Virus genome (UHGV): UHGV-0182861
Direction: 5' to 3' (one strand)
DNA: 38,350 nucleotides
DNA from: a virus
In this document: positions 1-38,350 of the stretch, one piece after another
Layout of the letters: each line of letters opens with the position of its first letter
How positions within the stretch are numbered: the first letter of the stretch is position 1
The notes under the pieces: generated by a model
The model's database searches: none
What the model was told of the DNA's origin: nothing
The model's input: only the letters and a program-made list of their open reading frames with translations
Translations under genes and position numbers: made by a program

Positions 1-235
1 GCTCTGAGCCCTCTCTCCCTAGCTTCCGCTCTTAAGACGGGGATCAAAGAGAGGTCAAACCCAAAAGAGATCGCGTGGATGCCCTGCCTGGGGTTGAAGC
101 GTTAAATCTAATCAGGCTAGTTTGTTAGTGGCGTGTCTGTCCGCAGCTGGCAAGCGAATGTAAAGACTGACTAAGCATGTAGTGCCGAGGATGTAGGAAT
201 TTCGGACGCGGGTTCAACTCCCGCCAGCTCCACCA
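1..235 (+). ncRNA. ssrA: tmRNA (ssrA), 3' portion; 5' end lies outside the window
   Basis: Sequence matches the recalled enterobacterial tmRNA 3' half, including the tag-reading-frame region and the tRNA-like end GGACGCGGGTTCAACTCCCGCCAGCTCCACCA ending near 235; followed by a hairpin terminator. Confidence 0.9.
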
Positions 236-237
236 AA
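191..237. repeat. att core direct repeat, copy 1 (ssrA 3' end; attL of prophage)
   Basis: 47-nt string atgtaggaatttcggacgcgggttcaactcccgccagctccaccaaa is repeated identically at 35222..35268. Confidence 0.85.
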
Positions 238-244
238 TAAATCA

Positions 245-278
245 AGGGGCTACGTGAAAGCGTAGCCCCTTTTTCTTT
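245..278 (+). terminator. Rho-independent terminator downstream of ssrA
   Basis: Hairpin aggggctacg / cgtagcccct with a 6-nt loop, followed by a ttttcttt run. Confidence 0.6.
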
Positions 279-281
279 GGT

Positions 282-303
282 AGTGGCGGCAAAATGGCGG
301 CAG
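282..303. promoter_or_regulatory. Candidate integrase arm-type site (tandem TGGCGGCA half-sites), left arm
   Basis: agTGGCGGCAaaaTGGCGGCAg lies about 45 bp inside the left att copy; a near-identical motif lies about 95 bp inside the right att copy (35106..35127). Confidence 0.3.
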
Positions 304-343
304 GCATTCAGTCAAGCCCAGTTGCTACTACATGCGATCGCAA

Positions 344-1117
344 TTACAACTTAAAGAGTTTTGCTTGCCCTGGATTAACAGCTTCGACGTAGTTTTTGAC
401 CCCTATTCTGTGCGGCTCATAATTGCTTGAATAGAAATCAATCAGGAAGTCACTCATTTTCTGAGATGTGACTTTCATAACTCCCTTACTCAAAGTTAAA
501 TTAAACACGCTAATCTTTGACGATGGTGCCTGAGTTTTACTCATGTTGGCTTGATAACCAGATTTACGCATTGCCACTAGTGCTTCGTCGTAAGCCGCTT
601 GTAATTGGGCCAAATCGTTTGACGAGATGATCACATCATCCATAAACACACTTAGCTTGAGATCATGATGTTTGTTCAATCGGCGTAGTAAGCTACCAAA
701 ATAACTTTTATCTAAGCAGAGGGTTGCAAGTATTGGAGATTGAACAAAACCAAAAGGGAGGACATGCTTATGTGGACTATGGGACAAGTTTCTTACAGTT
801 GAAAATGTTGAGATTTCCCGCGCTTGAGAATAGGTGAAGTAGCTCTTTAGATCACGGGTGATACGACTACGGCTCGTTGACTGAAAAAATTGTTTAATAT
901 CAACAACGGCAAAAAAATCACTTTTTAAGTGTAATCTGGCAGCTTTAAGATGCCCACCAGTTCTTAGATGGTAAAAATAGAGTGGCGGAATCCACTTGTT
1001 TCTGACAGCCTGAAGTATCTTCCCTCCGACTTTACGTGCCTCAACGCTTGGGACATAAACCCAAACCCCGGGCTTAATCTCAAATTTATCTTCCCACCTT
1101 TGAACTTCTATTGTCAT
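344..1117 (-). CDS. Reverse transcriptase, compact retron-like (257 aa)
   Basis: Translation shows RT motifs: FFAVVDIKQFFQS (motif 1/2 with catalytic D), LPFGFVQSPILATLCL (motif B'), SVFMDDVII (Y/FxDD box) and G-Y-Q-A-N-M-S-K-T (motif D/E-like). About 40% GC versus about 53% for phage core. Poor SD; start overlaps upstream ORF by 32 nt. Confidence 0.75.
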   Translation of the reverse strand: MTIEVQRWEDKFEIKPGVWVYVPSVEARKVGGKILQAVRNKWIPPLYFYHLRTGGHLKAARLHLKSDFFAVVDIKQFFQSTSRSRITRDLKSYFTYSQAREISTFSTVRNLSHSPHKHVLPFGFVQSPILATLCLDKSYFGSLLRRLNKHHDLKLSVFMDDVIISSNDLAQLQAAYDEALVAMRKSGYQANMSKTQAPSSKISVFNLTLSKGVMKVTSQKMSDFLIDFYSSNYEPHRIGVKNYVEAVNPGQAKLFKL

Positions 1118-1274
1118 GAGTTAAATTGTTGTAGTTGAAGGCCATGTTAAGAACGGCGTAAACCGCACCAACTAAGCCAACAAACGCGGTTGCGCATTTG
1201 AGCATAGCGGTGATCAGTTCAACACGCGCCTTAACTAAGCCAAGTTCGTTTGTATCCATAACTTGTTCCTCCAT
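1086..1274 (-). CDS. Small hydrophobic protein (62 aa), overlaps RT start
   Basis: ORF with SD (tcAGGTatct-ATG) and a single hydrophobic helix ATAFVGLVGAVYAVL. Could be spurious if the region is ncRNA. Confidence 0.4.
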   Translation of the reverse strand: MEEQVMDTNELGLVKARVELITAMLKCATAFVGLVGAVYAVLNMAFNYNNLTHDNRSSKVGR

Positions 1275-1500
1275 AGATACCTGACGTCTCTTAGCGCAAG
1301 CGCATGGCCCTAACTAAATAAAAAATAACAACCAGTTAGCCCAGAAAGCTTAACAAGTCGGCGTCCGATTACATGGCAATCAGGTAATCGGTCCGCAGTC
1401 GCAAAGCGACAAACTACATATCTACGGAGTGGGGATAAATCCCCGCTAACGTCAGGCATTGTTAATTTAACCTCAACTTATAGAAAAGTATAGTTTTAAA
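1275..1500 (-). ncRNA. Candidate structured leader / retron-like ncRNA upstream of the small ORF-RT pair
   Basis: About 225-nt non-coding stretch with an 8-bp inverted repeat (cctgacgt near 1280 and acgtcagg near 1449) flanking several hairpins (gtcgcAAAgcgac, ggggaTAAAtcccc, ccgattac..gtaatcgg). No experimental or covariance support. Confidence 0.2.
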
Positions 1501-1520
1501 TCATGTAGTTATGTCGCCAT

Positions 1521-1739
1521 TTAAATCGGCAAACCCACCTGTTTAAATTTATGAGGATGCGGCTGAACCGGATTTGACTCTTTTGGCGTTGCAATCGAAC
1601 GAACAAAAGTTTCATGGGTAACAAAAGTATGGCTGCAGTTAATGTTCTGGCACTGGTTGTAACGCTCTTTGGTCAATGAAGATACCTGAAAACTGCTGCG
1701 AGTATGGGCGGCACTTCCACACAGTGGGCAAATCATCAT
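1521..1739 (-). CDS. ogr: Late-gene transcriptional activator, zinc-finger (P2 Ogr / 186 B family)
   Basis: 72-aa product from internal Met (MMICPLCGSAAHTRSS...CQNINCSHTFVTHE) aligns with recalled P2 Ogr CPLC...CQNVNCS motif; the 103-aa track ORF is N-extended. Confidence 0.85.
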   Translation of the reverse strand: MMICPLCGSAAHTRSSFQVSSLTKERYNQCQNINCSHTFVTHETFVRSIATPKESNPVQPHPHKFKQVGLPI

Positions 1740-1828
1740 TTTCGAGTTCTCCCCATTTTTGCTAAATTCACAATAATGATACCGAATTATTCCATTTTGA
1801 AAACTTAAAAGTTCTCCATTGCGAAGAA

Positions 1829-2929
1829 TCATTCCATTTCGAAATCATCAATCTTCACTTCAAGCTCCAGACTGGTCGTAAAACCGTTATCCGGGCTGAC
1901 AGTATGCGTCAGGGTGGTAATAGTCCATTCCGCATCATCTATCTGCTGTTTAAAGCCACTGACTTTCACTGGCATTTCCGTGTAGAGATCTGCCCGCCCT
2001 TCCGCCAGTTGTAGCGAGAATGACGCAACGCCGCGTTGCAGGCGTTCCCACTGCATTTTCGCCGCTCGTTCGGCGTTGCTCCGGTTGGCATAAGTGCGAT
2101 TAAGTACCAGCACGTTTTCATCCGTACCCACCAGGTAATCGCCCTGCTTCGCTTCCGGCTCTTTCTTCTGCTTCTTAGTTCTGCGCTTACGCTTCACCGT
2201 GGTGCTTTCTTTCTTCGCAGGTTCACGGGTATGCAACCAGCTGGCAATTACGCCCGTGTAGGCTCCGCGATCTGCCAGGGTAAAGCGGTGACTGTCGCCG
2301 TCCTTGCGTGTGATAGTGATCACTGGCAGTGGTTTACCAGTGGCGCTTTTGCCCTGCCCCTGCCGGATGAATAACAGATTGCCATTTTTCACCGACGCGA
2401 TGGCACCGTACTGTCGCGCCAGTCGCATCAGAAAACTGCCGTCACTCTCATTAGTCTGGTCTATATGCTCCACGGGCTTATCCGACAGCTCTTTACCCAG
2501 TGCCATCTTCAGCTTGTGCCGCGCGGCTATTTCCTTCACCACTTCCCCGATGGTGGTGTTATGCCACGATTTTTCACGGCGGGTATTCAGGGTTTCCCGA
2601 AAATCAGCACTTCGCGCCCGGATAGTCAGGCGGTCCGGTGCGCCAGTGTGTTCAATCTCGTCCACCGTGAATGCCCCTTTCGGGAAAAGCGGCTGCCCCT
2701 TCCAGCCCAGCGCCAGCGTAATGACCGCACCACGGCGCGGCAGCACGATTTTTCCATCGGCGTCGTCCAGCTCCAGATCAAGCTGGTCCGCTTCAAATCC
2801 CCGGTTATCCGTCAGCGTCAGCCCCATCAGGCGGTTGTCCAGCACAGTGGTGATATCCCTGCCTTCAATACTGATGCTGAATGCCGGAGTTTTGTTGCCT
2901 TTGTTAAGCAGTTCAGAGCTGAAATTCAC
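1829..2929 (-). CDS. D: Tail protein gpD (late control gene D)
   Basis: 366-aa product in conserved P2 position ogr-D-U-T; sequence resembles P2 gpD. Confidence 0.85.
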   Translation of the reverse strand: MNFSSELLNKGNKTPAFSISIEGRDITTVLDNRLMGLTLTDNRGFEADQLDLELDDADGKIVLPRRGAVITLALGWKGQPLFPKGAFTVDEIEHTGAPDRLTIRARSADFRETLNTRREKSWHNTTIGEVVKEIAARHKLKMALGKELSDKPVEHIDQTNESDGSFLMRLARQYGAIASVKNGNLLFIRQGQGKSATGKPLPVITITRKDGDSHRFTLADRGAYTGVIASWLHTREPAKKESTTVKRKRRTKKQKKEPEAKQGDYLVGTDENVLVLNRTYANRSNAERAAKMQWERLQRGVASFSLQLAEGRADLYTEMPVKVSGFKQQIDDAEWTITTLTHTVSPDNGFTTSLELEVKIDDFEME

Positions 2930-3411
2930 GACAGCAGCCCTCCCACCGTTTTACTGATATCGCTTAAGGCAGATGTTGCCGTTCCCTGCAGATTATTCAG
3001 TTGCGCACTGAGATCACCGAACATATCGGACAGGGATTCATCCACGCGTTTTAGCGACAGGGTGAACTCAATCCTGCGCGGCATACCGTCGCGGAAAAAC
3101 TCCGTTTTAGTCTGATTCAGTCCCTCAATCACATACATGCCGTAAATCGTGCCGCTGCCTTCAATCAGGGGCCATGCTTTCCCCTGTTCTGCCATCTGCT
3201 CCAGTGCCAGCAACGACAGCCTGCCGCCTGTTATTTCCGGCATAAGAACGCCAGAAAGCGTCAGCATGTCGTTATCCGGTCCCAGAAACTGCGTTGACGG
3301 GCGTCGGTTAACCCGGCTGTTAGCCGCATGTCGCCAGCTGCGCTGATACTGCAGCTCCTGATACGGCACGGTGCGCAGCATAAACACGTATAATCCCAGC
3401 ACCATCATCAT
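2926..3411 (-). CDS. U: Tail protein gpU
   Basis: N-terminus MMMVLGLYVFMLRT matches recalled P2 gpU; 4-nt overlap with D. Confidence 0.9.
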   Translation of the reverse strand: MMMVLGLYVFMLRTVPYQELQYQRSWRHAANSRVNRRPSTQFLGPDNDMLTLSGVLMPEITGGRLSLLALEQMAEQGKAWPLIEGSGTIYGMYVIEGLNQTKTEFFRDGMPRRIEFTLSLKRVDESLSDMFGDLSAQLNNLQGTATSALSDISKTVGGLLS

Positions 3412-6400
3412 GCGTCGTATCCCCCCTGATCGCTGTAGTTACTCCTGGCTTTTGCCTTCAGCCTGCGTTCACGTTCATCAAGCTGGCGGGCCACCTCCCG
3501 CGCAATATCCTGCGCACTTTGTCCTGGCTGCGTCTGAATGATGATCTGCGTCGGTGCCTCAATCCGTTGAACGGGCGGCACAGTGGCTGCACGACTCAAC
3601 ATCGCTTCGCCGCCTTTCGCGGGAAGTGCCAACGGATGCAACGGTGGAAGCTCTGCAGGCGCGGCAGCAACACCCATCATTCCGGCAACAACGGCAGCCA
3701 GTGCAGCTGTATTTCTCCGGCTGGTCACATTTGCCGGGCCGTTAACAATTTCCGGCCCGTTTTCACCGACGATGCCAAACTGCCCGCGCGGGATATAGCC
3801 GCCGCTGTCATACATCCCCGCAAAGCCATATCCCCATGACGGAAAACCACCCGATGGCATCATCACTTTACCGTCTGCATTCACCGTCGCAGGTTGCTGA
3901 CGCGTCACGCTTTCCGGCAGTTTCGCCTTTGCAGCCTCTTTACTGACAATGCCGAGTTTCTCCAGCAACCAGGAAACGCCAGATTTCAGGGAGTCCAGCG
4001 GATGCATGACCATATTCAGCCCTTCCGCCAGTGCCTCCCCGAATCTCCGCCCCATTGCCGCTGCACTCTGCAGTTCGGCAGAGGTCGACTTAACGGGCGT
4101 CAGCAGATCAGTAAACCAGCCCCACAGCGCCTGCACTTTGTCGCCAATCCACTGGAACACAGGCTTAAGCGGTTCGAACGCTGCACTGATGGGACCTGCC
4201 GCCGCTTTGAATCCTTCCACCACGCCACCGAGAAATGCGGTGATGGGTTGCCAGTATTTCCAGACAACCAGTGCCACACCCGCCAGTGCAGCAACCACAA
4301 GACCTATCGGACTGAGCAGAGCACCTAACAGACCAGATACGGCATACAGGGCAACGCGCAACATCGCCAGTGGACCAGATGCCAGTACTCGCAGCACCGT
4401 GCCTGTGGCAGCCAGCCCGCCGCGTAGTGCTGCCAGTGGATTCATAAACATCACAGCAACCGCACGTAAACCGGATAATCCAGACCGCAACAGTGCAACC
4501 GGCGCATCTGCTACAGTTTTCAGGACATTTCCCGTCAGTGATGCCGTGCGGTGCAAAGACGACAACGGCGCAGTAAGTAAACCCGCTGCGTTGCCCGATG
4601 AAGCAAGCCCGCGTCGCAGCAGTGCCAGTGGAGCGCCAGCCAGCCAGGACAACGCGCTGCTGGTTCGAGTTACTGCTGCCGTAACGGAAGGTAACGTTTT
4701 GATACCCAGCACAGAGAATCCCAGACGGATCACTGCCAGCGGCCCCAGCACTGCAGCCAGCGCCACCGCTAAGGTGCCGAGGCCTACGGTAACCGCAGCC
4801 ACAACAGCCGCTACTTTCATCAGTGTGCCTGTCAGTTCCGGGTTAGCTTCCACCCAGCGGCGCAACGCCCCCGTAATGCTTTTCACCGTGTACAGAATAT
4901 CCATCAGCGGCTGGCGCAGCGTTTCGCCCAGGCTGCTGAAGGTGTTCTGCGCTCCGGTTTTAACCAGCAACCACTGAGCAGAAAGTGAGTCCTTGTTGAT
5001 GTCGGATTCTTTCTGCATGGAACCGAGCGCATCATTGCCCGCTGTCAGTTTTAGCTGGCGCTGCAGTTCCGGCAGGTTGTTTGCCAGTTTCGCCGCGTCA
5101 TCACCAAACTCTTTACCAAACAACATGGTCATGGCAGACAGACGCTTGTCCTGCGGCAGTGCGTTCACCTTCTCCAGCACACGCTGGATAGTTCCCATCG
5201 CATCCTTCGTCATCTGCTTTTCAATCACTTCAGGATTGAGTTTCAGCAGATTCATCCCTTCAAAGAAACTCTTGCTTTGCATGGTGGCAATGGACAATTC
5301 ACGCACCATCGCGTTTGCTGCACTGGCTGCAACCTCCGGCGCAGCGCCCAGTGTCAGAAAGGTGGAACCCAGTGCCGCCGCTTTACGATAATCCAGACGG
5401 TCAGCCACACCGCCCAGACGTTGCATGACATCAATGATGTCCGCCCCTTTTGACATGGCGTTATCATCCAGATAGTTCAGCGCATCGCCGAGCTGTTCAA
5501 TATTACGGGTAGGTATTTTGTAGAGCTGGGCGATTTTCCCCAGACTTTCTGACAGTTCATCCGCTGGCAGCTCAAAGGCTATTGCCGCCTTTGCCGCCGT
5601 ACTGGCGAAGGCCAGCAGGTCACGTTTCTGGTCTTCCCAGCTGTCGTCAGGGTTTGCGACGTTCATACGCGCACCACCTTCAACCAGTGCAGCGAAGTCC
5701 ACCGCACCGTTTTCCATCGGCAACTGTTCGCTGGCAGCCTTGATGGCATCCTGCATTTCATAAAAACGTGCAGTGCGGTTGCCATTATCGTCACGCAGAC
5801 CATTGACCTGCTTTGCCACACCTTTCATGGCATCTTCCATGCTGGTATAGCTTTTTACTGCCGCCATCACTGGTGTCCCCATTGCCAGCCCTGCAGCCGT
5901 GGTGGTGGCTCCGGCTCCTGCAATACGATCACGCACCTCCAGCGAACGGGCATAACTGGCACGCGCCGCATTCATCCTGCGCTGAGCTTCCCCCAGTCGC
6001 TTCAGCCGCGCCTCCTGTTTTGACAATTCCTGGTTATAACGTGATGTTTCACGGGCTAAACGGGCAGTTGCTCCCGCATCATCTTTCGCAGAAATTCCCG
6101 CCCGATACAGTTCTGCACGCACAAGCGCCGTTTGCTTCTGCAAATATTTTTGTTGTTCTTCCAGGCGTTGGACTGCCAGCGTTTGCCGACCTAAAGCCAC
6201 AAGGTGCCGTTGTGATGGTTGTTCCATCGCTTCCAGCTCAGAACTAAGCAAATTTGCCTTCTGTCTGGCATAGTTCAGCCTGTCGCCTAACCTTTTGTTA
6301 TCGGCCTGCAGCTTGCGAAATTTTTCCAGGCTGTTACCCGCCTGATTGAGTTGCTTTAATGCGTCACGGGAGTTTCTGATTGCGCCAGCCAGCTCTTTCG

Positions 6401-6485
6401 AACTGGCCTGTGCAGCACGGAATGGGCGGGTGAGTTTGTCAACCGCATTAAGAATGACCTGCAGGCGCAGGTTATTATCACTCAT
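3408..6485 (-). CDS. T: Tail tape measure protein gpT
   Basis: 1025-aa Ala/Gly-rich, coiled-coil-rich protein downstream of E/E'; start overlaps E' stop (ATGAGTGA). Confidence 0.9.
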   Translation of the reverse strand: MSDNNLRLQVILNAVDKLTRPFRAAQASSKELAGAIRNSRDALKQLNQAGNSLEKFRKLQADNKRLGDRLNYARQKANLLSSELEAMEQPSQRHLVALGRQTLAVQRLEEQQKYLQKQTALVRAELYRAGISAKDDAGATARLARETSRYNQELSKQEARLKRLGEAQRRMNAARASYARSLEVRDRIAGAGATTTAAGLAMGTPVMAAVKSYTSMEDAMKGVAKQVNGLRDDNGNRTARFYEMQDAIKAASEQLPMENGAVDFAALVEGGARMNVANPDDSWEDQKRDLLAFASTAAKAAIAFELPADELSESLGKIAQLYKIPTRNIEQLGDALNYLDDNAMSKGADIIDVMQRLGGVADRLDYRKAAALGSTFLTLGAAPEVAASAANAMVRELSIATMQSKSFFEGMNLLKLNPEVIEKQMTKDAMGTIQRVLEKVNALPQDKRLSAMTMLFGKEFGDDAAKLANNLPELQRQLKLTAGNDALGSMQKESDINKDSLSAQWLLVKTGAQNTFSSLGETLRQPLMDILYTVKSITGALRRWVEANPELTGTLMKVAAVVAAVTVGLGTLAVALAAVLGPLAVIRLGFSVLGIKTLPSVTAAVTRTSSALSWLAGAPLALLRRGLASSGNAAGLLTAPLSSLHRTASLTGNVLKTVADAPVALLRSGLSGLRAVAVMFMNPLAALRGGLAATGTVLRVLASGPLAMLRVALYAVSGLLGALLSPIGLVVAALAGVALVVWKYWQPITAFLGGVVEGFKAAAGPISAAFEPLKPVFQWIGDKVQALWGWFTDLLTPVKSTSAELQSAAAMGRRFGEALAEGLNMVMHPLDSLKSGVSWLLEKLGIVSKEAAKAKLPESVTRQQPATVNADGKVMMPSGGFPSWGYGFAGMYDSGGYIPRGQFGIVGENGPEIVNGPANVTSRRNTAALAAVVAGMMGVAAAPAELPPLHPLALPAKGGEAMLSRAATVPPVQRIEAPTQIIIQTQPGQSAQDIAREVARQLDERERRLKAKARSNYSDQGGYDA

Positions 6486-6914
6486 CGTTGGCCCCGCTTC
6501 TCTGAATCGCTTTATACCGCCATTCCAGCACTTCTGTCAGCGGCATAACGTCAGTAACGGATGGCGGCCAGTGAAAAATGGTGGCGATATCTGCCACCAG
6601 ATCGTCAACCGTCAGGCTGTCGGTAAACCGGCAAGCACCGACTTCTTCAACAAAAAAGTGACAACCTCAACCGACATGGCAGTGAGATCTGCCGGGTCCA
6701 TCTCTGCAATTTCCTGTGCGGTCAGTGCCGGGCTGGAGATGCGGGGGATCACGGTCATCATCGCGTTCACATCCATATCCATAATGGCCTGCAGGCGTGT
6801 ACCGCGCAGCGCACCGGACTGCGGTTTACGCAGCACAATTTCGGTGATTTCAGTTTTACCACGCTTGATGGGGGTATCCAGTTGAATGGTCTTTTCAGTC
6901 TGCTTATCGCTCAT
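6478..6914 (-). CDS. E: Tail assembly chaperone gpE and frameshift-extended E+E' (gpE alone = 6612..6914)
   Basis: 100-aa E ORF contains slippery T-TTT-TTG (plus strand caaaaaa, 6651..6657); the -1 frame stays open to a TGA at 6478..6480 overlapping the T start, as in P2 E/E'. Confidence 0.8.
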
Positions 6915-6968
6915 TTTGCTGTCCTGTAAATTGGGTCCTGGCGCGGCATTCCGCGCCGTTCAGATACA

Positions 6969-7484
6969 TCAGAGGCCGAGGGCGTTGCGGTGCGCTTCCA
7001 TCAGGTCCACACCGTCCACAATTTCCACCATGTTGATAAGGTCCACTTCATAGAGCACCTCACCATTGATGGTCAGCTTCGCGTAGCTGTTGGTACTGGT
7101 CACTTTGGTGGTGTTGCTTTCGCCCGTCTTCCACTCGCCGGAATCCACTTCTTTGTGACGCCCACGCACGACAAGCTCCACGGCCTGCACTTCCCCGGTA
7201 TCGTCACGCTGGATAGAGCCGGTAAAGCGCAGTTGGATGCCATCCACCGTGGATTTGCCCATCTGCTTAAACAGCAGCAGTTCAGTACCACCAATGGAAA
7301 ATTCTGTGTCCAGAGCACTGTCATCAAGACCCAGATCCACATCCACCGCCCCCGGCATTCCGCCGCCGCGATACTTCTCATATTTGCGGGTGAATTTCGG
7401 CAGCGTCAGCGACTCAACGATCCCCTGCCAGTTGTTCCCGTCGTTAAACAGGTTCAGGTGTTTTAATTTGCGTGGTAAAGCCAT
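6969..7484 (-). CDS. FII: Tail tube protein gpFII
   Basis: 171-aa product following the sheath gene in P2 order. Confidence 0.9.
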   Translation of the reverse strand: MALPRKLKHLNLFNDGNNWQGIVESLTLPKFTRKYEKYRGGGMPGAVDVDLGLDDSALDTEFSIGGTELLLFKQMGKSTVDGIQLRFTGSIQRDDTGEVQAVELVVRGRHKEVDSGEWKTGESNTTKVTSTNSYAKLTINGEVLYEVDLINMVEIVDGVDLMEAHRNALGL

Positions 7485-7493
7485 GTTATCCCC

Positions 7494-8666
7494 TTACGCG
7501 CTGACCTGGCTGGAGAAATTCACCAGGTACTGATCGGTGATGCGCTGACGCAGCATCAGGTTTTCAAGTGGCGGCACTGGCGTGTAGTCGTAGTCGATGG
7601 TGAGCTTCCCGGCTTTCAGAGTATCTTTGTCGTTCACCGACTCATCCAGCCAGCAATCACCACCAATGAGATAGCCCTGACTGACCAGGCTGCGCATTTT
7701 GGCGCGGATACCTTCGATAATGTCGCGGGCCAACGACGGGTTCAGCGGTTTGTCCACCGCCCACATATGCGCTTCTGCCATTGTGTCCATAAGTACCTGC
7801 GCCGTGCGGGTGTAGTTTTCGAAGGCAAAGAGCGGGTCATCACTCAGGCAGCGGGAACCCCAGAAGCGGAAACCGTCTTTGCGGATAAGGGTGGTGACGT
7901 CGTTCTGGTTCAGCAGTCCCGCATCTGTTGCCGTGTCCTGCAGATCCCAGAACACATCAGCAGAAATTCCGGTGACACCGTTAACGCCCACGTTGGACAG
8001 GCTTTTGTGCCATCCGGTCTGCTCGTCAATTTTAGCGCGCAGACCAAGCGCACGGGCGGTGGCATAAGCCGTTGCTTCGGCATTCAGCACCGTGTCCCAG
8101 CCAGTAAAGTCGGGCCAGATCAGCATCCCTTCGCGCTGGCTGAAGTTTTCACGGTAAGTGATCGCCTCCTGTACCGTCTTGCAGCCATACGCTGACAGGT
8201 AAGCAAACCCACGCAGGCTTTGCGCCACGCTCAGCAACTCAGTCGCTACCGCCTTGGTGTCGTGGCCTGGCACGCCGAGAATGCGCGGTTTAACGCCGAG
8301 CTGTGACTGGGCAGATAACAGGGCTTTCATGCCTGTTTTTTTACCTTCAGCAGTCACTGCGCCGATGATATTGGTCGTGGTTTCTTCTTCCGTTTCACCC
8401 TGCGGCACACGCACAACAATGGTCACGGGTTTTGCCTGGTCAGCGATGGCATCCAGCGAACGGGCCAGTGTGCCGGACTCACCCGCTTTACCACTGGCGG
8501 TAAGCACATCAGTGATCAGCACGGGTTTATTAAGAGGAAACATTTTTGCATCGGCATCATCGCCCGTGCAGACCATGCCCACGATGGCGGTGCTCACCGT
8601 GGTAATGGATCGGGTGCCTTCGTTGACTTCAACAACGCGCACCCCGTGGTGGTAATCCTGAGCCAT
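7494..8666 (-). CDS. FI: Contractile tail sheath protein gpFI
   Basis: 390-aa product [19 protein letters not shown]... resembles P2 FI. Confidence 0.9.
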
Positions 8667-8742
8667 AGTGGCGAACCTCCTGATTGGATTAGGCTTCGCC
8701 CTATGTTGAAGTGATTGTGCCTGACAAACAGCTAAGCGCGGT

Positions 8743-8760
8743 TGTGTCGTTATTCACACA
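8743..8760. promoter_or_regulatory. Late promoter activator site (TGT-N12-ACA) upstream of FI
   Basis: tgtGTCGTTATTCACaca in the FI upstream region; matches the Ogr-site dyad pattern of P2 late promoters. Confidence 0.55.
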
Positions 8761-8808
8761 AAATGACGGTATTTGTCTACTTGCAGGGATAATCAAAATA
8801 ATGCTGAT

Positions 8809-9375
8809 TCAGGGGGATTCATTGCTCTTATTTGCCGGAAATTTTCTATAAATGGTAGAAACGCCTACATCAAAAATCAGTGCAATACGCTGTCTTGATT
8901 CTCCGGCCTCGAGTAAACGCCCAATCTGTGCCCACTGTTCGGTGGTCAACTTAGGACGGCGTCCACCTACTCTGCCTTTGGCACGAGCTGCAGCCAGCCC
9001 TGCCATGGTACGTTCAACTATCAGTTCGCGTTCCATTTCAGCCAGGACCCCTATGACATGAAAAAAGAAACGGCCCATTGGGGTGCTGGTATCAATACTG
9101 TCAGTCAGGCTTCGGAAATTCACGCCACGCTGACGCAACTCTTCTATCAGTGTAACAAGATGCCGCATACTGCGCCCCAACCTGTCCAGCTTCCAGACAA
9201 CCAGAGTGTCTCCTGCCGATAGTGTCCTGAGCAGTTTTTTAAGCCCCGGTCTGTCGGACTTAGTGCCACTGATTTTATCCTCAAAAATCCGCTCACATCC
9301 CGCGCAGTTCAGTGCATTACGTTGCAAATCGGTGTTCTGGTCATTTGTTGACACGCGTACATAGCCAATAAGCAT
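8809..9375 (-). CDS. Serine DNA invertase (Gin/Hin/Cin/Pin family)
   Basis: MLIGYVRVSTNDQNTDLQ...GDTLVVWKLDRLGRS...C-terminal HTH; start trimmed to MLIGY with SD AGGGGA upstream. Confidence 0.9.
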   Translation of the reverse strand: MLIGYVRVSTNDQNTDLQRNALNCAGCERIFEDKISGTKSDRPGLKKLLRTLSAGDTLVVWKLDRLGRSMRHLVTLIEELRQRGVNFRSLTDSIDTSTPMGRFFFHVIGVLAEMERELIVERTMAGLAAARAKGRVGGRRPKLTTEQWAQIGRLLEAGESRQRIALIFDVGVSTIYRKFPANKSNESP

Positions 9376-9430
9376 GATCAATCCCCTGAATAAAAACCGT
9401 GGATGATGCCAGTTAGCCATTATCTCTGCA

Positions 9431-9456
9431 TTTTCATAAACGTTGGTTTAGGAGAA
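9431..9456. repeat. Invertase crossover site, left (inverted copy)
   Basis: Reverse complement ttctcctaaaccaacgtttatgaaaa matches 21 of 26 positions of the site at 11307..11332; both resemble gix/hix dyad half-sites around a central AA. Confidence 0.7.
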
Positions 9457-9801
9457 GCGGCGAAAAGGGATGTGGGCACAGGAGATAATCAGATACCGGA
9501 TATGGGAGCATTCGCTTCTGGTTCGGGATGGTTCAGGCTACCAGGTGGATATATTGTTCAGTTTGGCACTTTTTCAGGAAACACGACCCGCTTTATCAGT
9601 GGACACTTCCCTATACCATTCCCTAATCAGCCGATGGTTTCAGTCAGTGTTATGTCTGATGCCGTTCAGTCAGACCCGTCGAATCCTGCCCCGCAGGTTT
9701 TGTCTGTAAATTTTGAACATATCAGTAATTCAGCGTGGCGTGTGGCAACCAGTGATATCTCACAGCAATACAGATTCAGTTATATTTCGATAGGACGGTA
9801 G
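9457..9801 (+). CDS. Alternative tail-fiber C-terminal segment (H'), promoterless, expressed only after inversion
   Basis: In frame through the crossover site; both H and H' encode G-L-G-E at the site, as expected for Mu S/S'-type switching. Confidence 0.65.
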   Translation, partial: AAKRDVGTGDNQIPDMGAFASGSGWFRLPGGYIVQFGTFSGNTTRFISGHFPIPFPNQPMVSVSVMSDAVQSDPSNPAPQVLSVNFEHISNSAWRVATSDISQQYRFSYISIGR

Positions 9802-9803
9802 AA

Positions 9804-10244
9804 ATGCAGAAATATATTTTCAGTGCCGATAAAAATGCGTTTTTCCCTGTGGAGCTTAAAATCGCTTATCAGGAATCCGGCGAATGGCCCGATGATGGAA
9901 TCGAAATTGACGACACTGTTGCCGCCGAATTTATGAAGGAAGCACCAGAAGGAAAATACAGATGTGTCATCGACGGAATGCCTGCATGGATTGATATTCC
10001 ACCGCCAACTCATGAGGAACAAATTGCCGCAGCCGAACTGGAAAAGCAGCAATTGATTAATCAGGTCAACGAATACATAAACAGTAAGCAATGGCCTGGT
10101 AAAGCAGCGATTGGTCGCCTGAAAGGTGAGGAACTGGCGCAATATAATTTGTGGCTGGATTATCTGGACGCACTGGAACTGGTTGATTCCTCCAGTGCTC
10201 CAGATATTGAATGGCCTACGCCTCCGGCAGTTCAGGCCAGATGA
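9804..10244 (+). CDS. Alternative tail-fiber assembly chaperone (G')
   Basis: 146-aa ORF immediately after H'; C-terminal region (LWLDYLDALELVDSSSAPDIEWPTPP) parallels gpG C-terminus (LNAVLDYIDAVTATDTSTAPDVIWPELP). Confidence 0.7.
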   Translation: MQKYIFSADKNAFFPVELKIAYQESGEWPDDGIEIDDTVAAEFMKEAPEGKYRCVIDGMPAWIDIPPPTHEEQIAAAELEKQQLINQVNEYINSKQWPGKAAIGRLKGEELAQYNLWLDYLDALELVDSSSAPDIEWPTPPAVQAR

Positions 10245-10818
10245 CATCCGGTGCGGTGCTGGTATCTGTTGCCGTCACCGCGTCAATGTAATCCAGCACG
10301 GCGTTAAGTCGGGTTGTTTCTGCCTGCGTCAGCTTCCGCCCGGCCCGTAATTTCAGTTGAATCAGACTGATGGAAGCCATTGCTGCATCAATCAGTGACT
10401 GGCGCTGTGCTTCTGCCGCTTCTACTGCGGCGCTATGCTGTGCCTCAGTATCCGTCACCCATTTCTCACCATCCCATTTATCATATGGCGTTAACGGGGC
10501 GATAGTGGTTGTATTTTCAGGGTAATCACCCGGAGCTGTGATTTCTTTCGATTCTCCTGTTTCGGTGCTATAGATGATTTCACCGCGATGGTCTGGTACA
10601 TATTCCCATGAGTTAAAATCTGCAGAACGGCAGATTGCATAACCAGCTTTATGTGTAACTGGTGCATCTAAACAAGAACATGCCGGGATACCGACGCCAA
10701 CGGCAAGATATTCTGTTGATGATGAAATGTATTCCCGTGTCGTGTTGTCATAGTTATAGACGGTAATATCACCCGCTACTGTGGCAATAAATTCACTGTT
10801 TAATTTTGCCTGTGTCAT
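10216..10818 (-). CDS. G: Tail fiber assembly protein gpG
   Basis: 200-aa ORF directly downstream of H with 1-nt overlap. Confidence 0.85.
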   Translation of the reverse strand: MTQAKLNSEFIATVAGDITVYNYDNTTREYISSSTEYLAVGVGIPACSCLDAPVTHKAGYAICRSADFNSWEYVPDHRGEIIYSTETGESKEITAPGDYPENTTTIAPLTPYDKWDGEKWVTDTEAQHSAAVEAAEAQRQSLIDAAMASISLIQLKLRAGRKLTQAETTRLNAVLDYIDAVTATDTSTAPDVIWPELPEA

Positions 10819-12368
10819 TATGCAGCCCTCACGATGTAGTTAAATGCAATGTTGCGCGGGCGGGTTTCAGTGCTAATATTCGCTGCATTGTCAGAAGCAA
10901 CCCCACGAGTGCTGATAGCTCTTACTGCTGAAGGTAGGCTTTGAGGCTCCCGGTCAGTATAGGCAATCCCCCCATCCCCTCCAGTTACTAGCGGACCATA
11001 ATTCCCGGTCTGACCAATAGTTGACGATGTTGTATTTGAACCTGTCCAGAACTCTTGGTTATGTGAGTGGTCTCTGAGTGAATGGCCTTGAGATGAAAGC
11101 AGCGCACGCCCGTTGTCGATACCACGACTATCATCCCATCCACGGATAAACTCACCGCGTAAATCAGGTAATTTATTTGTTGGATAAGCCTTTGCCAGTT
11201 CCGGGTATTCTTCAGCAGAAAATGCCGCACCGTTGCATTTCAGCCAGCCTGTTGGCGGTGTGGCTGAAGGCCATGGAACAGGCACACCAACAGGTAATGC
11301 AGAGCCTTCTCCCAAACCAAGGTATGTGAGAAGACCAGTTACATCCTTTCCACTCAAATTAGTCAGCGTATTGTCCAGCGGTTGTTTACCTGCCAGTGCA
11401 TTAAGCATTGTCGTGGCAAAGTTCGGGTCATTCCCCAGCGCCGCCGCCAGTTCGTTCAGTGTATCCAGTGCCGCAGGTGCAGACCCCACCATTGCCGCAA
11501 TCGCCGATTTCACAAATGCCGTGGTGGCAATTTGTGTATTGTTGACCGACTGTGCCGCAGTAGGTGCGGTTGGCGTTCCGGTGAGTGTCGGACTCGACAG
11601 CGGCGCTTTCAGTGCCAGCGCATTGTTAATGGTGGTACTGAATTTCGGATCATTGTTAATGGCTGCGGCTATTTCTTTCAGCGTGTCCAGCGTGGCTGGC
11701 GCACCATTAATAAGAGCCGTCAGAGCCGCCTGAACAAACTCGGTGGTCGCAATCTGCGTGGTGTTATTCCCTGCTGCTGGCGTTGGCGCTTTGGGTGTCC
11801 CGGTAAACGTCGGACTTTCTTTGGGTGCATACTGTGAATGCGGGTCCGGTGCGGCAAGATGTTTTGCCATCTGATCATCCGCGTACACCTTCAGCTCCAG
11901 TGCCTTGTCATCCACATACTTGCGGGTTGCCAGCACTACAGCAGGGTCGATTTTCAGGGTGATATTGTCCGTGCTGCTGGTAATCAGCACCATGCGCACG
12001 GTCTGAGTGCGCCCGCTACCTTCAGCCAGTTGCGGCTTATAGCTTTCCGGGCAGTTGCCCACGGCAATCAATGCCCCGGACTCATCAAACAAGCCCACTT
12101 CACGTATCCACCAACCGCCCTCGTTTTCAGGGATCACCTGTTCGGCAATAATCTGACTACTGTTCTGCGGGTCGATATAGAGCATATTCAGCGCAGCCCG
12201 GCGTTTCTCATTTACCAGTGCAGTCTGCTTTGAGTCTGGCGTTGGCAATACTCCGCCGCCATCGCCGACCGCCATATGGGTAATTTTTAGCGGCACACCG
12301 AGCGCGGCGGCGCTGGCAAGTTTCGCCGCGCCAATATCCGTCAGCAGGGTATAAAATTTTGTGCTCAT
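10818..12368 (-). CDS. H: Tail fiber protein gpH (constant N-terminus plus currently fused variable C-terminus)
   Basis: 516-aa product MSTKFYTLLTDIGAAKLASAAALG... resembles P2 gpH N-terminus; contains an internal tandem repeat and the crossover site. Confidence 0.9.
   Translation of the reverse strand: MSTKFYTLLTDIGAAKLASAAALGVPLKITHMAVGDGGGVLPTPDSKQTALVNEKRRAALNMLYIDPQNSSQIIAEQVIPENEGGWWIREVGLFDESGALIAVGNCPESYKPQLAEGSGRTQTVRMVLITSSTDNITLKIDPAVVLATRKYVDDKALELKVYADDQMAKHLAAPDPHSQYAPKESPTFTGTPKAPTPAAGNNTTQIATTEFVQAALTALINGAPATLDTLKEIAAAINNDPKFSTTINNALALKAPLSSPTLTGTPTAPTAAQSVNNTQIATTAFVKSAIAAMVGSAPAALDTLNELAAALGNDPNFATTMLNALAGKQPLDNTLTNLSGKDVTGLLTYLGLGEGSALPVGVPVPWPSATPPTGWLKCNGAAFSAEEYPELAKAYPTNKLPDLRGEFIRGWDDSRGIDNGRALLSSQGHSLRDHSHNQEFWTGSNTTSSTIGQTGNYGPLVTGGDGGIAYTDREPQSLPSAVRAISTRGVASDNAANISTETRPRNIAFNYIVRAA
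11307..11332. repeat. Invertase crossover site, right (within H coding sequence)
   Basis: ttctcccaaaccaaggtatgtgagaa with dyad half-sites TTCTCCCAAACC / TTCTCACATACC. Confidence 0.7.
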
Positions 12369-12970
12369 GGATTCACTCTCATTGTGTCAATAACATGGAC
12401 CGCCCCGCCTTCATGCGCGGTGCCGCCAGAAATAATTGTTTCGTTGATATACGGATAGATCGTGATTTCTTCGCCAAGATAGCTGGCGGCCCCCACCCAA
12501 TGCGGACCGCTAGTCTGCAGATTGATGGACATGCCGATCATGTGACGGCTACATGGTTTGGCATCGCTTATCAGCCGCTCAAGTTCCAGATAGGTATCTT
12601 CAGTGATGCCCTGGTCCTGCACGCCGATATCCAGGCGAAACGTGCCCGGTGTTTCTCCGGTCTGCCACCACTCAATAATGCGGATCAGGAATCCGAACGG
12701 TTCCACCACCCGCCGCACGGCACTGGTAGTTCCTTTATGCTGATGAATATAAAAAGCATCCTTCACTACATGGCGTTTGACGCTTTCTGTCCAGCCCTCG
12801 TCCCAGCGATCCACAGAGAACGCCCAGGCGAGATAAGGCAGGAAGCTGACCGGACAGGTAGCCGGATTCCACAAGTCACGCAGCGGCACCTGCAGATCAG
12901 AAATCCCGCTACAGGTTTGCGCCAGTCGGCGCTCCAGTGAAGTTGAACCCGGTGGCAGCAGACTATTCAT
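12365..12970 (-). CDS. I: Baseplate protein gpI
   Basis: MNSLLPPGSTSLERRLAQTCSG... matches recalled P2 gpI. Confidence 0.9.
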   Translation of the reverse strand: MNSLLPPGSTSLERRLAQTCSGISDLQVPLRDLWNPATCPVSFLPYLAWAFSVDRWDEGWTESVKRHVVKDAFYIHQHKGTTSAVRRVVEPFGFLIRIIEWWQTGETPGTFRLDIGVQDQGITEDTYLELERLISDAKPCSRHMIGMSINLQTSGPHWVGAASYLGEEITIYPYINETIISGGTAHEGGAVHVIDTMRVNP

Positions 12971-13871
12971 CCGTTCCTCCGTTGGTTACGCTCCACTGCG
13001 TACATGATGCCGCCTGTGTTTTGTTCAGGACCACATCCGCCAGCGGAGAAGCCAGTTCCACACGTTGAACACCCTCAACATGCAGAGCAGCAAAGATGGC
13101 GCTACGGCGAATATCCCGACCAAGCCTCGTCTGGCTGGCAATGTACTTCTGCAGACTGGCTTTTGCCGCTGCCATTACCGGCTCTGCTTCCGGCCCCGGA
13201 TAGAGAAAAATGGTGGCTTCCACGCGGTACGGGATGATTTCTGCGCTGCGAACCGTCAGACGGTCAGCCACCGGGCGGACGTTCTCACTGTTCAGAGCTT
13301 TTTCCACCACGTCCAGCAGGTCTTTTTCTGCCGTTCCGTCGCCTTCGCGGCTCAGGACAGTCAGCACCACCTCTGCAGGTGCCGGGCTGGTTGCACTGGC
13401 ATCCGCCACCCGACCGTCGGCGCTTCGGGCATGAAATTCATAAGCTGCAGTTGGCCCCGCAACAGAAAGCCCTTCAAAGGCTGCAGGCACACGCAGGCGT
13501 AACGCTTCATCGCTTTCCATCACAGCTGCAACGGGCGGCACAGCATCATTATCAGCAGGCGTCACCGTCAGGCGTGTCACGTTGTAGTTGGCAGCGAGCT
13601 GGTCCAGATCGCTCCCTATGGCATAAGCCACCATCACCGCCTGCGCGGCTTCGTTAATGCGCTGGCGCAGAAGCAACTCACGATAAGCATTCTCCTGCAA
13701 CAATTTGGTGACGGGTTCAGATTCCAGTTCCAGGGTACGCATCACAGCCTCCTGTTCATCTTTCGGATGAAGCGCCACAAATTCGGCCTTGCGTTCGGCA
13801 AGCAGCGTCTCAAAGTCCGGCACATCCACAATCTGCGGCGCAGGCAACTGCGAAAGGTCAATCACTGCCAT
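12963..13871 (-). CDS. J: Baseplate protein gpJ
   Basis: Start trimmed to internal Met (MAVIDLSQLPAPQ) of the 315-aa track ORF; P2 order W-J-I. Confidence 0.85.
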   Translation of the reverse strand: MAVIDLSQLPAPQIVDVPDFETLLAERKAEFVALHPKDEQEAVMRTLELESEPVTKLLQENAYRELLLRQRINEAAQAVMVAYAIGSDLDQLAANYNVTRLTVTPADNDAVPPVAAVMESDEALRLRVPAAFEGLSVAGPTAAYEFHARSADGRVADASATSPAPAEVVLTVLSREGDGTAEKDLLDVVEKALNSENVRPVADRLTVRSAEIIPYRVEATIFLYPGPEAEPVMAAAKASLQKYIASQTRLGRDIRRSAIFAALHVEGVQRVELASPLADVVLNKTQAASCTQWSVTNGGTDE

Positions 13872-14217
13872 TCTCTGCTCCTGTTGATACGGAAAGGGAA
13901 ACAGGCACACCGTTATTACGCCGCCCGGTCAGCTCCACCACCATTGAACCGTCAAAATTGCTGTTAATGGTGATGGAATCCAGCGTCAGCCGTGGCTCCC
14001 AGCGACTCAGCGCCACATACACTGCCGACATGACCTGCAGGCGTAATGCCGGATTTTGTGACTGGTCTATCAGTGCCGACAGCAGAGAACCATATTCCCG
14101 ACGGGCAATACGGCTACCCTGCGGTGTCAGCAGAATGTCCCGCACCGACTGGCGCAGATGGTCAATATCAGTAATGGCTTTGCCGCTGGTATTATTCATC
14201 CCGCTATAAAGCGTCAT
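13858..14217 (-). CDS. W: Baseplate wedge protein gpW
   Basis: 119-aa product in P2 position V-W-J. Confidence 0.85.
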   Translation of the reverse strand: MTLYSGMNNTSGKAITDIDHLRQSVRDILLTPQGSRIARREYGSLLSALIDQSQNPALRLQVMSAVYVALSRWEPRLTLDSITINSNFDGSMVVELTGRRNNGVPVSLSVSTGAENGSD

Positions 14218-14792
14218 ACCGGACCTCCGGTTGTGTCGCCGCCTTTCAGAACGCCAGTATGCTGATGCGCATCAACCACAATCCCGTTAGAACTCATCGC
14301 TCCGCCGCCCTGGGTAACGCCACCATTGATCACCACTTCGCTGTTAATGCGCGTGCGGTCAGCCTCCAGTACAAACTCACTGGTTTTCATGGTGATGTTG
14401 TCGGCAGCCTCAATGACCATTGATTTGATGCCCCTGACATACCAGCGCCCGGTGGCGGGTTCGTATTCAAACCAGCCACCGTCAGGATGTTCTGTCACGC
14501 AGGCGTCCGCCGACGTCGACGGTGGAGCGAACTGATTCGAATAGACAGCGGGCAACGCAAAGGCGGTTTCAAGATTTCCGCCCAGACTCAGCAGCACCAC
14601 CTGTTCACCTTCCGTTGGTCGCCACCATGTGCGGGCATTCCCGGCACGCAGCGTCAGCCAGCTTATCCAGTTGGTTTCAAGGTCGCCCGTTTTCACCCGA
14701 CAAAGCCAGTTTTCCCTGTCCACTTCGGTGACTACCCCTGTGCGGATCAGGTTGGTGATGAGGCGCATGATTTCGGTTAGTTGTGCGTTCAT
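14214..14792 (-). CDS. V: Baseplate spike protein gpV
   Basis: 192-aa product aligns with recalled P2 gpV. Confidence 0.9.
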   Translation of the reverse strand: MNAQLTEIMRLITNLIRTGVVTEVDRENWLCRVKTGDLETNWISWLTLRAGNARTWWRPTEGEQVVLLSLGGNLETAFALPAVYSNQFAPPSTSADACVTEHPDGGWFEYEPATGRWYVRGIKSMVIEAADNITMKTSEFVLEADRTRINSEVVINGGVTQGGGAMSSNGIVVDAHQHTGVLKGGDTTGGPV

Positions 14793-14838
14793 AGGGAAAG
14801 GTTGCCATCAGGGGAAGAAAGGCGGCAGTGCTGCAACT

Positions 14839-14856
14839 TGTATCAGTGCTGATACA
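14839..14856. promoter_or_regulatory. Late promoter activator site (TGT-N12-ACA) upstream of V
   Basis: tgtATCAGTGCTGATaca palindrome in the S-V intergenic region. Confidence 0.55.
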
Positions 14857-14860
14857 AAGA

Positions 14861-15307
14861 TCACCCCGCCAGCCATTGCAGAATCATGTCGCGGGTCATT
14901 GCCTCAACATCATCATTTACACCCAGCAGGCGGCGCTCTGCGTAACGGACCTCCGGTCCTTTGCGACTGACGCGATCACGCAGGCCGTAATGGTGAACAC
15001 GGGCAATACGCTGCACCTTGCCTTCAAACTGTACGCTGGCAGAGTCGGCGCTGGCGGCAGTTTTCAGGTATTTTGTGGTGCGCAGCTTTGCAAACATCTG
15101 ACGTTTGATGCGCCCCTTCTTGCTGCGTGCTGTTACCCTGCGCGGTTCATAACTGCTGCCATCTGGATTGCGCTGCATCCTGATATTCTGCTGCTGTGTC
15201 CGGCGCAGTTCCTGCGCCAGCTGGCGCATCATGCGGCTTCTCGTGGCTGGTTCCAGATTCGCCAGCAAGGCACTCAGCCAGTCGTCCACCTTCTGCAGTT
15301 CAGCCAC
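14861..15307 (-). CDS. S: Tail completion protein gpS
   Basis: 148-aa product in P2 order R-S-V. Confidence 0.85.
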   Translation of the reverse strand: MAELQKVDDWLSALLANLEPATRSRMMRQLAQELRRTQQQNIRMQRNPDGSSYEPRRVTARSKKGRIKRQMFAKLRTTKYLKTAASADSASVQFEGKVQRIARVHHYGLRDRVSRKGPEVRYAERRLLGVNDDVEAMTRDMILQWLAG

Positions 15308-15752
15308 GTTTCACCGTCCACATTTCTTCAGGTTCATCGGGTTCTGCTACAGCTTCAACGCTCGACACACTGCCGTCAGTGCTGACCAGCACACGTTCCG
15401 TCAGTTGCAGGTTAAGGCTGATATCACAGACATCGTTGCGCAAAATATCCACATCAAAGGTGAATAGCTTTTCCCGTAACGCCGGGTTATTGATGGCATC
15501 GGGCTGGTTATCCCGAAGCCACAGTAAAACCGGGGCCATCAGCAGATTCTGGTCGCCACTGAAATCCTCTATCACCACGTTCAGGGTATAGCGGTACTCC
15601 CATGACATGGAGCTGGCCCCCGTGGCAACCAGCGAACCGTTATCCACAAACAGATGCAGTTTGTCCGGGTTATTGCGGACATAAGGCACCGCTTTATTGA
15701 GGGCGTGGCGCAGGGATTGTGGTTTGTTCACTGTTTCGCTCCTGACACGCAA
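15300..15752 (-). CDS. R: Tail completion protein gpR
   Basis: 150-aa product in P2 order; overlaps S start. Confidence 0.85.
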   Translation of the reverse strand: MRVRSETVNKPQSLRHALNKAVPYVRNNPDKLHLFVDNGSLVATGASSMSWEYRYTLNVVIEDFSGDQNLLMAPVLLWLRDNQPDAINNPALREKLFTFDVDILRNDVCDISLNLQLTERVLVSTDGSVSSVEAVAEPDEPEEMWTVKRG

Positions 15753-15984
15753 TAATCATGTCCACTTTGTCTGCACAGACCGCCCAGGCGGCCTCCGTTT
15801 CATCCAACAACGCGTTCAGATCACCGTTAGTGCGCGGCGCTGCCTGCTCCAGCCGACACGGTGTCACTCGCGGACAACCACTGACGATAAGCTGCACCTC
15901 CGGTGAGTGCCGAACGTTCCCGCAGCCGGATAATGTCAGCAGGCAAAGGAGTATCAGCCCAGCGGCGTAAATCCTCGTTCTCAC
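15694..15984 (-). CDS. lysC: Outer-membrane spanin lipoprotein (LysC / Rz1-like), embedded out of frame in lysB
   Basis: Signal peptide plus lipobox LTLSGC; overlaps lysB 3' region in another frame. Confidence 0.6.
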   Translation of the reverse strand: MRTRIYAAGLILLCLLTLSGCGNVRHSPEVQLIVSGCPRVTPCRLEQAAPRTNGDLNALLDETEAAWAVCADKVDMIIACQERNSEQTTIPAPRPQ

Positions 15985-16255
15985 GTTTCAGTTCCTCGAT
16001 CCGGTGTTGTCGTTGTCTCAGCAGCGCGCTGGTCTGTTCTGCTTCGGCATAGAGCCGCGCCTGCTCCCGGTTATTGGTTTCAGTCAGAATGGACAGGCTA
16101 ATAAGCTGGCTGTTGCTCTTTGCCAGTGCCTGGCTTTTGCTCTGCAGCTCGTCTGCCTGCGTACTAATGGTCTGGCTGGCATCAGCCAGCCGCCACGTCT
16201 GCCAGCCCAGCGCCGCCAGTAATAACGCCAGCACAACCAGCAGCAACCGGTTCAT
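15827..16255 (-). CDS. lysB: Inner-membrane spanin (LysB / Rz-like)
   Basis: N-terminal TM helix, then coiled-coil region rich in Q/E/R. Confidence 0.75.
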   Translation of the reverse strand: MNRLLLVVLALLLAALGWQTWRLADASQTISTQADELQSKSQALAKSNSQLISLSILTETNNREQARLYAEAEQTSALLRQRQHRIEELKRENEDLRRWADTPLPADIIRLRERSALTGGAAYRQWLSASDTVSAGAGSAAH

Positions 16256-16629
16256 GCTGCTACCTGTTGCGCCATCTGATTACGGGTGATCCAGAAGGCA
16301 ATAACGGTCAGCAGATAAAAGACCAGGGTAATAGCCCACCCCGTCCAGGCGAGACTTACGACAATCAGCAATCGCATCACCCAACTGATAAATACGTTTT
16401 CTTTTCGGGTAATTGTCTTCAGCAAAGATGCCCTTAACTCCTGCCAAAGCGGGCCATTCTTAATTAACGCAGCCAGTGCTACCGGAATTACCGCCCATGT
16501 CAGCAAACAGGCTACCCAAACGCCGGACGCTGCCAGTACCGGAAAAATCCCCTGCGGATAAACCATTGCTGCGATTAACAGCGCCATCCATAACATCAGA
16601 AACAGTCCGCTGATTAATTTCTTTTTCAT
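16252..16629 (-). CDS. lysA: Lysis-associated membrane protein (LysA-like)
   Basis: Start trimmed to MKKKLISGLF; multiple TM helices; placed between endolysin and lysB as in P2. Confidence 0.6.
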   Translation of the reverse strand: MKKKLISGLFLMLWMALLIAAMVYPQGIFPVLAASGVWVACLLTWAVIPVALAALIKNGPLWQELRASLLKTITRKENVFISWVMRLLIVVSLAWTGWAITLVFYLLTVIAFWITRNQMAQQVAA

Positions 16630-16630
16630 T

Positions 16631-17143
16631 TCAGTTTGCTCCCTGTAAACACCAGGCCATCTCCCGCGCACGGCGGTTATCCAGCCCCTGATTAAACACA
16701 CCTTTTACATACACCCAGCGCGGTAACTGTCGGCACGCATCCGCCCAGCGCCGCTGGTTGAGCAATTTCACCAACGTGGAACTGCAGGCATTGCCCGTTC
16801 CCACGTTGAAGGCAAACGACACCACCGCGTCATACACCTTCTGCGGCGGCTGTTGCTTCACACACCTTTCCAGCACCCGCTCCACACGTAGCACGTTGGA
16901 GATCAGCCCTTCTGCTGCCTGTCGTTCCGTAATGGTTTTGCCGGGAATGACGCCCGACGTATTACCAATGCCGTCGGTCCAGACACCCGCGCTGCACTGA
17001 TACGGCTGCAGACGACAGCCTTCGTAATCGGCAATCAGTTTCAGTCCCTCCACGGAGGTGTGAAGCTGCTGAAAACCCGGCAGCGTGGCAGCAATAGCCA
17101 GCACGGTCCCGACAAGGCAGCGTTTAACGATTGATGGATTCAT
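16631..17143 (-). CDS. K: Endolysin, lysozyme-type with N-terminal SAR-like hydrophobic segment
   Basis: 170-aa product with hydrophobic N-terminus LVGTVLAIAATLPGF followed by lysozyme-like core (LKLIADYEGCRLQPYQC...GVWTDGIGNT). Confidence 0.85.
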   Translation of the reverse strand: MNPSIVKRCLVGTVLAIAATLPGFQQLHTSVEGLKLIADYEGCRLQPYQCSAGVWTDGIGNTSGVIPGKTITERQAAEGLISNVLRVERVLERCVKQQPPQKVYDAVVSFAFNVGTGNACSSTLVKLLNQRRWADACRQLPRWVYVKGVFNQGLDNRRAREMAWCLQGAN

Positions 17144-17339
17144 AATCCTCCCGCGAGATCTGCCCGTCGCGCAGAAGCTGGTAGGCTTTGTGTTTGTAGT
17201 ACCAGTTGATAGCCAGCATCAGCACACCAATCATCAGGCCGCCCAGCGTTGAGGCATCCTTGATGGACAAATCGCCCAGCCAGGCCAGCACGACGGCGAT
17301 GCAATACGTGATAAAGGCGCTGATTCGCTCAAGCGTCAT
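17124..17339 (-). CDS. Holin (71 aa, two TM segments; pinholin-like)
   Basis: Small two-TM protein with charged C-terminus immediately upstream of endolysin. Confidence 0.7.
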   Translation of the reverse strand: MTLERISAFITYCIAVVLAWLGDLSIKDASTLGGLMIGVLMLAINWYYKHKAYQLLRDGQISREDYESINR

Positions 17340-17342
17340 AAT

Positions 17343-17543
17343 TCAGTCCCATAGCTGGACGGTCTGCACGGTGGTGGTCGGAATGTCCGGCAGCTCCACC
17401 TGCAGCCCGTGAGGTAAAAAGGGGCCGTGTTCGGCAAGCCCCGGATTTGCCTTCAGTACCTGCTCCGTGACACCCTGTGTACGCCCGTAATGACGCCAGC
17501 AAAGCGCGTCCACCGTGTCATACTGATGCGCACGTACTTTCAT
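17343..17543 (-). CDS. X: Tail protein gpX
   Basis: MKVRAHQYDTVDALCWRHYGRTQG...LWD aligns with recalled P2 gpX. Confidence 0.9.
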   Translation of the reverse strand: MKVRAHQYDTVDALCWRHYGRTQGVTEQVLKANPGLAEHGPFLPHGLQVELPDIPTTTVQTVQLWD

Positions 17544-18070
17544 CAGATAAGCTCCACTGTGCAGTGCGGCGCATCCTGCACCCGGCTGACGGCCCAGCGG
17601 GCGTCACGCCACAAATCACCGCTGGCTTCTGCCAGTTCTTCACCTCGCTTCACACCGGATGCCGTGGCGTCATAGTCCTGATATCGTTCGTTGAGCATGG
17701 CGCGTGCCCAGCAGTAAACCGCGTTGAAATAGTGCTGAATGCGCTCACTTTTCCCGTCCAGCTGTTCTGCCGGAACCTCTGCCAGCGAGGCATACCCCAG
17801 CATCTGCTGGCGTCTGCGAAACTCATACAGCTCTGCGTTGACCTCCGAAATTGCCGACAGCGCAACCTGCTTTAAACGCGGCTGCGTCACCGTGCCGTCA
17901 GTGCGCATCACGCTGCGAAACTCCGACAGGTCCACATCAGGCCAGAACGGCGTATTTCTGATGATTTCCGCCTGTTCCGGTGCCTGTTCTGGCGCAACAA
18001 ACTTCATGCTGCTTTCTCCTGAAATAGAGGGCGGTGGACGGGGTTTTGATGTGGCGGTGCCTTTCGCCAC
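17543..18070 (-). CDS. L: Head completion protein gpL
   Basis: 175-aa product in P2 order M-L-X. Confidence 0.85.
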   Translation of the reverse strand: MAKGTATSKPRPPPSISGESSMKFVAPEQAPEQAEIIRNTPFWPDVDLSEFRSVMRTDGTVTQPRLKQVALSAISEVNAELYEFRRRQQMLGYASLAEVPAEQLDGKSERIQHYFNAVYCWARAMLNERYQDYDATASGVKRGEELAEASGDLWRDARWAVSRVQDAPHCTVELI

Positions 18071-18102
18071 CCCGTGCCGCCCGTGCGCGGGGGCACGTTC
18101 TG

Positions 18103-18753
18103 TCAGCGGCTGTCATTGCGCAGTCTGCGCTCCAGCTGCTGTTTGTCTTTTTTCACGCCACAGCGGGGATCGAGCTGTAACGCATGGTTGAGATGATTAA
18201 GGGCGGAAGCCGGATTGCTTTCACTCAGGACAGCGCCAATCGCTTTATGCAGACGCGCCCGTGACTGGTCCGGCATATCCAGACCGTCTGTCAGCTCCAG
18301 CGTCTGCAGCAACAGATCGGCATCAAAGCCGGTGGCGGCAAGCATTGCGCTCTGCGCTGCATCTGCCATTTCCTCTGCCAGCACGGTCTGCACGTTGCGG
18401 TTACCCAGCGGCATCACCCAGCCATGACGCAGGGCATGACGCCCGATCTCCAGCGCCCCGGCATAATCTCCGGCATCAATGCGCCACAGCATCACGTACA
18501 TCAGCACGTCATCCTGTTGAGCGCCTCCGGCAGCCAGGACGCCCTCCGCCCAGGCGGCATATTTCGGCAGCAGCTCCACCTTTATTTCCGCTTTTTTGAC
18601 CGTGGACTGAACGCCCTTGAGACGGCGGCGGTCTTCCGCCAGTTGCAGCAGCATCAGGTCATAGCCCGACGCGTGGCGAACACTGCCGCCCTCACGGGCG
18701 GCCTGTTCAGCCTGAACGCGCAGGCGATGCTGCCGTGCGGGACTCAGGCTCAT
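18103..18753 (-). CDS. M: Terminase small (endonuclease) subunit gpM
   Basis: 216-aa product in P2 order N-M-L. Confidence 0.85.
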   Translation of the reverse strand: MSLSPARQHRLRVQAEQAAREGGSVRHASGYDLMLLQLAEDRRRLKGVQSTVKKAEIKVELLPKYAAWAEGVLAAGGAQQDDVLMYVMLWRIDAGDYAGALEIGRHALRHGWVMPLGNRNVQTVLAEEMADAAQSAMLAATGFDADLLLQTLELTDGLDMPDQSRARLHKAIGAVLSESNPASALNHLNHALQLDPRCGVKKDKQQLERRLRNDSR

Positions 18754-18756
18754 GGG

Positions 18757-19815
18757 TTACGCTCCGGTTTCTGCTGCAGCGGCGCTGAAATCGCCAATCT
18801 GGATGTTTTCCACCAGTGCAGCGCAGCGGTAGTCCTCAACCACATAGGCTTCGTTAACGGATTCAAAATTTTCAATCCGGTCACGTTTCGGGTTGTCGAT
18901 AACTGAACGACGGCGAGTGTCTTCCTGCCAGTAGATGGACAGGTTATCCAGACGGGTGATCAGCAATGCATTCGGCGGGAAGAACGGCGCACGCACGGCC
19001 TGCAGGCCCCCCATACGTTTCTGGCTGATGATCATATCGGCAGCCAGTTTTTCACTGTTTTCCTGCTCTTTGTTGACCAGCGGGAAATACTTGTCAGACA
19101 GCAGTTCACGCCCGCAAATCACCACCAGATCGTCATCGTCCTGGTAGACAACGTCAATAAGCTCATTGACGGCATCCATCACCACGGCGTCCAGGTTGGC
19201 ATATTCGCCCCCTTTCCCGACTTTCACCGCACCCGGTGTGGTTTCACCGCCCGTGGTGGTGCTGCCCATGACGTGATCCGGTGCATCCTCACGGATTTTC
19301 TGTAACCAGCCTTTGTTCACATCCTGCAGCAGCGGGTTTTCGCTACGGTTGGAGGTTTTCGCACGCTTCACGCCGTTAAAGCCGATCATGATGCGGTCCA
19401 GTGCCTGACGTTTCACGATGGCGTCACGAATACGCACCTGGAAATCCTGAAACTTCGCCCACAGGTCCAGCTTCGCGTAGGTCAGTACCGTGTCAAAGTT
19501 GGTCTGCTCGCATTTGTATTCCACATCGACCATCAGCGTCGGATCGACAGGTTCACGCTCTTTCGCGGTGGTGTCAGTGGTTCCGGCAATGGTGCTGCCA
19601 ACACCCAACCCCAGCAGCTGACCGGACTGCTCAGTCACTGGCGTGACGTTAATCAGCGTCAGGAAAGCGGCGGACTGCTGGATCTGGTCTTCCAGCGTCT
19701 GCTGCACGGACGGCTCCACGGTGAACTTGCTGGACAGCTCTTCAACTGCCACACCGTTCAGACGCGCCAGCTGCTGCAGGTAAGCGTTAAAAGCAAAGCG
19801 GGTATTCTTCTTCAT
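18757..19815 (-). CDS. N: Major capsid protein gpN
   Basis: 352-aa product MKKNTRFAFNAYLQQLARLNGV... resembles P2 gpN. Confidence 0.9.
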   Translation of the reverse strand: MKKNTRFAFNAYLQQLARLNGVAVEELSSKFTVEPSVQQTLEDQIQQSAAFLTLINVTPVTEQSGQLLGLGVGSTIAGTTDTTAKEREPVDPTLMVDVEYKCEQTNFDTVLTYAKLDLWAKFQDFQVRIRDAIVKRQALDRIMIGFNGVKRAKTSNRSENPLLQDVNKGWLQKIREDAPDHVMGSTTTGGETTPGAVKVGKGGEYANLDAVVMDAVNELIDVVYQDDDDLVVICGRELLSDKYFPLVNKEQENSEKLAADMIISQKRMGGLQAVRAPFFPPNALLITRLDNLSIYWQEDTRRRSVIDNPKRDRIENFESVNEAYVVEDYRCAALVENIQIGDFSAAAAETGA

Positions 19816-19831
19816 CAGGTTTTGTGCTCCA

Positions 19832-20665
19832 TCAGCAATTGGTCAGAGTGTCAGCGGGGGCGTTACCGCCTGTTGCACGCTGGCGGTAGTCCTGGCGGCT
19901 GTCTTCTTGACTCAGCTTATTCACCAGTTCGTTAAAGGCGGTCTGCTGTGCCTGCAGGGCAGTCTCCAGCTCAGACAGGCGTTCTTCCTGCTCAGACAGG
20001 GATTTTTCGGTGCGCACGCTCAGGTTTTGCTGCTCAGTGGCGACCAGCTCCACGGCCTTATGCACATCAGAGAATCGGGCATCATCGGACTGCTCTTTTT
20101 TGGTGAACAGCGCCGTGACGCGGGCAAACAGGGACGGTTTGTCATCCTGGATTTCTTCCAGTTCGATCACCGTTTCCTCTGCAGCGGTAAAGAGATTGGC
20201 AGGATTCTGCTTGCGGTTTGCCAGCGGGTTATGGGCTGCACTGGCGCTGAATGTCAGCATTTCCGTACCCAGACTGGCGGGATCATCAGTGGCAGCCAGG
20301 CCGACCAGGTAGGCTTTGCCCGTATCAGCAAACTTCGGGCTGACTTCCATAGAGGTGAATAATTTCTGTCCTTTTTTCACCAGTTCCACCAGGGACTCCG
20401 TTGGCTCAACGTCGGCATACAGCGCCATCTTGCCTGCCAGCGGGCCTTCCGTGATTTCTTCAGCAAACAGCGCCGTCACCTTGCCGTAGCGGTTAAAGGT
20501 GCTGTCCGGCAGATAAGACTTGATGTGCTCAAGGTTAATCAGCGCGGTATACACCGCCGGGTTGTAGCTGGCTGCCATCTGTTCCAGCCATTCACGCTGG
20601 ATTTCGCGTCCGTCGGTAGTGGCACCTTCCACCCCGATGCGAAAACGCTTTGCTTTCACTGTCAT
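19832..20665 (-). CDS. O: Capsid scaffolding protein gpO
   Basis: 277-aa product divergent from P across a late promoter region. Confidence 0.9.
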   Translation of the reverse strand: MTVKAKRFRIGVEGATTDGREIQREWLEQMAASYNPAVYTALINLEHIKSYLPDSTFNRYGKVTALFAEEITEGPLAGKMALYADVEPTESLVELVKKGQKLFTSMEVSPKFADTGKAYLVGLAATDDPASLGTEMLTFSASAAHNPLANRKQNPANLFTAAEETVIELEEIQDDKPSLFARVTALFTKKEQSDDARFSDVHKAVELVATEQQNLSVRTEKSLSEQEERLSELETALQAQQTAFNELVNKLSQEDSRQDYRQRATGGNAPADTLTNC

Positions 20666-20743
20666 GAGCCGTGCTCCGTTAGAAAAAACTTACTGGAGCC
20701 TTATGGTTGCGGTGATCGGGGCAGTGAAACAATGCGCGGTATT

Positions 20744-20761
20744 TGTACCGACAACCACACA
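20744..20761. promoter_or_regulatory. Late promoter activator site (TGT-N12-ACA) in divergent O/P promoter region
   Basis: tgtACCGACAACCACaca between the O and P start codons. Confidence 0.55.
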
Positions 20762-20807
20762 AACCGCAGGCGGAGAAAGCCTTTATTCAAGGCTGTAGGT
20801 TTGTGCC

Positions 20808-22574
20808 ATGAACACCACACTGACACCCGCAGATCTCGATCCCCGTCGGCAGGCCATGCTGCTGTACTTTCAGGGATACCGCGTAGCCCGCATTGCTGAA
20901 ATGCTGGGCGAGAAAGTTGCAACCGTTCACAGCTGGAAAAAACGCGACAAGTGGGGTGACTATGGGCCGCTGGACCAGATGCAGCTCACCACCGCCGCAC
21001 GCTACTGCCAGCTCATCATGAAGGAGCACAAAGAAGGGAAAGATTTCAAAGAGATTGACCTGCTGGCGCGCCAGTCGGAACGCCACGCGCGGATCGGCAA
21101 GTTTAACAATGGCGGCAACGAAGCCGACTTAAACCCTAACGTCGCCAACCGTAACAAAGGCCCGCGCCGTCAGCCGGAAAAGAATGTTTTCACCGATGAG
21201 CAGATTGAGAAGCTGGAAGAAATCTTCCATTCCTCCATGTTCAACTACCAGCGCCACTGGTGGGAAGCCGGAAAAACCAACCGCATCCGGAACCTGCTGA
21301 AGTCACGCCAGATCGGCGCGACCTTTTACTTTGCCCGTGAAGCCCTGATTGACGCCCTGCTTACCGGACGTAACCAGATTTTCCTTTCCGCCAGCAAGGC
21401 ACAGGCCCACGTCTTTAAGCAGTACATCATCGACTTCGCCAAAGAAGTGGAGGTGGAGTTGAAAGGCGATCCGATGGTGCTTCCTAACGGGGCCACGCTT
21501 TACTTCCTCGGCACCAATGCCCGCACGGCCCAGAGTTATCACGGCAACCTGTATCTGGATGAATATTTCTGGATACCGAAATTCCAGGAGCTGCGCAAAG
21601 TGGCTTCCGGTATGGCTATTCACAAAAAATGGCGACAAACCTATTTTTCCACGCCATCCAGCCTGACACACAGTGCTTATCCGTTCTGGTCCGGTGCGCT
21701 GTTCAACCGTGGGCGCAACAAGGCCGACAAGGTGGACATCGACCTGTCCCACAGCAATCTGGCCCCCGGTCTGCTGTGCGCAGACGGGCAATACCGCCAG
21801 ATAGTCACCGTGGAAGATGCGGTGCGCGGCGGCTGTAACCTGTTCGACCTTGACCAGTTGCGCATGGAGTACAGCCCGGACGAATACCAGAACCTGCTGA
21901 TGTGCGAGTTTGTGGACGATCTCGCGTCCGTGTTCCCGCTCAGCGAGCTGCAGGCGTGCATGGTGGACAGTTGGGAAGTCTGGACCGACTTTCATGCTCT
22001 GGCCCTGCGCCCGTTTGGCTGGCGCGAAGTGTGGATCGGTTATGACCCGGCAAAAGGTACGCAAAACGGCGACAGCGCCGGGTGCGTGGTGGTGGCTCCG
22101 CCAGCCGTGCCGGGCGGTAAGTTCCGCATTCTTGAGCGTCACCAGTGGCGCGGGATGGACTTCCGTGCCCAGGCGGACGCCATCAAAAAACTGACTGAAC
22201 AGTACAACGTGACCTATATCGGTATCGACTCGACAGGTGTCGGTCACGGGGTTTATGAGAACGTAAAAGCGTTCTTTCCTGCCGTCCGGGAGTTTGTCTA
22301 CAACCCCAACGTTAAAAACGCCCTGGTACTCAAGGCCTACGACATTATCAGCCACCGCCGTCTGGAGTTTGACGCCGGGCACACCGACATTGCGCAGTCC
22401 TTTATGGCAATCCGTCGCGCCACCACCGCCAGCGGCAACCGCCCAACCTATGAAGCCAGCCGCAGCGAAGAAGCCAGCCATGCCGATCTGGCCTGGGCAA
22501 CAATGCACGCACTGTTTAACGAACCGCTGCAGGGCGAATCCGCCAATACCAGCAATATTGTGGAGATTTTTTGA
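20808..22574 (+). CDS. P: Terminase large (ATPase) subunit gpP
   Basis: 588-aa product aligns closely with recalled P2 gpP (MNTTLTPADLDPRRQAMLLYFQGYRV...MCEFVDD...SRSEEASHADLAWATMHAL). Confidence 0.95.
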   Translation: MNTTLTPADLDPRRQAMLLYFQGYRVARIAEMLGEKVATVHSWKKRDKWGDYGPLDQMQLTTAARYCQLIMKEHKEGKDFKEIDLLARQSERHARIGKFNNGGNEADLNPNVANRNKGPRRQPEKNVFTDEQIEKLEEIFHSSMFNYQRHWWEAGKTNRIRNLLKSRQIGATFYFAREALIDALLTGRNQIFLSASKAQAHVFKQYIIDFAKEVEVELKGDPMVLPNGATLYFLGTNARTAQSYHGNLYLDEYFWIPKFQELRKVASGMAIHKKWRQTYFSTPSSLTHSAYPFWSGALFNRGRNKADKVDIDLSHSNLAPGLLCADGQYRQIVTVEDAVRGGCNLFDLDQLRMEYSPDEYQNLLMCEFVDDLASVFPLSELQACMVDSWEVWTDFHALALRPFGWREVWIGYDPAKGTQNGDSAGCVVVAPPAVPGGKFRILERHQWRGMDFRAQADAIKKLTEQYNVTYIGIDSTGVGHGVYENVKAFFPAVREFVYNPNVKNALVLKAYDIISHRRLEFDAGHTDIAQSFMAIRRATTASGNRPTYEASRSEEASHADLAWATMHALFNEPLQGESANTSNIVEIF

Positions 22575-23299
22575 TGCCCCCAATCCCAACTAACCTCATG
22601 ACTATCGCGGGACTTCCGGTGGATAGCTCTTTCTTTGCTTACCAGTATGAGTGGAACACTAGCCCAAAGAGTAGAAACCGTGTACTCACAAAAATGCGCC
22701 AGGCAGGCGCGAATTTCTTTTTTTCCTATGAAGCCCTGAACGATGCACTGCATACCGGGCGTAACCAGATTTTCCTCTGCTGCAGCACAGCATCTGCCCT
22801 GACAGTCAAAACCTATATGTCAGCCTTTATAGATCAGGCCGCAACCTGGACACACCTTGGGAAAATAAAATCAGGTAAAGCGCATCTGGAACTACCTAAC
22901 GGTGCGGTCATTTATTTTATCGGGCCGAAAAGTCTCGCCGCCGCGCTCCATGGAAACGTCTATGTGTCAGAGTATGCCTGGGCGGACTCCCCGAAAAATA
23001 TGATTGCGCTCGCCAAAAGCCTGTCCATGCACGCGCGCTATCACGCTACCTACTACACCACCCCAAGCCCCAGCCCGGAAGCATGGCGGGAATACAAGAA
23101 GCTGATTGCCCGCAACAGCACAACCAGCATGATTTTTACCGCTGATGACGCTGCAGCATCCGGGGCAACGCTCGCAACCGGAGCCGCGCTCTTTGATGAT
23201 GAATGGCTTAATGACATGAAAAAAGAGTTATCAGCAGAGGACTGGAAAATGCTGTTTATGTGCGAATGGCCCCAGACTGACAAGGAGCAGGCGGCATGA
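22571..23299 (+). CDS. Terminase ATPase-domain paralog (242 aa), inserted between P and Q
   Basis: Aligns to gpP residues about 145-400 (FAYQYEW/FNYQRHW, RQAGANFFFSYEALNDALHTGRNQIFL / RQIGATFYFAREALIDALLTGRNQIFL, TYYTTPS / TYFSTPS, LFMCEW / LLMCEF) but lacks the gpP N-terminal domain and the C-terminal nuclease; start overlaps P stop (TGATG), stop overlaps Q start (ATGA). Confidence 0.75.
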   Translation: MMPPIPTNLMTIAGLPVDSSFFAYQYEWNTSPKSRNRVLTKMRQAGANFFFSYEALNDALHTGRNQIFLCCSTASALTVKTYMSAFIDQAATWTHLGKIKSGKAHLELPNGAVIYFIGPKSLAAALHGNVYVSEYAWADSPKNMIALAKSLSMHARYHATYYTTPSPSPEAWREYKKLIARNSTTSMIFTADDAAASGATLATGAALFDDEWLNDMKKELSAEDWKMLFMCEWPQTDKEQAA

Positions 23300-24336
23300 G
23301 CAAACGTAAAAACAAGAATAACCGCGCAGCAGTAGATCACAACGCAAATTCAGGCGGTGCTGCGGCAGAGGCGTTCAGCTTTGGCGACCCGGTGCCGGTG
23401 TTAGACCGACGCGAATTGCTGGACTACGTGGAATGCGTGCAGATGGATCGCTGGTATGAACCGCCGGTGAGCTTTGACGGACTGGCGCGGACCTATCGCG
23501 CCGCCGTGCATCACAGCTCACCGATTGCCGTTAAGCGTGACATTCTCAGCAGTACCTATATCCCGCACCGCCTGCTCAGCCAGCAGGCTTTTGCCCGTTT
23601 CGTCCAGGATTATCTGGTGTTCGGTAACGCCTATCTGGAAAAGCGCACCAACCGGCTCGGCAGCGTTCTCTCGCTGGAGCCAGCACTGGCGAAGTACACA
23701 CGGCGCGGCGTGGATCTCGACACCTACTGGTTTGTGCAGTATGGCATGACCACGCAGCCCTATGAATTTACGCAGGGCAACATCTTTCATCTGCTGGAAC
23801 CGGATATTAATCAGGAGATTTACGGGCTGCCCGGCTATCTCTCCGCCATCCCGTCAACCCTGCTCAACGAGTCAGCAACGCTGTTTCGCCGGAAGTATTA
23901 CATCAACGGCAGCCACGCGGGTTTCATCATGTACATGACCGACGCAGCACAGAATCAGGAGGACGTGAACAATATCCGCCAGGCAATGAAAAGCGCCAAA
24001 GGGCCGGGCAACTTCCGCAACCTGTTTATGTATTCGCCCAACGGTAAAAAGGACGGCATCCAGATAATCCCGTTGTCGGAAGTTGCGGCAAAGGATGAAT
24101 TTCTGAACATCAAGAACGTGAGCCGTGATGACATGATGGCTGCTCACCGCGTGCCGCCGCAGATGATGGGCATCATTCCCAACAATACCGGCGGCTTTGG
24201 TGATGTGGAAAAGGCCAGCCGCGTCTTTGTCCGCAACGAGCTGATGCCGCTGCAGAAGCGACTGCAGGAGCTTAACGACTGGCTGGGCGAAGAAGTGATC
24301 CGCTTTGAGCCCTACACCTTAGATATTGAAAACTAA
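23296..24336 (+). CDS. Q: Portal protein gpQ
   Basis: 346-aa product aligns with recalled P2 gpQ (FSFGDPVPVLDRRELLDYVEC...ATLFRRKYY...VFVRNEL). Confidence 0.95.
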   Translation: MSKRKNKNNRAAVDHNANSGGAAAEAFSFGDPVPVLDRRELLDYVECVQMDRWYEPPVSFDGLARTYRAAVHHSSPIAVKRDILSSTYIPHRLLSQQAFARFVQDYLVFGNAYLEKRTNRLGSVLSLEPALAKYTRRGVDLDTYWFVQYGMTTQPYEFTQGNIFHLLEPDINQEIYGLPGYLSAIPSTLLNESATLFRRKYYINGSHAGFIMYMTDAAQNQEDVNNIRQAMKSAKGPGNFRNLFMYSPNGKKDGIQIIPLSEVAAKDEFLNIKNVSRDDMMAAHRVPPQMMGIIPNNTGGFGDVEKASRVFVRNELMPLQKRLQELNDWLGEEVIRFEPYTLDIEN

Positions 24337-24344
24337 TACAGAGA

Positions 24345-24360
24345 GCGCTTTGCAAAGCGC
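24345..24360. terminator. Bidirectional hairpin terminator between convergent Q and the TIR gene
   Basis: Perfect 16-nt palindrome gcgctttgcaaagcgc with T-rich flanks on both strands. Confidence 0.6.
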
Positions 24361-24370
24361 CCTCTAATTT

Positions 24371-25804
24371 TCATTCAATACTATCTAGACGACTAACATT
24401 CATTTTATTGAGAAAGTCTCTATTAAAACCGAAATGATACCAGTTACTAGTATTTCGCTGGGCCTCACCCTCTGTCAGCTTTTGAGCCAAAAGTTTACTG
24501 TCATCGATTCCGGTAATAACTGCAATACTCTTGAATCCTCTATGCTGTATTGCTCTTGTAAATAGAGGATATTTCTCATAGTGCCCGGAATACAACAACA
24601 TTTGCGGGTACCAAAAAATACCGGGATTAATGAAGGATATCATAAGAGCAACAAGATCAGCTTGTTTCAAATCATCGAAAGACACATCATCTCTAGTTGC
24701 ACTTTGCTTTACTAACTCAGCAACAGGGGAATACAGTCGATAGTTTTCAGGGGACAATTTACTTTGAAGGTAATCAGAGCTTAAATATAACTCACTGTAA
24801 TTAGCAAACTCCATTCCCGGACTGGTTATATGATCGGGTAGCAAATAAGATGTATGCAGTAATGTATGTACATGCTGGAAAGCTTCAATTTTTATTAAAG
24901 CCGCCAAAATATATAAAAACGTTTCATACGCAAAAATCTGATGGGGCAAAAACCATATTTCATTATATGAATTTACATTTTTCGGACGATTTCTAATCGC
25001 TAACATTACTTCCATAAACTGTAATAGTGCTTTGGAAAAGTCTTCGCCCTGCGTATCACCCTCAAGTAAAACCCAGTCTGTAATGGCATCCCTAACGGCA
25101 ATAAGCTCTTTATGAATTTGCAAAACTTCCGCTGCAAAATCTTCAGTAGTTGGGTTTGTTACGACTTGTAGTGAGATACAATAATTTCGGCACACCTCTA
25201 AAAATTGCCTTCTGCAATCCTTTAATGTCTGCTTTTGATTTAAGACAGCTGATTTTAAAGTTTGAAATTTTGCATGAATTTCATACGTCGGTTTTGACGT
25301 GTCTTGCTCTAAATAAACCGGAGGCTTACCTAATGGTGGCTTAGTAAATTCTGGTTTTCCATAAAGCAACCTGATTAAACGTTCCCAATTATCATTTTCT
25401 TTTTCTGGTGTTGAAAAATCAATATAGATTCTAGACTTCAGAAAGATTGGAGTATACGGCTCTCCATTATCTTTGTACTCAAATATTAATGGTATAAATT
25501 TGGACTGCGACACGGATGAATATATTTCCTGGGAAATTATCATCGACTCAACACCGACACCATCTTTTCTTAAATCGGCTTTTTCTGAGTATTTTTTATC
25601 ACAAATGACTAAAACATGCGTAACCGTTTCATCTTGAACCATTCTTTCCATGTAATAATTTTTATCATCCCCTTCTTTCAAGTCATAAATATCTATGACA
25701 GTTTCAACTCCATCTGCCGCCAATCGTTCAGCCATATCTTTGATATGTTGCTGATGAGTTTTACTTGACCAACTATAGGATATAAAAACTTTTGGCTGGA
25801 TCAT
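24371..25804 (-). CDS. TIR-domain protein with about 330-aa uncharacterised C-terminal domain (477 aa); candidate anti-phage effector
   Basis: N-terminus KVFISYSWSS...VETVIDIYDL...VLVICDKKY...GVGVESMIISQE follows the bacterial TIR pattern (FISYS strand, conserved Glu in GV-x-V-E). Strong SD AGGGAGG and own promoter. About 33% GC versus about 53% for phage core. Confidence 0.7.
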   Translation of the reverse strand: MIQPKVFISYSWSSKTHQQHIKDMAERLAADGVETVIDIYDLKEGDDKNYYMERMVQDETVTHVLVICDKKYSEKADLRKDGVGVESMIISQEIYSSVSQSKFIPLIFEYKDNGEPYTPIFLKSRIYIDFSTPEKENDNWERLIRLLYGKPEFTKPPLGKPPVYLEQDTSKPTYEIHAKFQTLKSAVLNQKQTLKDCRRQFLEVCRNYCISLQVVTNPTTEDFAAEVLQIHKELIAVRDAITDWVLLEGDTQGEDFSKALLQFMEVMLAIRNRPKNVNSYNEIWFLPHQIFAYETFLYILAALIKIEAFQHVHTLLHTSYLLPDHITSPGMEFANYSELYLSSDYLQSKLSPENYRLYSPVAELVKQSATRDDVSFDDLKQADLVALMISFINPGIFWYPQMLLYSGHYEKYPLFTRAIQHRGFKSIAVITGIDDSKLLAQKLTEGEAQRNTSNWYHFGFNRDFLNKMNVSRLDSIE

Positions 25805-25883
25805 CCTCTGCCTCCCTTAGGTTTGATGTTTGATTTATATGACAAATATTTTAACAAGTCTAGGGGTTTACCTGTTGCGCGCG

Positions 25884-25902
25884 CTCGTATCCCCGCCACG
25901 CC
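25884..25902 (-). other. Putative cos cohesive-end site
   Basis: Minus-strand GGCGTGGCGGGGATACGAG resembles the recalled 19-nt cohesive ends of P2 (GGCGAGGCGGGGAAAGCAC) and 186 (GGCGTGGCGGGGAAAGCAT). Confidence 0.5.
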
Positions 25903-26106
25903 TGCCCGCTTTATGTAGTGGTTTTCATGCACCTGCATGATCTACGCAAAAGCCCACCAGTTCTGGCGGGCCTTAGCAAAAACGATCCTCAAACGATCAT
26001 GCGATCTCATGCGGCATAGACATGCACTACAGAGCTAACGCCTCGCAAGGGCTCGTTGTTCAACCTTGCTGACGCCAGAAACAAGTTCAGACGCCAGCAA
26101 CGTTTC

Positions 26107-26340
26107 TTAATGCAGCCAGCTGTCGTCTTCCCACACCTTCTGCATAATTTCCATTACCCGCTGCTTATCCTCATCAAGTTTTAAGCCGGTCAACTCGATA
26201 CCGTTGGCACTGCCTTTGCGAATGCGGATCGCCGTCTTGGGATACAGGGGGCGCAGATTGCGGTAAAGCTCGGATTCAAGGGCGTCCAGGGTAGACTGGC
26301 TAATCTTCTGCTCTTTATCGATCATTATTTCAATGCGCAT
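26107..26340 (-). CDS. DinI-family protein (77 aa)
   Basis: Trimmed to MRIEIMIDKEQ... with SD GAGGTGA; resembles recalled DinI (MRIEVTIAK...EILQETWE). Confidence 0.75.
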   Translation of the reverse strand: MRIEIMIDKEQKISQSTLDALESELYRNLRPLYPKTAIRIRKGSANGIELTGLKLDEDKQRVMEIMQKVWEDDSWLH

Positions 26341-26350
26341 AAAAGTCACC

Positions 26351-26539
26351 TCAGCTGATGACATCCATTGAGCGGTTGTATTCGTGAGTTCTGATTTTTG
26401 CCATGAGTTCATCTGTCAGTTCAGAAACCCACTGCAAAGCCAGCCCCTTCTCTTCATCACTACACTCACTAGCCGCTACAAGCTTAAGAAAAAAATCAAT
26501 GCGCTGGAGCTTCAAAGACTCCAAAAAATAGTCCTGCAT
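26351..26539 (-). CDS. Small protein upstream of DinI-like gene; possible Tum-like antirepressor N-terminal module (62 aa)
   Basis: Trimmed from the 96-aa track ORF because a LexA box and promoter lie inside its N-terminal extension; strong SD GGAGGAAAG before the internal ATG. Confidence 0.5.
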   Translation of the reverse strand: MQDYFLESLKLQRIDFFLKLVAASECSDEEKGLALQWVSELTDELMAKIRTHEYNRSMDVIS

Positions 26540-26580
26540 CTTTCCTCCTATGACACCACAAGCAACACTGTATGCATAGC

Positions 26581-26600
26581 CACTGTTTATATTTACAGTA
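26581..26600. promoter_or_regulatory. LexA box (SOS operator) at promoter of the Tum-like/DinI-like operon
   Basis: caCTGTttatatttACAGta = CTGT-N8-ACAG with AT-rich spacer, about 40 bp upstream of the 26539 start, overlapping a -10-like element. Confidence 0.7.
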
Positions 26601-26692
26601 TATAATAATCTTACTGATGTAAAACGTTTTTTTACGTTCATCAGCCTGATATGCCTGGTATTATTAAGAGCACGAATTGTTAACCCGCGTAA

Positions 26693-29107
26693 TTAATACA
26701 GGTTTCGCCACTTATCATCTTCCTGCAAACGCTGGTTCCGACAGAAGATACGCAGGCCTGCTCCTGACGGAATACTGCCACCGCGAAGGAGCAGATCGAC
26801 CTCTTTCTCGCTGCCATCAAATCCTCTTGACTTCAGTTCATAGACGAGCTGCTGTCGCTGATGGTCTGTAATTCGCTGTTTGTAGTCTTTACGCCGTTTC
26901 GGTTTCACCAGGCGTAACCTTGCAGCCAGTTCCCGGCGCTCTTTTTTGCTCATACTGTGCAGGTAATCGTGCAACTCCTTGTCATCCATGCGGGTAATGT
27001 CCGTCCTGGTATCCCCATCAGCTGATTTGTCTTTCCCTTGTTGGTTCAAATTTTCAGCAAGGGGACAGTTATTGCCACGAGTCCAAGGGGCGCAAGCGCC
27101 CTGGTCGGCTGCCGCCTCCTGAACGTCAACGGCCTTACGAACCATTTTCCACTTCACGGCATGAGTGCAGATCTTGCCCTCTGCAATAGGTGACCAGATG
27201 CCATAAATACGAATGCCGTGATCGCCATAGGCGGTCGGCTCTTCGTTGATTTCATAAGCAGTTCTGATGAGGTGATATTTACGGGGAACCAGTACGCCGC
27301 CCTGCTTCATGATGTAGGTGGCAAAACAACCAGCATCAGCAGCAGCCAGGATTGCATCAAGGCGCGGGTTATCCAGTACCGGCGCACCTGCTTTTTTGTC
27401 ACCCTGTTGCCTTGCCGCCTGACCAGCCAGCAATCGCAGTTCACGGTAAGCCTGACGCCCCGGAATGCCAAAGAAGCGGAATTGCTGAACACGATGCAGA
27501 GACGCCCAGGCATTCACGTATTCAGCGTTATCACGCAGGGATTTACCCGTTTCCTTGCTGATCTCGCCAGCCAGACCACGCCCGTCAATGTTCTTACTGA
27601 TATATTTCGCGATGTAGCTTGTCGGCGTTCCTTTGCGCGGGTTAATCAACTCAGACTTAAAGCGTGGTCCCGTGTTATTCCCCAGCTCCTCGCGGTCTTC
27701 ACGAATGGCAAACTTACGCAACAAAGCAGTAATGGCGCGGCGATCTTTTTTGCGCATAAAACACAACAGGTGCCAGTGAACTGTACCGTCATGATGCGGC
27801 TCAGCCACCCGCACGCCATACCAGCGCAATCCGGCTTTGTGCATCGCCTTACGAAATGCAGCAAACATGCCAACCAGATAATCACTGCTTTGTCTTACCG
27901 TCGCATTTGTCCAGGTCGGGTTGGGCCTGCCGTTATTTAGCGTGGAATGGAAACGTGACGGACAGGTGATGGTGTAGAAAACGGCGCAGTCACCGCGCAT
28001 TTCCGCGATAAGCTCCAGGCCTTTAACACAGGCCATCATCTCATTGCGGCGATGCGCAGGGTTGCTGCTGCTGGCGTTTACCACATCCTCCATGTCCAGC
28101 GTGTCGCCGTCTTCGTTCACCAGTTCATGAGAACGGAAAAACTCCAGCGACTTACGGCGCTGCTCACGTTTATGCATCACGGCTTCATAGCTGACATAGG
28201 GAGATGCTTTTTTGCTGACCAGACAGACAGCACGCAACTGCTCTTCCCGCCATTCGCAACGCATCTTCCATAATTTCCGATACCACCAGTCGGCGCACAG
28301 CATACGCGCCAGCGAACCCGGAATGAGTTCATAGGGCACAGGTTTGCGGCGGTTTCTTTTCCGGCGGAGTTGCTCAAACGCAGGCGGTATGACATCCAGT
28401 CGCAGGGTTTCTGCTGCCACCTTTTCCCATGTCTTGCGGATTTCTTCCGGCTTAACATCATCGGAGGCGTACAAATCACCACAAGCGGCATCAAGACACA
28501 TGCTCATATGCGCAGCGACAAGGGTGGACAGGCGTTTCACCTGATCCTGACTCATTTCAGGCAGGCTCAGCAGACCGTCCAGCCCTTCATGGCTTGCCAT
28601 AAAACGAAAAGATGCAGATAGCTGGCTGTCGCGTACATGCTCCAGTCGTTCCAGGCATGGCTTAATCGTCTCACGCAAATAGCGGGAATAAGCCTTTGGC
28701 CTGCCCAGGTTGCTGAAGTATTTAATACGTTGCATCAGCGGCTTGCTGATATGGGAAGGCTGGGCGTTGACATCCGCCAGAATGACCATGTCTGGATTAA
28801 AACGCTGCTGCTCATGCGCCAGCTTTGCCCGGCTAATTAGCTTATCCTGCTCCATTTCGCGCTGGACAGGATCACGGGATTCATTAAAGAAATAACGCTC
28901 CCAGACCTGATCACTCAGTGCCTCGCGGCGCAGTTGTTCCTGCTCGTTATCGGCAGCGTACAGAGTGATCAGGTTTGAAAGCGCAGAAACCGGCGCAACT
29001 TCCGCCGGGTCCAGATAAGGGTTAATGGCCTTTTTCGGGCTGTTCCATGAGAATGCTGCGGCAGCCTCGTTAAAGCCGCAGCAGTTGTTCATATCGGCAT
29101 GGCTCAT
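26693..29107 (-). CDS. A: Replication initiation protein gpA (rolling-circle endonuclease)
   Basis: 804-aa product in the P2/186 A position with an HUH-like motif (VHWHLL) and downstream catalytic tyrosines (YIAKYISK). Confidence 0.9.
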
Positions 29108-29961
29108 GCACGTACTCCGTACACGGCAGAACTGTCCACGCCACGCGAATAATCAAATCCCACCCAGCAGCGCGGCCCGGAAACAGCAATGATTTCTGTT
29201 GCTGATTTACCCTCTCCAGCTGCCACACCGATGTTGCGTTTTGCCTTGATGTAGTGGTGAGTAAAATTGCGATACAGCGAACGGATCAGGGATGTGTCAC
29301 TGTTAGAAACAATGACCGGATGTCCTTCTGATGACCGATGTTCAAGAACGGATGCCAGGTGATACTGGTCATCTTCAGTGAAGCCGTCAGTGTGATAACC
29401 GGAAAACGTGCCGTCATACGGCGGATCGCAATACACCACATCCCCCGCCTTCAACATCGCCAGCGTTTCATCAAAGCTGGCGCAGATAAACGTTGCCCGC
29501 TGGGCTTTTTCTGCAAATGCGCGAATTTCTTTTTCAGGGAAATACGGATTTTTATAATTACCGTAGGGAATGTTGAAATGCCCGCTCTTGTTATAGCGAC
29601 ATAAACCACGGTAACCGTGACGATTGAGATACAGGAAATATACCGCTTTCATGAAATCAGTAATTTCAGTGGAGTAATTAAACTCCTGCCTTATGTTGTA
29701 ATAAGCCACCTCCCTGTTTGCGATCTCAAATAAAACTCTGGCGCGAGATATAAACGATTCACAATCAGCGGCAACCTTTTTATAGAGGTTGATTAAATCA
29801 GGATTAATATCCGCAACCAGATAGCTGGGGTAATCCGTCTCCATCATCACAGCACAGGAACCCGCGAAAGGTTCAACCAGTCGCGGGCCAGCAGGAAGGT
29901 GTTTTTTCAGTTCGGACATAATGGCGGTTTTATTTCCCGCCCATTTCAGGATGGTGCTCAT
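29104..29961 (-). CDS. dam: DNA adenine methyltransferase (Dam family)
   Basis: Trimmed to [11 protein letters not shown]; contains the DPPY catalytic motif and FAGSCAV SAM-binding motif; start overlaps upstream stop (ATGA). Confidence 0.85.
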
Positions 29962-30185
29962 ACAGCACCTCCGTTGTAATGTTTGCCTTTCAGCTCTGCG
30001 ATTTCCTGACAGGTAATGCAAAGCTGCACACCTGGAATGGCGCGGCGGCGTGCTGGCGGAATTGGCGCTTCACACTCAATGCAAAGCACGCGGGACACGC
30101 CCGGCGTTTTGGCACGGGCAGCACGAATATGGCGCTGGCGTTCTTCTTCAACGCGCTGCTGTACAAGATCCATTGCATCAGCCAT
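29958..30185 (-). CDS. C4 zinc-finger protein (TraR/DksA family)
   Basis: 75 aa with CIECEAPIPPARRRAIPGVQLCITCQ four-Cys motif. Confidence 0.75.
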   Translation of the reverse strand: MADAMDLVQQRVEEERQRHIRAARAKTPGVSRVLCIECEAPIPPARRRAIPGVQLCITCQEIAELKGKHYNGGAV

Positions 30186-30424
30186 TAGTGGATCTCCTGC
30201 GCTTCGTTCTGGATTGCTTCAGCAGTTACACGCAGTAGTTCTGCTGCTTCGACGTGGTTTAGCTGGCGGGATGTGATATGACACGCCAGGCTATCAAGGC
30301 GAGCTGCCATTGCTTCAGCCCTTGCCCGGCGTTCTTCCAGACGAGCCTCTGTCAGTAAAATATTAAGCCCTGCATCATCCGGTCCGGTTTTAGTCGTGAG
30401 GGTTTCAATATTACGCATAATCAA
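30185..30424 (-). CDS. Hypothetical early protein (79 aa)
   Basis: ORF in the early operon between CII and A; no recognised motif. Confidence 0.5.
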   Translation of the reverse strand: MIMRNIETLTTKTGPDDAGLNILLTEARLEERRARAEAMAARLDSLACHITSRQLNHVEAAELLRVTAEAIQNEAQEIH

Positions 30425-30485
30425 TTCTCCTGAATTTAGATAAAGGGATACCCGGCGGGTTTACGCCATTAATTTCATTAGTTGG

Positions 30486-30827
30486 TTAATTCGGCATGGT
30501 TAGCCGTCTGGGAAATAAGCTCACCACTGCACGAAAATGATTCATTGCTTTAATCAACTCCCGCTTTTCGTCAGTGGTCAGCTCATTAATGCTGATGCTA
30601 TGACGTTCAGCTGGAATTTTTGCCATAAAGAATATAGCAGCCAGTGCCCGTTTATTTTGTTCGTTATTGATATCCCGTGGATCACGCATATCTTTAATAA
30701 ACCGCTCAAGCTCTGACTCAATATTCAGGCCAAATACTTTCGCCCTTAACTCCGCAATATGGTTAAGTCCATTCAGGCGTTCACCGGGGCTTAATGGAAC
30801 AGTCGCCGCAGCGCCTTCAATAGCCAT
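30486..30827 (-). CDS. Hypothetical early protein (113 aa)
   Basis: ORF in the early operon; no recognised motif. Confidence 0.5.
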   Translation of the reverse strand: MAIEGAAATVPLSPGERLNGLNHIAELRAKVFGLNIESELERFIKDMRDPRDINNEQNKRALAAIFFMAKIPAERHSISINELTTDEKRELIKAMNHFRAVVSLFPRRLTMPN

Positions 30828-31021
30828 TTGTTCCCCCGTTTTTTCGTAGATAGTTCTGCCAGCAATTCATCTTGTGAACGGCACGGATGCCAGCGTTTAC
30901 CATCCTCCCCCATGATCCAGCCGTGACCGTAGTGCATTGCCGGGCTTTGTTTTACCAGCAGCGATGCAAATGATGGTTCTTTCGTCAGCATAAGCACCTC
31001 ACAGCAAACCGAATGACGCAC
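30791..31021 (-). CDS. Hypothetical early protein (76 aa)
   Basis: ORF overlapping the CII 3' end; start uncertain. Confidence 0.35.
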   Translation of the reverse strand: MRHSVCCEVLMLTKEPSFASLLVKQSPAMHYGHGWIMGEDGKRWHPCRSQDELLAELSTKKRGNKWLLKALRRLFH

Positions 31022-31508
31022 CGAGGCCAGTTACAGTATCAACTGCACTTGCCATCGCAGGATTAGCCTGTAAACGGGCCTGCAATGAAACAGCCGCCAG
31101 CGCCATCAGTCGTGTTACAGAGTTAATGCTGCTGATAGCATCACGACGACCTGCACTGGTTTTTACATCGCCAGATACCGCACCTGCAGCAACACGCCCG
31201 ATCTCTGCAGTTGCACTCATGACGTAATGCGGCAGTTTCTCTTTTGCCACCTCATTAATCGGAACACATGGCAGACAATGAATCTGTGCCAGAAAACCGT
31301 CTACCAACGTTGAATCTTCAGTCAGATCGGTAAGCAACCAGATTTCTGGTGCGGTGAGCTGATGCGGTTGATCTGGATTGAGTTTGTTTCGCAGTGTCTG
31401 AACATTCATTCCTGCACGTTCTGCCAGCTTTGCCATATTGTGACGTAGTGCAAAAGCTCTACAGGCTTCATCAAAATGCGGATGTTTGGAAATCTTGTAA
31501 TCAAACAT
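30999..31508 (-). CDS. cII: CII-like lysogeny-establishment activator (186 type)
   Basis: 169 aa; MFDYKISKHPHFDEACRAFALRHNMAKLAERAGMNVQTLRNKLNP... closely matches recalled 186 CII. Confidence 0.85.
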   Translation of the reverse strand: MFDYKISKHPHFDEACRAFALRHNMAKLAERAGMNVQTLRNKLNPDQPHQLTAPEIWLLTDLTEDSTLVDGFLAQIHCLPCVPINEVAKEKLPHYVMSATAEIGRVAAGAVSGDVKTSAGRRDAISSINSVTRLMALAAVSLQARLQANPAMASAVDTVTGLGASFGLL

Positions 31509-31540
31509 GCTGCCCCCTTAGAAAGTTCTCATAATTGAAC

Positions 31541-31789
31541 TTAGTCACCAACGATGACATTAAAGTTGAAATTGGATTGGCCCATGTTTTTCCTGACTTG
31601 TTCCTTTTTGTACTCAAGGTAACGTATACATACTCTGTCTTTCGGTTTTTCTTTTCTTTCCAAGAAGTTAGCGAGTTTACCATTATGAATCATTTGATAT
31701 ACCGAACCGCGAGAGCGGCCTTCCCATTCCGCGAACTCAGCTGGTGTCGCCATCACTTTTGGTACACGAATTGAAATGTCGTTGCTCAT
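31541..31789 (-). CDS. apl: Apl/Cox-like excisionase and transcriptional regulator
   Basis: 82-aa HTH protein, first gene of the lytic operon, divergent from cI. Confidence 0.7.
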   Translation of the reverse strand: MSNDISIRVPKVMATPAEFAEWEGRSRGSVYQMIHNGKLANFLERKEKPKDRVCIRYLEYKKEQVRKNMGQSNFNFNVIVGD

Positions 31790-31842
31790 AGTGCAGTATC
31801 TCTCGATTAAGGTTTGGTTTACGTCGTTTTATCTTGTTTTAT

Positions 31843-31917
31843 TTGATTCAATATTTGATACACCAAGATACTACGATCCAATATTTGATACGTCAACAGG
31901 ATTGAAAAATGATACAA
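31843..31917. promoter_or_regulatory. Immunity switch region with repeated TTTGATAC-type operator motifs
   Basis: tttgattca, caatatttgataca, caatatttgatacg and aatgatacaag within the apl-cI intergenic region at roughly 25-30 bp spacing. Confidence 0.5.
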
Positions 31918-32541
31918 GTAAAAGCTGGCGAGAATACAGGGGGAAGAGAGGCTATCCATAGGCTAATGGCAGCCTATGATTTCAAGTCCAGACAGCAACT
32001 TTGCGATCACTTGGGCGCATCAAAAAGCACTATGGCAAACAGATACTTAAGAGATAGTTTTCCTGCAGAATGGGTGATTCAGTGCGCTTTGGAAACAGGA
32101 GTTTCTTTACTGTGGCTAACTACCGGACAGGGCGATCCAGGTTCAAACATTGACCCTAAAAAAAATATCAATTCCGTGAACTCTAGCAAAGTTAAACCTC
32201 TTTCGGAGCTTGTATCTCCTGAAATTGACAAGGCAACTCTCAACGGAGGTTTGCTGATCGATGCTGGAAAAGCAATCATTGATAGCAGCATACTCCCCTC
32301 AGACTCAAGCAACCTGCTGCTGGTGACTACTTCTGGTGATTCTTATTTAATAGATCGCAACCAAACACCACCAGTAAATGGTACGTGGTTAGTGGACATC
32401 GACGGGATAAAAAGCATTGTAAAATTGACACGACTCCCGGGAAACAGATTAGTAGTGCATCAGGATGATTCATCGTTTGAGTGCGAACTGGATGACATTG
32501 AGGTAATAGGCCGCGCACTGAAAATCATTAAGAGCCTTTGA
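31909..32541 (+). CDS. cI: CI immunity repressor (186 type)
   Basis: 210 aa; CALETGVSLLWLTTGQG and WLVDIDGIKSIVKLTRLPGNRL...FECELDDIEVIG align with recalled 186 CI. Confidence 0.85.
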   Translation: MIQVKAGENTGGREAIHRLMAAYDFKSRQQLCDHLGASKSTMANRYLRDSFPAEWVIQCALETGVSLLWLTTGQGDPGSNIDPKKNINSVNSSKVKPLSELVSPEIDKATLNGGLLIDAGKAIIDSSILPSDSSNLLLVTTSGDSYLIDRNQTPPVNGTWLVDIDGIKSIVKLTRLPGNRLVVHQDDSSFECELDDIEVIGRALKIIKSL

Positions 32542-32542
32542 T

Positions 32543-33556
32543 ATGACCATCAGAAAACAGCCGAACGGAAAGTGGTTATGTGAATGCTACCCAAACGGGC
32601 GAGATGGCAAACGCGTACGCAAACAATTTGCGACGAAAGGCGAAGCCATTGCGTTTGAGAATTTCACCATGGACGAGGTAAACAAGAAACCTTGGCTGGG
32701 AGAAAAGGAAGATCGGCGACACCTATCAGAATTAATTGAGCTGTGGTATTCCCTGTATGGTCAAACACTCGCAGACCCCAAGCGACTCATGGCGAAACTT
32801 GGAATTATCTGTAATGGTCTGGGCGATCCCATCGCTTCAGAGCTGACTGCCGGTGACTTTACGAAATACCGCGAAGCACGGCTAAAAGGTGAAGTGCGAA
32901 ATGAAGATGGCACGCTGATGTCGCCCGTTAAGCCCCGCACGGTAAACCTTGAACAGCGCAATCTATCATCTGTGTTCGGTACATTAAAAAAACTAGGACA
33001 CTGGTCAGCACCAAACCCGCTGGCAGGACTTCCGACCTTCAAAATTGCCGAAGGTGAGCTGGCTTTTCTTTCCACGGACGAAATCAAGCGCCTGTTGGCG
33101 GCATGTGCTGAATCTCAAAGCCCTAGCTTACTAATGATTGCAAAAATATGCCTGGCTACTGGCGCACGGTGGAGTGAAGCCGAAAATCTGCAGGGCCATC
33201 AAATATCGAAATACCGAATTACTTATACAAAAACAAAAGGCAAGAAAAACCGTACTGTGCCGATATCTCAGGATCTGTATGATGAACTCCCCAAAAACAG
33301 AGGAAAGTTATTCACGCCATGCAGAAAAGCCTTTGAGCGGGCAGTAAAGCGGGCCGGTATTGACCTACCGGAGGGCCAATGCACCCACGTGCTTCGCCAT
33401 ACATTCGCCAGTCACTTTATGATGAACGGCGGAAACATACTGGTACTGCGTGATATTTTGGGTCATGCCGATATAAAAATGACCATGATTTACGCCCACT
33501 TTTCGCCCGATCACCTTGAAGACGCGGTGACTAAAAATCCTCTTTATAATTTGTAG
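32543..33556 (+). CDS. int: Tyrosine integrase (P2/186 Int family)
   Basis: 337 aa with C-terminal catalytic motifs (R...HVLRHTFASHFMMNGG...LGHADIKMTMIYAHF) directly downstream of cI. Confidence 0.9.
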   Translation: MTIRKQPNGKWLCECYPNGRDGKRVRKQFATKGEAIAFENFTMDEVNKKPWLGEKEDRRHLSELIELWYSLYGQTLADPKRLMAKLGIICNGLGDPIASELTAGDFTKYREARLKGEVRNEDGTLMSPVKPRTVNLEQRNLSSVFGTLKKLGHWSAPNPLAGLPTFKIAEGELAFLSTDEIKRLLAACAESQSPSLLMIAKICLATGARWSEAENLQGHQISKYRITYTKTKGKKNRTVPISQDLYDELPKNRGKLFTPCRKAFERAVKRAGIDLPEGQCTHVLRHTFASHFMMNGGNILVLRDILGHADIKMTMIYAHFSPDHLEDAVTKNPLYNL

Positions 33557-33568
33557 TGGAGACCTATT

Positions 33569-35089
33569 GTGATTCAAAAATTAGATATTCAATCTGATGC
33601 GGTTGCAAAGTTAAGAATGGATGCTATTCGTTCAGAAATCCAAGGTTATTCCCCTGATTTATTTATCGAATTCTGTATGCAATATAACTTACAAAAATTT
33701 GAAGATAATATCCACATGTTACGACACATGCCTTGGATTGTTAATTTATGTCTAAAGTGGTCTGCGTCAGTAACTGGCAAGAATAAAAAATTCAAAATCC
33801 TCGATAAAAATCAAGCAATAAAACTCTTCCAAAAAACTTATGAAACCTTGAACATTATTCCTATCGGTCTTGAGAGGAAGAATGGCATGCATTTCTTCAT
33901 TAGAAATAATCTATACCAACAAGGAATCTACCAGAAAATTGACGCTCTAAACACAATTAGCAGACAAGTCTTTCTATTTTCAGAACTTGAAAAAAACCAT
34001 AAAATAAAGACAAGTTTTTTTACTATCACGAATGTATCTATCGAAGACTTTCTTAAGCTATCTTACATATTAATAACTCACATAACAGAAGAGCATCCCG
34101 TGAGAAAAATGAATGTAGATACATTTACTATATTATTTGACATCATTCCTAGAAATACCATTGAGAAATTTCTTGATGCAATATCAATAAATTACAATGA
34201 ACTATCTACATTTTGCAAATCAAAAACCTATGATAAACCTTTGCTTGAATACTACTCATCATCACCTTTTCTTGAAAAACCATTAATAAAAAAAGGTTCA
34301 GAGTATTTTCAGATACACACACAACTGACTTCAACAAGCATACAGACGTTCATATATGATCTTTTAAGAAGAACTGATGCCGAGAAGTTCATGGATAGCT
34401 TTGGAAATGTATTTGAAAATGCACTGGAATTAATACTAAAAGAAAGCGAAATTGATTTTCATAACGAAAAACACCTTAAAGAACGACTACCTAAAGATAA
34501 TAAAGTAGTTGATTATTTCATTCCACATACTGAGGCAAATATTTTCATTGATGCTAAAGGCGTTGAGATACACCAAAAAGGCATGGTAACATTACGCCCT
34601 GAGGATATTGCAGGAAAAATAAAGAAATCGGTATTAAAAGCAATCGAACAATCTCACGAAGTTAATCGAGAAATATACTCTAATGAGCGAATAATAGCTC
34701 CATTCAGGGCTAACTCATATATCATTTGCATTACATATAAAAACCTTTTCTTAGGCAATGGTAGTATCCTAGCTAATACTTATGCTAAAGATGAGATGAA
34801 TAAGATATATGACAAGTTTAAACATAACTATCATATCCCTACAGAGAATATTTTTTGTCTATCATTTGAAGAGTTTGAATATCTCATTGCATCATGCAAA
34901 AGGTTTAAAATTCCGCCTCATGAAGTCTTGCAATCTGCAGTTGAAAAGAACAAAAAACCATCAAGTGCTGCTTTCCTATTTTCCCACCATATAGAAGACT
35001 ATTTTGATAGAGTAGTCAATTCAGTCATAGTCAATGAGGCAGGCATTAAAATGGTAGATTCTATTATCAATAAATTAAAGCCTGAATAA
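33569..35089 (+). CDS. Orphan 506-aa protein, AT-rich; possible PD-(D/E)xK nuclease-like motif
   Basis: GTG start 12 nt after int stop with SD GGAG; about 30% GC; segment VVDYFIPHTEANIFIDAKGVE fits a D...(D/E)xK pattern by eye; no other recognised motif. Confidence 0.55.
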   Translation: MIQKLDIQSDAVAKLRMDAIRSEIQGYSPDLFIEFCMQYNLQKFEDNIHMLRHMPWIVNLCLKWSASVTGKNKKFKILDKNQAIKLFQKTYETLNIIPIGLERKNGMHFFIRNNLYQQGIYQKIDALNTISRQVFLFSELEKNHKIKTSFFTITNVSIEDFLKLSYILITHITEEHPVRKMNVDTFTILFDIIPRNTIEKFLDAISINYNELSTFCKSKTYDKPLLEYYSSSPFLEKPLIKKGSEYFQIHTQLTSTSIQTFIYDLLRRTDAEKFMDSFGNVFENALELILKESEIDFHNEKHLKERLPKDNKVVDYFIPHTEANIFIDAKGVEIHQKGMVTLRPEDIAGKIKKSVLKAIEQSHEVNREIYSNERIIAPFRANSYIICITYKNLFLGNGSILANTYAKDEMNKIYDKFKHNYHIPTENIFCLSFEEFEYLIASCKRFKIPPHEVLQSAVEKNKKPSSAAFLFSHHIEDYFDRVVNSVIVNEAGIKMVDSIINKLKPE

Positions 35090-35105
35090 GTCTCCCAAGC
35101 AAAAC

Positions 35106-35127
35106 CAGTGGCGGCATTTTGGCGGCA
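35106..35127. promoter_or_regulatory. Candidate integrase arm-type site (tandem TGGCGGCA half-sites), right arm
   Basis: agTGGCGGCAttttGGCGGCAg, about 95 bp inside the right att copy; counterpart at 282..303. Confidence 0.3.
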
Positions 35128-35221
35128 GAGCATTAAAAATGCGTAAAACAGACAAACACAAAATAATACTAACACACTGATTTTAAACATAAGTTCATGT
35201 TTTTGTTATAGTAAAAATGGT

Positions 35222-35268
35222 ATGTAGGAATTTCGGACGCGGGTTCAACTCCCGCCAGCTCCACCAAA
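35222..35268. repeat. att core direct repeat, copy 2 (displaced ssrA 3' end; attR of prophage, junction with next island)
   Basis: Identical 47-nt copy of 191..237. Confidence 0.85.
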
Positions 35269-35300
35269 CATTGATGTACTGAAGTTCAGTGAAGTCTTCT

Positions 35301-35336
35301 AAGCCCGCATGGCACAAGCTATGCGGGCTTTTTTAC
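35301..35336 (+). terminator. Rho-independent terminator after the displaced ssrA 3' end
   Basis: agcccgcat / atgcgggct stem with 10-nt loop followed by tttttt. Confidence 0.6.
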
Positions 35337-35431
35337 GTCTATTGTCGTCTAGTGAGAATTGCTGAGAATCACGAGTTATGGCACCCTGAATGGGACCCAA
35401 GACAAAGGGTCCAAAAATCGAGGGTCCCAAA

Positions 35432-36661
35432 ATGGCAAAGATCGCGAAGAAACTCACCGACACAGAAATCAAAAACACCAAGCCAGCAGACAAAGAAGTC
35501 AACTTGTTTGACGGGGATGGCTTGATTCTACGAATCTCTCCCCTCTCAACAGGTGGGAAAAAAAATTGGTATTTCAGGTATTCAGTGCCAGTGAGCAAGA
35601 AAAGAACCAAGATGAGCCTTGGGACCTACCCTCACCTTACCCTGGCAAGAGCAAGAGCCTTGCGTGATGAATACCTCTCCTTGCTTGCGAATGGCACGGA
35701 CCCTCAAGTCCATAACAACGATAAAGCTAATGCATTAAAGAATGCCACAGAACACATATTACAAGCCGTGGCGAGAAAATGGTTGGATGAGAAGGTAAAG
35801 ACCTCTGGCATCTCACAAGACCATGCAGAAGACATCTGGCGGAGCCTTGAACGAAATATTTTCCCCGGTCTGGGTAATGTGCCAATCAATGAGATCCGTC
35901 CCAAGCTCTTAAAGCAGCATCTTGATCCAATTGAACAACGAGGAGTACTGGAAACTTTGCGGCGGCTAATTTCCAGGTTGAATGAAATCTTCCGTTGGGC
36001 GGCTACAGAAGAGCTGATTGAATTTAACCCCGCAGATAATCTAGGCCAACGTTTCAGTAGGCCTAAAAAACAGAATATGCCTGCCTTACCCCCCTCTGAA
36101 CTCCCTCGTTTTCTGGCAGCACTGAACAATGCTTCTGTCCGTTTAGAAACAAGACTATTGATTGAATGGCAACTTCTCACATGGGTTCGCCCTGGTGAAG
36201 CAGTCCGCGCAAGATGGTCTGATATAGATATGGATAACAGCATGTGGAACATCCCGGCTGAATTTATGAAGATGAAAAAACCTCATAAGGTCCCATTAAG
36301 CAAAGAATCTCTTCGGATACTCAAGTCTATGGAATCAATCAGTGGGCACCGAGAGTGGGTATTTCCCAGCATAAAGGCTCCCTTAAATCATATGCATGAA
36401 CAAACAGCCAATGCAGCAATTATCCGTATGGGCTTTGGAGGTGAACTTGTTGCCCACGGAATGCGATCTATTGCAAGAACGGCAGCGGAAGAGTCAGGTA
36501 AGTTCAGGACAGATGCCCTTGAAGCGGCCCTTGCCCACTCAAAAAAAGACGAAATTATCGCTGCATATAATCGTGCGGAATATATTACCGAACGAGTAGC
36601 TCTCATGCAGTGGTGGGGAGATTATGTCCTGGCACAACAGCTTAAAATTTTTGCTGCTTAA
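35432..36661 (+). CDS. Tyrosine integrase, P4/CP4-57 IntA type
   Basis: Trimmed to MAKIAKKLTDTEIKNTKPADKEVNLFDGDGLILRI (typical P4-family N-terminus) with SD GAGGG; C-terminal catalytic region HGMRSIARTAA...LAHS...AYNRAEY. Confidence 0.85.
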   Translation: MAKIAKKLTDTEIKNTKPADKEVNLFDGDGLILRISPLSTGGKKNWYFRYSVPVSKKRTKMSLGTYPHLTLARARALRDEYLSLLANGTDPQVHNNDKANALKNATEHILQAVARKWLDEKVKTSGISQDHAEDIWRSLERNIFPGLGNVPINEIRPKLLKQHLDPIEQRGVLETLRRLISRLNEIFRWAATEELIEFNPADNLGQRFSRPKKQNMPALPPSELPRFLAALNNASVRLETRLLIEWQLLTWVRPGEAVRARWSDIDMDNSMWNIPAEFMKMKKPHKVPLSKESLRILKSMESISGHREWVFPSIKAPLNHMHEQTANAAIIRMGFGGELVAHGMRSIARTAAEESGKFRTDALEAALAHSKKDEIIAAYNRAEYITERVALMQWWGDYVLAQQLKIFAA

Positions 36662-36670
36662 ATGGACGAA

Positions 36671-36692
36671 AGGCTACTAATCAGTAGCCTTT
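36671..36692 (+). terminator. Hairpin after the integrase stop
   Basis: aggctact / agtagcct stem with aatc loop, followed by tt. Confidence 0.35.
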
Positions 36693-38023
36693 CCAGTATC
36701 CCCATACATGGGGCAAATAACAAACTGTACATAGTACAGGATACATATCAGCAAAAACACTTGATGACATACATTATTAATAAATCATTTTTAAATAATG
36801 TCAATATCTGTGATGTGATTTATTTCTAAAATTAATGTTAGATCTGGCAATGCCATTATACTTTTAAAAAAATAAAATCCATACCATTCCCCTCGTTACT
36901 TATAATCAAATGAAAATATAACTCATCGCAACCCTGTCAAATAAAATTAATTTTTCACTTACAAATAATCAGACTTTAAAAAATAACTAATACAAATTCA
37001 ATACGCGATAATAATTTCATACCTACATATTTACCACTCACTGTTATAGCCCATTATAATCTTGTGCTGAAGAAATGTATTACCAAGTTTCACTTGCACA
37101 ATCGAAGATGTATATTAGAAGCACTACCTGTCTGCAAGAGAAGCCTTTAAAATAAATACACGCGAAGCATTTAAACAGCCTTTTCATTTAGCTTCCTTTA
37201 AGCTACCGAAGCGATGAATTCGGAGCTTCTCATGAACTGCAAGAGAAGCTTTAAAATCAATGCAAGCGAAGCTATATATATTTATATAAGAATATCTGCT
37301 ACTACAGTTTTTTATTATTATAACTAAAGCAAGGGCTAACTCTGCGAAGCCGCTGCGCTTGCTTCTTCGAGTTCCCCTTGCTTTTCTTCCCTGCGGTTAG
37401 AAAAGAAAGAAAACCTCTGCCAACCTTGCATATCAATAATTATATTCAGGCAAATATCATATATACTTCTCTTAAGCATTTCTTCCAAAAATAAACCCCT
37501 CACTTTACAAACAACTTGACACATCATTTTAGCTTTACATCCTATTCGTTTAGAATATTAACACCCGATGAATTTTAATGACCAAGTAAAAATTTTCACC
37601 ATGACAAAAAATTTAATAACTAAACGTGATGTAAGTACATTAAGACAGTTTTTTGATTACAAAGTTTTGTATCTTTTGCTTTATCTTCCTGTAAATATGC
37701 AAGAAGAGGATAGAGTGAAGGGTACAGAAAATTCTCACAGTTATGTAGTATGGAACTCACTTGGTGTTAGTCCGAGTAGTAGAAATTCACCCAGACAAAC
37801 ATTAACAGCTATACAGCAATTATGCCTATGACCGTGACTCCATTGAGGGCCAACGACTGACATCAACAACCCTGTTACAAAGCACTTACCCCATGAGTCA
37901 TTGCACTTGCTGAGCCGAACGAAAACACTAAAATCAGATAATAATTAATCGCTGTATAAGCTCGTAACAAGCGGAACTTTAAGGCAAAATAGGGCTACCA
38001 TCCTAATTCACGAAGTTACGCAA

Positions 38024-38350
38024 ATGGCAAGAAAACCTAAAGAAATCAAAACAGATCCGTTAGAAGTCATCCTGTGGAAAGCGGCAGACAAGCTGCGTAA
38101 AAACATTGATGCAGCCGAGTACAAGCATGTCGTACTAGGCCTCATTTTCCTTAAGTACATTTCTGATTCTTTTGAATCTCATTATGAGTTGCTGAAAGCC
38201 GGTGAAGGCGAGTTCGCAGGTGCTGACCCGGAAGACAAAGACGAGTACACCGCTTACAACGTTTTCTTTGTCCCAGAGCTTGCACGTTGGAACTATCTGA
38301 TTTCTAAGGCCAAGCTACCCGAAATCGGTAAGCTGATCGATGATGCTATG
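38024..38350 (+). CDS. hsdM: Type I restriction-modification methyltransferase subunit HsdM, N-terminal fragment (continues past window end)
   Basis: Open frame to the window edge; ...LWKAADKLRKNIDAAEYKHVVLGLIFLKYISDSFE matches the conserved HsdM N-terminal motif. Confidence 0.7.
   Translation, partial: MARKPKEIKTDPLEVILWKAADKLRKNIDAAEYKHVVLGLIFLKYISDSFESHYELLKAGEGEFAGADPEDKDEYTAYNVFFVPELARWNYLISKAKLPEIGKLIDDAM

Follow-up and report, generated by a model that had tools for sequence, protein, structure and literature searches.

Integrative elements that share the 3' end of the tmRNA gene, ssrA, have a precedent in Salmonella LT2, where both Fels-2 and Stm27X occupy this site (cited through PMC10107115 and PMC3448106); the literature likewise gives ssrA as the integration site of SopEPhi and Fels-2. 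The DNA examined here, a stretch of 38,350 nucleotides (UHGV virus genome UHGV-0182861; the window), resembles LT2 in that a Fels-2-group prophage with a P2-type integrase and an island with a P4-type integrase lie at the ssrA 3' end of one genome, and in that the P2-type element leaves ssrA unchanged (CGCCAGCTCCACCA). The two differ in host, which for the window is Klebsiella, and in cargo: the island carries a type I restriction-modification (R-M) system, and the prophage a retron-like reverse transcriptase (RT), bSEFIR and GapS1.

Among described phages, SopEPhi and RE-2010 (Felsduovirus) are collinear with the window prophage and share with it the 47-bp core, the arm repeats and the presence of cargo in the int-att interval. 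In both of them, however, ogr lies directly beside the P' arm without the RT module, and a different gene of ~400 aa takes the place of GapS1. Kp4845-2 is 99.4 to 99.9% identical to the window outside positions 22577-25876, differing in the portal and in the hotspot segment between genes Q and A.

For the island, the nearest comparison is CP4-57 (integrase gene intA) at ssrA of Escherichia coli K-12, whose excision damages tmRNA in E. coli. Both have a P4-family integrase directly downstream of the gene in the same orientation, and a deltaT signature of the distal fragment is likewise found in E. coli relatives. In contrast to CP4-57, the window's island (here island 2) is a defence island (type I R-M, probably Kiwa) rather than a carrier of CP4-57 genes, and a CP4-57-like island and the island 2 family stand as separate neighbours in E. 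coli 873.10.

Our reading is that two unrelated integrative elements very probably stand in tandem where the tmRNA gene of Klebsiella ends, the island most likely having arrived first and the prophage last. Stacking of this kind is well documented and ordinary, a textbook tDNA tandem array; the window contributes a case from Klebsiella whose boundaries are clean and for which empty-site controls exist.

The ssrA gene and the limits of the prophage

The following features define the ssrA end and the prophage.

1-235, + strand: ssrA (tmRNA gene), 5'-truncated at the window edge, 3' end intact (Rfam RF00023)
191-237, + strand: attL core, made up of the last 45 nt of ssrA and 2 further nt; exact 47-bp repeat
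244-271, + strand: phage-supplied intrinsic terminator for the regenerated ssrA; 12-bp stem plus T-run
282-302, + strand: P' arm, two predicted 186-type Int arm-binding direct repeats, AGTGGCGGCA and AATGGCGGCA
1521-1739, - strand: ogr, late-gene activator, 72 aa, at the left prophage end (Pfam Ogr_Delta, E 1.5e-21)
1829-24336: P2-family late region with D, U, T, E, FII, FI, tail fibre and invertase segment, baseplate, lysis, head, terminase P and portal Q genes (Pfam GPD, terminase, portal and tail-fibre matches)
22571-23299, + strand: extra stand-alone terminase-ATPase paralog between P and Q (Pfam Terminase_6N, E 8e-15)
26693-32541: early/regulatory region with replication gene A, Dam, CII, Apl and CI
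31909-32541, + strand: CI repressor (Pfam Phage_CI_repr and CI_C)
32543-33556, + strand: prophage integrase, 186/Fels-2 type (Pfam Int_N and Phage_integrase)
35107-35127, + strand: P arm, two predicted 186-type arm-binding direct repeats, AGTGGCGGCA and TTTGGCGGCA
35222-35268, + strand: attR core, the displaced copy of the ssrA 3' end, which doubles as the left junction of island 2; exact 47-bp repeat

The Rfam tmRNA match at 1-235 (148 bits, E 2e-58) spans model positions 134-374 of 374 and is complete to the 3' CCA, so that the left core is the intact ssrA 3' end plus 2 nt. This part of the gene is 100% identical to ssrA of K. pneumoniae ST15. ARAGORN reported no tmRNA in the window, because the gene is truncated by the window edge. 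The 47-mer ATGTAGGAATTTCGGACGCGGGTTCAACTCCCGCCAGCTCCACCAAA occurs exactly twice in the window, at 191-237 and 35222-35268, both times on the + strand, and 100 shuffles yielded no match even with up to 3 mismatches allowed. An identical core is carried at the genome ends of SopEPhi and RE-2010, and the records of Klebsiella phage Kp48xx-2 correspond exactly to window positions 238-35221.

Doublets of the AGTGGCGGCA type are present in the window at 282-302 and 35107-35127 only. They match the reverse complement of the published consensus for 186-type Int arm sites, tgccGCCActt (PMC3448106), and recur in relatives, in which homology stops just inboard of the P' arm. The terminator at 244-271 is kept in SopEPhi, RE-2010 and ST15phi14.1.

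The gene set and its order (ogr-D...Q, A, CII, Apl, CI, int) are those of the P2 family, and blastn alignments with RE-2010 and SopEPhi show a collinear backbone, first over ~1600-33558 and then over 35101-35268. Nucleotide identity is 75-88% to both phages across the collinear late region and 93% to RE-2010 across the early/regulatory region, in which replication gene A matches Pfam Phage_GPA with E 2e-127. The integrase shares 93% amino acid identity with SopEPhi Int over 337 residues. Prophage ORF lengths agree with those of RE-2010, which suggests that the prophage is intact. Judged from its sequence, then, this element (238-35221 plus one 47-bp core) is a 186/Fels-2/SopEPhi-type P2-family prophage, is delimited by its 47-bp cores, and is apparently complete and intact. 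The P2 cos 19-mer had no match in the window with up to 3 mismatches allowed, and a search of the presumed invertible tail-fibre segment gave no clean inverted repeats.

Island 2 and the order of insertion

Island 2 is represented in the window by these features.

35301-35330, + strand: island-supplied terminator after the ssrA 3' end; 13-bp stem plus T-run
35432-36661, + strand: island 2 integrase, P4/CP4-57 family, 409 aa (Pfam Arm-DNA-bind_3, Phage_int_M and Phage_integrase)
38024-38350, + strand: first part of hsdM (type I R-M), cargo of island 2; the gene continues past the window edge

The first-pass annotation had held that identical 47-bp copies of the ssrA 3' end bracket a P2-like prophage, and had pointed to a P4/CP4-57-type integrase immediately after the displaced one. 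The first point is borne out by the exact repeat, the Rfam tmRNA match and the phage records that end at the core, and the second by the P4-type domain set found in Pfam (PF13356, PF22022 and PF00589), together with PDB matches to the N-domains of CP4-like integrases. The integrase is 47% identical to IntA of a CP4-57-like island and falls marginally below the cutoff of the CP4-57-type NCBIfam model PRK09692 (426.4 versus 434 bits); we therefore label it P4-family and CP4-57-like rather than an IntA ortholog. Its start is most likely the ATG at 35432, the 409-aa product being the sole form recorded and the one annotated in relatives. An alternative start at 35390 would give a 423-aa product that is not on record, and was rejected.

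This integrase family lies ~165 nt after an intact tmRNA end in 48 of 74 loci, which represent 48 Enterobacterales species; in the window, the same ~165 nt and the same orientation separate the integrase from the displaced ssrA copy. The terminator at 35301-35330 and the island leader are kept in E. coli and Citrobacter. As far as such sequence comparisons go, island 2 is specific for ssrA. The Islander definition of a tandem array gives each member its own integrase and its own tDNA fragment; the prophage has both, and island 2 has its own integrase, with its distal att copy and the greater part of its cargo beyond the window.

In the history that we propose, the island, whose integrase would target the same part of ssrA as the prophage, took ssrA first, and the prophage would then have entered the regenerated gene and pushed the island outward. 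The predicted tyrosine integrase of the prophage would have recombined the identical end of ssrA with the 47-bp attP core, which arm repeats flank, two to a side. At attL, phage-end sequence would thereby restore the ssrA 3' end and bring a new terminator, and the old 3' end would be displaced 35 kb downstream as attR. Island 2 would now begin at this displaced copy, with its P4/CP4-57-family integrase, its own leader and terminator, and its defence cargo. The RT module and GapS1 are cargo of the phage itself and occupy variable slots, one bounded by arm sites and ogr, the other by int and arm sites. Insertion order cannot be read from the structure alone, because the displaced 47-bp copy could itself be a secondary target. 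The earlier proposal that the prophage integrated into an island-occupied ssrA is supported: each of the two elements is real, stands independently of the other and has ssrA as its specific site. That the prophage came last we infer as the most parsimonious order.

Genomes that lack the prophage, with which the first-pass annotation had suggested a comparison, do include occupied sites in both Citrobacter and Klebsiella. Two loci with Citrobacter flanks (L002 and L003) have an intact ssrA followed by DNA 100.0% identical to window positions 35222-38350 (3,129 bp), and in a third (L136), whose ssrA and flank are those of Klebsiella, a 97% identical variant of the island comes directly after ssrA. 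The ssrA bodies and flanks have diverged between the Klebsiella-type and Citrobacter hosts of the identical island DNA. Stacking recurs in three further loci (L065, L025 and L040), another Klebsiella species among them, and in E. coli as double and triple arrays, E308 being one such strain. E. coli 873.10 has a triple array at ssrA with a deltaT fragment, in which the island is most distal, behind a prophage and the CP4-57-like island.

These loci bear directly on the reverse history, in which the prophage entered a free ssrA first and the P4-type island came later into the displaced 47-bp fragment, used as a secondary attB at attR. We consider this order unlikely, though it has several observations in its favor: the displaced copy contains the whole T-arm and the acceptor 3' strand, the left junction of the island corresponds to ssrA positions 185-237, within or beside the repeat, and identities of 100% to the Citrobacter island and 97% to that of Klebsiella L136 fit a very recent arrival. 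Yet the family adjoins the intact gene in the 48 loci counted above, the island is again the most distal member in 873.10, and an occupied site free of prophage is known in Klebsiella. One would also expect an incoming element to favour the full gene no less than a fragment without upstream context.

An improbable alternative, less credible than the reverse order, is that island 2 is no mobile element any longer but a fixed, domesticated integrase and defence locus that forms part of the normal chromosome downstream of ssrA. Such a locus would be consistent with the presence of the integrase beside ssrA in very many species, with its 426 bits against the PRK09692 cutoff of 434, and with E. coli ET915, the closest complete relative, in which ungapped and fuzzy searches over 50 kb found no clean distal ssrA fragment. 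A degenerate deltaT fragment ~35 kb downstream was seen in ET915 and E308 under a looser search alone; in ET915 this ~35-kb stretch may hold more than one decayed island. A fixed locus is difficult to square with 100.0% identity over 3,129 bp across Klebsiella-type and Citrobacter hosts whose ssrA bodies and flanks have diverged, or with cargo that varies: hsdM/S/R and then KwaA/KwaB follow in the 100%-identical Citrobacter copy L002, whereas ET915 carries a relaxase and AlpA. The corresponding loci of K. pneumoniae ST15 and of E. coli K-12 type have other content, and the E. coli region has a CP4-57-type deltaT fragment as its boundary.

As the prophage stands between ssrA and the island, the functional ssrA 3' end is now supplied by the phage, so that excision of the P4-type island should no longer damage tmRNA. 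In principle, a P4-type integrase might also release the two elements together, as a single composite circle. The ssrA locus of this strain amounts to an anti-phage stack, with a retron-like RT, bSEFIR and GapS1 in the prophage and a type I R-M system, probably accompanied by Kiwa, in the island. Anti-phage cargo at this locus is mobile between genera, which bears on phage therapy against Klebsiella.

Cargo slots of the prophage

The cargo of the prophage is of more interest than the stacking itself. It comprises a module made up of a retron-like noncoding RNA (ncRNA), a small protein and an RT, together with bSEFIR and GapS1.

344-1117, - strand: compact reverse transcriptase, 257 aa, retron-like (Pfam RVT_1, E 2e-21)
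1086-1259, - strand: small protein, 57 aa, with a hydrophobic helix; candidate retron effector, overlapping the RT start
1280-1456, - strand: retron-like ncRNA bounded by inverted repeats a1 (1456-1445) and a2 (1295-1280)
24371-25804, - strand: bSEFIR defence protein in the cos-proximal hotspot between Q and A (PADLOC bSEFIR, E 1e-102)
33569-35089, + strand: GapS1 anti-phage protein, 506 aa, in the slot between int and att (NCBIfam NF047931)

The first-pass annotation had placed ogr at one end and int at the other, with cargo between each and the core, and this arrangement is what we find, with ogr at the left, int at the right, and the RT gene and the 506-aa gene as the cargo. Both genes sit inboard of the arm repeats and cores and are therefore phage cargo rather than separate islets. 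A direct-repeat pair around ogr to int, which that annotation had named as a sign of independent islets, was sought, and none beyond chance was found. Separate insertion of the RT module and the 506-aa gene, as islets with boundaries of their own beside a smaller ogr-to-int prophage, is highly improbable: some relatives do lack the two genes, and SopEPhi and RE-2010 have no RT and a different int-adjacent gene, but the longest direct repeat that the two end zones share is a 12-mer (chance expectation 0.34) whose right copy falls within the 506-aa ORF, both genes have the Int arm-type repeats and the core on their outer side, the propagated phages SopEPhi and RE-2010 have a gene in the same int-att slot, and the Kp48xx-2 records contain both genes at 99.9% identity.

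The RT belongs to a conserved family of 250-260 aa, the loci of which were collected in a scan of IMG/VR. Its best PADLOC model is RT_VI, at just 63 bits and near the scores of other RT models, and its scores against the NCBIfam retron models are far under their cutoffs. The small ORF has GGAGG 8 nt upstream of its ATG at 1259. Diverged members of the family keep an ORF at the same position, and GLVK.R.E and NMAFNY motifs are conserved in it. The ncRNA is kept in 20 diverged loci; in its alignment 92% of cells are paired, four of eight pairs show compensatory change, and the observed score was reached by none of 500 shuffles. Rfam, run at a permissive threshold, detected no known retron RNA family in 238-1900. 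The interval between ogr and att contains no ORF other than the small protein and the RT, and so no HTH gene, and the same is true of diverged relatives.

[quoted passage not shown] Type VI retrons, however, have a Cro/C1-type HTH gene between small protein and RT, whereas in the window the gene is lacking and the two reading frames overlap; the window RT (~255 aa) is also shorter than that of type VI. Type VI systems need the HTH antitoxin/repressor for viability. With the HTH lacking, toxin control would have to differ or come in trans.

The 506-aa protein matches NF047931 over the whole profile (positions 1-455 of 455) with 430.3 bits against a cutoff of 320, a match by which it is assigned to the GapS1 (GAPS1) family. 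In E. coli E308, the gene at the same position is annotated gapS1. The occupants of the int-att slot in SopEPhi (orfY) and RE-2010 (gp01) have no Pfam or PADLOC match.

It is possible, and we put this forward tentatively, that the att-ogr and int-att slots of ssrA-integrating Fels-2-type prophages are unrecognised hotspots for defence cargo, beyond the one between Q and A. As part of the same tentative reading, the att-ogr module would be a widespread retron subtype, undescribed as far as we could find, that is built like type VI without the HTH antitoxin/repressor and combines a covarying msr-msd-like ncRNA with a conserved ~57-aa protein and a compact RT of ~255 aa. If so, a prevalent Klebsiella prophage lineage with GapS1 in the int-att slot would account for the ~78% of known GAPS1 homologs that are in K. 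pneumoniae. Both the retron-like module without HTH and the place at which GapS1 sits merit closer study in their own right.

The Q-A segment is a cargo hotspot described previously (PMC9122126). Its occupant in the window matches the PADLOC bSEFIR model over its full length, and also Pfam SEFIR (E 1.5e-14) and TIR_2. The extra terminase-ATPase paralog between P and Q is 33% identical to GpP residues 142-368; it is missing in L005-L008 and is found in phage 500465-1.

Two integrative elements at ssrA

The window contains exactly two copies of a 47-bp sequence, ATGTAGGAATTTCGGACGCGGGTTCAACTCCCGCCAGCTCCACCAAA: one at 191-237 and one at 35222-35268, each on the plus strand. Matches to this 47-mer were absent from 100 dinucleotide-preserving shuffles, with up to three mismatches allowed. 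Since the tmRNA recognized by Rfam is complete to its terminal CCA, the left copy consists of the genuine ssrA 3' end and 2 further nt; ARAGORN detected no tmRNA in the window, solely because of the 5' truncation of the gene. Over nt 1-237, identity to the K. pneumoniae ST15 ssrA is 100%, which makes the host Klebsiella pneumoniae or a bacterium very closely related to it. The main features are as follows.

1-235: tmRNA (ssrA), 5' end cut by the window edge, complete to the terminal CCA (Rfam, 148 bits)
244-271: phage-derived terminator after the regenerated ssrA, 12-bp stem
1521-1739, minus strand: Ogr (Pfam)
1829-2929, minus strand: GpD (Pfam)
24371-25804: bSEFIR, 477 aa, in the gpA-gpQ hotspot (PADLOC)
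26693-29107, minus strand: GpA (Pfam)
31909-32541, plus strand: CI repressor, 186-type (Pfam)
32543-33556, plus strand: prophage integrase (Pfam)
38024: start of hsdM, which runs off the window end

The first-pass annotation had described a P2-like prophage bracketed by the ssrA 3' end and its identical copy, with ogr at one end, int at the other, and cargo between each of these and the core. The exact repeat, the Rfam tmRNA, and collinearity with the propagated Salmonella phages RE-2010 and SopEPhi bear this out, as do the positions of Ogr and Int, with a reverse transcriptase (RT) gene and a gene for a 506-aa protein outboard of them. Both phages are collinear with the window over approximately 1600-33558 and again over 35101-35268, the same 47-bp core terminates their genome records, and the SopEPhi integrase shares 93% amino acid identity with that of the prophage. 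For SopEPhi and Fels-2, ssrA is the documented integration site, and its 3' end is left unchanged. The DNA between the cores (238-35221) is the exact counterpart of Klebsiella phage records (Kp4845-2 and others, 35,561 bp). Shortly inboard of each core is a direct-repeat pair, 11 bp apart: AGTGGCGGCA/AATGGCGGCA at 282-302 on the left and AGTGGCGGCA/TTTGGCGGCA at 35107-35127 on the right. These arm-repeat doublets occur only at these two places in the whole 38 kb and are kept in SopEPhi, RE-2010, and ST15-OXA48phi14.1; the sequence immediately inboard has diverged.

Island 2 and the order of arrival

The displaced core is followed, as the first reading had it, by an integrase of P4/CP4-57 type, the start of the second element (island 2). 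This protein, most likely starting at 35432 to give 409 aa, has the P4-family domain set (Pfam), gives matches to CP4-like integrase N-domains of known structure, and shares 47% identity with intA of a CP4-57-like island; it has no sequence relationship to the prophage Int. Its score against NCBIfam PRK09692 falls marginally short of the cutoff (426 versus 434 bits), and it is best described as a P4-family, CP4-57-like integrase, not an IntA ortholog.

Comparison with prophage-free relatives, which the annotation had proposed, found the island directly at an intact ssrA. Two metagenomic contigs (L002 and L003) are 100.0% identical to window 35222-38350 over 3,129 bp, and there the DNA runs directly from the intact gene. 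Their flanks are Citrobacter (93-95% to C. meridianamericanus), and their ssrA bodies differ from that of the window at 8-9 positions, the last being window position 184. Taken together, these comparisons place the left junction of island 2 within ssrA positions 185-237 and show that the island moved between genera recently. An exact-junction scan of metagenome contigs identified one further contig (L136) with the same ssrA as the window and an smpB flank 98% identical to K. pneumoniae ST15; its ssrA runs straight into a 97% island variant. Thus, a prophage-free yet island-occupied state exists in Klebsiella. E. coli ET915 also has an island copy (96%) directly at ssrA, with a type I R-M system, a relaxase, and an AlpA-family gene. 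On L002, the island genes that follow are hsdM, hsdS, hsdR, KwaA/KwaB (Kiwa), and ankyrin genes. Among integrase relatives at 74 loci (one genome per species), the intact tmRNA ends approximately 165 nt before the integrase start in 48.

Between the island integrase and hsdM lies a gene-poor spacer of 1.36 kb (36662-38023; 96% in E. coli ET915), containing only 63-aa and 87-aa ORFs without family matches and a 20-nt direct repeat at 37132 and 37237.

In the simplest history, the island would have arrived first and the prophage would then have entered the regenerated ssrA. This order has three observations in its favour: the island family usually sits beside the intact gene, the island is the most distal element in a triple array of E. 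coli 873.10, and a Klebsiella site carries the island without the prophage. Since the displaced 47-bp fragment includes the island's junction region, the island could also have inserted there later, though this is unlikely; the same three observations count against it. The earlier proposal that the prophage integrated into an island-occupied ssrA is thus supported; within it, the order of arrival is our inference, and the far end of the island lies beyond the window.

Recurrent stacking at ssrA

At several loci, an island-type integrase is preceded only by a displaced ssrA fragment. In another Klebsiella species (L065), CI, a P2-type Int (95%), and a GapS1 homolog (49%) all lie upstream of the fragment; a second locus (L025) runs from an intact ssrA through a 5-kb remnant that encodes a P2-type Int to the fragment, and Yersinia ruckeri (L040) has two stacked P4-type islands. 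E. coli E308 has the order CI-Int-GapS1-core, followed by a related integrase. The triple array of E. coli 873.10 (L010 1-23110) comprises a Fels-2-type prophage with a 506-aa gene, a CP4-57-like intA island of approximately 18 kb, the fragment, and then the island 2 integrase with a type I R-M system.

The degenerate ssrA fragment of 873.10 reads ...CGCCAGC-CCACCA. Such a fragment, missing one T (deltaT), is given in PMC10107115 as the signature of CP4-57-type attR. DeltaT fragments, CTGCCAGC-CCACCA, also lie near ypjC/ileY in ET915 (L004 15269-15285, minus strand) and E308 (L009 24212-24228, plus strand), where they are joined to AATAAATCAAGGGGT, with which a Fels-2-type P' arm begins. This junction is a fossil of an older ssrA array.

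No integration target is more enriched than the tmRNA gene, and Islander holds 125 tandem arrays with at least two islands each. A precedent is Salmonella LT2, for which Table 1 of PMC10107115, following Williams 2003, gives both Fels-2 (P2 integrase) and Stm27X (P4 integrase) at ssrA. The window thus adds one more case to a known arrangement, ordinary as a tandem array; the part that might repay further work is the cargo, especially a retron-like module.

Prophage cargo

Both the RT and the 506-aa gene are enclosed by the functional parts of attP (core and arm repeats). The int-att slot holds another gene in propagated relatives (orfY in SopEPhi, gp01 in RE-2010), as does the att-ogr slot of phage 500465-1, another ssrA prophage. 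These positions mark both genes as phage-borne cargo that occupies variable slots. Independent islets are very unlikely, given the outboard attP parts and the absence of a repeat pair beyond chance around ogr..int, which the first-pass annotation had named as the sign of islets: the longest direct word common to both end zones is a 12-mer (1458 and 33737; 0.34 expected by chance), the right copy of which falls within the 506-aa ORF.

The 506-aa protein belongs to the GapS1 family (430 bits versus a cutoff of 320). GAPS1 is a capsid-triggered PD-(D/E)xK defence protein that induces dormancy; K. pneumoniae is the reported source of approximately 78% of its homologs, and the word prophage is absent from the main text of the GAPS1 paper. 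GapS1 sits in the int-att slot of Fels-2-type prophages that integrate at ssrA, both in Klebsiella and in E. coli (window 33569-35089, plus strand; L065 8145-9626; L009 18470-19990). Its position in this prophage lineage may explain the Klebsiella bias.

The gpA-gpQ position of bSEFIR is a published hotspot (PMC9122126), which holds AbiU in RE-2010 and PDC-S49 in E. coli E308. Over 22577-25876, the portal gene is 82% identical to Kp4845-2 and the hotspot cargo differs, with the rest of the prophage at 99.4-99.9%; the same segment matches ST15-OXA48phi14.1 at 96%, which indicates that portal and bSEFIR were exchanged by recombination.

The RT (344-1117, minus strand; 257 aa) is a member of a conserved compact family of 250-260 aa, annotated everywhere as "reverse transcriptase" only. 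The family occurs in 50 viral contigs (IMG/VR), many at prophage ends, and a small ORF with the motifs GLVK.R.E ... NMAFNY overlaps the RT start. In the window, the small protein is hydrophobic, conserved, and 57 aa long, in a module spanning 1086-1456 (minus strand) together with the RT. A conserved non-coding region 5' of the small ORF is bounded by inverted repeats, here a1 (CCTGACGTTAGC, 1456-1445) and a2 (GCTAAGAGACGTCAGG, 1295-1280). Pairing in the ncRNA stem is 92% in 20 diverged loci versus 27-38% with the partner slid. Compensatory double changes affect 4 of the 8 pairs of the main helix, supplied by few lineages, and the observed covariation score was reached by 0 of 500 shuffles.

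Type VI retrons have the gene order ncRNA-SP-HTH-RT. The module shares their layout of ncRNA, small protein, and RT, with the 3' arm just 5' of the small protein's RBS; however, the HTH gene is missing here and in its relatives, and the RT matches PADLOC RT_VI at 63 bits only. Given these differences, we place the module beside the type VI retrons, as a relative without HTH, and not among them. The stretch between ogr and the ncRNA (1457-1520, minus strand) lacks a predicted intrinsic terminator, whereas relatives without the RT module have an ogr terminator there; ogr and the module may thus share a transcript.

A serine invertase (8809-9420, minus strand) adjoins alternative tail-fibre C-terminus/assembly genes at 9403-9801 and 9804-10244 (plus strand), opposite 10216-10818 (minus strand). 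The segment 8809-10818 resembles a host-range switch of the Gin/Cin type; no clean inverted crossover sites were found around it. A diverged paralog of the terminase ATPase domain stands alone between terminase P and portal Q (22571-23299, plus strand; 33% identity to GpP residues 142-368). Start and stop codons overlap there, and the paralog is missing in four relatives and found in Escherichia phage 500465-1.

Follow-up and report, generated by a model that had tools for sequence, protein, structure and literature searches.

The window analysed here, a 38,350-nt stretch of viral DNA taken at its full length, contains a complete Klebsiella P2/186-like prophage of the Fels-2/SopEPhi type. Just inside each end of the prophage lies a short tandem repeat built on the word TGGCG, and the question raised by this locus is which protein, if any, the two tandems serve: the integrase, the excisionase, a regulator, or none at all if they belong to the host gene ssrA.

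Prophage boundaries and the ssrA core

The att core is a perfect 47-bp direct repeat on the + strand, found at 191..237 (the junction next to ssrA, at the left end of the prophage) and at 35222..35268 (the int-proximal junction), and it corresponds to the 3' end of ssrA. The copy at 35222..35268 is the original ssrA 3' end, and the last 47 bp of the ssrA copy at the left junction were supplied by the phage upon integration. The 3' part of this tmRNA gene, at 1..237 (+), was recognized by the Rfam tmRNA model RF00023 (148 bits, window 1-235, 5' end cut), while ARAGORN reported no tmRNA in the window because the window edge truncates the gene. Directly 3' of the core, a phage-borne hairpin terminator (244..271, +; scored as terminator-like, with a stem of 12 pairs and then a run of T) is kept in relatives and replaces the native ssrA terminator. 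The native terminator lies in host DNA just beyond the prophage, at 35301..35330 (+), and sequence resembling it comes after the core in unrelated loci too; it contains no TGGCG motif.

A first-pass annotation had proposed a single element spanning 238..35221, and these bounds coincide with the ends of a near-identical record, Klebsiella phage Kp4845-2. The window and this record differ in length by 1 nt; a frameshift in the reverse transcriptase (RT) gene, suspected from that difference, was discarded when the indel was placed at 1738, in the ogr region and outside the RT gene. Genes and sites are arranged as cI-int-(cargo)-arm-core-arm-(cargo)-ogr-D.

The tandem motif

The left motif, AGTGGCGGCA-AAAT-GGCGGCAG (full copy AGTGGCGGCAAAATGGCGGCAG), occupies 282-303 on the + strand, exactly where it had been placed, and starts 45 bp past the left core, also as given. 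The right motif, AGTGGCGGCA-TTTT-GGCGGCAG (full copy AGTGGCGGCATTTTGGCGGCAG), exists on the same strand, so that the two share one orientation as claimed, but its position had been set one base too low (35106..35127); it lies at 35107-35128 and ends 94 bp, not 95 bp, ahead of the right core, with 93 bp intervening. Each motif contains two direct copies of the 8-mer TGGCGGCA with an 11-bp period: the ogr-proximal pair at 284..302 (284-291 and 295-302, +), which matches the 186-type consensus discussed below, and the int-proximal pair at 35109..35127 (35109-35116 and 35120-35127, +).

Exact matches to TGGCGRYA-N3-TGGCGRYA occur in the window only at the two prophage ends. When up to two mismatches are allowed, four matches are found against 0.28 expected, and the two that are not at the ends carry two mismatches each and lie inside genes. 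The single 8-mer TGGCGGCA is also in excess (12 occurrences against 2.46 expected), which was considered as a signal and then put down to composition: all eight interior copies are in coding regions of 55% GC structural genes, and among the 18,286 interior 8-mers the word only takes rank 52, similar GC-rich words being equally common or commoner. The interior copies look compositional, and only the two tandem pairs stand out.

Probable identification as integrase arm-type sites

The TGGCGGCA pairs are very probably arm-type binding sites of the prophage's own integrase, a 337-aa tyrosine integrase of the 186 type encoded at 32543..33556 (+; Pfam Phage_integrase and Int_N). The consensus published for 186-type arm sites is tgccGCCActt, reverse complement aagTGGCggca (Nilsson et al. 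2011, PMC3448106), and the motif half AGTGGCGGCA is the exact reverse complement of TGCCGCCACT (tgccGCCAct). Against the 186 consensus YAYCGCCAYTY, the sites score 9/11 and 10/11 by hand count. Once the prophage ends are joined, two copies with an 11-bp period stand on each side of the 47-bp core. SopEPhi and Fels-2, which also integrate into ssrA, have been grouped with the phages having 186-type arm repeats (PMC3448106).

The window integrase shares 55% identity with 186 Int and 40% with P2 Int. Three N-terminal positions of Int have been proposed as discriminators of arm type (Nilsson et al., PMC3448106), and at all three the window protein has the 186-type residues (W11, E14 and Y16), where P2 has Y, D and R. 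The integrase is proposed to bind the motif through its N-terminal ~50 residues.

Conservation in relatives

Relatives were drawn from 80 IMG/VR loci with an Int at least 91% identical, 50 of which have a downstream core and enough upstream sequence. All 50 carry the int-proximal pair, as TGGCGRCR-N3(4)-TGGCGRCR, about 113 bp upstream of the core (-112 to -114), and the pair is kept regardless of the cargo between int and motif, which ranges from 0 to ~2.7 kb. Within these 50 loci the spacer between the 8-mers varies while the 8-mers themselves are invariant. The ogr-proximal pair is found 46-47 nt past the core in 23 distinct relatives; a third ogr-proximal copy, present in 186 and in 15 of those 23, is missing from the window.

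The left copy lies just 3' of ssrA in the lysogen, and the single word TGGCGGCA is fairly common in GC-rich phage genes, so that the motif might be conserved host sequence following ssrA, a possibility that the annotation itself had raised, or a chance repeat with no part in recombination. Both ideas are refuted. In the virion or complete genomes of Cartapus, SEN8 and RE-2010 one core is flanked by both pairs, which makes the motif phage DNA and not host DNA. In the window both pairs are internal to the att repeats, and the motif is missing after ssrA in 15 of the 32 loci on viral contigs whose ssrA body is intact. Beyond the int-proximal core the motif never occurs, unless a second prophage comes next in tandem. 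Against chance stand the restriction of the exact tandem to the two ends of the window, with its low expectation even at two mismatches, and the fixed position in every one of the 50 relatives.

Column conservation sets in exactly at the first base of the motif and falls to zero directly beyond each pair; defence genes adjoin both. On the outer side the cargo differs: the window has GapS1, Cartapus and RE-2010 have a RES-domain protein, and others have no cargo. These patterns could also arise if the pairs marked boundaries of another kind, for example hot spots of cargo-exchange recombination or regulatory sites for CI or Ogr, which we consider improbable. A sharp boundary is to be expected if nothing essential to attP lies beyond the pairs, so that the sequence there varies freely. 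The likely CI operators, two copies of CAATATTTGATAC at 31848-31890, are unrelated in sequence to the motif, and nothing in the data points to a second function.

Likely excisionase operators and IHF-like sites

The annotation had also allowed that the motifs might be associated with Apl or IHF. An apl/cox-like excisionase and repressor gene is present at 31541..31789 (-; PHROG excisionase, 1e-31; Cox-like excisionase and repressor, 1.4e-23), and a 186-type CI repressor gene lies immediately upstream of int at 31909..32541 (+; Pfam Phage_CI_repr and Phage_CI_C). Between apl and cI, direct repeats TAAAAC/TAAAAC/TAAACC with 10-bp spacing (31816..31841, -) are likely Apl operators of the switch region. 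Four TAAAAC-like hexamers with exact 10-bp spacing adjoin the int-proximal pair at 35134..35169 (+; TAAAAA at 35134, TAAAAC at 35144, AAACAC at 35154, TAATAC at 35164) and are likely the attP operators of the same excisionase, judging by the shared word: in the whole window, TAAAAC-N4-TAAAMC occurs only in this array and in the switch region. The hexamer columns are conserved in 48 distinct relatives.

That the TGGCGGCA pairs themselves are operators of an Apl/Cox-type excisionase, or recombination directionality factor (RDF), rather than sites for Int is quite unlikely, despite some resemblance. RDF operators are likewise direct repeats about one helical turn apart in attP (PMC7498355), and the 186 Apl hexamers TTGGCA/ATGGCA look superficially like TGGCG. 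In 186 and P2, however, there are at least five RDF sites, all of them on the int-proximal arm, whereas the window motif occurs on both arms with two copies each; in phage 186, seven Apl operators lie between pR and pL and five at attP (PMC7498355; NC_001317). RDF operators recur between the early promoters, but no TGGCG occurs in the apl-cI switch region of the window (31790-31908), which carries TAAAAC at 10-bp spacing instead. It is thus TAAAAC, and not TGGCG, that is found in the switch region, on a single attP arm and in at least four copies, and the exact match of the motif to the published arm consensus also argues against its being an excisionase operator.

Association with IHF found no better footing. 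A scan with the IHF consensus WATCAANNNNTTR gave 36 matches in the window against 33.5 expected, with no enrichment, and none overlaps 282-303 or 35107-35128, the nearest being at 240-252 and 35170-35182. The latter, AATCAGTGTGTTA (35170..35182, -; 1 mismatch), lies between the Apl-like repeats and the core and is a weak candidate, argued from its position by likeness to the IHF footprint of 186.

Covariation of the arm word with the integrase N-terminus

Integrases with the residues W-E-Y that use the ssrA core are accompanied by the TGGCG tandem in 19 of 19 loci. A second class at the same core has W-D-R, with D and R as in P2 and 67-72% identity; there the tandem RTCCAY-N5-GTCCAY stands at -112 to -123 in all 10 loci, and none of the 10 has TGGCG. 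These diverged ssrA-targeting integrases, with their P2-like N-terminal residues, are thus accompanied by repeats of the P2 type, TGTCCAC, at about the distance of the TGGCG tandem.

This covariation is not clean. The int/cI/apl module tends to co-evolve as a whole (PMC3448106). The two Int classes may therefore have different excisionases as well, and the arm-word change cannot by itself separate Int from Apl. It does agree with the published consensus, the geometry of the 186 attP, the 186-type Int residues and the fixed distance from the core, which together bear out the prediction of integrase arm-type sites flanking the core. The two classes may, tentatively and at somewhat under even chances, represent a natural specificity switch in which one ssrA core is combined with the arm word TGGCGRCA (E14/Y16) or TGTCCAY (D14/R16). 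W11 is common to both integrase lineages at this core. Were such a switch real, only two of the three discriminator positions of 2011 would set arm recognition, and the arm and core specificities of P2-like integrases could be re-paired through two substitutions.

Proposed attP architecture

Circularization of the phage genome would bring its right and left ends together in one attP of ~260 bp, comprising in order the int-proximal arm pair, the four Apl-like operators, the IHF-like site, the 47-bp core, the hairpin terminator and the ogr-proximal arm pair. By analogy with lambda and P2, Int would bind the arm 8-mers through its small N-terminal domain, presumably as two adjacent monomers on one face of the helix, since the repeat period is 11 bp. 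The core would be held by the core-binding and catalytic domains of the same Int molecules, and bending proteins, with putative roles for IHF and Apl, would make the arms fold over the core. Recombination with ssrA would then separate the arms, leaving the ogr-proximal pair at the left junction beside ssrA and carrying the int-proximal pair with the Apl operators to the right junction. Excision would again need both arm pairs, together with Apl.

Implications for the element and its cargo

With the prophage boundaries confirmed, the attP appears complete, including both arm pairs, the core, the Apl-like operators, int and apl, and the element is therefore probably still able to excise. The arm pairs form the outer limits of the conserved attP module, and exchangeable defence cargo genes lie directly outside them, which makes the motif a practical landmark for cargo slots in Fels-2-type prophages. 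Near the RT gene of the window, Rfam gave no match to a retron msr. As a feature the motif is ordinary; it adds to the biology nothing beyond one more instance of a site class that has already been described.

Comparison with known systems

The closest described arrangement is that of phage 186. Its record (NC_001317) gives Int arm-type sequences YAYCGCCAYTY as predicted features, with three copies on the left side of attP and two on the right side. In the orientation used for the window, 186 has AATGGCGATA-a-AGTGGCGGTA, Apl sites, IHF, core, hairpin and GAGTGGCGATA-g-AATGGCGGTG, with the order and 11-bp period of the window. The two share the word TGGCG(R), direct-repeat pairs flanking the core in identical orientation relative to int, and a hairpin terminator in the same position between the core and the ogr/B-proximal pair. 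The RDF operators and IHF site that 186 has between its core and int-proximal pair have candidate counterparts in the window, the Apl-like hexamers and the IHF-like match. They differ in that the core of 186 lies in tRNA-Ile and that of the window at the 3' end of ssrA, and the 8-mer ends in GTA/ATA in 186 but in GCA/ACA in the window. The window also lacks the third, inverted ogr-proximal copy, has Apl-like operators TAAAAC instead of TTGGCA, and has cargo genes inserted outside both pairs.

The Fels-2/SopEPhi group (Felsduovirus and Elveevirus), represented here by the phage records RE-2010, SEN8 and Cartapus, has an identical 47-bp ssrA core, arm pairs and distances, and the Ints of these three phages are 94-96% identical to that of the window. 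The window differs from the group in its Klebsiella host and in its cargo, which is GapS1 and a retron-like RT where group members carry a RES-domain protein, an exonuclease or nothing. The second 8-mer has GGCA in the window and GACA in many relatives.

P2 also has a heterobivalent Int and, on each of its P and P' arms, two direct 8-mers with an 11-bp period in the orientation seen in the window (TGTGGACA repeats). It has an IHF site too, and its RDF (Cox) sites lie on the arm next to int. Its recognition word is, however, TGTCCACA, its Int has Y/D/R at the N-terminal positions, its short core lies outside RNA genes, and its int-proximal pair overlaps the end of int. In lambda, the arm-type sites of attP (P1, P2 and P'1-P'3) are bound by an N-terminal arm-binding domain, so that Int bridges arm and core, and accessory bending proteins set directionality. 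Lambda differs from the window in consensus, number of sites and spacing, and it uses its sites differentially in integration and excision.

Prophage boundaries and the tandem motifs

Between the two att copies lies a complete prophage of the P2/186-like kind. The att core is a perfect 47-bp direct repeat (ATGTAGGAATTTCGGACGCGGGTTCAACTCCCGCCAGCTCCACCAAA) at 191-237 and 35222-35268, corresponding to the 3' end of ssrA, which is found at the window start (1-235, 5' end cut off; Rfam tmRNA, 148 bits). Klebsiella phage Kp4845-2 is 99.8-99.9% identical to the prophage at both ends, and its record ends exactly at window positions 238 and 35221, the bounds that the first-pass annotation had assigned to a single element. 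A single-base deletion relative to this phage, at 1738 inside a 103-aa ORF with an Ogr/Delta zinc finger, may change the N-terminal extension or start of ogr (1521-1832, minus strand). Other genes include a D homologue (1829-2929, minus), named after the "late control protein D" labels that stand alongside in the records of related Klebsiella phages, a long ORF whose position, as in P2, suggests a putative replication protein (26693-29107, minus), a Cox/Apl-type excisionase (31541-31789, minus), a 186-type CI (31909-32541, plus) and a tyrosine integrase (32543-33556, plus). Between apl and cI, CAATATTTGATAC occurs twice (31848-31860 and 31878-31890, 30 bp apart), and these copies probably serve the switch as CI operators. 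The window Int shares 94-96% identity with its counterparts in Salmonella phage SEN8 and Escherichia phage Cartapus, 55% with that of 186 and 40% with that of P2. SopEPhi and Fels-2 are known to integrate at ssrA (PMC3448106).

Both tandem motifs lie on the plus strand, in the same orientation as originally noted. The left one, AGTGGCGGCAAAATGGCGGCAG, occupies 282-303 as first placed, and the right one, AGTGGCGGCATTTTGGCGGCAG, had been set one base low and lies at 35107-35128. Each carries the 8-mer TGGCGGCA twice with an 11-bp period. Exact TGGCGRYA-N3-TGGCGRYA was found in the whole window only at the two prophage ends; allowing up to two mismatches gave four matches against 0.28 expected, the other two lying inside genes with two mismatches each. 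The single 8-mer is over-represented in the window (12 copies vs. 2.46 expected), the eight interior copies all fall in coding regions of structural genes of 55% GC, its rank among interior 8-mers is only 52nd, and these copies were treated as compositional.

Cargo genes and a neighboring island

A 506-aa ORF (33569-35089, plus; 31% GC) separating int from the int-proximal arm pair encodes an antiphage protein of the GapS1 family (NCBIfam NF047931, 430 bits vs. a cutoff of 320), with no match in Pfam or PADLOC; relatives either have a RES-domain protein in this slot or leave it empty. A 257-aa reverse transcriptase (344-1117, minus; 40% GC), encoded between ogr and the ogr-proximal arm pair, matches Pfam RVT_1 and PADLOC RT_VI (6.6e-18). 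It is short for a retron reverse transcriptase, its weak likeness to these enzymes stays under the NCBIfam cutoffs, and no msr RNA was found near it with Rfam. A 477-aa SEFIR/TIR protein (24371-25804, minus; PADLOC bSEFIR, 9.6e-103; 36% GC) is encoded between the portal/terminase and the replication genes, which we take to be where P2 has its tin/old cargo. A P4-type integrase gene (35390-36661, plus) begins just to the right of the native ssrA terminator, with Arm-DNA-bind_3, Phage_int_M and Phage_integrase domains, thus indicating a second island in tandem at ssrA. GGGWCC(C)AA occurs three times (35392, 35407 and 35422; 15-bp spacing) just upstream of an ATG at 35432, which is likely the true start of this integrase.

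Conservation of the arm pairs and the attP layout

Eighty IMG/VR loci encode an Int at least 91% identical to that of the window, 50 of them with a downstream ssrA core and enough upstream sequence. The strict int-proximal pattern occurs at -113 from the core in 45 of the 50, and the remainder show minor variants, either TGGCGGCG or a 4-nt spacer. Between the int end and the core lie 133 bp to about 2.8 kb, so cargo differs between loci, yet the distance from motif to core is fixed. The unselected column profile, drawn from 48 distinct sequences, shows almost no information content until the base preceding the motif, a maximum in TGGCG and CA, low values in the 3-nt spacer and a patchy course beyond, with the TAAAAC and core-adjacent bases conserved. 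The ogr-proximal pair lies 46-47 nt past the core in 23 distinct sequences, conservation stopping just beyond it; 15 of the 23 have a third copy as well, either a direct one at +77 or one at +87 that is inverted, and the window lacks it. The pairs are thus conserved at a fixed distance from the core in related ssrA-integrating P2-like phages, the comparison by which the first-pass annotation had proposed to check them.

Joining the right prophage end to the left gives an attP ordered as int, the GapS1 cargo, an arm pair (35109-35127), four TAAAAC-like hexamers (35134-35169, exact 10-bp spacing), an IHF-like match (35170-35182), the core, a hairpin terminator (244-271), the second arm pair (284-302), the reverse transcriptase cargo and ogr. 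Complete phage genomes have this joined arrangement, both pairs around a single core: Cartapus has ATGGCGACATTTTGGCGGCAG, the core and then GTGGCGGCAAAATGGCGACAG, and SEN8 is arranged alike; the RE-2010 record, also compared, stops shortly past the core.

The pairs had alternatively been regarded as associated with Apl or IHF. In phage 186, Apl has operators at pR-pL as well as at attP (PMC7498355), and in the window this double location is mirrored by the TAAAAC repeats, not by the motif: the apl-cI intergenic region is without TGGCG and carries instead, on the apl strand, TAAAAC-N4-TAAAAC-N4-TAAACC, a pattern found elsewhere in the window only beside the int-proximal arm pair. A reading of the pairs as Apl operators is therefore not supported. 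As to IHF, no IHF-like match in the window overlaps the motif, and this reading was rejected.

Covariation with the integrase and origin of the motif

Among 119 viral-contig loci with the ssrA 3' end, the TGGCG tandem accompanies an Int upstream of the core and at least 85% identical to that of the window in 21 of 21 cases, and in 19 of 19 where the Int N-terminus aligned from residue 1. Ten further loci (L103, L129, L131, L141, L148, L168, L170, L171, L175 and L181) have, upstream of the same core, a second class of Int, 67-72% identical to the window Int. Three N-terminal positions have been proposed to discriminate P2-type (Y/D/R) from 186-type (W/E/Y) Ints (PMC3448106); in the window Int these residues are W11, E14 and Y16, and in the second class, with GEWLCDLRP, they are W, D and R. 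All ten of these loci carry the P2-type word, RTCCAY-N5-GTCCAY, at -112 to -123, and none carries TGGCG. The repeat word therefore changes together with the Int N-terminus on an unchanged core, which suggests that positions 14 and 16, rather than 11, track the arm word. The excisionase may also differ between the two Int classes.

Thirty-two of the 119 loci have the ssrA body upstream, and the motif lies downstream of it in 17 and is absent in 15. The native ssrA terminator past the right core of the window (35301-35330) is also without it, so the motif is not the common host sequence downstream of ssrA that, according to the first-pass annotation, would have refuted its reading. Chance or host sequence is excluded by the conservation in relatives and by this pattern of absence. 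DNA past the int-proximal core is without the motif except in L124 and L171, where a Fels-2-type element begins immediately behind the core with its ogr-proximal arm. The junction in L171 (an IMGVR_UViG contig, core at 8766) is a hybrid, its order being an int-proximal arm with TCCAC repeats, the core and the Fels-2-type ogr-proximal arm TGGCGGCAAAATGGCGGCA; the upstream Int is of the second class, and this locus thus holds a second, different P2-like prophage in tandem at ssrA.

Comparison with phages 186 and P2

Annotations in the phage 186 record include "predicted Int arm-type recognition sequences" with the consensus YAYCGCCAYTY, three sites left and two right of attP, together with a terminator hairpin, five Apl sites and a pair of IHF footprints. 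In the direction from int to B, its int-side arm is AATGGCGATA-a-AGTGGCGGTA, followed by the Apl sites, IHF, the core and the hairpin, after which the B-side arm consists of GAGTGGCGATA-g-AATGGCGGTG and an inverted CCGCCACT. Order, orientation and period of the arm sites are the same as in the window, although the core of 186 is tRNA-Ile and that of the window the ssrA 3' end. P2 has the same geometry with the repeat word TGTCCACA. P2-like phages have been divided into a tgTGGaCa and a tgccGCCActt group (Nilsson et al., PMC3448106), and reverse-complementing TGCCGCCACT gives exactly the window motif AGTGGCGGCA.

The 186-type consensus, the 186 attP geometry, the W/E/Y residues of Int, the conservation and the covariation agree, and on this comparative evidence the original interpretation of the pairs as integrase arm-type sites is judged correct, as predicted sites. 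Binding by Int, with its stoichiometry, is inferred, and so are the roles given here to the Apl-like sites and the IHF-like site. The pairs of the window add another example to a class of sites known from earlier descriptions of this phage group.

Follow-up and report, generated by a model that had tools for sequence, protein, structure and literature searches.

A compact retron-like reverse transcriptase module with a structured leader RNA and an overlapping small-protein gene in a P2-like prophage

Among described systems, the Type VI retrons, which defend against phages, are the nearest relatives of the element presented here. In Type VI retrons, the ribosome-binding site of a small protein (SP) is sequestered in the retron ncRNA, and SP is the toxin (bioRxiv 10.1101/2025.10.22.683967; 10.64898/2026.04.27.721009). 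The msDNA is not used as the antitoxin, a role that belongs to an HTH protein in Retron-Sen3, and no msDNA is detectable at baseline. For Retron-Vpa2, 7-nt repeats have been proposed to let the cDNA compete for the anti-Shine-Dalgarno (anti-SD) segment. The Type VI small accessory proteins fall into clusters 2075, 2760, 3272 and 3897, and about 22% of the catalogued Type VI entries have no annotated HTH gene.

The DNA that we analysed (the window) is a stretch of 38,350 nucleotides of the virus genome UHGV-0182861. One end of its P2-like prophage is a cargo of about 1.2 kb, which comprises a structured RNA, a hydrophobic protein of 57 residues and an unusually small reverse transcriptase (RT). 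The cargo is flanked by the ssrA att site on one side and ogr on the other, with no other gene beside RT and SP. The gene order on the minus strand, where all the features below lie unless otherwise indicated, is leader RNA, SP and then RT. The initial annotation had described the module as AT-rich cargo between att and ogr, and it does have the appearance of cargo: its GC content is 0.39-0.46 compared to 0.55-0.60 for the phage genes, and the other Klebsiella P2-like phages in a sister phage comparison do not carry it. A two-way terminator-like hairpin at 244..271, found by a terminator scan of both strands, forms the module boundary, with the tmRNA match stopping at 235 and the RT stop at the far side of the hairpin. 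A variant of the module, 80% identical, is present on many E. coli contigs. Position 1443, where the E. coli matches stop, was considered as a separate boundary and rejected, since an IS421 insertion in the leader accounts for the break.

The analysis recovered relatives from 145 loci. Hundreds of clusters throughout Proteobacteria share the architecture and the RT length, and E. coli and Klebsiella carry members of the family in P2-like prophages. There is no conserved third gene, in that no flanking family is common to more than 13 of 114 loci, and our best reading is that ncRNA, SP and RT make up a self-contained module. We found no name for the family in the sources checked; the catalogues describe its members as "reverse transcriptase domain-containing protein" or "hypothetical protein".

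The leader RNA

The putative retron-type ncRNA (msr-msd), up to and including the masked ribosome-binding site of SP, occupies 1268..1463 as delimited by our covariance model R1. In the window, R1 has a single match (62.5 bits, E 1.7e-11). Covariance modelling of the leader, a check that the initial annotation had proposed, results in a locus-specific model: it finds one match per locus, always directly 5' of SP, for 114 of the 147 sources, and the rest of the 1.13 Mb has no match. The model was trained on gamma- and betaproteobacterial leaders and misses those of alphaproteobacteria. No Rfam family matches the leader. The fold z-score is -2.86 for a stretch of 261 nt and -4.05 for one of 183 nt, in agreement with the earlier description of the leader as structured and hairpin-rich.

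The 8-bp inverted repeat reported in the initial annotation is real (CCTGACGT at 1456..1449 and ACGTCAGG at 1285..1278) and extends to 9 pairs. Taken by itself the repeat is not above chance, because there are 30 comparable repeats in 481 nt. Its suggested resemblance to the a1/a2 repeats of retrons is confirmed by the relatives, in which 97% of cells are paired and compensatory changes occur at 6 of the 7 pairs. The a1 arm (GCCTGACGT, 1449..1457) pairs with 1287..1279, which is the a2 arm (ACGTCAGGT, 1279..1287), and in the family the stem has 7-9 bp. The covariation score of a1:a2 is 0.44, compared to 0.23 when shuffled (0 of 500 shuffles score as high) and 0.03-0.11 when the arms are slid. 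Cognate and non-cognate a1/a2 duplexes also differ in energy (p<=5e-5), and RNAalifold independently recovers both a1:a2 and a second hairpin, described below, with many compensatory changes.

Downstream of a1, the leader has the putative elements of an msr followed by an msd. The A-G after a1 is invariant in 35 leaders and is part of a TAG(C/G) motif, whose G at 1446 is a candidate for the 2'-OH priming (branching) guanosine; we take its position to be that of the branching G of canonical retrons. Hairpin 1 (GGGGA-UUUA-UCCCC, 1431..1444) appears in both the MFE and the centroid folds, and the relatives also have a hairpin at this position, variable in sequence. Hairpin 2 (GUCGC-UUU-GCGAC, 1398..1410) is conserved, and reads GUCAC-NNN-GUGAU in most relatives. 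RNAalifold pairs 170-174 with 180-184 for this hairpin (97% paired), and four sequences, that of the window among them, have an A-U to G-C compensatory change. The region at 1288..1397 has variable hairpins and, at its 3' end, the conserved boxes TTAGTT (1317..1312) and CCATGCGCTTGCGCTAAGAG (1307..1288). The boxes are nearly invariant in the family (TTGGTT and CATGCGC..GCGCTAGG) and the middle of the region varies. From its position adjoining a2, we presume this region to be the msd template.

In 16 of 35 relatives, a promoter-like pattern precedes the leader. It reads TTGnnn, then 16-18 nt of spacer, then TAnnnT, whose end is 6-7 nt away from a1, and the -10 is often extended by TG. In the window, the corresponding candidate -10 hexamer is TAAATT (1464..1469), which ends 6 nt 5' of a1; the -35 of this copy is weak. 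A simple promoter scan of the window returns nothing on the minus strand at the leader, so the -10 proposed here is one taken over from the relatives.

The comparative data show a second covarying helix, in which a segment of the msr pairs with the Shine-Dalgarno (SD) of SP. The anti-SD segment (CUCCGUAGAU, 1420..1429) is complementary to 1269..1278, within the SP ribosome-binding region (AUCUAUGGAGG, 1268..1278) that includes the SD GGAGG at 1272..1268. For 35 loci, cognate anti-SD:SD duplexes have a mean energy of -13.4 kcal/mol compared to -8.9 for non-cognate ones (permutation p<=5e-5). This helix crosses a1:a2, so that the two either form a pseudoknot or represent two alternative states. 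The SP ribosome-binding site is also paired within the retron RNA in the Type VI retrons Sen3 and Vpa2; here, the anti-SD:SD helix covaries. We also considered an SD mimic, that is, a second anti-SD copy in the msd whose cDNA would compete as proposed for the Vpa2 repeats, and rejected it as not significant (p = 0.07 and 0.08). The initial annotation had foreseen neither the pairing between the msr and the SP SD nor that Type VI retrons would be the closest systems described.

The overall arrangement is that of canonical retrons such as Ec86/Eco1 and Eco8, which have a1/a2, a G after a1, msr hairpins, an msd and an RT downstream on the same strand. Unlike in canonical retrons, the msd is separated from the RT by a protein gene, whose SD is paired with the msr, and the RT is 50-120 residues shorter and has VFN for VTG.

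The small protein and the start of the reverse transcriptase gene

The initial annotation placed the RT start 32 nt inside a 62-aa ORF. The overlap stands, and the length is likely 57 aa. The longest mechanical ORF at the locus is indeed 1086..1274 (62 aa), and the true SP start is likely the ATG at 1259, resulting in a gene at 1086..1259 whose product begins MDTNELGLVKARVELITAMLKCATAFVGLVGAVYAVLNMAFNY... GGAGG (1272..1268) is 8 nt 5' of this ATG, PGAP annotates the 57-aa form, and the alignments of the relatives begin at the same start; the alternative ATG at 1274 falls within the SD region. A linked accessory gene is one of the criteria for retrons, and in this family that gene is SP, present in at least 75 of 81 loci. 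Across the family, SP has approximately 40-60 aa and a hydrophobic helix ending in an N-Y motif, which is N42 and Y43 in the window copy; the Y is invariant and the N nearly so. The 19-residue Kyte-Doolittle maximum is 1.94 for the window copy, with a family mean of 1.79, and dN/dS is 0.17-0.44 in the portion that does not overlap RT. SP is thus supported as a conserved hydrophobic protein under purifying selection, in agreement with the single hydrophobic helix of the initial annotation. We identify 102 clusters of SP homologues, every one unnamed, and an overlapping RT follows the homologue in the three contexts out of three that we looked up. SP has no match in Pfam, PADLOC or NCBIfam. Hydropathy and the analogy to the Type VI SP and the Type IV 2TM effectors suggest that SP is probably inserted in the membrane and is likely the toxic effector.

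The SP and RT ORFs overlap in all 60 loci measured, by 32 nt in the window and by 4 to 116 nt across loci. As the initial annotation had reported for the window, the RT has no SD, and the same holds for the family: an SD precedes RT in just 6 of 60 loci, versus an SD-like motif before SP in 55 of 60. Given an RT without an SD that starts within the end of the SP gene, the RT is probably made by translational coupling, and the one masked initiation site probably sets the levels of both SP and RT. Coupling was one of two explanations offered for the overlap in the initial annotation. The other, a frameshifted SP-RT fusion, we reject on account of the variable overlaps and because each RT has its own start codon at a conserved N-terminus.

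The same overlap could be read as evidence that SP is a leader peptide, an upstream ORF that brings ribosomes to the RT start, in which case the effector, if any, would be a host factor or the cDNA. An RT without an SD that always starts within the SP ORF would be expected from such an arrangement, as would an SP without a recognisable domain. We consider it very unlikely, since the SP amino acid pattern (basic N-terminus, hydrophobic helix, N-Y) is kept from Enterobacterales to Rhizobiales, and the dN/dS values outside the RT overlap indicate a constraint that an ORF serving purely for coupling does not need.

A second explanation keeps SP as a toxin in a canonical retron toxin-antitoxin system. 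Here, basal SP would be held inactive by RT-msDNA, phage damage, modification or loss of the msDNA would free it, and the SD helix would only tune expression. This is the mode of most characterised retrons; the overlapping SP and RT genes and the missing RT SD resemble stoichiometric coupling, and there is no HTH antitoxin here, unlike in Retron-Sen3. We regard this explanation as unlikely, because the covarying anti-SD:SD helix points to genuine repression of translation, and the Type VI retrons, as the closest systems described, do without an msDNA antitoxin.

The reverse transcriptase and comparison with known systems

The RT gene (344..1117) encodes a compact retron-like protein of 257 aa with catalytic FMDD. 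The RT core described in the initial annotation (DIKQFF, LPFGFVQSP, FMDD and NMSKT) is confirmed by a Pfam RVT_1 match of 2e-21. Among profiles of known RTs, those of retrons rank highest, with Type VI and I-B at the top, all far under the scores of their members. The window RT matches 47 PADLOC families; RT_VI is best at 63 bits, with a margin over RT_I-B of almost nil, and among the PADLOC matches listed UG33 is the sole UG/Abi-class model. For the RT family as a whole, the best E-value of RT_VI is 1.9e-24, and that of UG17 is 1.2e-11 among the PADLOC matches listed. The NCBIfam model retron_St85_RT scores 49.5 bits against a cut-off of 235. A profile search of solved structures has retron RTs throughout as the top relatives (Eco8, Kva2, Ec86), and hhalign aligns the RT to a Type VI RT over 237 columns, at 19% identity and with a probability of 96.7%. 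A tblastn search of the RT against phage records recovers only near-identical Klebsiella prophages and not the KS5 Type VI RT. The single-sequence AlphaFold2 model (pLDDT 32) provides no usable 3D fold.

The RT family is discrete, with 519 representatives at E<=1e-3, and its short length is a family trait (244-270 aa); among the matches listed, the full-length-looking representatives mostly have about 245-270 aa. The initial annotation called the RT shorter than any retron RT. This is roughly so, given that the solved retron RTs have 310-381 aa; the PADLOC profiles RT_VI and RT_X have 279 and 272 positions. These observations support an RT that is retron-like and natively short.

Retron RTs are defined by the motifs NAxxH and VTG, and in this family both deviate. 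The first reads (A)AxxH, with H56, A59 and H63 conserved, and the VTG position reads VFN, invariant in the family (F205, N206). These deviations, the low scores to retron models, and the Type VI precedent of retrons without detectable baseline msDNA would also suit an element that is not strictly a retron, in which the leader cDNA has no 2'-5' branch, as in DRT2/DRT9-like systems, and a1/a2 only scaffolds the template. We find this quite unlikely: the UG/DRT models score lower still (UG33 33 bits, Drt3a 17.6 bits), every one of the best solved relatives is a retron RT, and retrons prime with just this geometry, an a1/a2 stem and an invariant G directly 3' of a1. AbiP2 (Orf570, at the P2 variable locus) is another case of an RT that is accessory cargo of P2-like coliphages. 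It is a 570-aa protein of the UG/Abi class at a Z/fun-type hotspot, whereas the element here has a 257-aa retron-like RT and an ncRNA at the ogr-att end. At only 257 aa, the RT has no room for the UG/Abi C-terminal alpha-repeat extension.

The element shares several properties with the Type VI retrons (Retron-Vpa2, Retron-Eco12, Retron-Sen3), whose architecture is ncRNA-SP-HTH-RT. An ncRNA, a small hydrophobic protein and an RT are, in this order, on one transcript, the RT is short for a retron, and P2-like phages carry the system, as in the Type VI example KS5 gp44/gp45. Unlike in Type VI, no locus has a Cro/C1-type HTH gene (cluster 2_1), for which KS5 gp45 is a positive control with 117 bits on HTH_VI, and SP overlaps RT directly. 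The window RT has 63 bits on RT_VI, whereas KS5 gp44 has 260 bits with a 145-bit margin. The two proteins are 19-24% identical, and the window RT is shorter than the Type VI RT by about 47 N-terminal and 49 C-terminal residues. The a2 arm is upstream of SP, whereas the a2 arrangement of Type VI encloses SP. The SP of this family, at 40-60 aa and with the N-Y motif, differs from the 75-79 aa three-helix proteins by which the main Type VI clusters are described. In the Vpa2 SP, the residues I39, F43 and F45 have a spacing similar to the L-x3-F-x-Y of the SP here. The family ncRNA covariance model has no match to KS5. Without an HTH gene, the element is by gene content not a Type VI retron, and the published description of an HTH gene would set it apart from Retron-Eco12.

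One could still propose a decayed Type VI retron that has lost the HTH gene and part of the RT, a non-functional remnant. RT_VI is the best PADLOC model, and the Type VI catalogue has its own share of entries without an annotated HTH. The family-wide conservation already contradicts this reading, which we consider extremely improbable: the architecture and RT length recur in the hundreds of Proteobacteria clusters with intact ORFs and a covarying RNA, and both the gap in RT_VI score to a true Type VI RT and the position of a2 upstream rather than downstream of SP speak against it.

The Type IV retrons (Retron-Eco6/Ec48) also combine a clade 3 retron RT (Mestre et al. 2020) with a small membrane-type effector that has no enzymatic domain. 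Their 2TM effector is downstream of, or overlaps, the RT, unlike the one-helix protein upstream of RT described here, and there is no conserved gene downstream of RT in this family; in the window, the att site follows RT. No Type IV model is among the best 25 of the 47 matching PADLOC families.

Proposed mechanism and implications

We hold it probable that the module is a minimal retron-type abortive-infection system carried as cargo by a P2-like prophage. The initial annotation had suggested a minimal retron-like or abortive-infection system with a small membrane effector; the structural elements of that proposal have comparative support, and its function is putative. A single transcript would begin at or near a1, with a start predicted close to 1457, and its first 180 nt or so would fold as the msr-msd, such that a1:a2 brings G1446 next to the msd template at its 3' end. 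Priming from G1446, the RT would reverse-transcribe the msd to yield multicopy single-stranded DNA. The transcript would run on into the SP gene, whose SD is, by the covariation, paired with the msr segment just after hairpin 1, such that one masked initiation site probably governs SP and, by coupling, RT. Phage infection might then shift the msDNA level or the RNA conformation, for instance via recombination proteins or RecBCD inhibition, by analogy to Retron-Vpa2 and Retron-Sen3. SP would be unmasked or released and the infected cell stopped. Strict coupling of SP and RT would count against this reading, since RT has to be supplied while SP is repressed. The deviating signature motifs, the scores far under member level, the weak -35 of this copy and the crossing of the two helices also weigh against it.

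More tentatively, the element could be a retron type without a name, in effect a fourteenth, in which the msr also acts in cis as a riboregulator of an operon whose toxin and RT are translationally coupled. The a1:a2 stem (competent for priming) and the anti-SD:SD helix (translation off), joined in a pseudoknot or alternating as a switch, would tie reverse transcription to toxin release, with no protein antitoxin. Such a complete retron immune system of approximately 1.2 kb, with an RT of about 255 aa, would be the smallest of its kind.

If confirmed, the module would be the most compact complete retron known, with a single RNA, a peptide of some 50 residues and an RT of some 255 as its parts. 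With its very small retron RT and its defined template RNA, it is also of practical interest for retron-based genome editing. Confirmation would also indicate that an HTH partner is dispensable for the control of a small toxin at the RNA level, which has only just been described in Type VI retrons. A single covarying helix makes the question of a switch from cDNA synthesis to toxin translation directly testable. Since the family is common, with hundreds of clusters in Proteobacteria, it would enlarge the catalogues of defence systems.

Optional cargo at the ssrA end of a P2-like prophage

We think it fairly likely that the cargo of about 1.2 kb, which consists of a leader RNA, the SP gene for a small hydrophobic protein and the RT gene for a reverse transcriptase, is as a whole a minimal retron-type abortive-infection module. 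The initial annotation had proposed such a retron-like system with a small membrane effector; this interpretation is supported, and all the features on which it drew are found.

The first 235 nt of the window match tmRNA (148 bits) and are the 3' part of ssrA. Beyond it lies a P2-like prophage with the minus-strand order tape measure, gpU, gpD (1829-2929, minus strand), ogr (1521-1739, minus strand; Ogr_Delta, 1.5e-21), module and att site. Positions 236-1840 share 99.8% identity with Klebsiella phage Kp4845-2, and 99.1-99.4% with 21 complete E. coli genomes at ssrA. In sister Klebsiella P2-like phages, the similarity to the window is confined to the ogr/D part, so the 1.25 kb from ogr to att is optional cargo. 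As described initially, the cargo is AT-rich: its GC content is 0.39-0.46, and that of the phage genes 0.55-0.60. Another AT-rich island (GC 0.38-0.42) holds the gene of a 477-aa bSEFIR defence protein (24371-25804, minus strand; PADLOC bSEFIR 343 bits, Pfam SEFIR and TIR_2 matches) next to a 346-aa ORF (23296-24336, plus strand), and is adjoined by a DinI-like protein (26107-26412, minus strand; Pfam DinI, 2.5e-24). This gives the prophage a second defence cargo. A 506-aa ORF (33569-35089, plus strand) without a Pfam or PADLOC match lies where the window is most AT-rich (GC about 0.31), with the prophage integrase just before it (32543-33556) and a second integrase gene after it (35390-36661). 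Either this ORF is orphan cargo of the opposite prophage end, or a tandem element at ssrA begins here.

A family of small retron-like reverse transcriptases

By sequence comparison, RT is retron-like and natively small. The 257-aa ORF (344-1117, minus strand) carries the motifs quoted for it and matches RVT_1 at 2e-21. Word-indexed searching recovers 72 relatives. A profile search matches 584 clusters (90% identity), and of the clusters listed nearly all are 249-270 aa in length and annotated simply as "reverse transcriptase domain-containing protein". An exhaustive phmmer search over 1.84 billion representatives yields just 519 matches at E<=1e-3, of which 158 are at <=1e-30. The listed ones measure about 245-270 aa, except for obvious fragments and some gene calls that run longer. 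The short length is thus native and the family well separated from other RTs.

In PADLOC, the best model for the window RT is RT_VI (63 bits), followed by Cas-associated RT (59) and RT_I-B (54), and the best E-values for 18 family members are 1.9e-24 (RT_VI) and 3.7e-22 (RT_I-B). The positive control is Burkholderia phage KS5: gp44 scores 260 bits with RT_VI (margin 145 bits), and the adjacent gp45 reaches 117 bits with HTH_VI. The best NCBIfam model for RT is retron_St85_RT, at 49.5 bits against a cut-off of 235. Searched against PDB sequences, the family profile finds Eco8 first (3.7e-13), then Kva2, Ec86, Ec78, Ec67 and Ec83, all retron RTs; RTs of group II introns and other kinds come in only at E-values of 1e-5 and above. 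hhalign aligns the family to KS5 gp44 over 237 columns (probability 96.7%, identity 19%); gp44 is longer by about 47 N-terminal and 49 C-terminal residues, and in this alignment the retron NAxxH corresponds to (A)AxxH and VTG to a VFN that is invariant in the family. The catalytic motif is FMDD in the window RT and YMDD or YVDD in most family members. FADD is found in active RTs, so FMDD for YxDD is compatible with activity.

We fetched 80 genomic and 55 viral loci, the genomic ones spanning Enterobacterales, Vibrionales, Pseudomonas, Burkholderiales, Rhizobiales and Sphingomonadales. The D-ogr-module arrangement of the window recurs in 14 viral and 2 genomic loci. P2-like prophages of E. coli carry an 80%-identical variant of the module at a different att site, and this variant is recorded on many contigs. 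In the E. coli loci L145-L148, the variant module (3797-4913; SP about 80% identical to that of the window) occupies the D-ogr end of P2-like prophages whose integration site adjoins ybjM and a glutaredoxin gene; the RT gene of L148, called at 185 aa, may be truncated. The contig index lists the variant SP sequence in 640 blocks, and the variant may therefore outnumber the ssrA copy in E. coli. Among the flanking genes of 114 loci, no family is common to more than 13, hence neither a third conserved gene nor an HTH gene belongs to the module. A 464-aa TIR_2 protein comes after the SP-RT pair in a metagenomic relative (L142, 462-2822; L143), an indication that some members of the family lie in defence islands.

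The small protein and its leader RNA

The small ORF of the initial annotation is present and overlaps the RT start by 32 nt, but its start has to be corrected. ATG 1274 falls within the SP ribosome-binding region; the most likely start is ATG 1259, 8 nt past GGAGG, giving 57 aa, in agreement with the PGAP annotation and the alignment of relatives. At least 75 of 81 loci have an ORF of about 40-60 aa terminating near the RT start. The N-terminus of SP is basic, its first 12 residues having a mean net charge of +2.3; a hydrophobic segment some 25-30 residues long comes next, and then a C-terminal motif such as L-L-N-M-A-F-N-Y, in which Y is invariant and N nearly invariant among 45 aligned sequences. 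The best 19-residue Kyte-Doolittle window has a mean of 1.79 and is at least 1.6 in 33 of the 45 proteins, which makes a membrane helix plausible. Outside the RT overlap, SP has a dN/dS of 0.17-0.44 against relatives at about 80% RT identity, showing purifying selection. An SP profile search returns 102 clusters, all unnamed, and the three homologue contexts looked up all include an overlapping RVT_1 gene of 244-256 aa. SP would be a membrane toxin.

The 250 nt upstream of SP follow one common plan across relatives: the inverted-repeat arm a1; N-T-A-G-G/C with an invariant A-G; a hairpin; a pyrimidine-rich segment; a conserved hairpin GUCAC-NNN-GUGAU; a variable hairpin region; the boxes TTGGTT and CATGCGC..GCGCTAGG; the arm a2; the Shine-Dalgarno (SD) sequence; and the ATG. 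The window leader had been called structured, and it does fold better than shuffled sequences (z = -2.86 for 261 nt, -4.05 for the 183-nt core). Its 8-bp inverted repeat extends to 9 pairs, 1457-1449 with 1287-1279. By itself this repeat is not above chance (30 comparable repeats in 481 nt); we take it as real because of the comparative data. From a structure-blind MAFFT alignment of 35 leaders, RNAalifold recovers a1:a2 and the conserved hairpin, with double changes in 2-16 sequences at 6 of 7 a1:a2 pairs. For a1:a2, 97.1% of cells pair, and the covariation is 0.44, versus 0.226 for column shuffles (0/500 reach it) and 0.03-0.11 for slid partners.

A covariance model trained on 29 leaders gives one match per locus, on the coding strand directly upstream of SP, in 114 of 147 sources, including many outside the training set, and no others in 1.13 Mb scanned. 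In the window the match is a retron-type RNA at 1268-1463 (minus strand, 62.5 bits). The model misses divergent alphaproteobacterial leaders and has no match in the KS5 locus, a bona fide Type VI retron. In about half of the leaders there is a -35/-10 pair with the end of the -10 placed 6-7 nt before a1, which would make a1 the start of the transcript, the arrangement seen in retrons; the spacing fits for the candidate -10 of the window (TAAATT, 1469-1464, minus strand), where the -35 is weak. These comparisons show a leader of retron type, conserved together with the gene pair. RT would prime from G1446, a candidate guanosine 3' of a1, and make msDNA.

The UAGG motif is a direct repeat, present twice in the leader (alignment columns 103-106 and 319-323). 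The first copy, directly 3' of a1, includes the candidate priming G (UAGC at 1448-1445 in the window), and the second, directly 5' of a2, is at the template start (UAAG at 1293-1290). It recalls the conserved 7-nt direct repeats of Type VI hybrid RNAs. The box CAUGCGC-N2-6-GCGCU (1307-1288, minus strand), at the 3' end of the presumed template, is nearly invariant. RNAalifold makes it a 4-bp hairpin, yet there is no sequence variation and the window loop would have just 2 nt; rather than a hairpin, the box may be an element for recognition or initiation by RT. In several E. coli genomes, as in the WP4-S18-ESBL-08 example (L002, 6263-7375), IS421 is inserted in the leader near window position 1443, about hairpin 1 and just downstream of the candidate priming G. 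It separates the retron RNA from its promoter with SP and RT intact, a natural ncRNA knock-out.

A masked initiation site and the relation to Type VI retrons

Positions 1429-1420 (CUCCGUAGAU), just before the conserved hairpin, are complementary to the SD region at 1278-1269. Since the register of this helix differs among sequences, we compared cognate with non-cognate duplex energies. The anti-SD:SD means are -13.4 and -8.9 kcal/mol (permutation p<=5e-5), and the same test gives -15.5 and -9.7 for a1:a2. The covariation shows a second helix, predicted to mask the SP ribosome-binding site. With the order a1, anti-SD, a2, SD, the two helices cross, implying a pseudoknot or two alternative states; for the 261-nt leader the MFE fold has the anti-SD helix and the centroid has a1:a2. 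RT starts within the SP ORF at 60/60 loci (overlap 4-116 nt). An SD-like motif precedes RT at 6 of 60 loci versus SP at 55 of 60, and the window RT, as had been noticed, has none. The overlaps and SD counts suggest that one masked initiation site probably governs both proteins, and SP and RT would be translationally coupled. A frameshifted fusion, also raised initially, is argued against by the varying overlaps and the conserved RT start, and coupling is preferred.

The described order of Type VI retrons is ncRNA-SP-HTH-RT. Retron-Vpa2 has a "hybrid RNA" that comprises msr-msd and a translationally repressed toxic SP, and msDNA, which builds up on phage triggers only, is required for SP derepression (bioRxiv 10.1101/2025.10.22.683967). 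The family is like Type VI in its ncRNA-SP-RT order, its hydrophobic SP and the masked SP ribosome-binding site. It is unlike Type VI in two defining features, since by model score RT is outside the Type VI RT clade and there is no HTH gene, and also in having a2 upstream of SP. We rate the module as a minimal retron, related to Type VI but outside it. A literature search found no description of an SP-RT family without HTH; the Retron-Eco12 sequence and Mestre's tables were outside the comparison, and earlier cataloguing is possible. The main alternative is canonical retron logic, in which RT-msDNA would be the antitoxin of SP; we consider this rather unlikely. As a minimal retron-type module with a masked SP, the system would be triggered as in Type VI retrons, and its function would be abortive infection.

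What the first reader, a model, noticed from the sequence alone, without database searches (positions are those of the whole stretch)
8809..11332. Gin/Hin-type invertase and 1.9-kb invertible tail-fiber segment
A serine invertase lies beside a segment bounded by inverted 26-bp dyad sites. One site is inside H at the constant/variable junction (encoding GLGE), the other precedes a silent alternative H' C-terminus and G' chaperone in opposite orientation. Inversion would swap the receptor-binding end and its chaperone, as in Mu G and P1 C segments, giving two host ranges. This occupies the position of the P2 Z/fun hotspot.
Basis: partly seen in the sequence, partly recalled or inferred. Interest (0 to 1): 0.45.

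Follow-up and report, generated by a model that had tools for sequence, protein, structure and literature searches.

The report
Invertible tail-fibre switch in P2-like prophage
A P2-like prophage carries a Pin/Gin-type DNA invertase that flips a 1.9-kb segment to swap the tip of its tail fibre and the matching chaperone; this is real and both states exist in public genomes, but it is a well-known kind of phage host-range switch.

Summary
A 188-aa serine invertase (8809-9375, minus strand) is 86% identical to e14 PinE, 77% to P1 Cin and 74% to Mu Gin. It lies beside a 1,878-bp segment (9443-11320) bounded by two 26-bp imperfect-dyad sites (9431-9456 and 11307-11332). The sites are inverted, share the same central dinucleotide, and are the only such sites in the window.

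The right site lies in tail-fibre gene H at the codons for LGLGE. The segment holds the active H tip (Collar domain) and chaperone G on one strand. On the other strand it holds a silent, unrelated H' tip (gp53-like_C) and chaperone G'. Flipping in silico gives an in-frame 468-aa H' followed by G'.

That exact 468-aa protein, and both predicted recombinant junctions, occur in independent public assemblies. One contig matches the flipped window with 1 mismatch in 9,407 bp. So inversion happens at the predicted crossover.

The module sits between G and the FI late promoter, where P2 carries Z/fun. Fis/enhancer dependence and different host ranges are inferred, not shown. This is an ordinary, already described kind of system (e14 P, Mu G and P1 C segments; P2-like prophage inversions).

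The parts
8809..9375 (-). Serine DNA invertase gene (188 aa; catalytic Ser9; Resolvase N-terminal domain plus HTH_7)
   Evidence: Pfam Resolvase 2e-52 and HTH_7 1.5e-15. Matches the Mu Gin structures 3uj3 and 4m6f at E 1e-92 over residues 1-184. 85.6% identical to e14 PinE, 77.5% to P1 Cin and 74.1% to Mu Gin.
9286..9357 (-). Counterpart of the recombinational enhancer (nt 19-90 of the invertase ORF). It has two Fis-like 15-bp cores at 9339-9353 (TGTCAACAAATGACC) and 9291-9305 (GCGCGGGATGTGAGC), with centres 48 bp apart
   Evidence: The P1 record annotates the Cin enhancer at nt 19-90 of cin. The same degenerate Fis-type pattern occurs at the same ORF positions, 48 bp apart, in this gene, Mu gin and P1 cin. 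Function is inferred by homology, and coding constraint confounds the conservation.
9431..9456 (.). Left (invertase-proximal) 26-bp crossover site, with core TT at 9443-9444
   Evidence: It differs by 1 nt from the pinE-proximal site of e14. It occupies the same position relative to the invertase start as gixR of Mu.
9443..11320 (.). Invertible segment (1,878 bp)
   Evidence: Homology blocks to flipped-state relatives change strand inside the two sites. An in-silico flip of exactly this interval matches contig L014 with 1 mismatch in 9,407 bp.
9445..9801 (+). Silent alternative H' variable C-terminus (118 aa, Gp53-like_C domain)
   Evidence: Pfam PF21882 2.3e-09. It is in frame with the H constant part after inversion. 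It shows no similarity to the active tip.
9804..10244 (+). Silent alternative chaperone G' (146 aa, Caudo_TAP)
   Evidence: Pfam PF02413 2.9e-34. Its C-terminal half is 70% identical to e14 TfaP. After inversion it starts 2 nt after the H' stop.
10216..10818 (-). Active tail-fibre assembly chaperone G (200 aa, Caudo_TAP)
   Evidence: Pfam PF02413 9.7e-33. 90.5% identical to e14 TfaE.
10818..11320 (-). Active H variable C-terminus (about 166 aa, Collar domain)
   Evidence: Pfam Collar 4.3e-15. 59% identical to e14 StfE. Related to the T4 gp37 and short-fibre collar regions in the PDB. Its DNA is about 90% identical to the stf genes of HK97 and HK106.
11307..11332 (.). Right 26-bp crossover site inside H, with core AA at 11319-11320. 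It encodes LTY-LGLGE
11321..12368 (-). H constant part (aa 1-350; Phage_tail_fib N-terminal domain and shaft)
   Evidence: Pfam PF12571 1e-64. Residues 181-340 are 80% identical to the constant region of P1 S.

Best explanation
This is a working two-state, Pin/Gin-type site-specific inversion switch for the tail fibre of a P2-like (Peduoviridae) prophage integrated at ssrA.

The 188-aa serine invertase binds the two inverted 26-bp sites. By homology with Hin, Gin and Cin, it is probably activated by Fis bound to an enhancer inside the 5' end of its own gene. It makes 2-bp staggered cuts at the central TT/AA, rotates the subunits and religates. This inverts 9443-11320.

The late operon (V-W-J-I-H-G, minus strand) always transcribes the constant 350 codons of H. 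Whichever cassette is joined at the right site supplies the receptor-binding tip and the chaperone that folds it. In the state seen in the window the cassette is the Collar-type tip plus the TfaE-like G. In the flipped state it is the gp53-like tip plus the TfaP-like G'. A lysogen population therefore releases a mixture of two virion types that presumably recognise different receptors.

Shown here: the parts, the reading frames, and the existence of both states with crossover inside the sites. Inferred: Fis/enhancer dependence, how the invertase is expressed, and different host ranges.
For: Invertase identity and intact catalytic and regulatory residues:
- The sequence shows Ser9, Arg42, Lys46, Lys47 and Arg50, and Q-x-x-R-L in helix 1 of the DNA-binding domain.
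- These correspond to Hin R43, K47, K/R48, K/R51, Q151, R154 and L155, which PMC3798978 describes as specific to Fis/enhancer-dependent invertases.

Sites: only two are present and none is expected by chance.

Enhancer: a counterpart lies at the same ORF position as the annotated P1 enhancer.

Frames: the in-silico flip gives an in-frame 468-aa H' followed by G'.

Both states exist in public data:
- The exact 468-aa protein is in public databases, on 14 contigs by the cluster table and 24 contigs read. The exact 516-aa form is on 238 contigs.
- The flipped-state contigs show the order I, H(468), G', then silent G and a Collar fragment, then invertase and sheath.
- L014 matches the flipped window with 1 mismatch in 9,407 bp, and L008 and L012-L015 match at 99.7-99.99%.
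- Both predicted recombinant junctions (56 and 61 nt) are present exactly in six loci and absent from same-orientation loci.
- Among complete E. coli genomes, 54 hold the cassette in the window orientation and 43 in the flipped orientation.

Crossover position: the half-site polymorphisms place it within positions 13-19 of the site, which includes the central dinucleotide.
Against: No experiment is available. There are no read-level data from a single culture showing both states together. No sigma-70-like promoter for the invertase was detected by the simple scan. Conservation of the enhancer region is confounded by coding constraint. The receptors of the two tips are unknown. The exact-protein counts (238 against 14-24 contigs) are unequal, which may reflect sampling of clones or a biased equilibrium.
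Confidence: 0.93

Rival explanations
1. This is a frozen relic. The invertase or its sites are now inactive, and the two orientations seen in databases derive from old events in diverged lineages.
For: No single-culture data are available. All 12 near-identical Klebsiella phage records are in one orientation, although they may be clonal.
Against: Flipped-state contigs are 99.7-99.99% identical to the window across 9.4 kb, down to 1 mismatch, so the inversion is very recent relative to divergence. The catalytic Ser9 and the invertase-specific residues are intact. Both sites keep matching core dinucleotides.
Confidence: 0.03
2. The inversion is produced by general (RecA-type) homologous recombination between the inverted repeats, not by the invertase.
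For: Inverted repeats can in principle recombine homologously.
Against: The repeats are only 26-27 bp long with 5 mismatches. The longest perfect match around the crossover is 7 bp, far below what RecA-dependent exchange needs (established knowledge). The crossover maps to the 7-bp interval containing the central dinucleotide, as expected for a serine invertase.
Confidence: 0.02
3. The switch works, but the two states do not give two useful host ranges. One cassette could be non-functional, or both could bind the same receptor class.
For: The silent tip is short (118 aa). Its receptor is unknown. Automatic annotation treats the silent pieces as separate small genes.
Against: Both tips have recognised fibre-tip domains, each paired with an intact Caudo_TAP chaperone with no stops. 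The tips are unrelated in sequence. Both states are common in nature. In the homologous Mu and P1 systems, the two states give different host ranges (established knowledge; PMC4272514 discussion).
Confidence: 0.1

Closest known systems
e14 cryptic prophage Pin invertase / P segment (E. coli K-12: stfP-tfaP / tfaE-stfE-pinE)
   Same: It has the closest sequence match. The invertase is 85.6% identical. The invertase-proximal site differs by 1 of 26 nt. G is 90.5% identical to TfaE, the active tip is 59% identical to StfE, and the C-terminal half of G' is 70% identical to TfaP. The gene order is the same, with J-like and I-like genes upstream. Inversion of the e14 segment in culture is documented in PMC4272514.
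   Different: e14 is a defective remnant in which stfE, jayE and other genes are pseudogenes. Here the module sits in an apparently complete 35-kb P2-like prophage. The silent tip here is a gp53-like domain, which did not match StfP in the local comparison.
Phage Mu Gin / G segment (S-U / U'-S')
   Same: The architecture and polarity are the same: constant fibre part, then the two cassettes, then the invertase with its 5' end facing the proximal site at the same distance. The invertase is 74% identical. Fis-like cores sit at the same ORF positions.
   Different: The G segment is 3 kb. The central dinucleotide of gix differs (one search shows TC/GA against AA/TT here). The variable tips and chaperones are essentially unrelated: no hits for the tips, and only 31% over 73 aa for G' against U'.
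Phage P1 Cin / C segment
   Same: The invertase is 77% identical. The enhancer annotated at nt 19-90 of cin matches this gene, and the second Fis-like core differs by 1 nt. The cix sites have the same AA/TT core. Residues 181-340 of the H constant part are 80% identical to the constant part of P1 S.
   Different: In P1 the 3' end of cin abuts cixL and cin is transcribed opposite to S. The C segment is 4.2 kb. The variable parts are unrelated.
Invertible loci in P2-like prophages (EPEC E2348/69, PMC4272514) and the P2-like Z/fun hotspot with DNA invertase (bioRxiv 10.1101/2024.10.15.618418); also Fels-2 Fin of Salmonella LT2 (own knowledge; Kutsukake 2006 appears only in the reference list of PMC4272514)
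   Same: The phage family, the locus between the tail-fibre genes and the sheath gene, and the two-variant inversion of the fibre C-terminus are all the same. Close relatives are already annotated with a DNA invertase and two tail-fibre assembly genes (KP12, Cartapus, RefSeq E. coli).
   Different: One EPEC locus is a three-site shufflon with four variants. Here there are only two sites. The near-identical GenBank phage records (Kp4845-2 and others) are unannotated.

Membership tests
Fis/enhancer-dependent serine DNA invertases (Hin/Gin/Cin/Pin, 'Din' family) | Serine recombinase of about 190 aa, with an N-terminal catalytic domain carrying the active-site Ser9/10 and a C-terminal HTH domain | tested here: met
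   Pfam Resolvase 2e-52 plus HTH_7 1.5e-15. Aligned end to end with the Gin structures, with Ser9 present.
Fis/enhancer-dependent serine DNA invertases (Hin/Gin/Cin/Pin, 'Din' family) | High sequence identity to characterised members | tested here: met
   85.6% to PinE, 77.5% to Cin and 74.1% to Gin.
Fis/enhancer-dependent serine DNA invertases (Hin/Gin/Cin/Pin, 'Din' family) | Subclass-specific residues: basic helix-B residues (Hin K47, K/R48, K/R51) and helix-1 residues of the DNA-binding domain (Hin Q151, R154, L155) | tested here: met
   The sequence has K46, K47 and R50 (Gin numbering, one less than Hin) and ...AQIGRLLE.... The criteria are taken from PMC3798978.
Fis/enhancer-dependent serine DNA invertases (Hin/Gin/Cin/Pin, 'Din' family) | Two 26-bp imperfect-dyad recombination sites in inverted orientation with identical 2-bp cores | tested here: met
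   The left site is 25/26 identical to the e14 site next to pinE.
Fis/enhancer-dependent serine DNA invertases (Hin/Gin/Cin/Pin, 'Din' family) | Cis-acting enhancer with two Fis sites 48 bp apart, located in the 5' part of the invertase gene | tested here: met
   A sequence counterpart is present at ORF nt 23-37 and 71-85, with centres 48 bp apart, at the same positions as in gin and cin and inside the annotated P1 enhancer. Only the sequence was tested, and coding constraint is a confounder.
Fis/enhancer-dependent serine DNA invertases (Hin/Gin/Cin/Pin, 'Din' family) | The reaction requires Fis and supercoiling and yields inversion only | not testable with these tools
   This needs in-vitro or fis-mutant experiments.
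Fis/enhancer-dependent serine DNA invertases (Hin/Gin/Cin/Pin, 'Din' family) | The segment is actually found in both orientations, with crossover at the site centre | tested here: met
Invertible tail-fibre host-range switches (Mu G, P1 C, e14 P) | The constant N-terminal fibre part lies outside the segment, and two alternative C-termini, each followed by its own assembly chaperone, lie inside in opposite orientations | tested here: met
   The gene layout of flipped contigs agrees.
Invertible tail-fibre host-range switches (Mu G, P1 C, e14 P) | The two states confer different receptor or host specificity | not testable with these tools
   The tips are unrelated in sequence. No receptor data are available.
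P2-like phages (Peduoviridae), tail module with cargo hotspot between G and FI | Gene order J-I-H-G-[cargo]-(late promoter)-FI-FII-...-T, as in P2 where the cargo is fun(Z) | tested here: met
   Window ORFs and domains. P2 annotation. 99.9% identity to Peduoviridae records. A TGT-N12-ACA dyad lies 85 nt upstream of FI.

The most novel reading that the evidence does not exclude
The 26-bp crossover sites may also act as portable junctions at which whole tip-plus-chaperone cassettes are exchanged between unrelated phages (P2-like, e14, lambdoid HK97-type stf), possibly through invertase-mediated intermolecular recombination.

Evidence for this: in the relative Kp4865-2, homology to the window stops exactly inside both sites and a different Gly-rich tip follows ...LTYLGLG. 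In Cartapus, homology likewise resumes at the right site (11306), while on the left it runs about 50 nt past the left site, to 9505.

This is an old idea for tail-fibre mosaicism. It would be only modestly new if it were demonstrated for this family.
Probability: 0.3. Interest if true: 0.3.

Novelty: already known. Interest (0 to 1): 0.12.

Why it matters
The finding matters for annotation and for phage biology in Klebsiella, E. coli and Salmonella. The prophage can release two virion types. Automatic annotation splits the silent cassette into spurious small genes, such as 'gp53-like domain-containing protein' and a 180-aa Collar fragment. Host-range predictions made from one assembly therefore miss the second receptor-binding tip. 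It does not open a new question, because the mechanism and its occurrence in P2-like phages are established.

Tried and rejected
- An exact 43-nt flipped-junction search in genome contigs (species representatives) found nothing. The same pattern found two IMG/VR contigs.
- The INPHARED phage collection holds no flipped copy of this cassette. It holds only same-orientation copies and stf homologues.
- A simple sigma-70 scan found no promoter for the invertase on the minus strand, so how the invertase is expressed is left open.
- I looked for a third crossover site, which would make the locus a shufflon like the EPEC P2-like locus or p15B. None was found even at 8 mismatches.
- I compared the variable tips with Mu S/S', P1 S/S' and the P2 H C-terminus and found no similarity. 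The resemblance to Mu and P1 is therefore architectural, not a cassette-level one.
- Kutsukake 2006 (PMC1347348, Fels-2 Fin) could not be read. That comparison rests on my own knowledge.
- The 203-aa ORF starting at 9420 was rejected as the invertase start, because it runs across the left site and gene callers and homologues support 188 aa.
Full report
**Context.** The window is a P2-like (Peduoviridae) prophage. It is 99.9% identical over the queried 3.7 kb to a set of unannotated Klebsiella pneumoniae phage records (Kp4845-2 and others, 35,561 bp). It is integrated at the 3' end of ssrA. The 3' part of tmRNA lies at 1-235, and a direct repeat of at least 47 nt of that end lies at about 35222.

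On the minus strand the tail genes run as follows:
- J, 12963-13910
- I, 12365-12970
- H, 10818-12368
- G, 10216-10818
- the region in question
- sheath FI, 7494-8666
- tube FII and the tape-measure gene

**Observation.** The ORF at 8809-9420 (-) is a serine recombinase. Its plausible start is the ATG at 9375, giving 188 aa that begin MLIGYVRVST. It has Pfam Resolvase (2e-52) and HTH_7 (1.5e-15) domains. It aligns over residues 1-184 with the Mu Gin crystal structures at E 1e-92, and Ser9 is present.

The two sites are:
- left, 9431-9456: TTTTCATAAACG TT GGTTTAGGAGAA
- right, 11307-11332: TTCTCCCAAACC AA GGTATGTGAGAA

They are 21/26 identical in inverted orientation. Each is an imperfect dyad (9/12 and 10/12). 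Their 2-bp cores are complementary on the same strand, so they match after inversion. A consensus search finds only these two sites in 38 kb, against none in 100 shuffles. Relaxing to 8 mismatches adds nothing. The locus is therefore a two-site switch and not a shufflon.

**Anatomy of the segment.** The right site lies inside H at ...LTY-LGLGE-GSALPV.... The left site is followed on the + strand by GLGE-AAKRDVG.... Inside the segment:
- The minus strand carries the active H tip (Collar domain, 4.3e-15) and G (Caudo_TAP, 9.7e-33).
- The plus strand carries a silent tip (Gp53-like_C, 2.3e-09) and G' (Caudo_TAP, 2.9e-34).

The two tips show no detectable similarity to each other. G and G' share 34% identity over their C-terminal 80 residues. 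Inverting 9443-11320 in silico gives an in-frame 468-aa H', followed 2 nt later by the ATG of G'.

**Does it invert?** Yes, on population evidence.
1. The exact in-silico 468-aa protein is already in public databases, named 'phage tail protein' from Klebsiella pneumoniae and E. coli. The cluster table lists it on 14 contigs. The exact 516-aa form is on 238 contigs.
2. Contig look-up read 24 contigs carrying the 468-aa gene. The four loci shown have the order I, H(468; Phage_tail_fib plus Gp53-like_C), G'(146), then on the opposite strand G(200) and a 180-aa Collar fragment, then invertase(188), sheath and tube.
3. These contigs are collinear with the flipped window at 99.7-99.99%. L014 has 1 mismatch in 9,407 bp. 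Against the unflipped window they break into three blocks, with the middle block on the other strand and the breakpoints inside the sites.
4. Both predicted recombinant junctions (56 and 61 nt) occur exactly in six loci. They are absent from the window and from same-orientation relatives.
5. Among 5,426 complete E. coli genomes, 54 hold at least 80% of the region in the window orientation and 43 in the flipped orientation.

The five positions at which the two sites differ place the crossover within positions 13-19 of the 26-bp site, an interval that contains the central dinucleotide. Only 7 bp of perfect identity surround the crossover. This argues against RecA-type recombination and for cleavage at the core by the serine invertase.

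**Mechanism by homology.** The invertase is 85.6% identical to PinE of e14, 77.5% to P1 Cin and 74.1% to Mu Gin. It keeps the residues that PMC3798978 describes as specific to Fis/enhancer-dependent invertases. These are Hin K47, K/R48 and K/R51, which are K46, K47 and R50 here, and Hin Q151, R154 and L155, which appear here in AQIGRLLE.

The P1 record annotates the Cin enhancer at nt 19-90 of cin. At the same ORF positions this gene, gin and cin each carry two Fis-like 15-mers with centres 48 bp apart. Here they are TGTCAACAAATGACC and GCGCGGGATGTGAGC, and the second differs from cin by 1 nt. Enhancer function is inferred only, because these nucleotides also encode the conserved VSTNDQ...AGCE peptide.

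The polarity is Mu-like. The 5' end of the invertase gene faces the proximal site at the same distance as gin faces gixR, and the invertase is on the same strand as H and G. No consensus promoter for the invertase was found.

**Comparison with known systems.** The closest characterised system is the e14 P segment:
- its proximal site is 25/26 identical;
- TfaE is 90.5% identical to G;
- StfE is 59% identical to the active tip;
- TfaP is 70% identical to the C-terminal half of G';
- J-like and I-like genes lie upstream in the same order.

Mu and P1 share the architecture but not the cassettes. However, residues 181-340 of the H constant part are 80% identical to the constant part of P1 S.

In P2 itself, fun(Z) lies between G and the F-operon promoter. 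Here the silent cassette and the invertase occupy that interval, and a TGT-N12-ACA dyad lies 85 nt upstream of FI.

The literature already reports two things. Inversions have been detected experimentally in P2-like prophages of EPEC and in e14 (PMC4272514). The P2-like Z/fun hotspot often holds a DNA invertase accompanied by inversion of adjacent genes (bioRxiv 10.1101/2024.10.15.618418). Close relatives are annotated accordingly.

**Verdict.** The remaining inferences are Fis dependence, invertase expression and distinct host ranges. The system is an ordinary, already known kind, so interest is low.

Noticed in passing
window 1-235 (+) and repeats at 191-~240 and 35222-~35270: The 3' part of tmRNA (ssrA, Rfam 148 bits) lies at the start of the window. 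Its 3' end (at least 47 nt) is repeated about 35 kb downstream. These look like the att sites of the prophage integrated in ssrA.
   Followed up: partly
window 344-1117 (-): A 257-aa reverse transcriptase (Pfam RVT_1 2e-21; best PADLOC hit retron RT_VI 6.6e-18) sits between ssrA/att and the tail gene D end of the prophage. It is retron-like cargo and is short for a retron RT. No msr/msd RNA was looked for.
   Followed up: partly
window 24371-25804 (-): A 477-aa bSEFIR/TIR defence protein (PADLOC bSEFIR 9.6e-103; Pfam SEFIR and TIR_2) lies next to the portal gene, in the P2 old/tin hotspot position.
   Followed up: partly
window 29104-30021 (-): A Dam-type (D12 class) orphan adenine methyltransferase (1.5e-76) lies immediately downstream of the replication gene A homologue at 26693-29107.
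   Followed up: no
window 33569-35089 (+): A 506-aa ORF lies between the prophage integrase (32543-33556) and the att repeat. It has no Pfam or PADLOC hit and is unidentified cargo.
   Followed up: no
window 35390-36661 (+): A second, P4-type tyrosine integrase lies just beyond the downstream ssrA repeat. This suggests another island integrated in tandem at ssrA.
   Followed up: no
L001 (OK490418 Kp4865-2) 2255-3816, against window 9454-11308: In a related Klebsiella phage, homology to the window stops inside both crossover sites. H continues after ...LTYLGLG with a different Gly-rich tip (573 aa in total). An ORF that I recognised from its sequence as IS1 InsB-like lies in between. Only the right site is recognisable at up to 3 mismatches. 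This looks like cassette replacement at the sites, and the switch there may be disabled.
   Followed up: partly
window 10818-11320 (active H tip): The DNA of the active tip is about 90% identical to the side tail fibre (stf) genes of the lambdoid phages HK97 and HK106. This is an example of tail-fibre mosaicism across phage families.
   Followed up: no
window 8743-8760: A TGT-N12-ACA dyad (TTGTGT...ACACAA on the minus strand) lies about 85 nt upstream of the FI start. The spacing matches the Ogr-type activator site of the P2 F-operon late promoter, so the invertase gene ends just upstream of that promoter.
   Followed up: partly
window 10216-10244: The convergent genes G (-) and G' (+) overlap by 29 nt at their 3' ends. 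No clear intrinsic terminator separates the late operon from the antisense of the silent cassette and the downstream invertase gene.
   Followed up: no
NZ_CP063214.1 (E. coli ERP001), hits H66 and H98: One E. coli genome carries two related P2-like prophages, with the cassette in opposite orientations at 20432-24087 and 4984959-4988618.
   Followed up: no

What the first reader, a model, noticed from the sequence alone, without database searches (positions are those of the whole stretch)
22571..23299. Intact paralog of the terminase ATPase domain inserted between P and Q
In P2 the P stop and Q start overlap directly. Here a 242-aa ORF is inserted with the same overlap-coupling at both ends (TGATG with P, ATGA with Q). 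It aligns to the central ATPase core of gpP, lacks the gpP N-terminal domain and C-terminal nuclease, and carries Ser where gpP has the Asp of the hhhhDE Walker B-like motif (VYVSEY versus LYLDEY). This looks like a maintained decoy or modulator of packaging, for example interference with co-resident or superinfecting P2-like phages or satellites, not a recombination scar.
Basis: partly seen in the sequence, partly recalled or inferred. Interest (0 to 1): 0.7.

Follow-up and report, generated by a model that had tools for sequence, protein, structure and literature searches.

The report
Phage 186 W-type terminase ATPase paralog
The ORF between the terminase and portal genes is a real, selected gene, but it belongs to the family of coliphage 186 gene W, a stand-alone copy of the terminase ATPase domain; here its metal-binding residues are altered and its biochemical role is still unknown.

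Summary
A 241-aa ORF (ATG 22574 to stop 23299) sits between gpP and gpQ with TGATG and ATGA overlaps. It aligns to gpP residues 142-368 (33% identity, E 2e-32). It lacks gpP's N-terminal and nuclease domains and reads VYVSEY where gpP reads LYLDEY.

It is not a peculiarity of this prophage. Phage 186 has the same gene, annotated "W protein; similar to Orf12", and so do PSP3, Yersinia and Aeromonas phages and prophages of many Enterobacterales. In a small NJ tree the window protein groups with 186 W (100% bootstrap).

It is under purifying selection (dN/dS about 0.2-0.3, against 0.07 or less for gpP and gpQ), so it is not a scar. It folds as a complete TerL ATPase domain.

In its clade the Walker A Thr is Asp (Asn here) and the Walker B Asp is Ser, while the Q motif, Lys, Arg, catalytic Glu and C motif stay invariant.

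Across the P2 family, 61 of 61 full terminases keep five catalytic residues; only 13 of 58 stand-alone copies do.

It is expressed only from the late operon, so superinfection exclusion is unlikely. The best reading is a nucleotide-binding, poorly catalytic accessory of the packaging machine. A conflict or decoy role remains open.

The parts
20808..22574 (+). gpP, terminase large subunit (588 aa): Terminase_5 N-domain, Terminase_6N ATPase, Terminase_6C nuclease. It is the parent-type gene of the paralog and the first gene of the late P operon.
   Evidence: Pfam 3e-65 / 1.7e-49 / 3.3e-27; PHROG terminase large subunit
22562..22576 (+). gpP/W junction: GGAG Shine-Dalgarno (22562-22565) inside the last gpP codons, and TGATG stop/start overlap (22572-22576).
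   Evidence: Sequence. The same GGAG and overlap drive Q directly in P2, and drive W in 186 and other loci.
22574..23299 (+). W-like gene ('X'): 241-aa stand-alone terminase ATPase-domain paralog.
   Evidence: 33% identity to gpP 142-368, E 2e-32; Terminase_6N only; AF2 pLDDT 81.5, best PDB matches T4 gp17 and P74-26 TerL ATPase domains; groups with 186 W; dN/dS 0.2-0.3.
22640..22645 (+). Adenine-binding Q motif, Tyr23-Gln24.
   Evidence: Q24 invariant and Y23 nearly invariant in 27 family members.
22691..22714 (+). Walker A-like loop K40-M-R42-Q43-A-G45-A-N47. gpP has KSRQIGAT. The family has Asp at position 47; this allele has Asn.
   Evidence: Alignment A1; motif table; the exact allele is seen on 71 contigs.
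22952..22975 (+). Walker B strand GNVYVSEY: Ser132 (22967-22969) replaces the Walker B Asp; the catalytic Glu133 (22970-22972) is retained.
   Evidence: 44 of 47 scorable cluster representatives read SE; the other three read AE, LE or GE.
23051..23068 (+). C (coupling) motif YYTTPS.
   Evidence: T159, T162 and S165 are invariant in A1.
23282..23299 (+). W/gpQ junction: AAGGAG Shine-Dalgarno (23282-23287) and ATGA start/stop overlap (23296-23299).
23296..24336 (+). gpQ portal protein (346 aa), last gene of the operon.
   Evidence: Pfam Phage_portal 3.1e-19; PHROG 68 at 6e-175.
24339..24366 (.). Terminator-like hairpin after gpQ (readable on both strands); end of the P-W-Q transcription unit.
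   Evidence: It is in the same position as tW of 186 and tQ of P2.

Best explanation
Identity (confidence about 0.9). The ORF is this prophage's member of the family of coliphage 186 gene W. It is a stand-alone copy of the terminase large-subunit ATPase domain, encoded exactly between the terminase (gpP) and portal (gpQ) genes. It is transcribed from the late P promoter and translationally coupled to both neighbours.

Mechanism (inferred, confidence about 0.4). The protein folds as a complete TerL ATPase domain and keeps the nucleotide pocket: Q motif, Walker A Lys and Arg, catalytic Glu and C motif. Its two Mg2+ ligands are rearranged: the Walker A Thr is Asp (Asn in this allele) and the Walker B Asp is Ser. 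It therefore probably binds nucleotide but hydrolyses it poorly or not at all.

It has neither gpP's N-terminal domain nor the nuclease, so it can act only through protein contacts. The most likely contacts are the ATPase-ATPase interface of the gpP ring or the gpP/portal docking surface. On this reading it serves as a non-catalytic accessory or modulator of the phage's own packaging motor during late infection.

Shown: homology, architecture, synteny, selection, motif states and fold. Inferred: nucleotide binding, loss of catalysis, binding partners, and the effect on packaging.
For: Family membership. 186 carries 'W protein; similar to Orf12' between the P and Q homologs, and PSP3 has the same. 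The window protein and 186 W form one clade apart from 14 full terminases in a 32-taxon NJ tree (100% of 200 bootstraps).

Synteny. The same P-W-Q order with overlapping stops and starts is found in Limnobaculum, Buttiauxella and Pantoea prophages, in Yersinia and Aeromonas phages and in two further prophages. All 21 stand-alone hits among the best IMG/VR loci directly follow a TerL nuclease domain, and 20 of them precede a portal gene.

Selection. Nine close copies are all intact. Pairwise dN/dS is 0.18-0.45 for X, against 0.00-0.07 for gpP and 0.04-0.07 for gpQ in all informative pairs.

Fold and pocket. The fold is a full TerL ATPase domain. The invariant columns of the clade concentrate on the ATPase motifs.

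Active-site state. All 47 scorable cluster representatives have Asp at the Walker A Thr position and no Asp in Walker B, and all keep the catalytic Glu. All 61 full-length P2-family terminases keep the five catalytic residues, against 13 of 58 stand-alone paralogs.

Expression and viability. There is no promoter-like site in front of the ORF. Isolated, plaque-forming phages carry the gene: 186, PSP3, vB_YpM_MLG42, vB_YenM_201.16 and phiO18P.

Recurrence. Three loci carry a stand-alone copy that is 63-69% identical to its own terminase. The same architecture therefore arises, or is renewed, repeatedly next to the packaging genes.
Against: No experiment or interaction model was available here; binding to gpP or to the portal is pure inference.

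P2 packages DNA without any such gene, although its gpP ATPase domain is 93% identical to that of 186.

Only about 2-5% of P2-like phages and prophages carry one. A core mechanical role is therefore unlikely.

The gene evolves several-fold faster than gpP and gpQ.

A related clade sits in the early operon after gpA, not beside the packaging genes.

Close relatives carry substitutions at otherwise invariant P-loop residues (D47N here, R42H, Q43L).

Taken together these features fit an accessory or conflict gene as well as a motor subunit. Deep nodes of the large tree are weakly supported (9-45%).
Confidence: 0.42

Rival explanations
1. Counter-defence sponge. The paralog is a look-alike of the terminase ATPase domain. 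It titrates host or rival-element factors that bind or inhibit TerL, such as terminase-targeting inhibitors of the Listeria TerI type, and so protects the real motor.
For: Distribution is patchy even among close relatives. The gene evolves fast. It originates recurrently from the resident terminase. Catalytic residues are lost repeatedly. One clade lies in the gpA-to-portal accessory region, where this window carries bSEFIR. Terminase-targeting prophage proteins exist (TERi). TerL ATPase domains are direct targets of immune sensors.
Against: [quoted passage not shown] An extra ATPase domain would therefore be a liability for sensor-type defences rather than a shield. No inhibitor that targets P2-type TerL is known to me. 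No PADLOC model matches. The strongest conservation lies in the nucleotide pocket, not on an obvious surface.
Confidence: 0.2
2. One reading: a dominant-negative poison subunit that enters the terminase rings of co-resident or superinfecting P2-like phages, or of satellites, and blocks their packaging.
For: The protein has the ATPase fold with altered Mg2+ ligands. From general knowledge, Ser/Thr-to-Asn changes at the same P-loop position make small GTPases dominant negative (Ras S17N). E. coli genomes can hold up to four matching places, that is, several P2-like terminase genes. One clade is expressed from the early operon, ahead of any terminase.
Against: The gene lies in the late operon and has no promoter-like site of its own. 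It should be silent in a lysogen and cannot exclude superinfection. P4-type satellites package with the helper's own gpP (general knowledge), so a poison would hit the producer too. Young copies are most similar to their own terminase (63-69%), the opposite of what a weapon that spares self would need. The same X allele occurs with gpP alleles that differ by dN 0.06 in the ATPase domain, so there is no sign of allele-specific self-immunity.
Confidence: 0.12
3. A working ATPase with an unusual metal site. The Asp now in Walker A takes over the role of the lost Walker B Asp, and the protein hydrolyses ATP as an auxiliary motor or remodelling enzyme.
For: The two changes go together. 186 W has Thr plus Asp, while every member of the window clade has Asp plus Ser, Gly, Ala, Leu or Pro, so one carboxylate is always kept near the metal site. 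The catalytic Glu, Lys, Arg, Q motif and C motif are invariant in the clade.
Against: This allele has Asn, not Asp, and is common (71 contigs). Close relatives carry R42H or Q43L. The Walker B position tolerates Ala, Leu, Gly and Pro. Other stand-alone lineages have lost the Lys or the Glu outright.
Confidence: 0.1
4. A tolerated leftover. A partial duplication of gpP persists mainly because gpQ translation is now coupled to its stop codon, and the protein itself does nothing useful.
For: Constraint is relaxed relative to the neighbours. P-loop variants occur in close relatives. P2 does without the gene.
Against: dN/dS is well below 1. Length and domain boundaries are conserved down to 27-46% identity across genera. 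32 columns are invariant. Three loci carry copies that are most similar to their own terminase. A copy also exists in the early operon, where no coupling argument applies.
Confidence: 0.07

Closest known systems
Coliphage 186 W protein (AAC34147.1 / NP_052250.1; UniProt O80303) and PSP3 orf2
   Same: It occupies the same slot between the P and Q homologs, with stop/start overlaps. It is ATPase domain only and of similar length (248 against 241 aa). It is in the same clade in the small NJ tree. GenBank already notes it as similar to the terminase gene.
   Different: Identity to the window protein is only 31-32%. 186 W keeps the canonical Walker A Thr and Walker B Asp (KSRQIGAT, VYLDEF), whereas the window clade has Asp/Asn and Ser. 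From memory, not verified here: W was defined by conditional-lethal head mutants of 186. An amber codon in W could also be polar on the translationally coupled portal gene.
P2-family terminase large subunit gpP (Terminase_5 + Terminase_6N + Terminase_6C)
   Same: The ATPase-domain fold and motif order are the same; identity is 33% over gpP 142-368.
   Different: It has no N-terminal gpP-specific domain and no nuclease. The two Mg2+ ligands are changed. It evolves several-fold faster.
Phage T4 vs.8
   Same: It is an uncharacterised stand-alone protein homologous to the ATPase domain of its phage's terminase (bioRxiv 10.64898/2026.04.30.721860).
   Different: It belongs to a different phage family and is reported with conserved Walker A and B motifs. 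It was not compared with the window protein here. It triggers EcAvs2 on co-expression.
Listeria prophage TerI (TERi system)
   Same: It is a prophage-encoded protein that acts on a terminase complex and blocks DNA packaging (bioRxiv 10.1101/2025.02.27.640495).
   Different: TerI is a small protein with no reported relation to TerL. It is expressed in the lysogen against invaders and has dedicated self-immunity proteins. None of these features is seen here.
Stand-alone TerL ATPase paralogs encoded after gpA (P0097, P0119, P0118)
   Same: Same fold family. Most members share the Asp-in-Walker-A and Ser/Pro-in-Walker-B state. They are also found in P2-like elements.
   Different: They lie in the early or replication operon, and P and Q abut directly in those genomes. 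They form a separate clade (100% bootstrap), and its link to the window clade is weakly supported (14%).

Membership tests
186 W-type stand-alone terminase ATPase paralogs | Encoded between the terminase large-subunit gene and the portal gene, on the same strand, with stop/start overlaps | tested here: met
   TGATG at 22572-22576 and ATGA at 23296-23299. The same layout is seen in 186, PSP3 and seven other loci.
186 W-type stand-alone terminase ATPase paralogs | Homologous to 186 W and closer to it than to any full-length terminase | tested here: met
   The X+W clade has 100% bootstrap in the 32-taxon NJ tree. In the 119-taxon tree the clade with 186 W holds 37 stand-alone proteins and no full-length terminase, but support is only 45%. 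Long-branch attraction is not excluded.
186 W-type stand-alone terminase ATPase paralogs | ATPase domain only (no Terminase_5 N-domain, no nuclease) | tested here: met
   The only Pfam family reaching its cut-off is Terminase_6N. The fold matches isolated TerL ATPase domains.
186 W-type stand-alone terminase ATPase paralogs | Needed for head formation or DNA packaging (genetic definition of W) | not testable with these tools
   The primary papers (Portelli et al. 1998; Hocking and Egan 1982) are not in the library. Only the GenBank annotation was seen.
Functional terminase large subunit (TerL) | Terminase_6N ATPase domain | tested here: met
   55.5 bits against a cut-off of 22.
Functional terminase large subunit (TerL) | C-terminal RNase H-like nuclease domain | tested here: not met
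   There is no Terminase_6C hit. The protein ends at the position of gpP residue 368.
Functional terminase large subunit (TerL) | Canonical Walker A Ser/Thr and Walker B Asp | tested here: not met
   Asn47 and Ser132 here. All 61 full-length P2-family terminases examined are canonical.
Known anti-phage defence proteins (PADLOC-DB 2.0) | Match to a defence-system protein model | tested here: not met
   No family at E <= 0.01 for the window protein, 186 W or three gpA-linked paralogs.

The most novel reading that the evidence does not exclude
Stand-alone terminase ATPase domains form a recurrently evolved class of pseudo-ATPases in the P2 family. They are born repeatedly from the resident terminase gene and then lose catalysis. 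They act as ring-poisoning or decoy subunits in conflicts over DNA packaging, between phages or between phage and host defence. The Walker A Asp/Asn plus Walker B Ser state of the window clade would be the signature of a natural dominant-negative P-loop.
Probability: 0.25. Interest if true: 0.75.

Novelty: new member of a known kind. Interest (0 to 1): 0.4.

Why it matters
For this window, the result removes an apparent anomaly. The 'inserted' ORF is the local version of a gene catalogued in phage 186 since the 1990s.

The wider survey is more interesting than the single locus. A viral packaging ATPase has spawned stand-alone copies of its motor domain at least a few times. These copies are kept under selection beside the terminase and portal genes, or after the replication gene. 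Unlike every full terminase examined, most of them have lost one or more catalytic residues.

No biochemical role is assigned to any of them, as far as I could find. Because 186 and P2 are tractable and differ naturally in having W, the question is directly testable.

Tried and rejected
Literature. Ten full-text searches and several look-ups found nothing on the function of 186 W. Portelli et al. 1998, Hocking and Egan 1982 and the Christie and Calendar P2 review are not held.

Databases. PADLOC and NCBIfam gave no match for the paralogs.

Co-evolution. A Mantel test of W distances against gpP domains and gpQ over nine loci gave r = 0.70-0.88 for all partners (highest for gpQ). All three genes share history and four loci are near-identical, so this does not discriminate between partners.

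Deep phylogeny. In the 119-taxon NJ tree the deep nodes have 9-45% support. I therefore do not claim a number of independent origins beyond the three loci where the copy is 63-69% identical to its own terminase. Gene conversion could explain those three equally well.

P-X fusion by frameshift. A -1 slip on the T6 run before the gpP stop would enter the X frame. I rejected this as a conserved mechanism because the run is absent at the junctions of 186, Yersinia, Limnobaculum, Buttiauxella, Pantoea and Aeromonas.

Own promoter for lysogenic expression. None was found.

Interaction modelling of X with gpP or with the portal was not possible with the single-chain structure tool.
Full report
**1. 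What is in the sequence**

The window is a P2-like (Peduoviridae) prophage. The head and packaging genes around the finding are:

| Gene | Coordinates | Strand |
|---|---|---|
| gpL | 17543-18070 | - |
| gpM | 18103-18753 | - |
| gpN | 18757-19815 | - |
| gpO | 19832-20665 | - |
| gpP, terminase large subunit | 20808-22574 | + |
| the ORF in question | to 23299 | + |
| gpQ, portal | 23296-24336 | + |

The ORF list starts the ORF at TTG 22571. One codon later, ATG 22574 overlaps the gpP stop as TGATG and is preceded by GGAG at 22562-22565, so the product is most likely 241 aa. Its stop overlaps the gpQ start as ATGA, with AAGGAG upstream.

BLASTP against the window's own gpP gives 33% identity, E 2e-32, over gpP residues 142-368. 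Pfam sees only the Terminase_6N ATPase domain in the ORF. gpP has the Terminase_5 N-domain, Terminase_6N and the Terminase_6C nuclease.

The Walker B strand reads VYVSEY against LYLDEY in gpP. The Walker A loop reads KMRQAGAN against KSRQIGAT. In P2 itself P and Q share one base, with nothing in between.

**2. It is the phage 186 W gene family**

A tblastn search of 50,697 phage records found close copies in only three records, representing two phages:
- Yersinia phage vB_YpM_MLG42, 88.8% identity.
- Escherichia phage 500465-1, present as two records.

The weaker hits, however, fall on a separate short gene in phage 186. GenBank U32222.1 annotates three genes in order: Orf12 (P2 P homolog), then 'W protein; similar to Orf12' (248 aa), then Orf2 (P2 Q homolog). 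They share stop/start overlaps. PSP3 has the same gene, noted 'similar to 186 W'.

The same P-W-Q layout occurs in many other places:
- Yersinia phage vB_YenM_201.16.
- Aeromonas phage phiO18P.
- Prophages of Limnobaculum, Buttiauxella and Pantoea whose W-like proteins are only 33-45% identical to the window protein.
- Two further prophages.

Among the best 79 IMG/VR loci, 21 encode a stand-alone copy. All 21 directly follow a terminase nuclease domain, and 20 precede a portal gene.

In a 32-taxon NJ tree of the shared 231 columns, the enterobacterial stand-alone proteins, including the window protein and 186 W, form one clade apart from 14 full terminases (100% of 200 bootstraps). In a 119-taxon tree no full-length terminase falls inside that clade, but its support is only 45%.

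I therefore file the ORF as a divergent member of the W family, with the caveat of long branches.

**3. How common it is**

The exact window protein is recorded on 71 contigs. Its 90%-identity cluster has 739 member sequences from Escherichia, Salmonella, Klebsiella, Citrobacter and Enterobacter. The 186 W cluster has 553 members.

It is nonetheless a minority gene:
- About 21-23 of about 490 P2-like phage records contain two terminase-like places.
- Among 5,426 complete E. coli genomes, 21 carry the window type and 8 carry the 186 type, out of roughly 1,160-1,240 genomes with a P2-type terminase.

A profile search of 1.84 billion representatives returned 543 relatives. About 40 of the best 150 are complete stand-alone proteins of 215-290 aa, interleaved with full terminases.

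**4. Selection**

All nine close copies examined are intact. Pairwise Nei-Gojobori dN/dS is 0.18-0.45 (typically 0.2-0.3) for the ORF. It is 0.00-0.07 for gpP and 0.04-0.07 for gpQ in all informative pairs. The gene is therefore under purifying selection, but it is 4- to 10-fold less constrained than its neighbours.

Across genera, W-like proteins are 27-46% identical where the cognate gpP ATPase domains are 64-93% identical.

The window allele is a chimera of two allele types, and alleles are shuffled relative to gpP and gpQ alleles. A recombination scar or untranslated remnant is excluded.

**5. Fold and active site**

An AlphaFold2 model built on 27 family members has mean pLDDT 81.5 and pTM 0.82; only residues 1-20 are disordered. 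Its best PDB matches are the ATPase domains of T4 gp17 and of the P74-26, D6E, HK97 and Sf6 terminases.

Within the window clade the invariant columns concentrate on the nucleotide pocket:
- Q24 of the Q motif.
- K40, R42, Q43, G45 and A46 of Walker A.
- R63-N64-Q65.
- G127, Y130 and E133 of the Walker B strand.
- T159, T162 and S165 of the C motif.

All 47 scorable cluster representatives have Asp at the Walker A Thr position and no Asp in Walker B (Ser in 44; Ala, Leu and Gly once each), and all keep the catalytic Glu. 186 W has the canonical Thr plus Asp. One carboxylate is thus always kept near the metal site, which could be a compensated swap.

Against a fully working site:
- The window allele has Asn.
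- Close relatives carry R42H or Q43L.
- Other stand-alone lineages have lost the Walker A Lys (7 cases) or the catalytic Glu (7 cases).

Overall, 61 of 61 full-length terminases keep all five catalytic residues, against 13 of 58 stand-alone proteins. These counts are not phylogenetically independent. Catalysis is evidently dispensable for the stand-alone form in general. In the window clade the pocket itself is still constrained.

**6. Origins and a second genomic context**

In phiO18P, L031 and L032 the stand-alone copy is 63-69% identical to its own terminase, and at most 43-47% identical to any other. Either the architecture has arisen several times with the same boundaries at the same site, or these copies are kept similar by gene conversion.

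A separate clade (100% bootstrap) is encoded directly after the replication gene gpA in the early operon of P2-like elements in which P and Q abut. Translational coupling to the terminase and portal genes is therefore not a universal requirement.

**7. Expression**

No sigma-70-like promoter precedes the ORF. The unit ends at a hairpin after gpQ. In 186 and P2 this operon is driven by the activator-dependent late promoter (annotations). The protein should therefore be made late in lytic growth, in step with gpP and gpQ, and not in the lysogen.

**8. Interpretation**

The identity is secure. The mechanism is inferred.

I favour (about 0.4) a nucleotide-binding, poorly catalytic accessory that contacts the gpP ATPase ring or the gpP/portal interface and modulates the phage's own packaging.

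The following features fit a conflict-related role equally well: patchy distribution, P2's independence from the gene, fast evolution, recurrent birth, and the copy in the early operon.

A sponge for terminase-directed factors is possible (0.2). However, a 2026 preprint shows that the ATPase domain alone activates EcAvs2 and Upx, and that T4's stand-alone paralog vs.8 is toxic with EcAvs2. That makes a simple decoy against sensors unlikely.

The remaining rivals are an unusual but active ATPase (0.1) and a tolerated leftover (0.07).

**9. Verdict**

The gene is a new, active-site-altered member of a known but biochemically uncharacterised kind.

Noticed in passing
window 24371-25804 (-): A 477-aa SEFIR/TIR protein matches the PADLOC bSEFIR defence model (9.6e-103). 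It lies between the portal terminator and the cos-like site. In related prophages the same spot holds a different gene: a reverse transcriptase family protein in L023 and a different TIR protein in L024 and in phage 500465-1.
   Followed up: partly
window 25890-25902: A 13/13 match to the first 13 bases of the phage 186 cohesive end (GGCGTGGCGGGGA), in reverse orientation. This is probably the cos site, separated from gpQ by the bSEFIR gene.
   Followed up: partly
window 22574-23299 compared with L003, L022: The window W-like allele looks chimeric. Roughly the first 75 residues match the 235-aa allele type (L022) and the rest match the 241-aa type (L003). gpP matches L022 and gpQ matches L003, so a crossover lies inside the gene.
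   Followed up: partly
L003/L019 (R42H), L021 (Q43L), window (D47N): Three different substitutions hit otherwise invariant P-loop residues in closely related E. coli prophage copies. The isolated phage vB_YpM_MLG42 has the family consensus. R-to-H at the same position also occurs in the phiO18P paralog.
   Followed up: partly
L025 5001-5750; L027 5001-5681; L030 5001-5738: A distinct clade of stand-alone terminase ATPase paralogs (motif GDVYxSEW) is encoded just after gpA in the early operon of P2-like elements whose P and Q genes abut.
   Followed up: partly
L018 3847-4620; L031 4001-4852; L032 4001-4753: Stand-alone copies that are 63-69% identical to the ATPase domain of the terminase encoded immediately upstream. 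They reflect recent independent duplications or gene conversion.
   Followed up: partly
window 22566-22576: A run of six T precedes the gpP stop (gagATTTTTTGATG). A -1 slip there would read into the W-like frame and give a gpP-W fusion. The run is absent at the same junction in the other loci examined outside this close group.
   Followed up: partly
window 22695-22711 (+): A terminator-like GC hairpin followed by a T-run lies inside the ORF, exactly over the Walker A codons. It is not conserved at the protein level in other alleles and may be chance (10 sites found against 5.4 expected in the region).
   Followed up: no
L002 (Escherichia phage 500465-1, NC_049342.1) 4001-5758: In this record both the W-like gene and the portal gene are split into two CDSs. 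This looks like sequencing frameshifts rather than biology.
   Followed up: no
window 22697-22787 (ORF bases 124-214): The Walker A to TGRNQ stretch of the ORF shows 77-81% nucleotide identity to gpP genes in more than 1,000 E. coli genomes. This is higher than the overall 33% protein identity would suggest. It could reflect strong motif constraint or past gene conversion.
   Followed up: no

What the first reader, a model, noticed from the sequence alone, without database searches (positions are those of the whole stretch)
24371..25870. Stand-alone 477-aa TIR-domain gene in the cos-proximal defence hotspot
An AT-rich (about 33% GC) moron with its own promoter and strong SD sits between cos and the portal gene Q, converging on Q at a palindromic terminator. 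Its N-terminal 150 aa carry a bacterial TIR signature (KVFISYSWSS, VLVICDKKY, GVGVESMII with a candidate catalytic Glu); the remaining 330 aa match nothing I recognise. It is too long for ThsB and there is no ThsA, CBASS cyclase or NLR-like partner nearby, so it looks like a single-gene TIR effector with a built-in sensor domain. The A-to-Q interval is the established P2 hotspot for anti-phage cargo (tin/old locus).
Basis: partly seen in the sequence, partly recalled or inferred. Interest (0 to 1): 0.8.

Follow-up and report, generated by a model that had tools for sequence, protein, structure and literature searches.

The report
Known SEFIR anti-phage gene in P2 prophage
The gene is real and almost certainly an anti-phage defence gene, but it belongs to the already described single-gene "SEFIR" family that starves infected cells of NAD+, and it sits in a known cargo slot of P2-like prophages, so it is ordinary rather than new.

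Summary
A 477-aa ORF (24371..25804, minus strand, 36% GC against 53-55% in the flanks) lies between the cos site (25884..25902) and the portal gene Q, and it converges on Q at a bidirectional hairpin terminator.

SEFIR is a published single-protein defence system (Millman 2022) that depletes NAD+ through its N-terminal domain.

Near-identical copies are already deposited and named "SEFIR domain protein" in Klebsiella and E. coli P2-like phages. The arrangement "hypothetical + TIR_2/SEFIR + DinI" is listed in Rousset 2022, Table S5A.

The same slot holds Lamassu, an AIPR/AbiU gene or nothing in near-identical phages.

What is still open is the C-terminal all-alpha domain. It is confidently modelled, resembles no specific known fold, and occurs only fused to SEFIR/TIR domains. 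Its trigger is unknown.

The parts
24371..25804 (-). SEFIR defence gene, 477 aa plus stop codon
   Evidence: ORF. PADLOC bSEFIR E 9.6e-103, residues 3-471. PHROG 11745 E 2.5e-223. More than 1200 homologues, the best 120 of which are nearly all full length at about 475-480 aa.
25331..25795 (-). N-terminal SEFIR (TIR-superfamily) domain, residues 4-158, the presumed NADase effector; includes invariant D38 and E86 (GVGVE)
24374..25294 (-). C-terminal all-alpha domain, residues 171-477, specific to this family; presumed sensor or regulator
25811..25817 (-). Shine-Dalgarno sequence AGGGAGG, 6 nt upstream of the ATG
   Evidence: Read directly from the sequence.
25834..25862 (-). Candidate promoter TAGACT-17 nt-TATAAA inside the cassette (unverified)
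   Evidence: Manual reading. It was not reported by the consensus scan. It is inferred to be needed because a terminator-like hairpin and cos separate the gene from the early operon.
24339..24366 (.). Bidirectional hairpin terminator shared by the SEFIR gene and the portal gene Q
   Evidence: 12-pair stem, -18.1 kcal/mol on the minus strand and -13.4 on the plus strand, z about -4.2 on both.
25884..25902 (-). cos cohesive-end sequence GGCGTGGCGGGGATACGAG
   Evidence: Single match in the window, 0.01 expected by chance. It aligns with the annotated cosR and cosL ends of P2. The same sequence occurs in all related loci.
24337..25873 (.). Exchangeable cassette: everything between the conserved cos flank (...GAGCGCGCGCAAC) and the stop codon of Q
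   Evidence: Alignment with the empty locus of E. coli APEC O18. The junction falls just after the shared ...GAGCGCGCGC flank (within 4 nt) in loci carrying SEFIR, AIPR/AbiU, Lamassu or nothing.
25949..25974 (-). Terminator-like hairpin downstream of the DinI-like gene and upstream of cos; it insulates the cassette from the early operon
   Evidence: -22.9 kcal/mol, z -3.8. In the APEC O18 locus a T-to-C change turns the one G-U pair of the stem into G-C.
23296..24336 (+). Portal gene Q (the convergent neighbour)
   Evidence: Pfam Phage_portal 3.1e-19.
26107..26412 (-). DinI-like gene on the A side of cos (context, not part of the cassette)
   Evidence: Pfam DinI 2.5e-24. PHROG 189.

Best explanation
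The gene encodes a member of the bacterial SEFIR (bSEFIR) single-protein anti-phage defence family. It is carried as an exchangeable cassette in the cos-to-Q slot of a Klebsiella/E. coli-type P2-like prophage.

The proposed mechanism has four steps.

1. In the lysogen the gene is expressed from within its own cassette. This is inferred: the gene is insulated from the early operon by a hairpin and by cos, and from Q by a bidirectional terminator.

2. The C-terminal all-alpha domain holds the protein inactive until it detects some component or consequence of infection by another phage. This is also inferred, and the trigger is unknown.

3. The N-terminal SEFIR domains then self-associate and cleave NAD+ into ADP-ribose and nicotinamide. 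The activity is shown for the family in Bacillus. The self-association step is inferred from the D40A interface mutant and from what is known of TIR enzymes. Invariant D38 is the candidate SEFIR-SEFIR interface residue, and invariant E86 in the GVGxE loop is the candidate catalytic residue.

4. NAD+ depletion aborts the infection. The rest of the lysogen population survives, and the resident prophage survives with it.
For: Family membership:
- PADLOC bSEFIR matches at E 9.6e-103 over residues 3-471.
- Both halves match the same model separately, at 9.6e-82 and 3.8e-16.
- The Pfam SEFIR hit is stronger than the TIR_2 hit and is N-terminal. This is the inclusion rule the discoverers used.

Published mechanism for the family:
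- The SEFIR protein of Bacillus sp. NIO-1130 defends against phage phi29, and the D40A mutant loses defence.
- The cleavage products are ADP-ribose and nicotinamide.
- SEFIR also showed anti-phage activity, with a narrow range, when tested in S. thermophilus.

Conservation:
- D38 and E86 are invariant in 78 close homologues and in 63-66 distant ones.

Single-gene status:
- The cassette holds only this ORF.
- Homologues in Pseudomonas, Ekhidna and Vibrio have unrelated neighbours.
- The C-terminal domain occurs essentially only fused to SEFIR/TIR_2: 63 of 77 proteins scanned, with no other effector domain found.

Hotspot cargo:
- The gene lies between gpA and gpQ, next to cos, the hotspot defined by Rousset 2022.
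- The same slot carries Lamassu in phages 98.7% identical in backbone, AIPR/AbiU in another relative, or nothing.
- A homologue only 49% identical occupies the same position next to the portal gene in Hafnia P2-like prophages.
Against: - Nothing here is experimental for this particular protein.
- I could not obtain the sequence of the validated Bacillus sp. NIO-1130 protein, so the link to it runs through the PADLOC family model and the discoverers' inclusion rule, not through a direct alignment.
- The C-terminal match maps 300 residues onto only 186 profile positions. That half of the family is therefore divergent, and this clade could sense a different trigger.
- The GVGVE loop that carries E86 is the least confident part of the N-terminal model, with pLDDT below 50. 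Its catalytic role is assigned by conservation only.
- No promoter passed the consensus scan.
- The sensor role of the C-terminal domain is pure inference. It resembles no known ligand-binding or protein-binding fold.
Confidence: 0.85

Rival explanations
1. The protein is a signalling TIR-like enzyme, like Thoeris ThsB. On this view the SEFIR domain makes a cyclic-ADPR-type second messenger that activates an effector encoded elsewhere, rather than depleting NAD+ itself.
Against: No ThsB model appears among the PADLOC hits. There is no partner gene in the cassette and no conserved neighbour in any of the contexts examined. The family is reported to deplete NAD+ to ADP-ribose and nicotinamide, and NARP1 overcomes it.
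Confidence: 0.05
2. The SEFIR domain is only a protein-protein interaction or oligomerisation module, as in IL-17 receptors and Act1. On this view the toxic or defensive activity resides in the C-terminal alpha-helical domain.
For: Before 2022, bacterial SEFIR domains were proposed to be general interaction modules (cited). The defence-killing D40A mutation was chosen as an interface residue, not a catalytic one. The C-terminal domain is large, conserved and of unknown fold.
Against: Later work attributes NAD+ depletion to the N-terminal SEFIR domain. E86 in the GVGxE motif is invariant across the whole family. The C-terminal domain has no enzymatic signature in Pfam or PDB.
Confidence: 0.05
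3. The gene serves the prophage in some way other than defence against other phages, or it is inert, decaying cargo.
For: Not all cargo in the gpA-gpQ hotspot is defensive; partition systems and toxins also occur there. This allele has not been tested.
Against: The ORF is intact and has the family's standard length. It is 98-99.6% identical across E. coli and Klebsiella phages. All family-invariant residues are kept. The alternative occupants of the slot are recognised defence systems.
Confidence: 0.04

Closest known systems
SEFIR (bSEFIR) single-gene defence system; type member from Bacillus sp. NIO-1130 (Millman et al. 2022; PADLOC model PDLC03957)
   Same: Both have an N-terminal SEFIR domain followed by a C-terminal region that matches the same family model. 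Both are single genes with no partner. The family's invariant Asp and Glu are present. The discoverers' family list includes E. coli and Klebsiella genomes.
   Different: The host is enterobacterial rather than a Firmicute, and the gene is carried by a P2-like prophage. The C-terminal half aligns to the family profile only with many insertions. This allele's target phages and trigger are untested.
Bacillus cereus F65185 SEFIR domain, crystal structures 5Y8E and 5Y8F (Yang et al. 2018)
   Different: Only the isolated domain was crystallised, and no function was assigned at the time. The closest Bacillus-type relatives found here are short, 144-264 aa, and are too short to carry a full 310-aa C-terminal domain.
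TIR-domain NADase defence effectors (TIR-SAVED, TIR-STING, SpbK, SARM1-type TIRs)
   Different: This domain belongs to the SEFIR branch rather than the TIR branch. There is no SAVED, STING, NTPase or cyclic-nucleotide-sensing module. The fused domain is an all-alpha domain found only in this family.
P2 old/tin and other cargo of the cos-proximal gpA-gpQ hotspot (Rousset et al. 2022)
   Same: It lies in the same hotspot and follows the same logic of an exchangeable, AT-rich, self-contained defence moron. The arrangement 'hypothetical + TIR_2/SEFIR + DinI' is already listed in their Table S5A.
   Different: In P2 itself, old and tin lie on the A side of cos. This cassette lies on the Q side and begins about 11 nt after the 19-nt cohesive end. 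SEFIR was not among the systems that study tested.

Membership tests
SEFIR / bSEFIR single-gene defence system | An N-terminal SEFIR domain whose SEFIR hit is stronger than its TIR hit (the discoverers' inclusion rule) | tested here: met
SEFIR / bSEFIR single-gene defence system | A full-length match to the family profile, including the region C-terminal to the SEFIR domain | tested here: met
   PADLOC PDLC03957 matches at E 9.6e-103, residues 3-471. The C-terminal 312 aa alone match at E 3.8e-16 on profile positions 195-380 of 412.
SEFIR / bSEFIR single-gene defence system | Acts alone, with no conserved partner gene | tested here: met
   The cassette contains one ORF. Neighbours differ in the Pseudomonas, Ekhidna and Vibrio homologues. 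This shows the lack of a conserved partner gene, not functional autonomy.
SEFIR / bSEFIR single-gene defence system | The conserved Asp needed for defence (D40 in the Bacillus protein, a SEFIR-SEFIR interface residue) | tested here: inconclusive
   D38 is invariant in 78 close and 63 distant homologues and aligns with the Asp of ILDRW in BcSEFIR.
SEFIR / bSEFIR single-gene defence system | Protects against phage and depletes NAD+ during infection | not testable with these tools
   Known only for other family members.
Thoeris (ThsB TIR protein plus ThsA effector) | A ThsB-type TIR protein with an adjacent ThsA (SIR2/SLOG or TM/Macro) effector gene | tested here: not met
   No ThsB or ThsA model appears among the PADLOC hits. 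The neighbours are the portal gene, a DinI-like gene, a small PHROG-698 gene and gpA.
TIR-NLR / Avs-type STAND defence proteins | A central STAND NTPase domain with C-terminal repeats | tested here: not met
   No NTPase domain was found in Pfam or PADLOC. The protein is 477 aa. The C-terminal model is an all-alpha domain with no NTPase among its structural matches.
Cargo of the P2 cos-proximal defence hotspot (Rousset 2022) | Located between gpA and gpQ next to cos, with content that varies among otherwise near-identical phages | tested here: met
   Position. Variability: 1288 E. coli genomes share the flanks but only 7 carry SEFIR. Loci that are empty or carry AIPR/AbiU or Lamassu break at essentially the same junction.

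The most novel reading that the evidence does not exclude
The C-terminal 310-aa all-alpha domain may be a phage-sensing module with a previously undescribed fold. The enterobacterial, P2-borne clade is only 46-50% identical to most of the family, with a C-terminal half that fits the family profile loosely. It may therefore recognise a different trigger from the Bacillus type member, or regulate the NADase in a different way. Because this allele sits in a phage of E. coli and Klebsiella, it would be a tractable model for finding what SEFIR systems sense.
Probability: 0.3. Interest if true: 0.4.

Novelty: already known. Interest (0 to 1): 0.15.

Why it matters
For genome annotation, this locus should be labelled as a SEFIR (bSEFIR) abortive-infection defence cassette in the P2 cos-proximal hotspot. 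It should not be called a new TIR system.

It is a clean example of cassette exchange at a fixed junction about 11 nt beyond the cohesive end. Phage backbones 98.7% identical to this one carry Lamassu in that slot, and more distant P2-like relatives carry SEFIR, AIPR/AbiU or nothing.

The wider open question is not specific to this window: what the family-specific C-terminal domain senses. No solved structure matches that part by sequence, and no paper in the library searched describes a trigger.

Tried and rejected
(1) A direct comparison with the experimentally validated Bacillus sp. NIO-1130 protein was not possible. The published Cell Host & Microbe paper is not held. A search seeded with the BcSEFIR domain returned only 16 short Bacillus-type proteins of 87-264 aa and no full-length relative.

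(2) The promoter claim was not confirmed. The consensus scan found no sigma-70-like site upstream of the ATG, only three internal ones, fewer than the shuffled expectation. I therefore report only a manual candidate.

(4) I tested whether the C-terminal domain is a portable sensor shared with other effectors. It is not. Among 77 distant relatives, only SEFIR/TIR_2 was found at the N-terminus.

(5) I considered Thoeris, CBASS/TIR-SAVED and TIR-NLR membership. The only hits were weak N-terminal ones (E about 1e-5) to Aga_TIR and SAVED_TIR models, which reflect the shared TIR fold. I rejected all three.

(6) I looked for non-coding RNA in the cassette. Rfam found none; the only Rfam hit in the window is tmRNA at 1..235.

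(7) The 45-aa ORF at 25801..25938, which overlaps the start of the gene and spans cos, is annotated as a hypothetical protein in NC_049454. I treat it as spurious.

Full report
**1. The observation**

The window carries an ATG-initiated ORF of 477 codons at 24371..25804 on the minus strand. Its GC content is 35.9%, and 31% at third codon positions. The convergent portal gene Q (23296..24336) is 55% GC and the replication gene A (26693..29107) is 53%. The gene is therefore clearly foreign to its backbone.

A Shine-Dalgarno sequence, AGGGAGG, ends 6 nt before the ATG. Thirty-four bases separate its stop codon from that of Q. These contain a 12-pair palindrome (24339..24366) that folds well on both strands (-18.1 and -13.4 kcal/mol, z about -4.2) and is called as a terminator in both directions.

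The sigma-70 scan found no promoter upstream of the ATG. The best manual candidate is TAGACT-17-TATAAA at 25834..25862.

**2. Position relative to cos**

The sequence GGCGTGGCGGGGATACGAG occurs once in the window, at 25884..25902 on the minus strand, with 0.01 matches expected by chance. This sequence and the roughly 50 nt on its A side align with the annotated right end of P2, up to and including the 19-nt cohesive end. The bases that follow resemble the start of P2's left end.

In P2 itself, old and tin are on the other, A-proximal, side of cos.

A strong hairpin (25949..25974, -22.9 kcal/mol, z -3.8) follows the DinI-like gene and precedes cos. In the E. coli APEC O18 locus a T-to-C change turns the one G-U pair of its stem into G-C. 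With cos, this hairpin separates the cassette from the early operon. That is why I infer a promoter inside the 69 nt upstream of the ATG.

**3. An exchangeable cassette**

I aligned the region with an "empty" E. coli locus (APEC O18). Identity is perfect through ...GGATACGAGCGCGCGCAAC, stops at about 25873, and resumes only inside the 3' end of Q.

Of 5426 complete E. coli genomes, 1288 share the flanks. Only 7 carry this gene, at 98% identity, and there PGAP names it "SEFIR domain-containing protein".

Other relatives hold different cargo at the same place:
- An AIPR/AbiU gene in E. coli 02B17CRGN002.
- Lamassu LmuA+LmuB in Klebsiella phages, whose backbone is 98.7% identical to the window over 24 kb.

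In every case the break falls just after the shared ...GAGCGCGCGC flank, within 4 nt.

The A-to-Q interval is the cos-proximal hotspot defined by Rousset et al. 2022. Their Table S5A already lists the arrangement "hypothetical + TIR_2/SEFIR + DinI", with the same flanking proteins WP_001154434 and WP_001217575 that I see in the E. coli loci.

Near-identical genes are deposited in Klebsiella phage ST15-OXA48phi14.1 (99.6%, annotated "SEFIR domain protein") and in Escherichia phage 500465-1 (99.0%).

**4. What the protein is**

Pfam finds an N-terminal SEFIR domain (E 1.5e-14, residues 4-143) and, slightly weaker, TIR_2 (E 2.7e-13).

PADLOC matches the whole protein to its bSEFIR model at E 9.6e-103, residues 3-471. 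Split in two, the N-terminal 165 aa score 9.6e-82 and the C-terminal 312 aa score 3.8e-16 against the same model.

**5. The family**

More than 1200 database clusters match. The best 120 are 46-89% identical, nearly all full length at about 475-480 aa, and come from many phyla.

Scoring the C-terminal domain alone against 1.84 billion cluster representatives gave 536 hits. The full-length ones are about 470-490 aa, with the domain starting near residue 170-190. Of 77 of these scanned with Pfam, 63 carry TIR_2 and 60 carry SEFIR, and none carries another effector domain. This is a fixed two-domain architecture, not a shuffled sensor.

D38 and E86 (in GVGxE) are invariant both in the close set and in the distant set.

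Homologues in Pseudomonas cichorii, Ekhidna and Vibrio stand among unrelated neighbours, so there is no conserved partner gene. A Hafnia homologue only 49% identical occupies the same position next to the portal gene of a P2-like prophage. P2-like phages have therefore acquired or kept SEFIR genes repeatedly.

**6. How it most likely works**

SEFIR was introduced as a defence system by Millman et al. The single gene from Bacillus sp. NIO-1130 protects B. subtilis against phi29, and the D40A mutant loses protection. Family members were defined as proteins with an N-terminal SEFIR hit stronger than the TIR hit. Their list of 460 genomes includes E. coli and Klebsiella.

[quoted passage not shown] A SEFIR gene also showed narrow-range anti-phage activity when tested in Streptococcus thermophilus.

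By homology, I propose that the protein in this window is a latent NADase. The C-terminal domain keeps it off until infection is sensed (inferred). SEFIR domains then associate (inferred from D40A and from what is known of TIR enzymes). NAD+ is destroyed and the infection aborts. E86 is a candidate catalytic residue by conservation only, and it lies in the least confident loop of the model.

**7. Rivals**

- A ThsB-like signalling role is unlikely, because there is no partner gene and no ThsB match.
- A purely scaffolding SEFIR domain with a C-terminal effector is contradicted by the published assignment of NADase activity to the SEFIR domain.
- Decay or a non-defence role is unlikely, given the intact, conserved ORF and the defensive nature of the other cargo found in this slot.

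**8. Novelty and verdict**

However, the protein belongs to a characterised family, sits in a characterised hotspot, and is already annotated and catalogued as such. I rate it "already known", with low interest.

The remaining unknown is what the family-specific C-terminal domain senses. That question applies to all SEFIR systems. This enterobacterial allele would simply be a convenient model for answering it.

**9. Limits**

- I could not align this protein directly with the validated Bacillus protein.
- The afdb50 structure library was unavailable.
- No expression or phenotype data exist for this allele.

Noticed in passing
window 1..235 (+): The 3' part of the tmRNA (ssrA) gene (Rfam RF00023, 148 bits, cut off at its 5' end by the window edge). 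The P2-like prophage and its neighbours therefore lie next to ssrA, which I recall (not checked here) as a classic integration site.
   Followed up: partly
window 344..1117 (-): A 257-aa reverse transcriptase (Pfam RVT_1, E 2e-21). Its best PADLOC hits are retron-type RT models (RT_VI at 6.6e-18, and many others). It lies between ssrA and the gpD end of the prophage. It may be a second, retron-like, defence gene. No msr/msd RNA was looked for.
   Followed up: partly
window 33569..35089 (+), flanked by 32543..33556 and 35390..36661: A 506-aa ORF with no Pfam or PADLOC match. It is wedged between the P2-type integrase and a second, P4-type, integrase (Arm-DNA-bind_3 + Phage_int_M + Phage_integrase). 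This is an unannotated cargo gene at an integrase-proximal site, possibly on an adjacent island.
   Followed up: partly
window 8809..10818: A Hin/Gin-type serine invertase (Resolvase + HTH_7, 8809..9420) lies next to a tail-fibre assembly gene (10216..10818). Between them (9403..10247) are overlapping ORFs on opposite strands. This looks like an invertible tail-fibre host-range switch.
   Followed up: no
L014 (Klebsiella phage Kp4849-2) 2426..5153; L003 1201..2943; L004 1017..1736: Alternative cargo at the same hotspot. Phages 98.7% identical in backbone carry Lamassu LmuA+LmuB in the cos-to-Q slot. An E. coli relative carries an AIPR/AbiU gene there. E. coli JS316 carries SEFIR and also has an extra HNH endonuclease gene on the A side of cos.
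   Followed up: yes
L007-L010 (Hafnia P2-like prophages), 3897..5273 in L007 and L008: In the Hafnia P2-like prophages that carry the 49%-identical SEFIR gene, the A-side part of the hotspot holds a 458-aa PAAR-motif protein. In L007 this is preceded by a smaller ORF with a faint PAAR hit. This is unusual cargo for a P2 hotspot.
   Followed up: no
window 25801..25938 (-): A 45-aa ORF runs across the cos site and overlaps the SEFIR start codon. Its counterpart is annotated as a hypothetical protein (gp15) in NC_049454. It is probably an annotation artefact.
   Followed up: partly
window 29104..30021 (-): A D12-class N6-adenine DNA methyltransferase gene lies immediately upstream of gene A in the early operon (Pfam, E 1.5e-76). 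The same gene is seen in the related Klebsiella and Hafnia phages.
   Followed up: no

What the first reader, a model, noticed from the sequence alone, without database searches (positions are those of the whole stretch)
25884..26650. SOS-controlled Tum-like/DinI-like pair beside cos, split into two ORFs
A near-consensus LexA box (CTGT-N8-ACAG) overlaps the promoter of a 62-aa ORF followed by a DinI-like ORF. In 186 a LexA-controlled operon encodes Tum, an antirepressor with a DinI-like C-terminus; here the two parts are separate ORFs. The candidate cos 19-mer lies just beyond, between this operon and the TIR gene promoter.
Basis: partly seen in the sequence, partly recalled or inferred. Interest (0 to 1): 0.4.

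Follow-up and report, generated by a model that had tools for sequence, protein, structure and literature searches.

The report
Known SOS antirepressor operon of prophage
This is the ordinary DNA-damage switch of a Fels-2/186-type prophage: a LexA-repressed promoter drives a small antirepressor gene and a DinI-like gene next to the phage packaging site, and the arrangement is already described and tested in near-identical phages.

Summary
It is also already known.

**What is there**
- The window holds a 35-kb P2/186-like prophage inserted in the tmRNA gene.
- On the minus strand, after replication gene A, lies a p95-like promoter: TTTACA, 17 nt, TACTGT.
- A LexA box (26581-26600, 17/20 to consensus) overlaps its -10 element.
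- Downstream follow a 62-aa ORF (26539-26351), a 77-aa DinI-family ORF (26340-26107), a terminator hairpin and a 186-type cos 19-mer (25902-25884).
- A bSEFIR defence gene follows cos.

**Why it is already known**
- The 62-aa protein is 98% identical to Fels-2 STM2728.
- It is also 98% identical to E. coli HS ECHS_RS04495. That gene is the "tum" whose in-frame deletion abolished mitomycin C induction of prophage DuoHS (Nat Microbiol 2025).
- PSP3 annotates the same pair as tumA/tumB.
- Lemire et al. 2011 state that Fels-2 and PSP3 carry tum split in two.
- The module occurs in about 24% of complete E. coli genomes.

**Other support**
- Both ORFs are under strong purifying selection, so the split is not gene decay.
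- A 186-type CI repressor, the presumed target, is present.

Novelty: none. Interest: low.

The parts
26618..26623 (-). -35 hexamer TTTACA of the p95-like SOS promoter
   Evidence: Read from the sequence. It lies 17 nt upstream of TACTGT. It corresponds to the annotated 186 p95 (TTCACA, 18 nt, TACTGT). TTTACA is kept in MLG42 even though the spacer there has diverged.
26595..26600 (-). -10 hexamer TACTGT, which is also the first half of the LexA box
   Evidence: Same hexamer and same position as the annotated -10 of 186 p95. The consensus scanner did not call it, because it matches TATAAT at only 3 of 6 positions.
26581..26600 (-). LexA (SOS) box TACTGTAAATATAAACAGTG
   Evidence: Only CTGT-N8-ACAG in the window. 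ACTGT-W8-ACAGT was reached by 0 of 100 shuffles. Conserved in 7 related phages, including the annotated 186 LexA site.
26351..26539 (-). tumA-type antirepressor gene, 62 aa (stop codon included)
   Evidence: 98% identical to E. coli HS ECHS_RS04495, the experimentally deleted 'tum' of DuoHS, and to Fels-2 STM2728. Profile homology to the 186 Tum N-terminus. dN/dS 0.06-0.10. AF2 model is a two-helix hairpin, pLDDT 89.
26107..26340 (-). tumB / DinI-like gene, 77 aa (stop codon included)
   Evidence: Pfam DinI 1.4e-24. 84% identical to PSP3 TumB, 88% to Fels-2 STM2726.1, and 40% to the 76-aa C-terminal product of 186 tum. dN/dS 0.03-0.09.
25949..25974 (-). Terminator-like hairpin (11-bp stem, GAAC loop, then UUUUG) that ends the SOS operon
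   Evidence: RNA fold of 25935-26000, minus strand: -27 kcal/mol, z = -3.7. It occupies the same place as t95b in 186.
25884..25902 (-). cos 19-mer GGCGTGGCGGGGATACGAG (predicted cohesive end)
   Evidence: 15 of 19 identical to the annotated cos of 186 and PSP3, with the flanking CATAAAGCGGGCA conserved. Identical to the 19-mer inside the 'putative cos' of phage Cartapus.
31909..32541 (+). 186-type CI repressor, the presumed target of the antirepressor
   Evidence: Pfam Phage_CI_repr 6e-31 and Phage_CI_C 4.8e-28; no self-cleavage (S24 peptidase) domain was reported. 32% identical to 186 CI over the full length.

Best explanation
This is the SOS induction operon of a Fels-2/186-type (Peduoviridae) prophage.

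In the lysogen, host LexA binds the box that overlaps the -10 element and the start site of a p95-like promoter downstream of replication gene A. This keeps the operon off. DNA damage activates RecA, LexA cleaves itself, and the promoter fires. Two proteins are then made, probably by coupled translation:
- **TumA (62 aa, a two-helix hairpin).** It binds the 186-type CI repressor, which cannot be cleaved by RecA, and stops it from binding its operators. The early lytic promoter is thereby derepressed and the prophage is induced.
- **A DinI-like protein (77 aa).** It acts on RecA filaments and modulates the strength or duration of the SOS signal.

A hairpin terminator ends the operon about 45 nt before cos.

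What is shown here: the sequence features, their conservation, purifying selection, homology, and the presence of the CI target.

What is shown elsewhere, on a 98%-identical orthologue: that the gene and cleavable LexA are both needed for induction.

What is inferred: LexA binding, the TumA-CI contact and the role of the DinI-like protein in this particular element.
For: - **LexA box.** It is unique in the window, passes the stricter significance test and is conserved in position in 7 relatives, including the annotated 186 p95/LexA site.
- **Identity to the tested gene.** The ORF is 98% identical to ECHS_RS04495. That gene sits in the same context: gpA, 62-aa ORF, DinI-like. The Phollow paper deleted exactly this locus tag as tum. 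[quoted passage not shown]
- **Published description of the split.** Lemire 2011 states that Fels-2 and PSP3 have tum split in two and that the upstream PSP3 gene carries the antirepressor activity. PSP3 annotates tumA and tumB.
- **Homology to Tum.** Profile homology of the 62-aa family to the 186 Tum N-terminus. DinI Pfam hit and 40% identity to the Tum C-terminus.
- **Target present.** A 186-type CI, CII and integrase are encoded in the window.
- **Selection.** dN/dS is 0.03-0.10 for both ORFs.
- **Background.** 186 literature describes Tum sequestering CI after derepression of p95 (PMC7708051).
Against: - There is no experiment on this element itself.
- Similarity of the 62-aa ORF to 186 Tum is invisible to pairwise BLASTP. 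It rests on profiles (84% hhalign probability) and on intermediates.
- The -10 hexamer is weak (3/6) and the promoter scanner did not call it, although it is the same hexamer as in 186 p95.
- The window's CI is only 45% identical to DuoHS CI, so the TumA-CI pairing is extrapolated.
- The bare CTGT-N8-ACAG motif is expected 0.45 times per window by chance.
Confidence: 0.9

Rival explanations
1. The two ORFs are the decaying remains of a once-fused tum gene broken by a frameshift or nonsense mutation, and the prophage is no longer SOS-inducible.
For: 186 carries the fused form. One relative, phage 500465-1, has a locally scrambled copy (…ERGWLCSG…) with dN/dS 0.39.
Against: - Both ORFs have their own RBS and start codon.
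- dN/dS is 0.03-0.10 against Fels-2, DuoHS, Cartapus and MLG42.
- The 62-aa form is the rule across Enterobacterales. An exhaustive HMMER search found 88 cluster representatives, and none of the representatives whose sequences were inspected showed a DinI fusion.
- The split form is functional in DuoHS.
Confidence: 0.02
2. The LexA-box match is fortuitous or non-functional. The ORFs are expressed by read-through from gene A or constitutively, and induction does not go through LexA.
For: The bare motif is expected 0.45 times per window. The -10 is weak. No strong terminator was found between gene A and the box; there is only an imperfect hairpin that overlaps the -35.
Against: - The box is kept at the same place in phages whose surrounding sequence has diverged, such as MLG42, PSP3, 186 and YenM.
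- The strict pattern was reached by 0 of 100 shuffles.
- A lexA(Ind-) host blocks induction of the near-identical DuoHS.
Confidence: 0.03
3. The 62-aa protein is not the antirepressor. The DinI-like protein, or another gene, drives induction, and the small ORF has an unrelated role.
For: The 62-aa family has no Pfam or NCBIfam model, and its PHROG is labelled 'unknown function'. No solved structure or informative fold match exists.
Against: - In-frame deletion of the 98%-identical gene alone abolishes induction in DuoHS.
- In PSP3 the upstream gene is reported to carry the antirepressor activity.
- dinI-homologue deletions had no significant effect on induction in Gifsy prophages.
- The family shows profile homology to the Tum N-terminus.
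Confidence: 0.04

Closest known systems
Fels-2 STM2728 / STM2726.1 (Salmonella LT2) and E. coli HS prophage DuoHS tum (ECHS_RS04495) / DinI-like (ECHS_RS04500)
   Same: - Same gene order: gpA, LexA box, 62-aa ORF, 77-aa DinI-like.
- The 62-aa protein is 98% identical; the DinI-like protein is 88% identical.
- The promoter and LexA box are identical.
- Integration is at the tmRNA gene, as known for Fels-2.
- DuoHS tum has been shown to be required for mitomycin C induction.
   Different: - Downstream cargo differs. Fels-2 and DuoHS have two further ORFs between the DinI-like gene and the portal gene. Here the operon runs straight into a terminator and cos, followed by a bSEFIR gene.
- CI is only 45% identical to DuoHS CI; the N-terminal domain is 77% identical and the C-terminal domain 35%.
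PSP3 tumA / tumB
   Same: Two separate genes behind a LexA box after gene A. tumB is 84% identical to the window's DinI-like ORF. The annotation reads 'similar to 5' end of 186 tum; UV induction' and 'similar to dinI and 3' end of 186 tum'.
   Different: PSP3 TumA belongs to a different subfamily (phrog_1993, against phrog_698 here). It shows no BLASTP similarity to the window's 62-aa protein.
Coliphage 186 Tum (p95 SOS operon)
   Same: - Same position after gene A, near the right cos end.
- LexA box overlapping a TACTGT -10.
- N-terminal antirepressor module plus DinI-like module.
- 186-type CI as the target.
- The DinI-like part of 186 tum is also annotated as a separate 76-aa product from an internal GTG start.
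   Different: In 186 the two modules are fused in one 146-aa ORF and are followed by orf97 before cos. The N-terminal similarity is detectable only with profiles.
Gifsy-1/2/3 dinI-gfoA/gftA SOS loci (Lemire et al. 2011)
   Same: A LexA-repressed prophage operon that pairs a DinI homologue with a small antirepressor acting on a non-cleavable repressor.
   Different: The gene order is reversed (dinI first). The phages are lambdoid, and the repressor and antirepressor families are different. Homology was not tested here.

Membership tests
Tum-type LexA-controlled antirepressor of 186/Fels-2/PSP3-like phages (split TumA form) | The gene lies downstream of replication gene A, near the right-hand cos end of a P2/186-like genome | tested here: met
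   gpA at 26693-29107 (Pfam Phage_GPA 1.9e-127), the ORF at 26351-26539, and cos at 25884-25902.
Tum-type LexA-controlled antirepressor of 186/Fels-2/PSP3-like phages (split TumA form) | A LexA box overlaps the promoter | tested here: met
   Sequence match 17/20. Unique in the window; the strict pattern was reached by 0 of 100 shuffles. The position is conserved, and it aligns with the annotated 186 site. Actual LexA binding cannot be tested with these tools.
Tum-type LexA-controlled antirepressor of 186/Fels-2/PSP3-like phages (split TumA form) | Sequence homology to a characterised Tum/TumA | tested here: met
   98% identical to the DuoHS tum product. hhalign against the 186 Tum N-terminal family: 84% probability, E = 8e-6. 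The 186 Tum N-terminus hits phrog_698 at 5.7e-6. Pairwise BLASTP to 186 Tum is negative.
Tum-type LexA-controlled antirepressor of 186/Fels-2/PSP3-like phages (split TumA form) | The cognate repressor is a 186-type CI without a RecA-dependent self-cleavage domain | tested here: met
   Phage_CI_repr and Phage_CI_C are the only Pfam domains at 31909-32541. 32% identical to 186 CI.
Tum-type LexA-controlled antirepressor of 186/Fels-2/PSP3-like phages (split TumA form) | The protein binds CI and prevents operator binding; the prophage is SOS-inducible and depends on the gene | not testable with these tools
   Shown for 186 Tum (cited). Genetic dependence is shown for the 98%-identical DuoHS gene.
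DinI family (Pfam PF06183) | Match to the family model above the curated threshold | tested here: met
   86.7 bits against a cut-off of 24.2, covering model positions 1-63 of 63.
DinI family (Pfam PF06183) | Orthologue of chromosomal E. coli DinI (NCBIfam equivalog NF007893) | tested here: not met
   54.1 bits against a cut-off of 111. It is a phage DinI-like paralogue (TumB type), not host dinI.
P2/186-type cos site | A 19-nt cohesive-end sequence and flanks homologous to mapped cos sites | tested here: met
   15 of 19 identical to the annotated cos of 186 and PSP3, with conserved flanks.
P2/186-type cos site | Virion DNA ends map to this sequence | not testable with these tools
   This needs end mapping of packaged DNA.

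The most novel reading that the evidence does not exclude
One and the same TumA may act on several immunity types.

- Phages whose TumA is 98-100% identical to this one (100% in Cartapus, 813R9 and 4LV2017) carry CI repressors that are only 40-52% identical overall.
- In those phages the CI N-terminal DNA-binding domain stays 65-77% identical, while the C-terminal oligomerisation domain drops to 33-46%. That is about outgroup level (186, PSP3 and YenM show 32-36%).

This would fit a TumA that recognises the conserved N-terminal domain. A single SOS-induced antirepressor could then cross-induce co-resident prophages of this family that differ in CI, as shown for Gifsy phages.

A second, weaker possibility is SOS read-through past the terminator and cos into the bSEFIR defence gene, which lies on the same strand.
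Probability: 0.3. Interest if true: 0.35.

Novelty: already known. Interest (0 to 1): 0.1.

Why it matters
It matters little as a discovery. The arrangement is published for Fels-2 and PSP3, and the gene's role has been tested genetically in E. coli HS.

There is a practical point about annotation. The 62-aa antirepressor has no Pfam or NCBIfam model, and its PHROG (phrog_698) is labelled 'unknown function'. It therefore appears as 'hypothetical protein' in more than a thousand E. coli genomes. Transferring the Tum/TumA label would allow SOS-inducibility of this very common prophage type to be predicted from sequence.

The location also fixes the boundary of the cargo hotspot. Similarity to sister phages ends 7 nt beyond the cos 19-mer, where the bSEFIR defence gene begins.

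Tried and rejected
**Searches that gave nothing**
- Pairwise BLASTP of the 62-aa ORF against 186 Tum and PSP3 TumA found no alignment. PSP3 TumA against 186 Tum also found none. Homology had to be shown through an intermediate, the Yersinia 'tum', and through profiles.
- Pfam and NCBIfam have no model for the 62-aa ORF.
- A PDB sequence search with the family profile gave only a chance hit, E = 0.83.
- Foldseek of the AF2 model against the PDB returned only generic helical hairpins, all with E of 1 or higher.
- Rfam found nothing in the region; its only hit was the tmRNA at the window's left end.
- The generic promoter/terminator scanner missed both the p95-like promoter and the operon terminator. 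They were identified by analogy with 186 and by folding.
- The exhaustive HMMER search was examined for fused TumA-DinI members of this subfamily; none was seen among the representatives inspected. Fused and split forms do both occur in the 186-type subfamily.

**Literature steps that failed**
- The first literature search was unusable because the terms matched at word start.
- Bunny, Liu & Roth 2002, the primary paper on Fels-2 and lexA, is not held. It is therefore cited only through Lemire 2011.

**Explanations rejected**
- Pseudogenised tum: rejected on dN/dS, the separate RBSs and family-wide conservation.
- A chance LexA box: rejected on conservation and the strict-pattern test.

Full report
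**Context**

The window contains a complete P2/186-like (Peduoviridae) prophage.
- It is bounded by a 47-nt direct repeat of the tmRNA gene's 3' end, at 191-237 and 35222-35268.
- The region of the finding reads on the minus strand.
- Replication gene A is at 26693-29107 (Pfam Phage_GPA 1.9e-127).
- The portal gene is at 23296-24336 and the terminase ATPase gene at 20808-22574.
- The lysogeny module is of the 186 type, not the P2 type. CI (31909-32541) has Pfam Phage_CI_repr and Phage_CI_C. CII/CP76 is at 30999-31508 and the integrase at 32543-33556.
- The window's CI is 32% identical to 186 CI over its whole length. No self-cleavage domain was reported.

**Check of the observation**

*Order of elements.* Read 5' to 3' on the minus strand, the elements are:
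- the stop of gene A at 26693;
- a -35-like TTTACA at 26623-26618;
- a 17-nt spacer;
- TACTGT at 26600-26595, which is also the first half of the LexA box TACTGTAAATATAAACAGTG (26600-26581);
- the RBS AGGAGG at 26549-26544;
- the ATG at 26539, opening a 62-codon ORF that ends at TGA 26353-26351;
- a GAGGTG RBS overlapping that stop;
- the ATG at 26340, opening a 77-codon ORF that ends at TAA 26109-26107.

*LexA box.* The box is the only CTGT-N8-ACAG in the window.
- That bare motif is not significant alone: 0.45 are expected, and 34 of 100 shuffles had at least one.
- The stricter ACTGT-W8-ACAGT was found in 0 of 100 shuffles.
- The box occupies the same position before the first gene in Fels-2, Cartapus, MLG42, 500465-1, PSP3, 186 and a Yersinia enterocolitica phage.
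- In MLG42 the spacer between the -35 and the box has diverged, while the -35 and the box are kept.
- In 186 the corresponding sequence is annotated as promoter p95 (TTCACA, 18 nt, TACTGT) with its LexA site.

*Start of the 62-aa ORF.* The mechanical ORF list offers a 96-aa version from an upstream ATG. In homologues the N-terminal extensions are variable translations of the promoter region, and conservation begins at MQDY.

*Downstream of the DinI-like ORF.*
- A hairpin at 25974-25949 is followed by UUUUG. The fold gives -27 kcal/mol for the 66-nt segment, z = -3.7.
- The sequence CATAAAGCGGGCA|GGCGTGGCGGGGATACGAG|CGCGCGC follows. It aligns with the joined right and left ends of the 186 and PSP3 records, whose first 19 nt are annotated as the cohesive end. 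The match is 15 of 19, with conserved flanks.
- The same 19-mer lies in the annotated putative cos of phage Cartapus.

*TIR gene.* The gene at 24371-25804, on the same strand, is a bSEFIR defence gene (Pfam SEFIR and TIR_2; PADLOC 9.6e-103). Similarity to otherwise 100%-identical Klebsiella phages stops at about 25877, 7 nt past the cos 19-mer. This marks the edge of the variable cargo site.

**What the two ORFs are**

*The 77-aa ORF.*
- It is a DinI-family protein (Pfam 86.7 bits against a cut-off of 24.2).
- It is 84% identical to PSP3 TumB and 88% to Fels-2 STM2726.1.
- It is 40% identical to the C-terminal 76-aa product annotated within 186 tum.
- It does not reach the NCBIfam equivalog threshold for host DinI. 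It is therefore a phage paralogue.

*The 62-aa ORF: close relatives.*
- It has no Pfam or NCBIfam family. It belongs to phrog_698, labelled 'unknown function'.
- It is 98% identical to Fels-2 STM2728.
- It is also 98% identical to E. coli HS ECHS_RS04495. That gene lies in the same gpA, 62-aa, DinI-like context in prophage DuoHS.

*The 62-aa ORF: homology to 186 Tum.*
- Pairwise BLASTP to 186 Tum and to PSP3 TumA is negative.
- Homology is supported by an intermediate. A Yersinia 60-aa 'tum' matches the window protein at 9e-8 and the 186 Tum N-terminus at 2e-10.
- It is supported by hhalign of the two families: 84% probability, E = 8e-6, residues 4-44 aligned to 4-44.
- It is supported by PHROG cross-hits. 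The 186 Tum N-terminus hits phrog_698 at 5.7e-6. The window protein and PSP3 TumA both hit phrog_1993.
- A graded series of cluster representatives shares the motif (L/I)(Q/E)R(I/V)(D/E)x(I/V/F)x(R/K)L…C…(D/E)(K/R)E(L/I)A(L/I)xW(I/V)(A/S)EL.

*Structure.* AlphaFold2 predicts a two-helix hairpin with mean pLDDT 89. No solved structure or informative fold match exists.

**Is the split a defect?**

No.
- Both ORFs have their own RBS and start codon.
- dN/dS against Fels-2, DuoHS, Cartapus and MLG42 is 0.06-0.10 for tumA and 0.03-0.09 for the DinI-like gene.
- An exhaustive HMMER search found 88 cluster representatives of the 62-aa family. Almost all are short stand-alone proteins, and no DinI fusion was seen among those inspected.
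- Within the 186-type subfamily, both fused forms and 63-78-aa stand-alone forms named 'Tum protein' occur.
- 186 itself is annotated as also producing the DinI-like part separately, from an internal GTG start.

**What is already known**

- Lemire et al. [quoted passage not shown] 2002 and G. Christie.
- The PSP3 record annotates tumA ('similar to 5' end 186 tum; UV induction of prophage') and tumB.
[quoted passage not shown] - The 900-bp module matches 1280 of 5426 complete E. coli genomes; 636 of them have a match covering at least 80% of the query. It also occurs in many Klebsiella, Salmonella and Yersinia phages.

**Mechanism (best explanation, about 0.9)**

1. LexA represses the p95-like promoter.
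2. The SOS response relieves that repression.
3. TumA sequesters the non-cleavable 186-type CI, so the lytic promoter fires.
4. The DinI-like protein modulates RecA filaments.
5. The hairpin terminates the operon before cos.

The sequence anatomy, conservation, selection and homology are shown here. Dependence of induction on the gene and on LexA cleavage is shown for a 98%-identical orthologue. LexA binding, the TumA-CI contact and the DinI-like role in this element are inferred.

The rivals are pseudogene remnants, a fortuitous box, and the small ORF not being the antirepressor. Each is contradicted by the data above, and together they carry under 0.1.

**A small extra**

- Phages with a TumA 98-100% identical to this one carry CI proteins that are 40-100% identical.
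- In an alignment of eight CIs, those that travel with this TumA type keep 65-77% identity in the N-terminal HTH domain but only 33-46% in the C-terminal domain.
- The C-terminal figure is about the level of outgroups with other Tum types: 32-36% for the C-terminal domain and 38-46% for the N-terminal domain.
- This fits recognition of the N-terminal domain and possible cross-induction between prophages that differ in CI.
- The sample is small, and module shuffling within cI could explain the pattern equally well.

**Verdict**

The novelty category is 'already known' and the interest is low.

Noticed in passing
window 22571-23299 (+): An extra 242-aa ORF is wedged between the terminase ATPase gene P (20808-22574) and the portal gene Q (23296-24336). 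It is a diverged stand-alone Terminase_6N ATPase-like domain (Pfam 7.9e-15) and shares a 103-nt stretch at 75% identity with P. In DuoHS, P and Q abut. The sister Klebsiella phage records sampled gave only a distant (about 39-40%) match, under their own terminase gene where annotated, and only 3 phage records have a close homologue (for example Yersinia MLG42, 88%). Function unknown.
   Followed up: partly
window 344-1117 (-): A 257-aa reverse transcriptase (Pfam RVT_1 2e-21; best PADLOC hit retron RT_VI 6.6e-18) lies between the tmRNA-derived att repeat and ogr (1521-1832). It is probably retron-type defence cargo at the prophage end.
   Followed up: no
window 24371-25804 (-): A bSEFIR single-gene defence system (PADLOC 9.6e-103) lies immediately after cos, on the same strand as the SOS operon. 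It has its own promoter-like TAGACT-17-TATAAA at about 25825-25853. Similarity to 100%-identical sister phages ends at about 25877. SOS read-through into this gene is possible but untested.
   Followed up: partly
window 191-237 and 35222-35268; 35390-36661 (+): A 47-nt perfect direct repeat of the tmRNA 3' end delimits the prophage at 35,031 bp. Just beyond the right-hand repeat lies a second, P4-type integrase (Arm-DNA-bind_3, Phage_int_M and Phage_integrase). This suggests a second island integrated in tandem at the tmRNA gene. A 506-aa ORF without a convincing family match (33569-35089) sits between the prophage integrase and the att repeat.
   Followed up: partly
window 26566-26585 (-): A degenerate second LexA-like box, CAGTGGCTATGCATACAGTG (GTGG-N8-ACAG), overlaps the 3' end of the main box. 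Its ACAG half is kept in all Fels-2-like relatives, and in MLG42 the sequence is closer to consensus. It may be a weak second LexA site, or it may be chance.
   Followed up: no
window 26612-26643 (-): An imperfect inverted repeat, CTGATGAACGT-A6-ACGTTTTACATCAG, overlaps the -35 of the SOS promoter. It is partly conserved in DuoHS. It could be a weak terminator for gene A transcription or a protein-binding site.
   Followed up: no
window 31909-32541 (+) compared with loci L012-L017: Phages with a TumA 98-100% identical to this one (100% in Cartapus, 813R9 and 4LV2017) carry CI repressors only 40-52% identical overall. The CI N-terminal domain is 65-77% identical and the C-terminal domain 33-46%.
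   Followed up: partly
window 25975-26106 (-): The roughly 130 nt between the DinI-like stop codon and the terminator contain short direct repeats: CTGGCGTC twice, GATCGTTT twice, and several GCATG. GCATG/TGCAT motifs also recur near the right ends of 186 and PSP3. They may be terminase recognition elements of the cos region.
   Followed up: no
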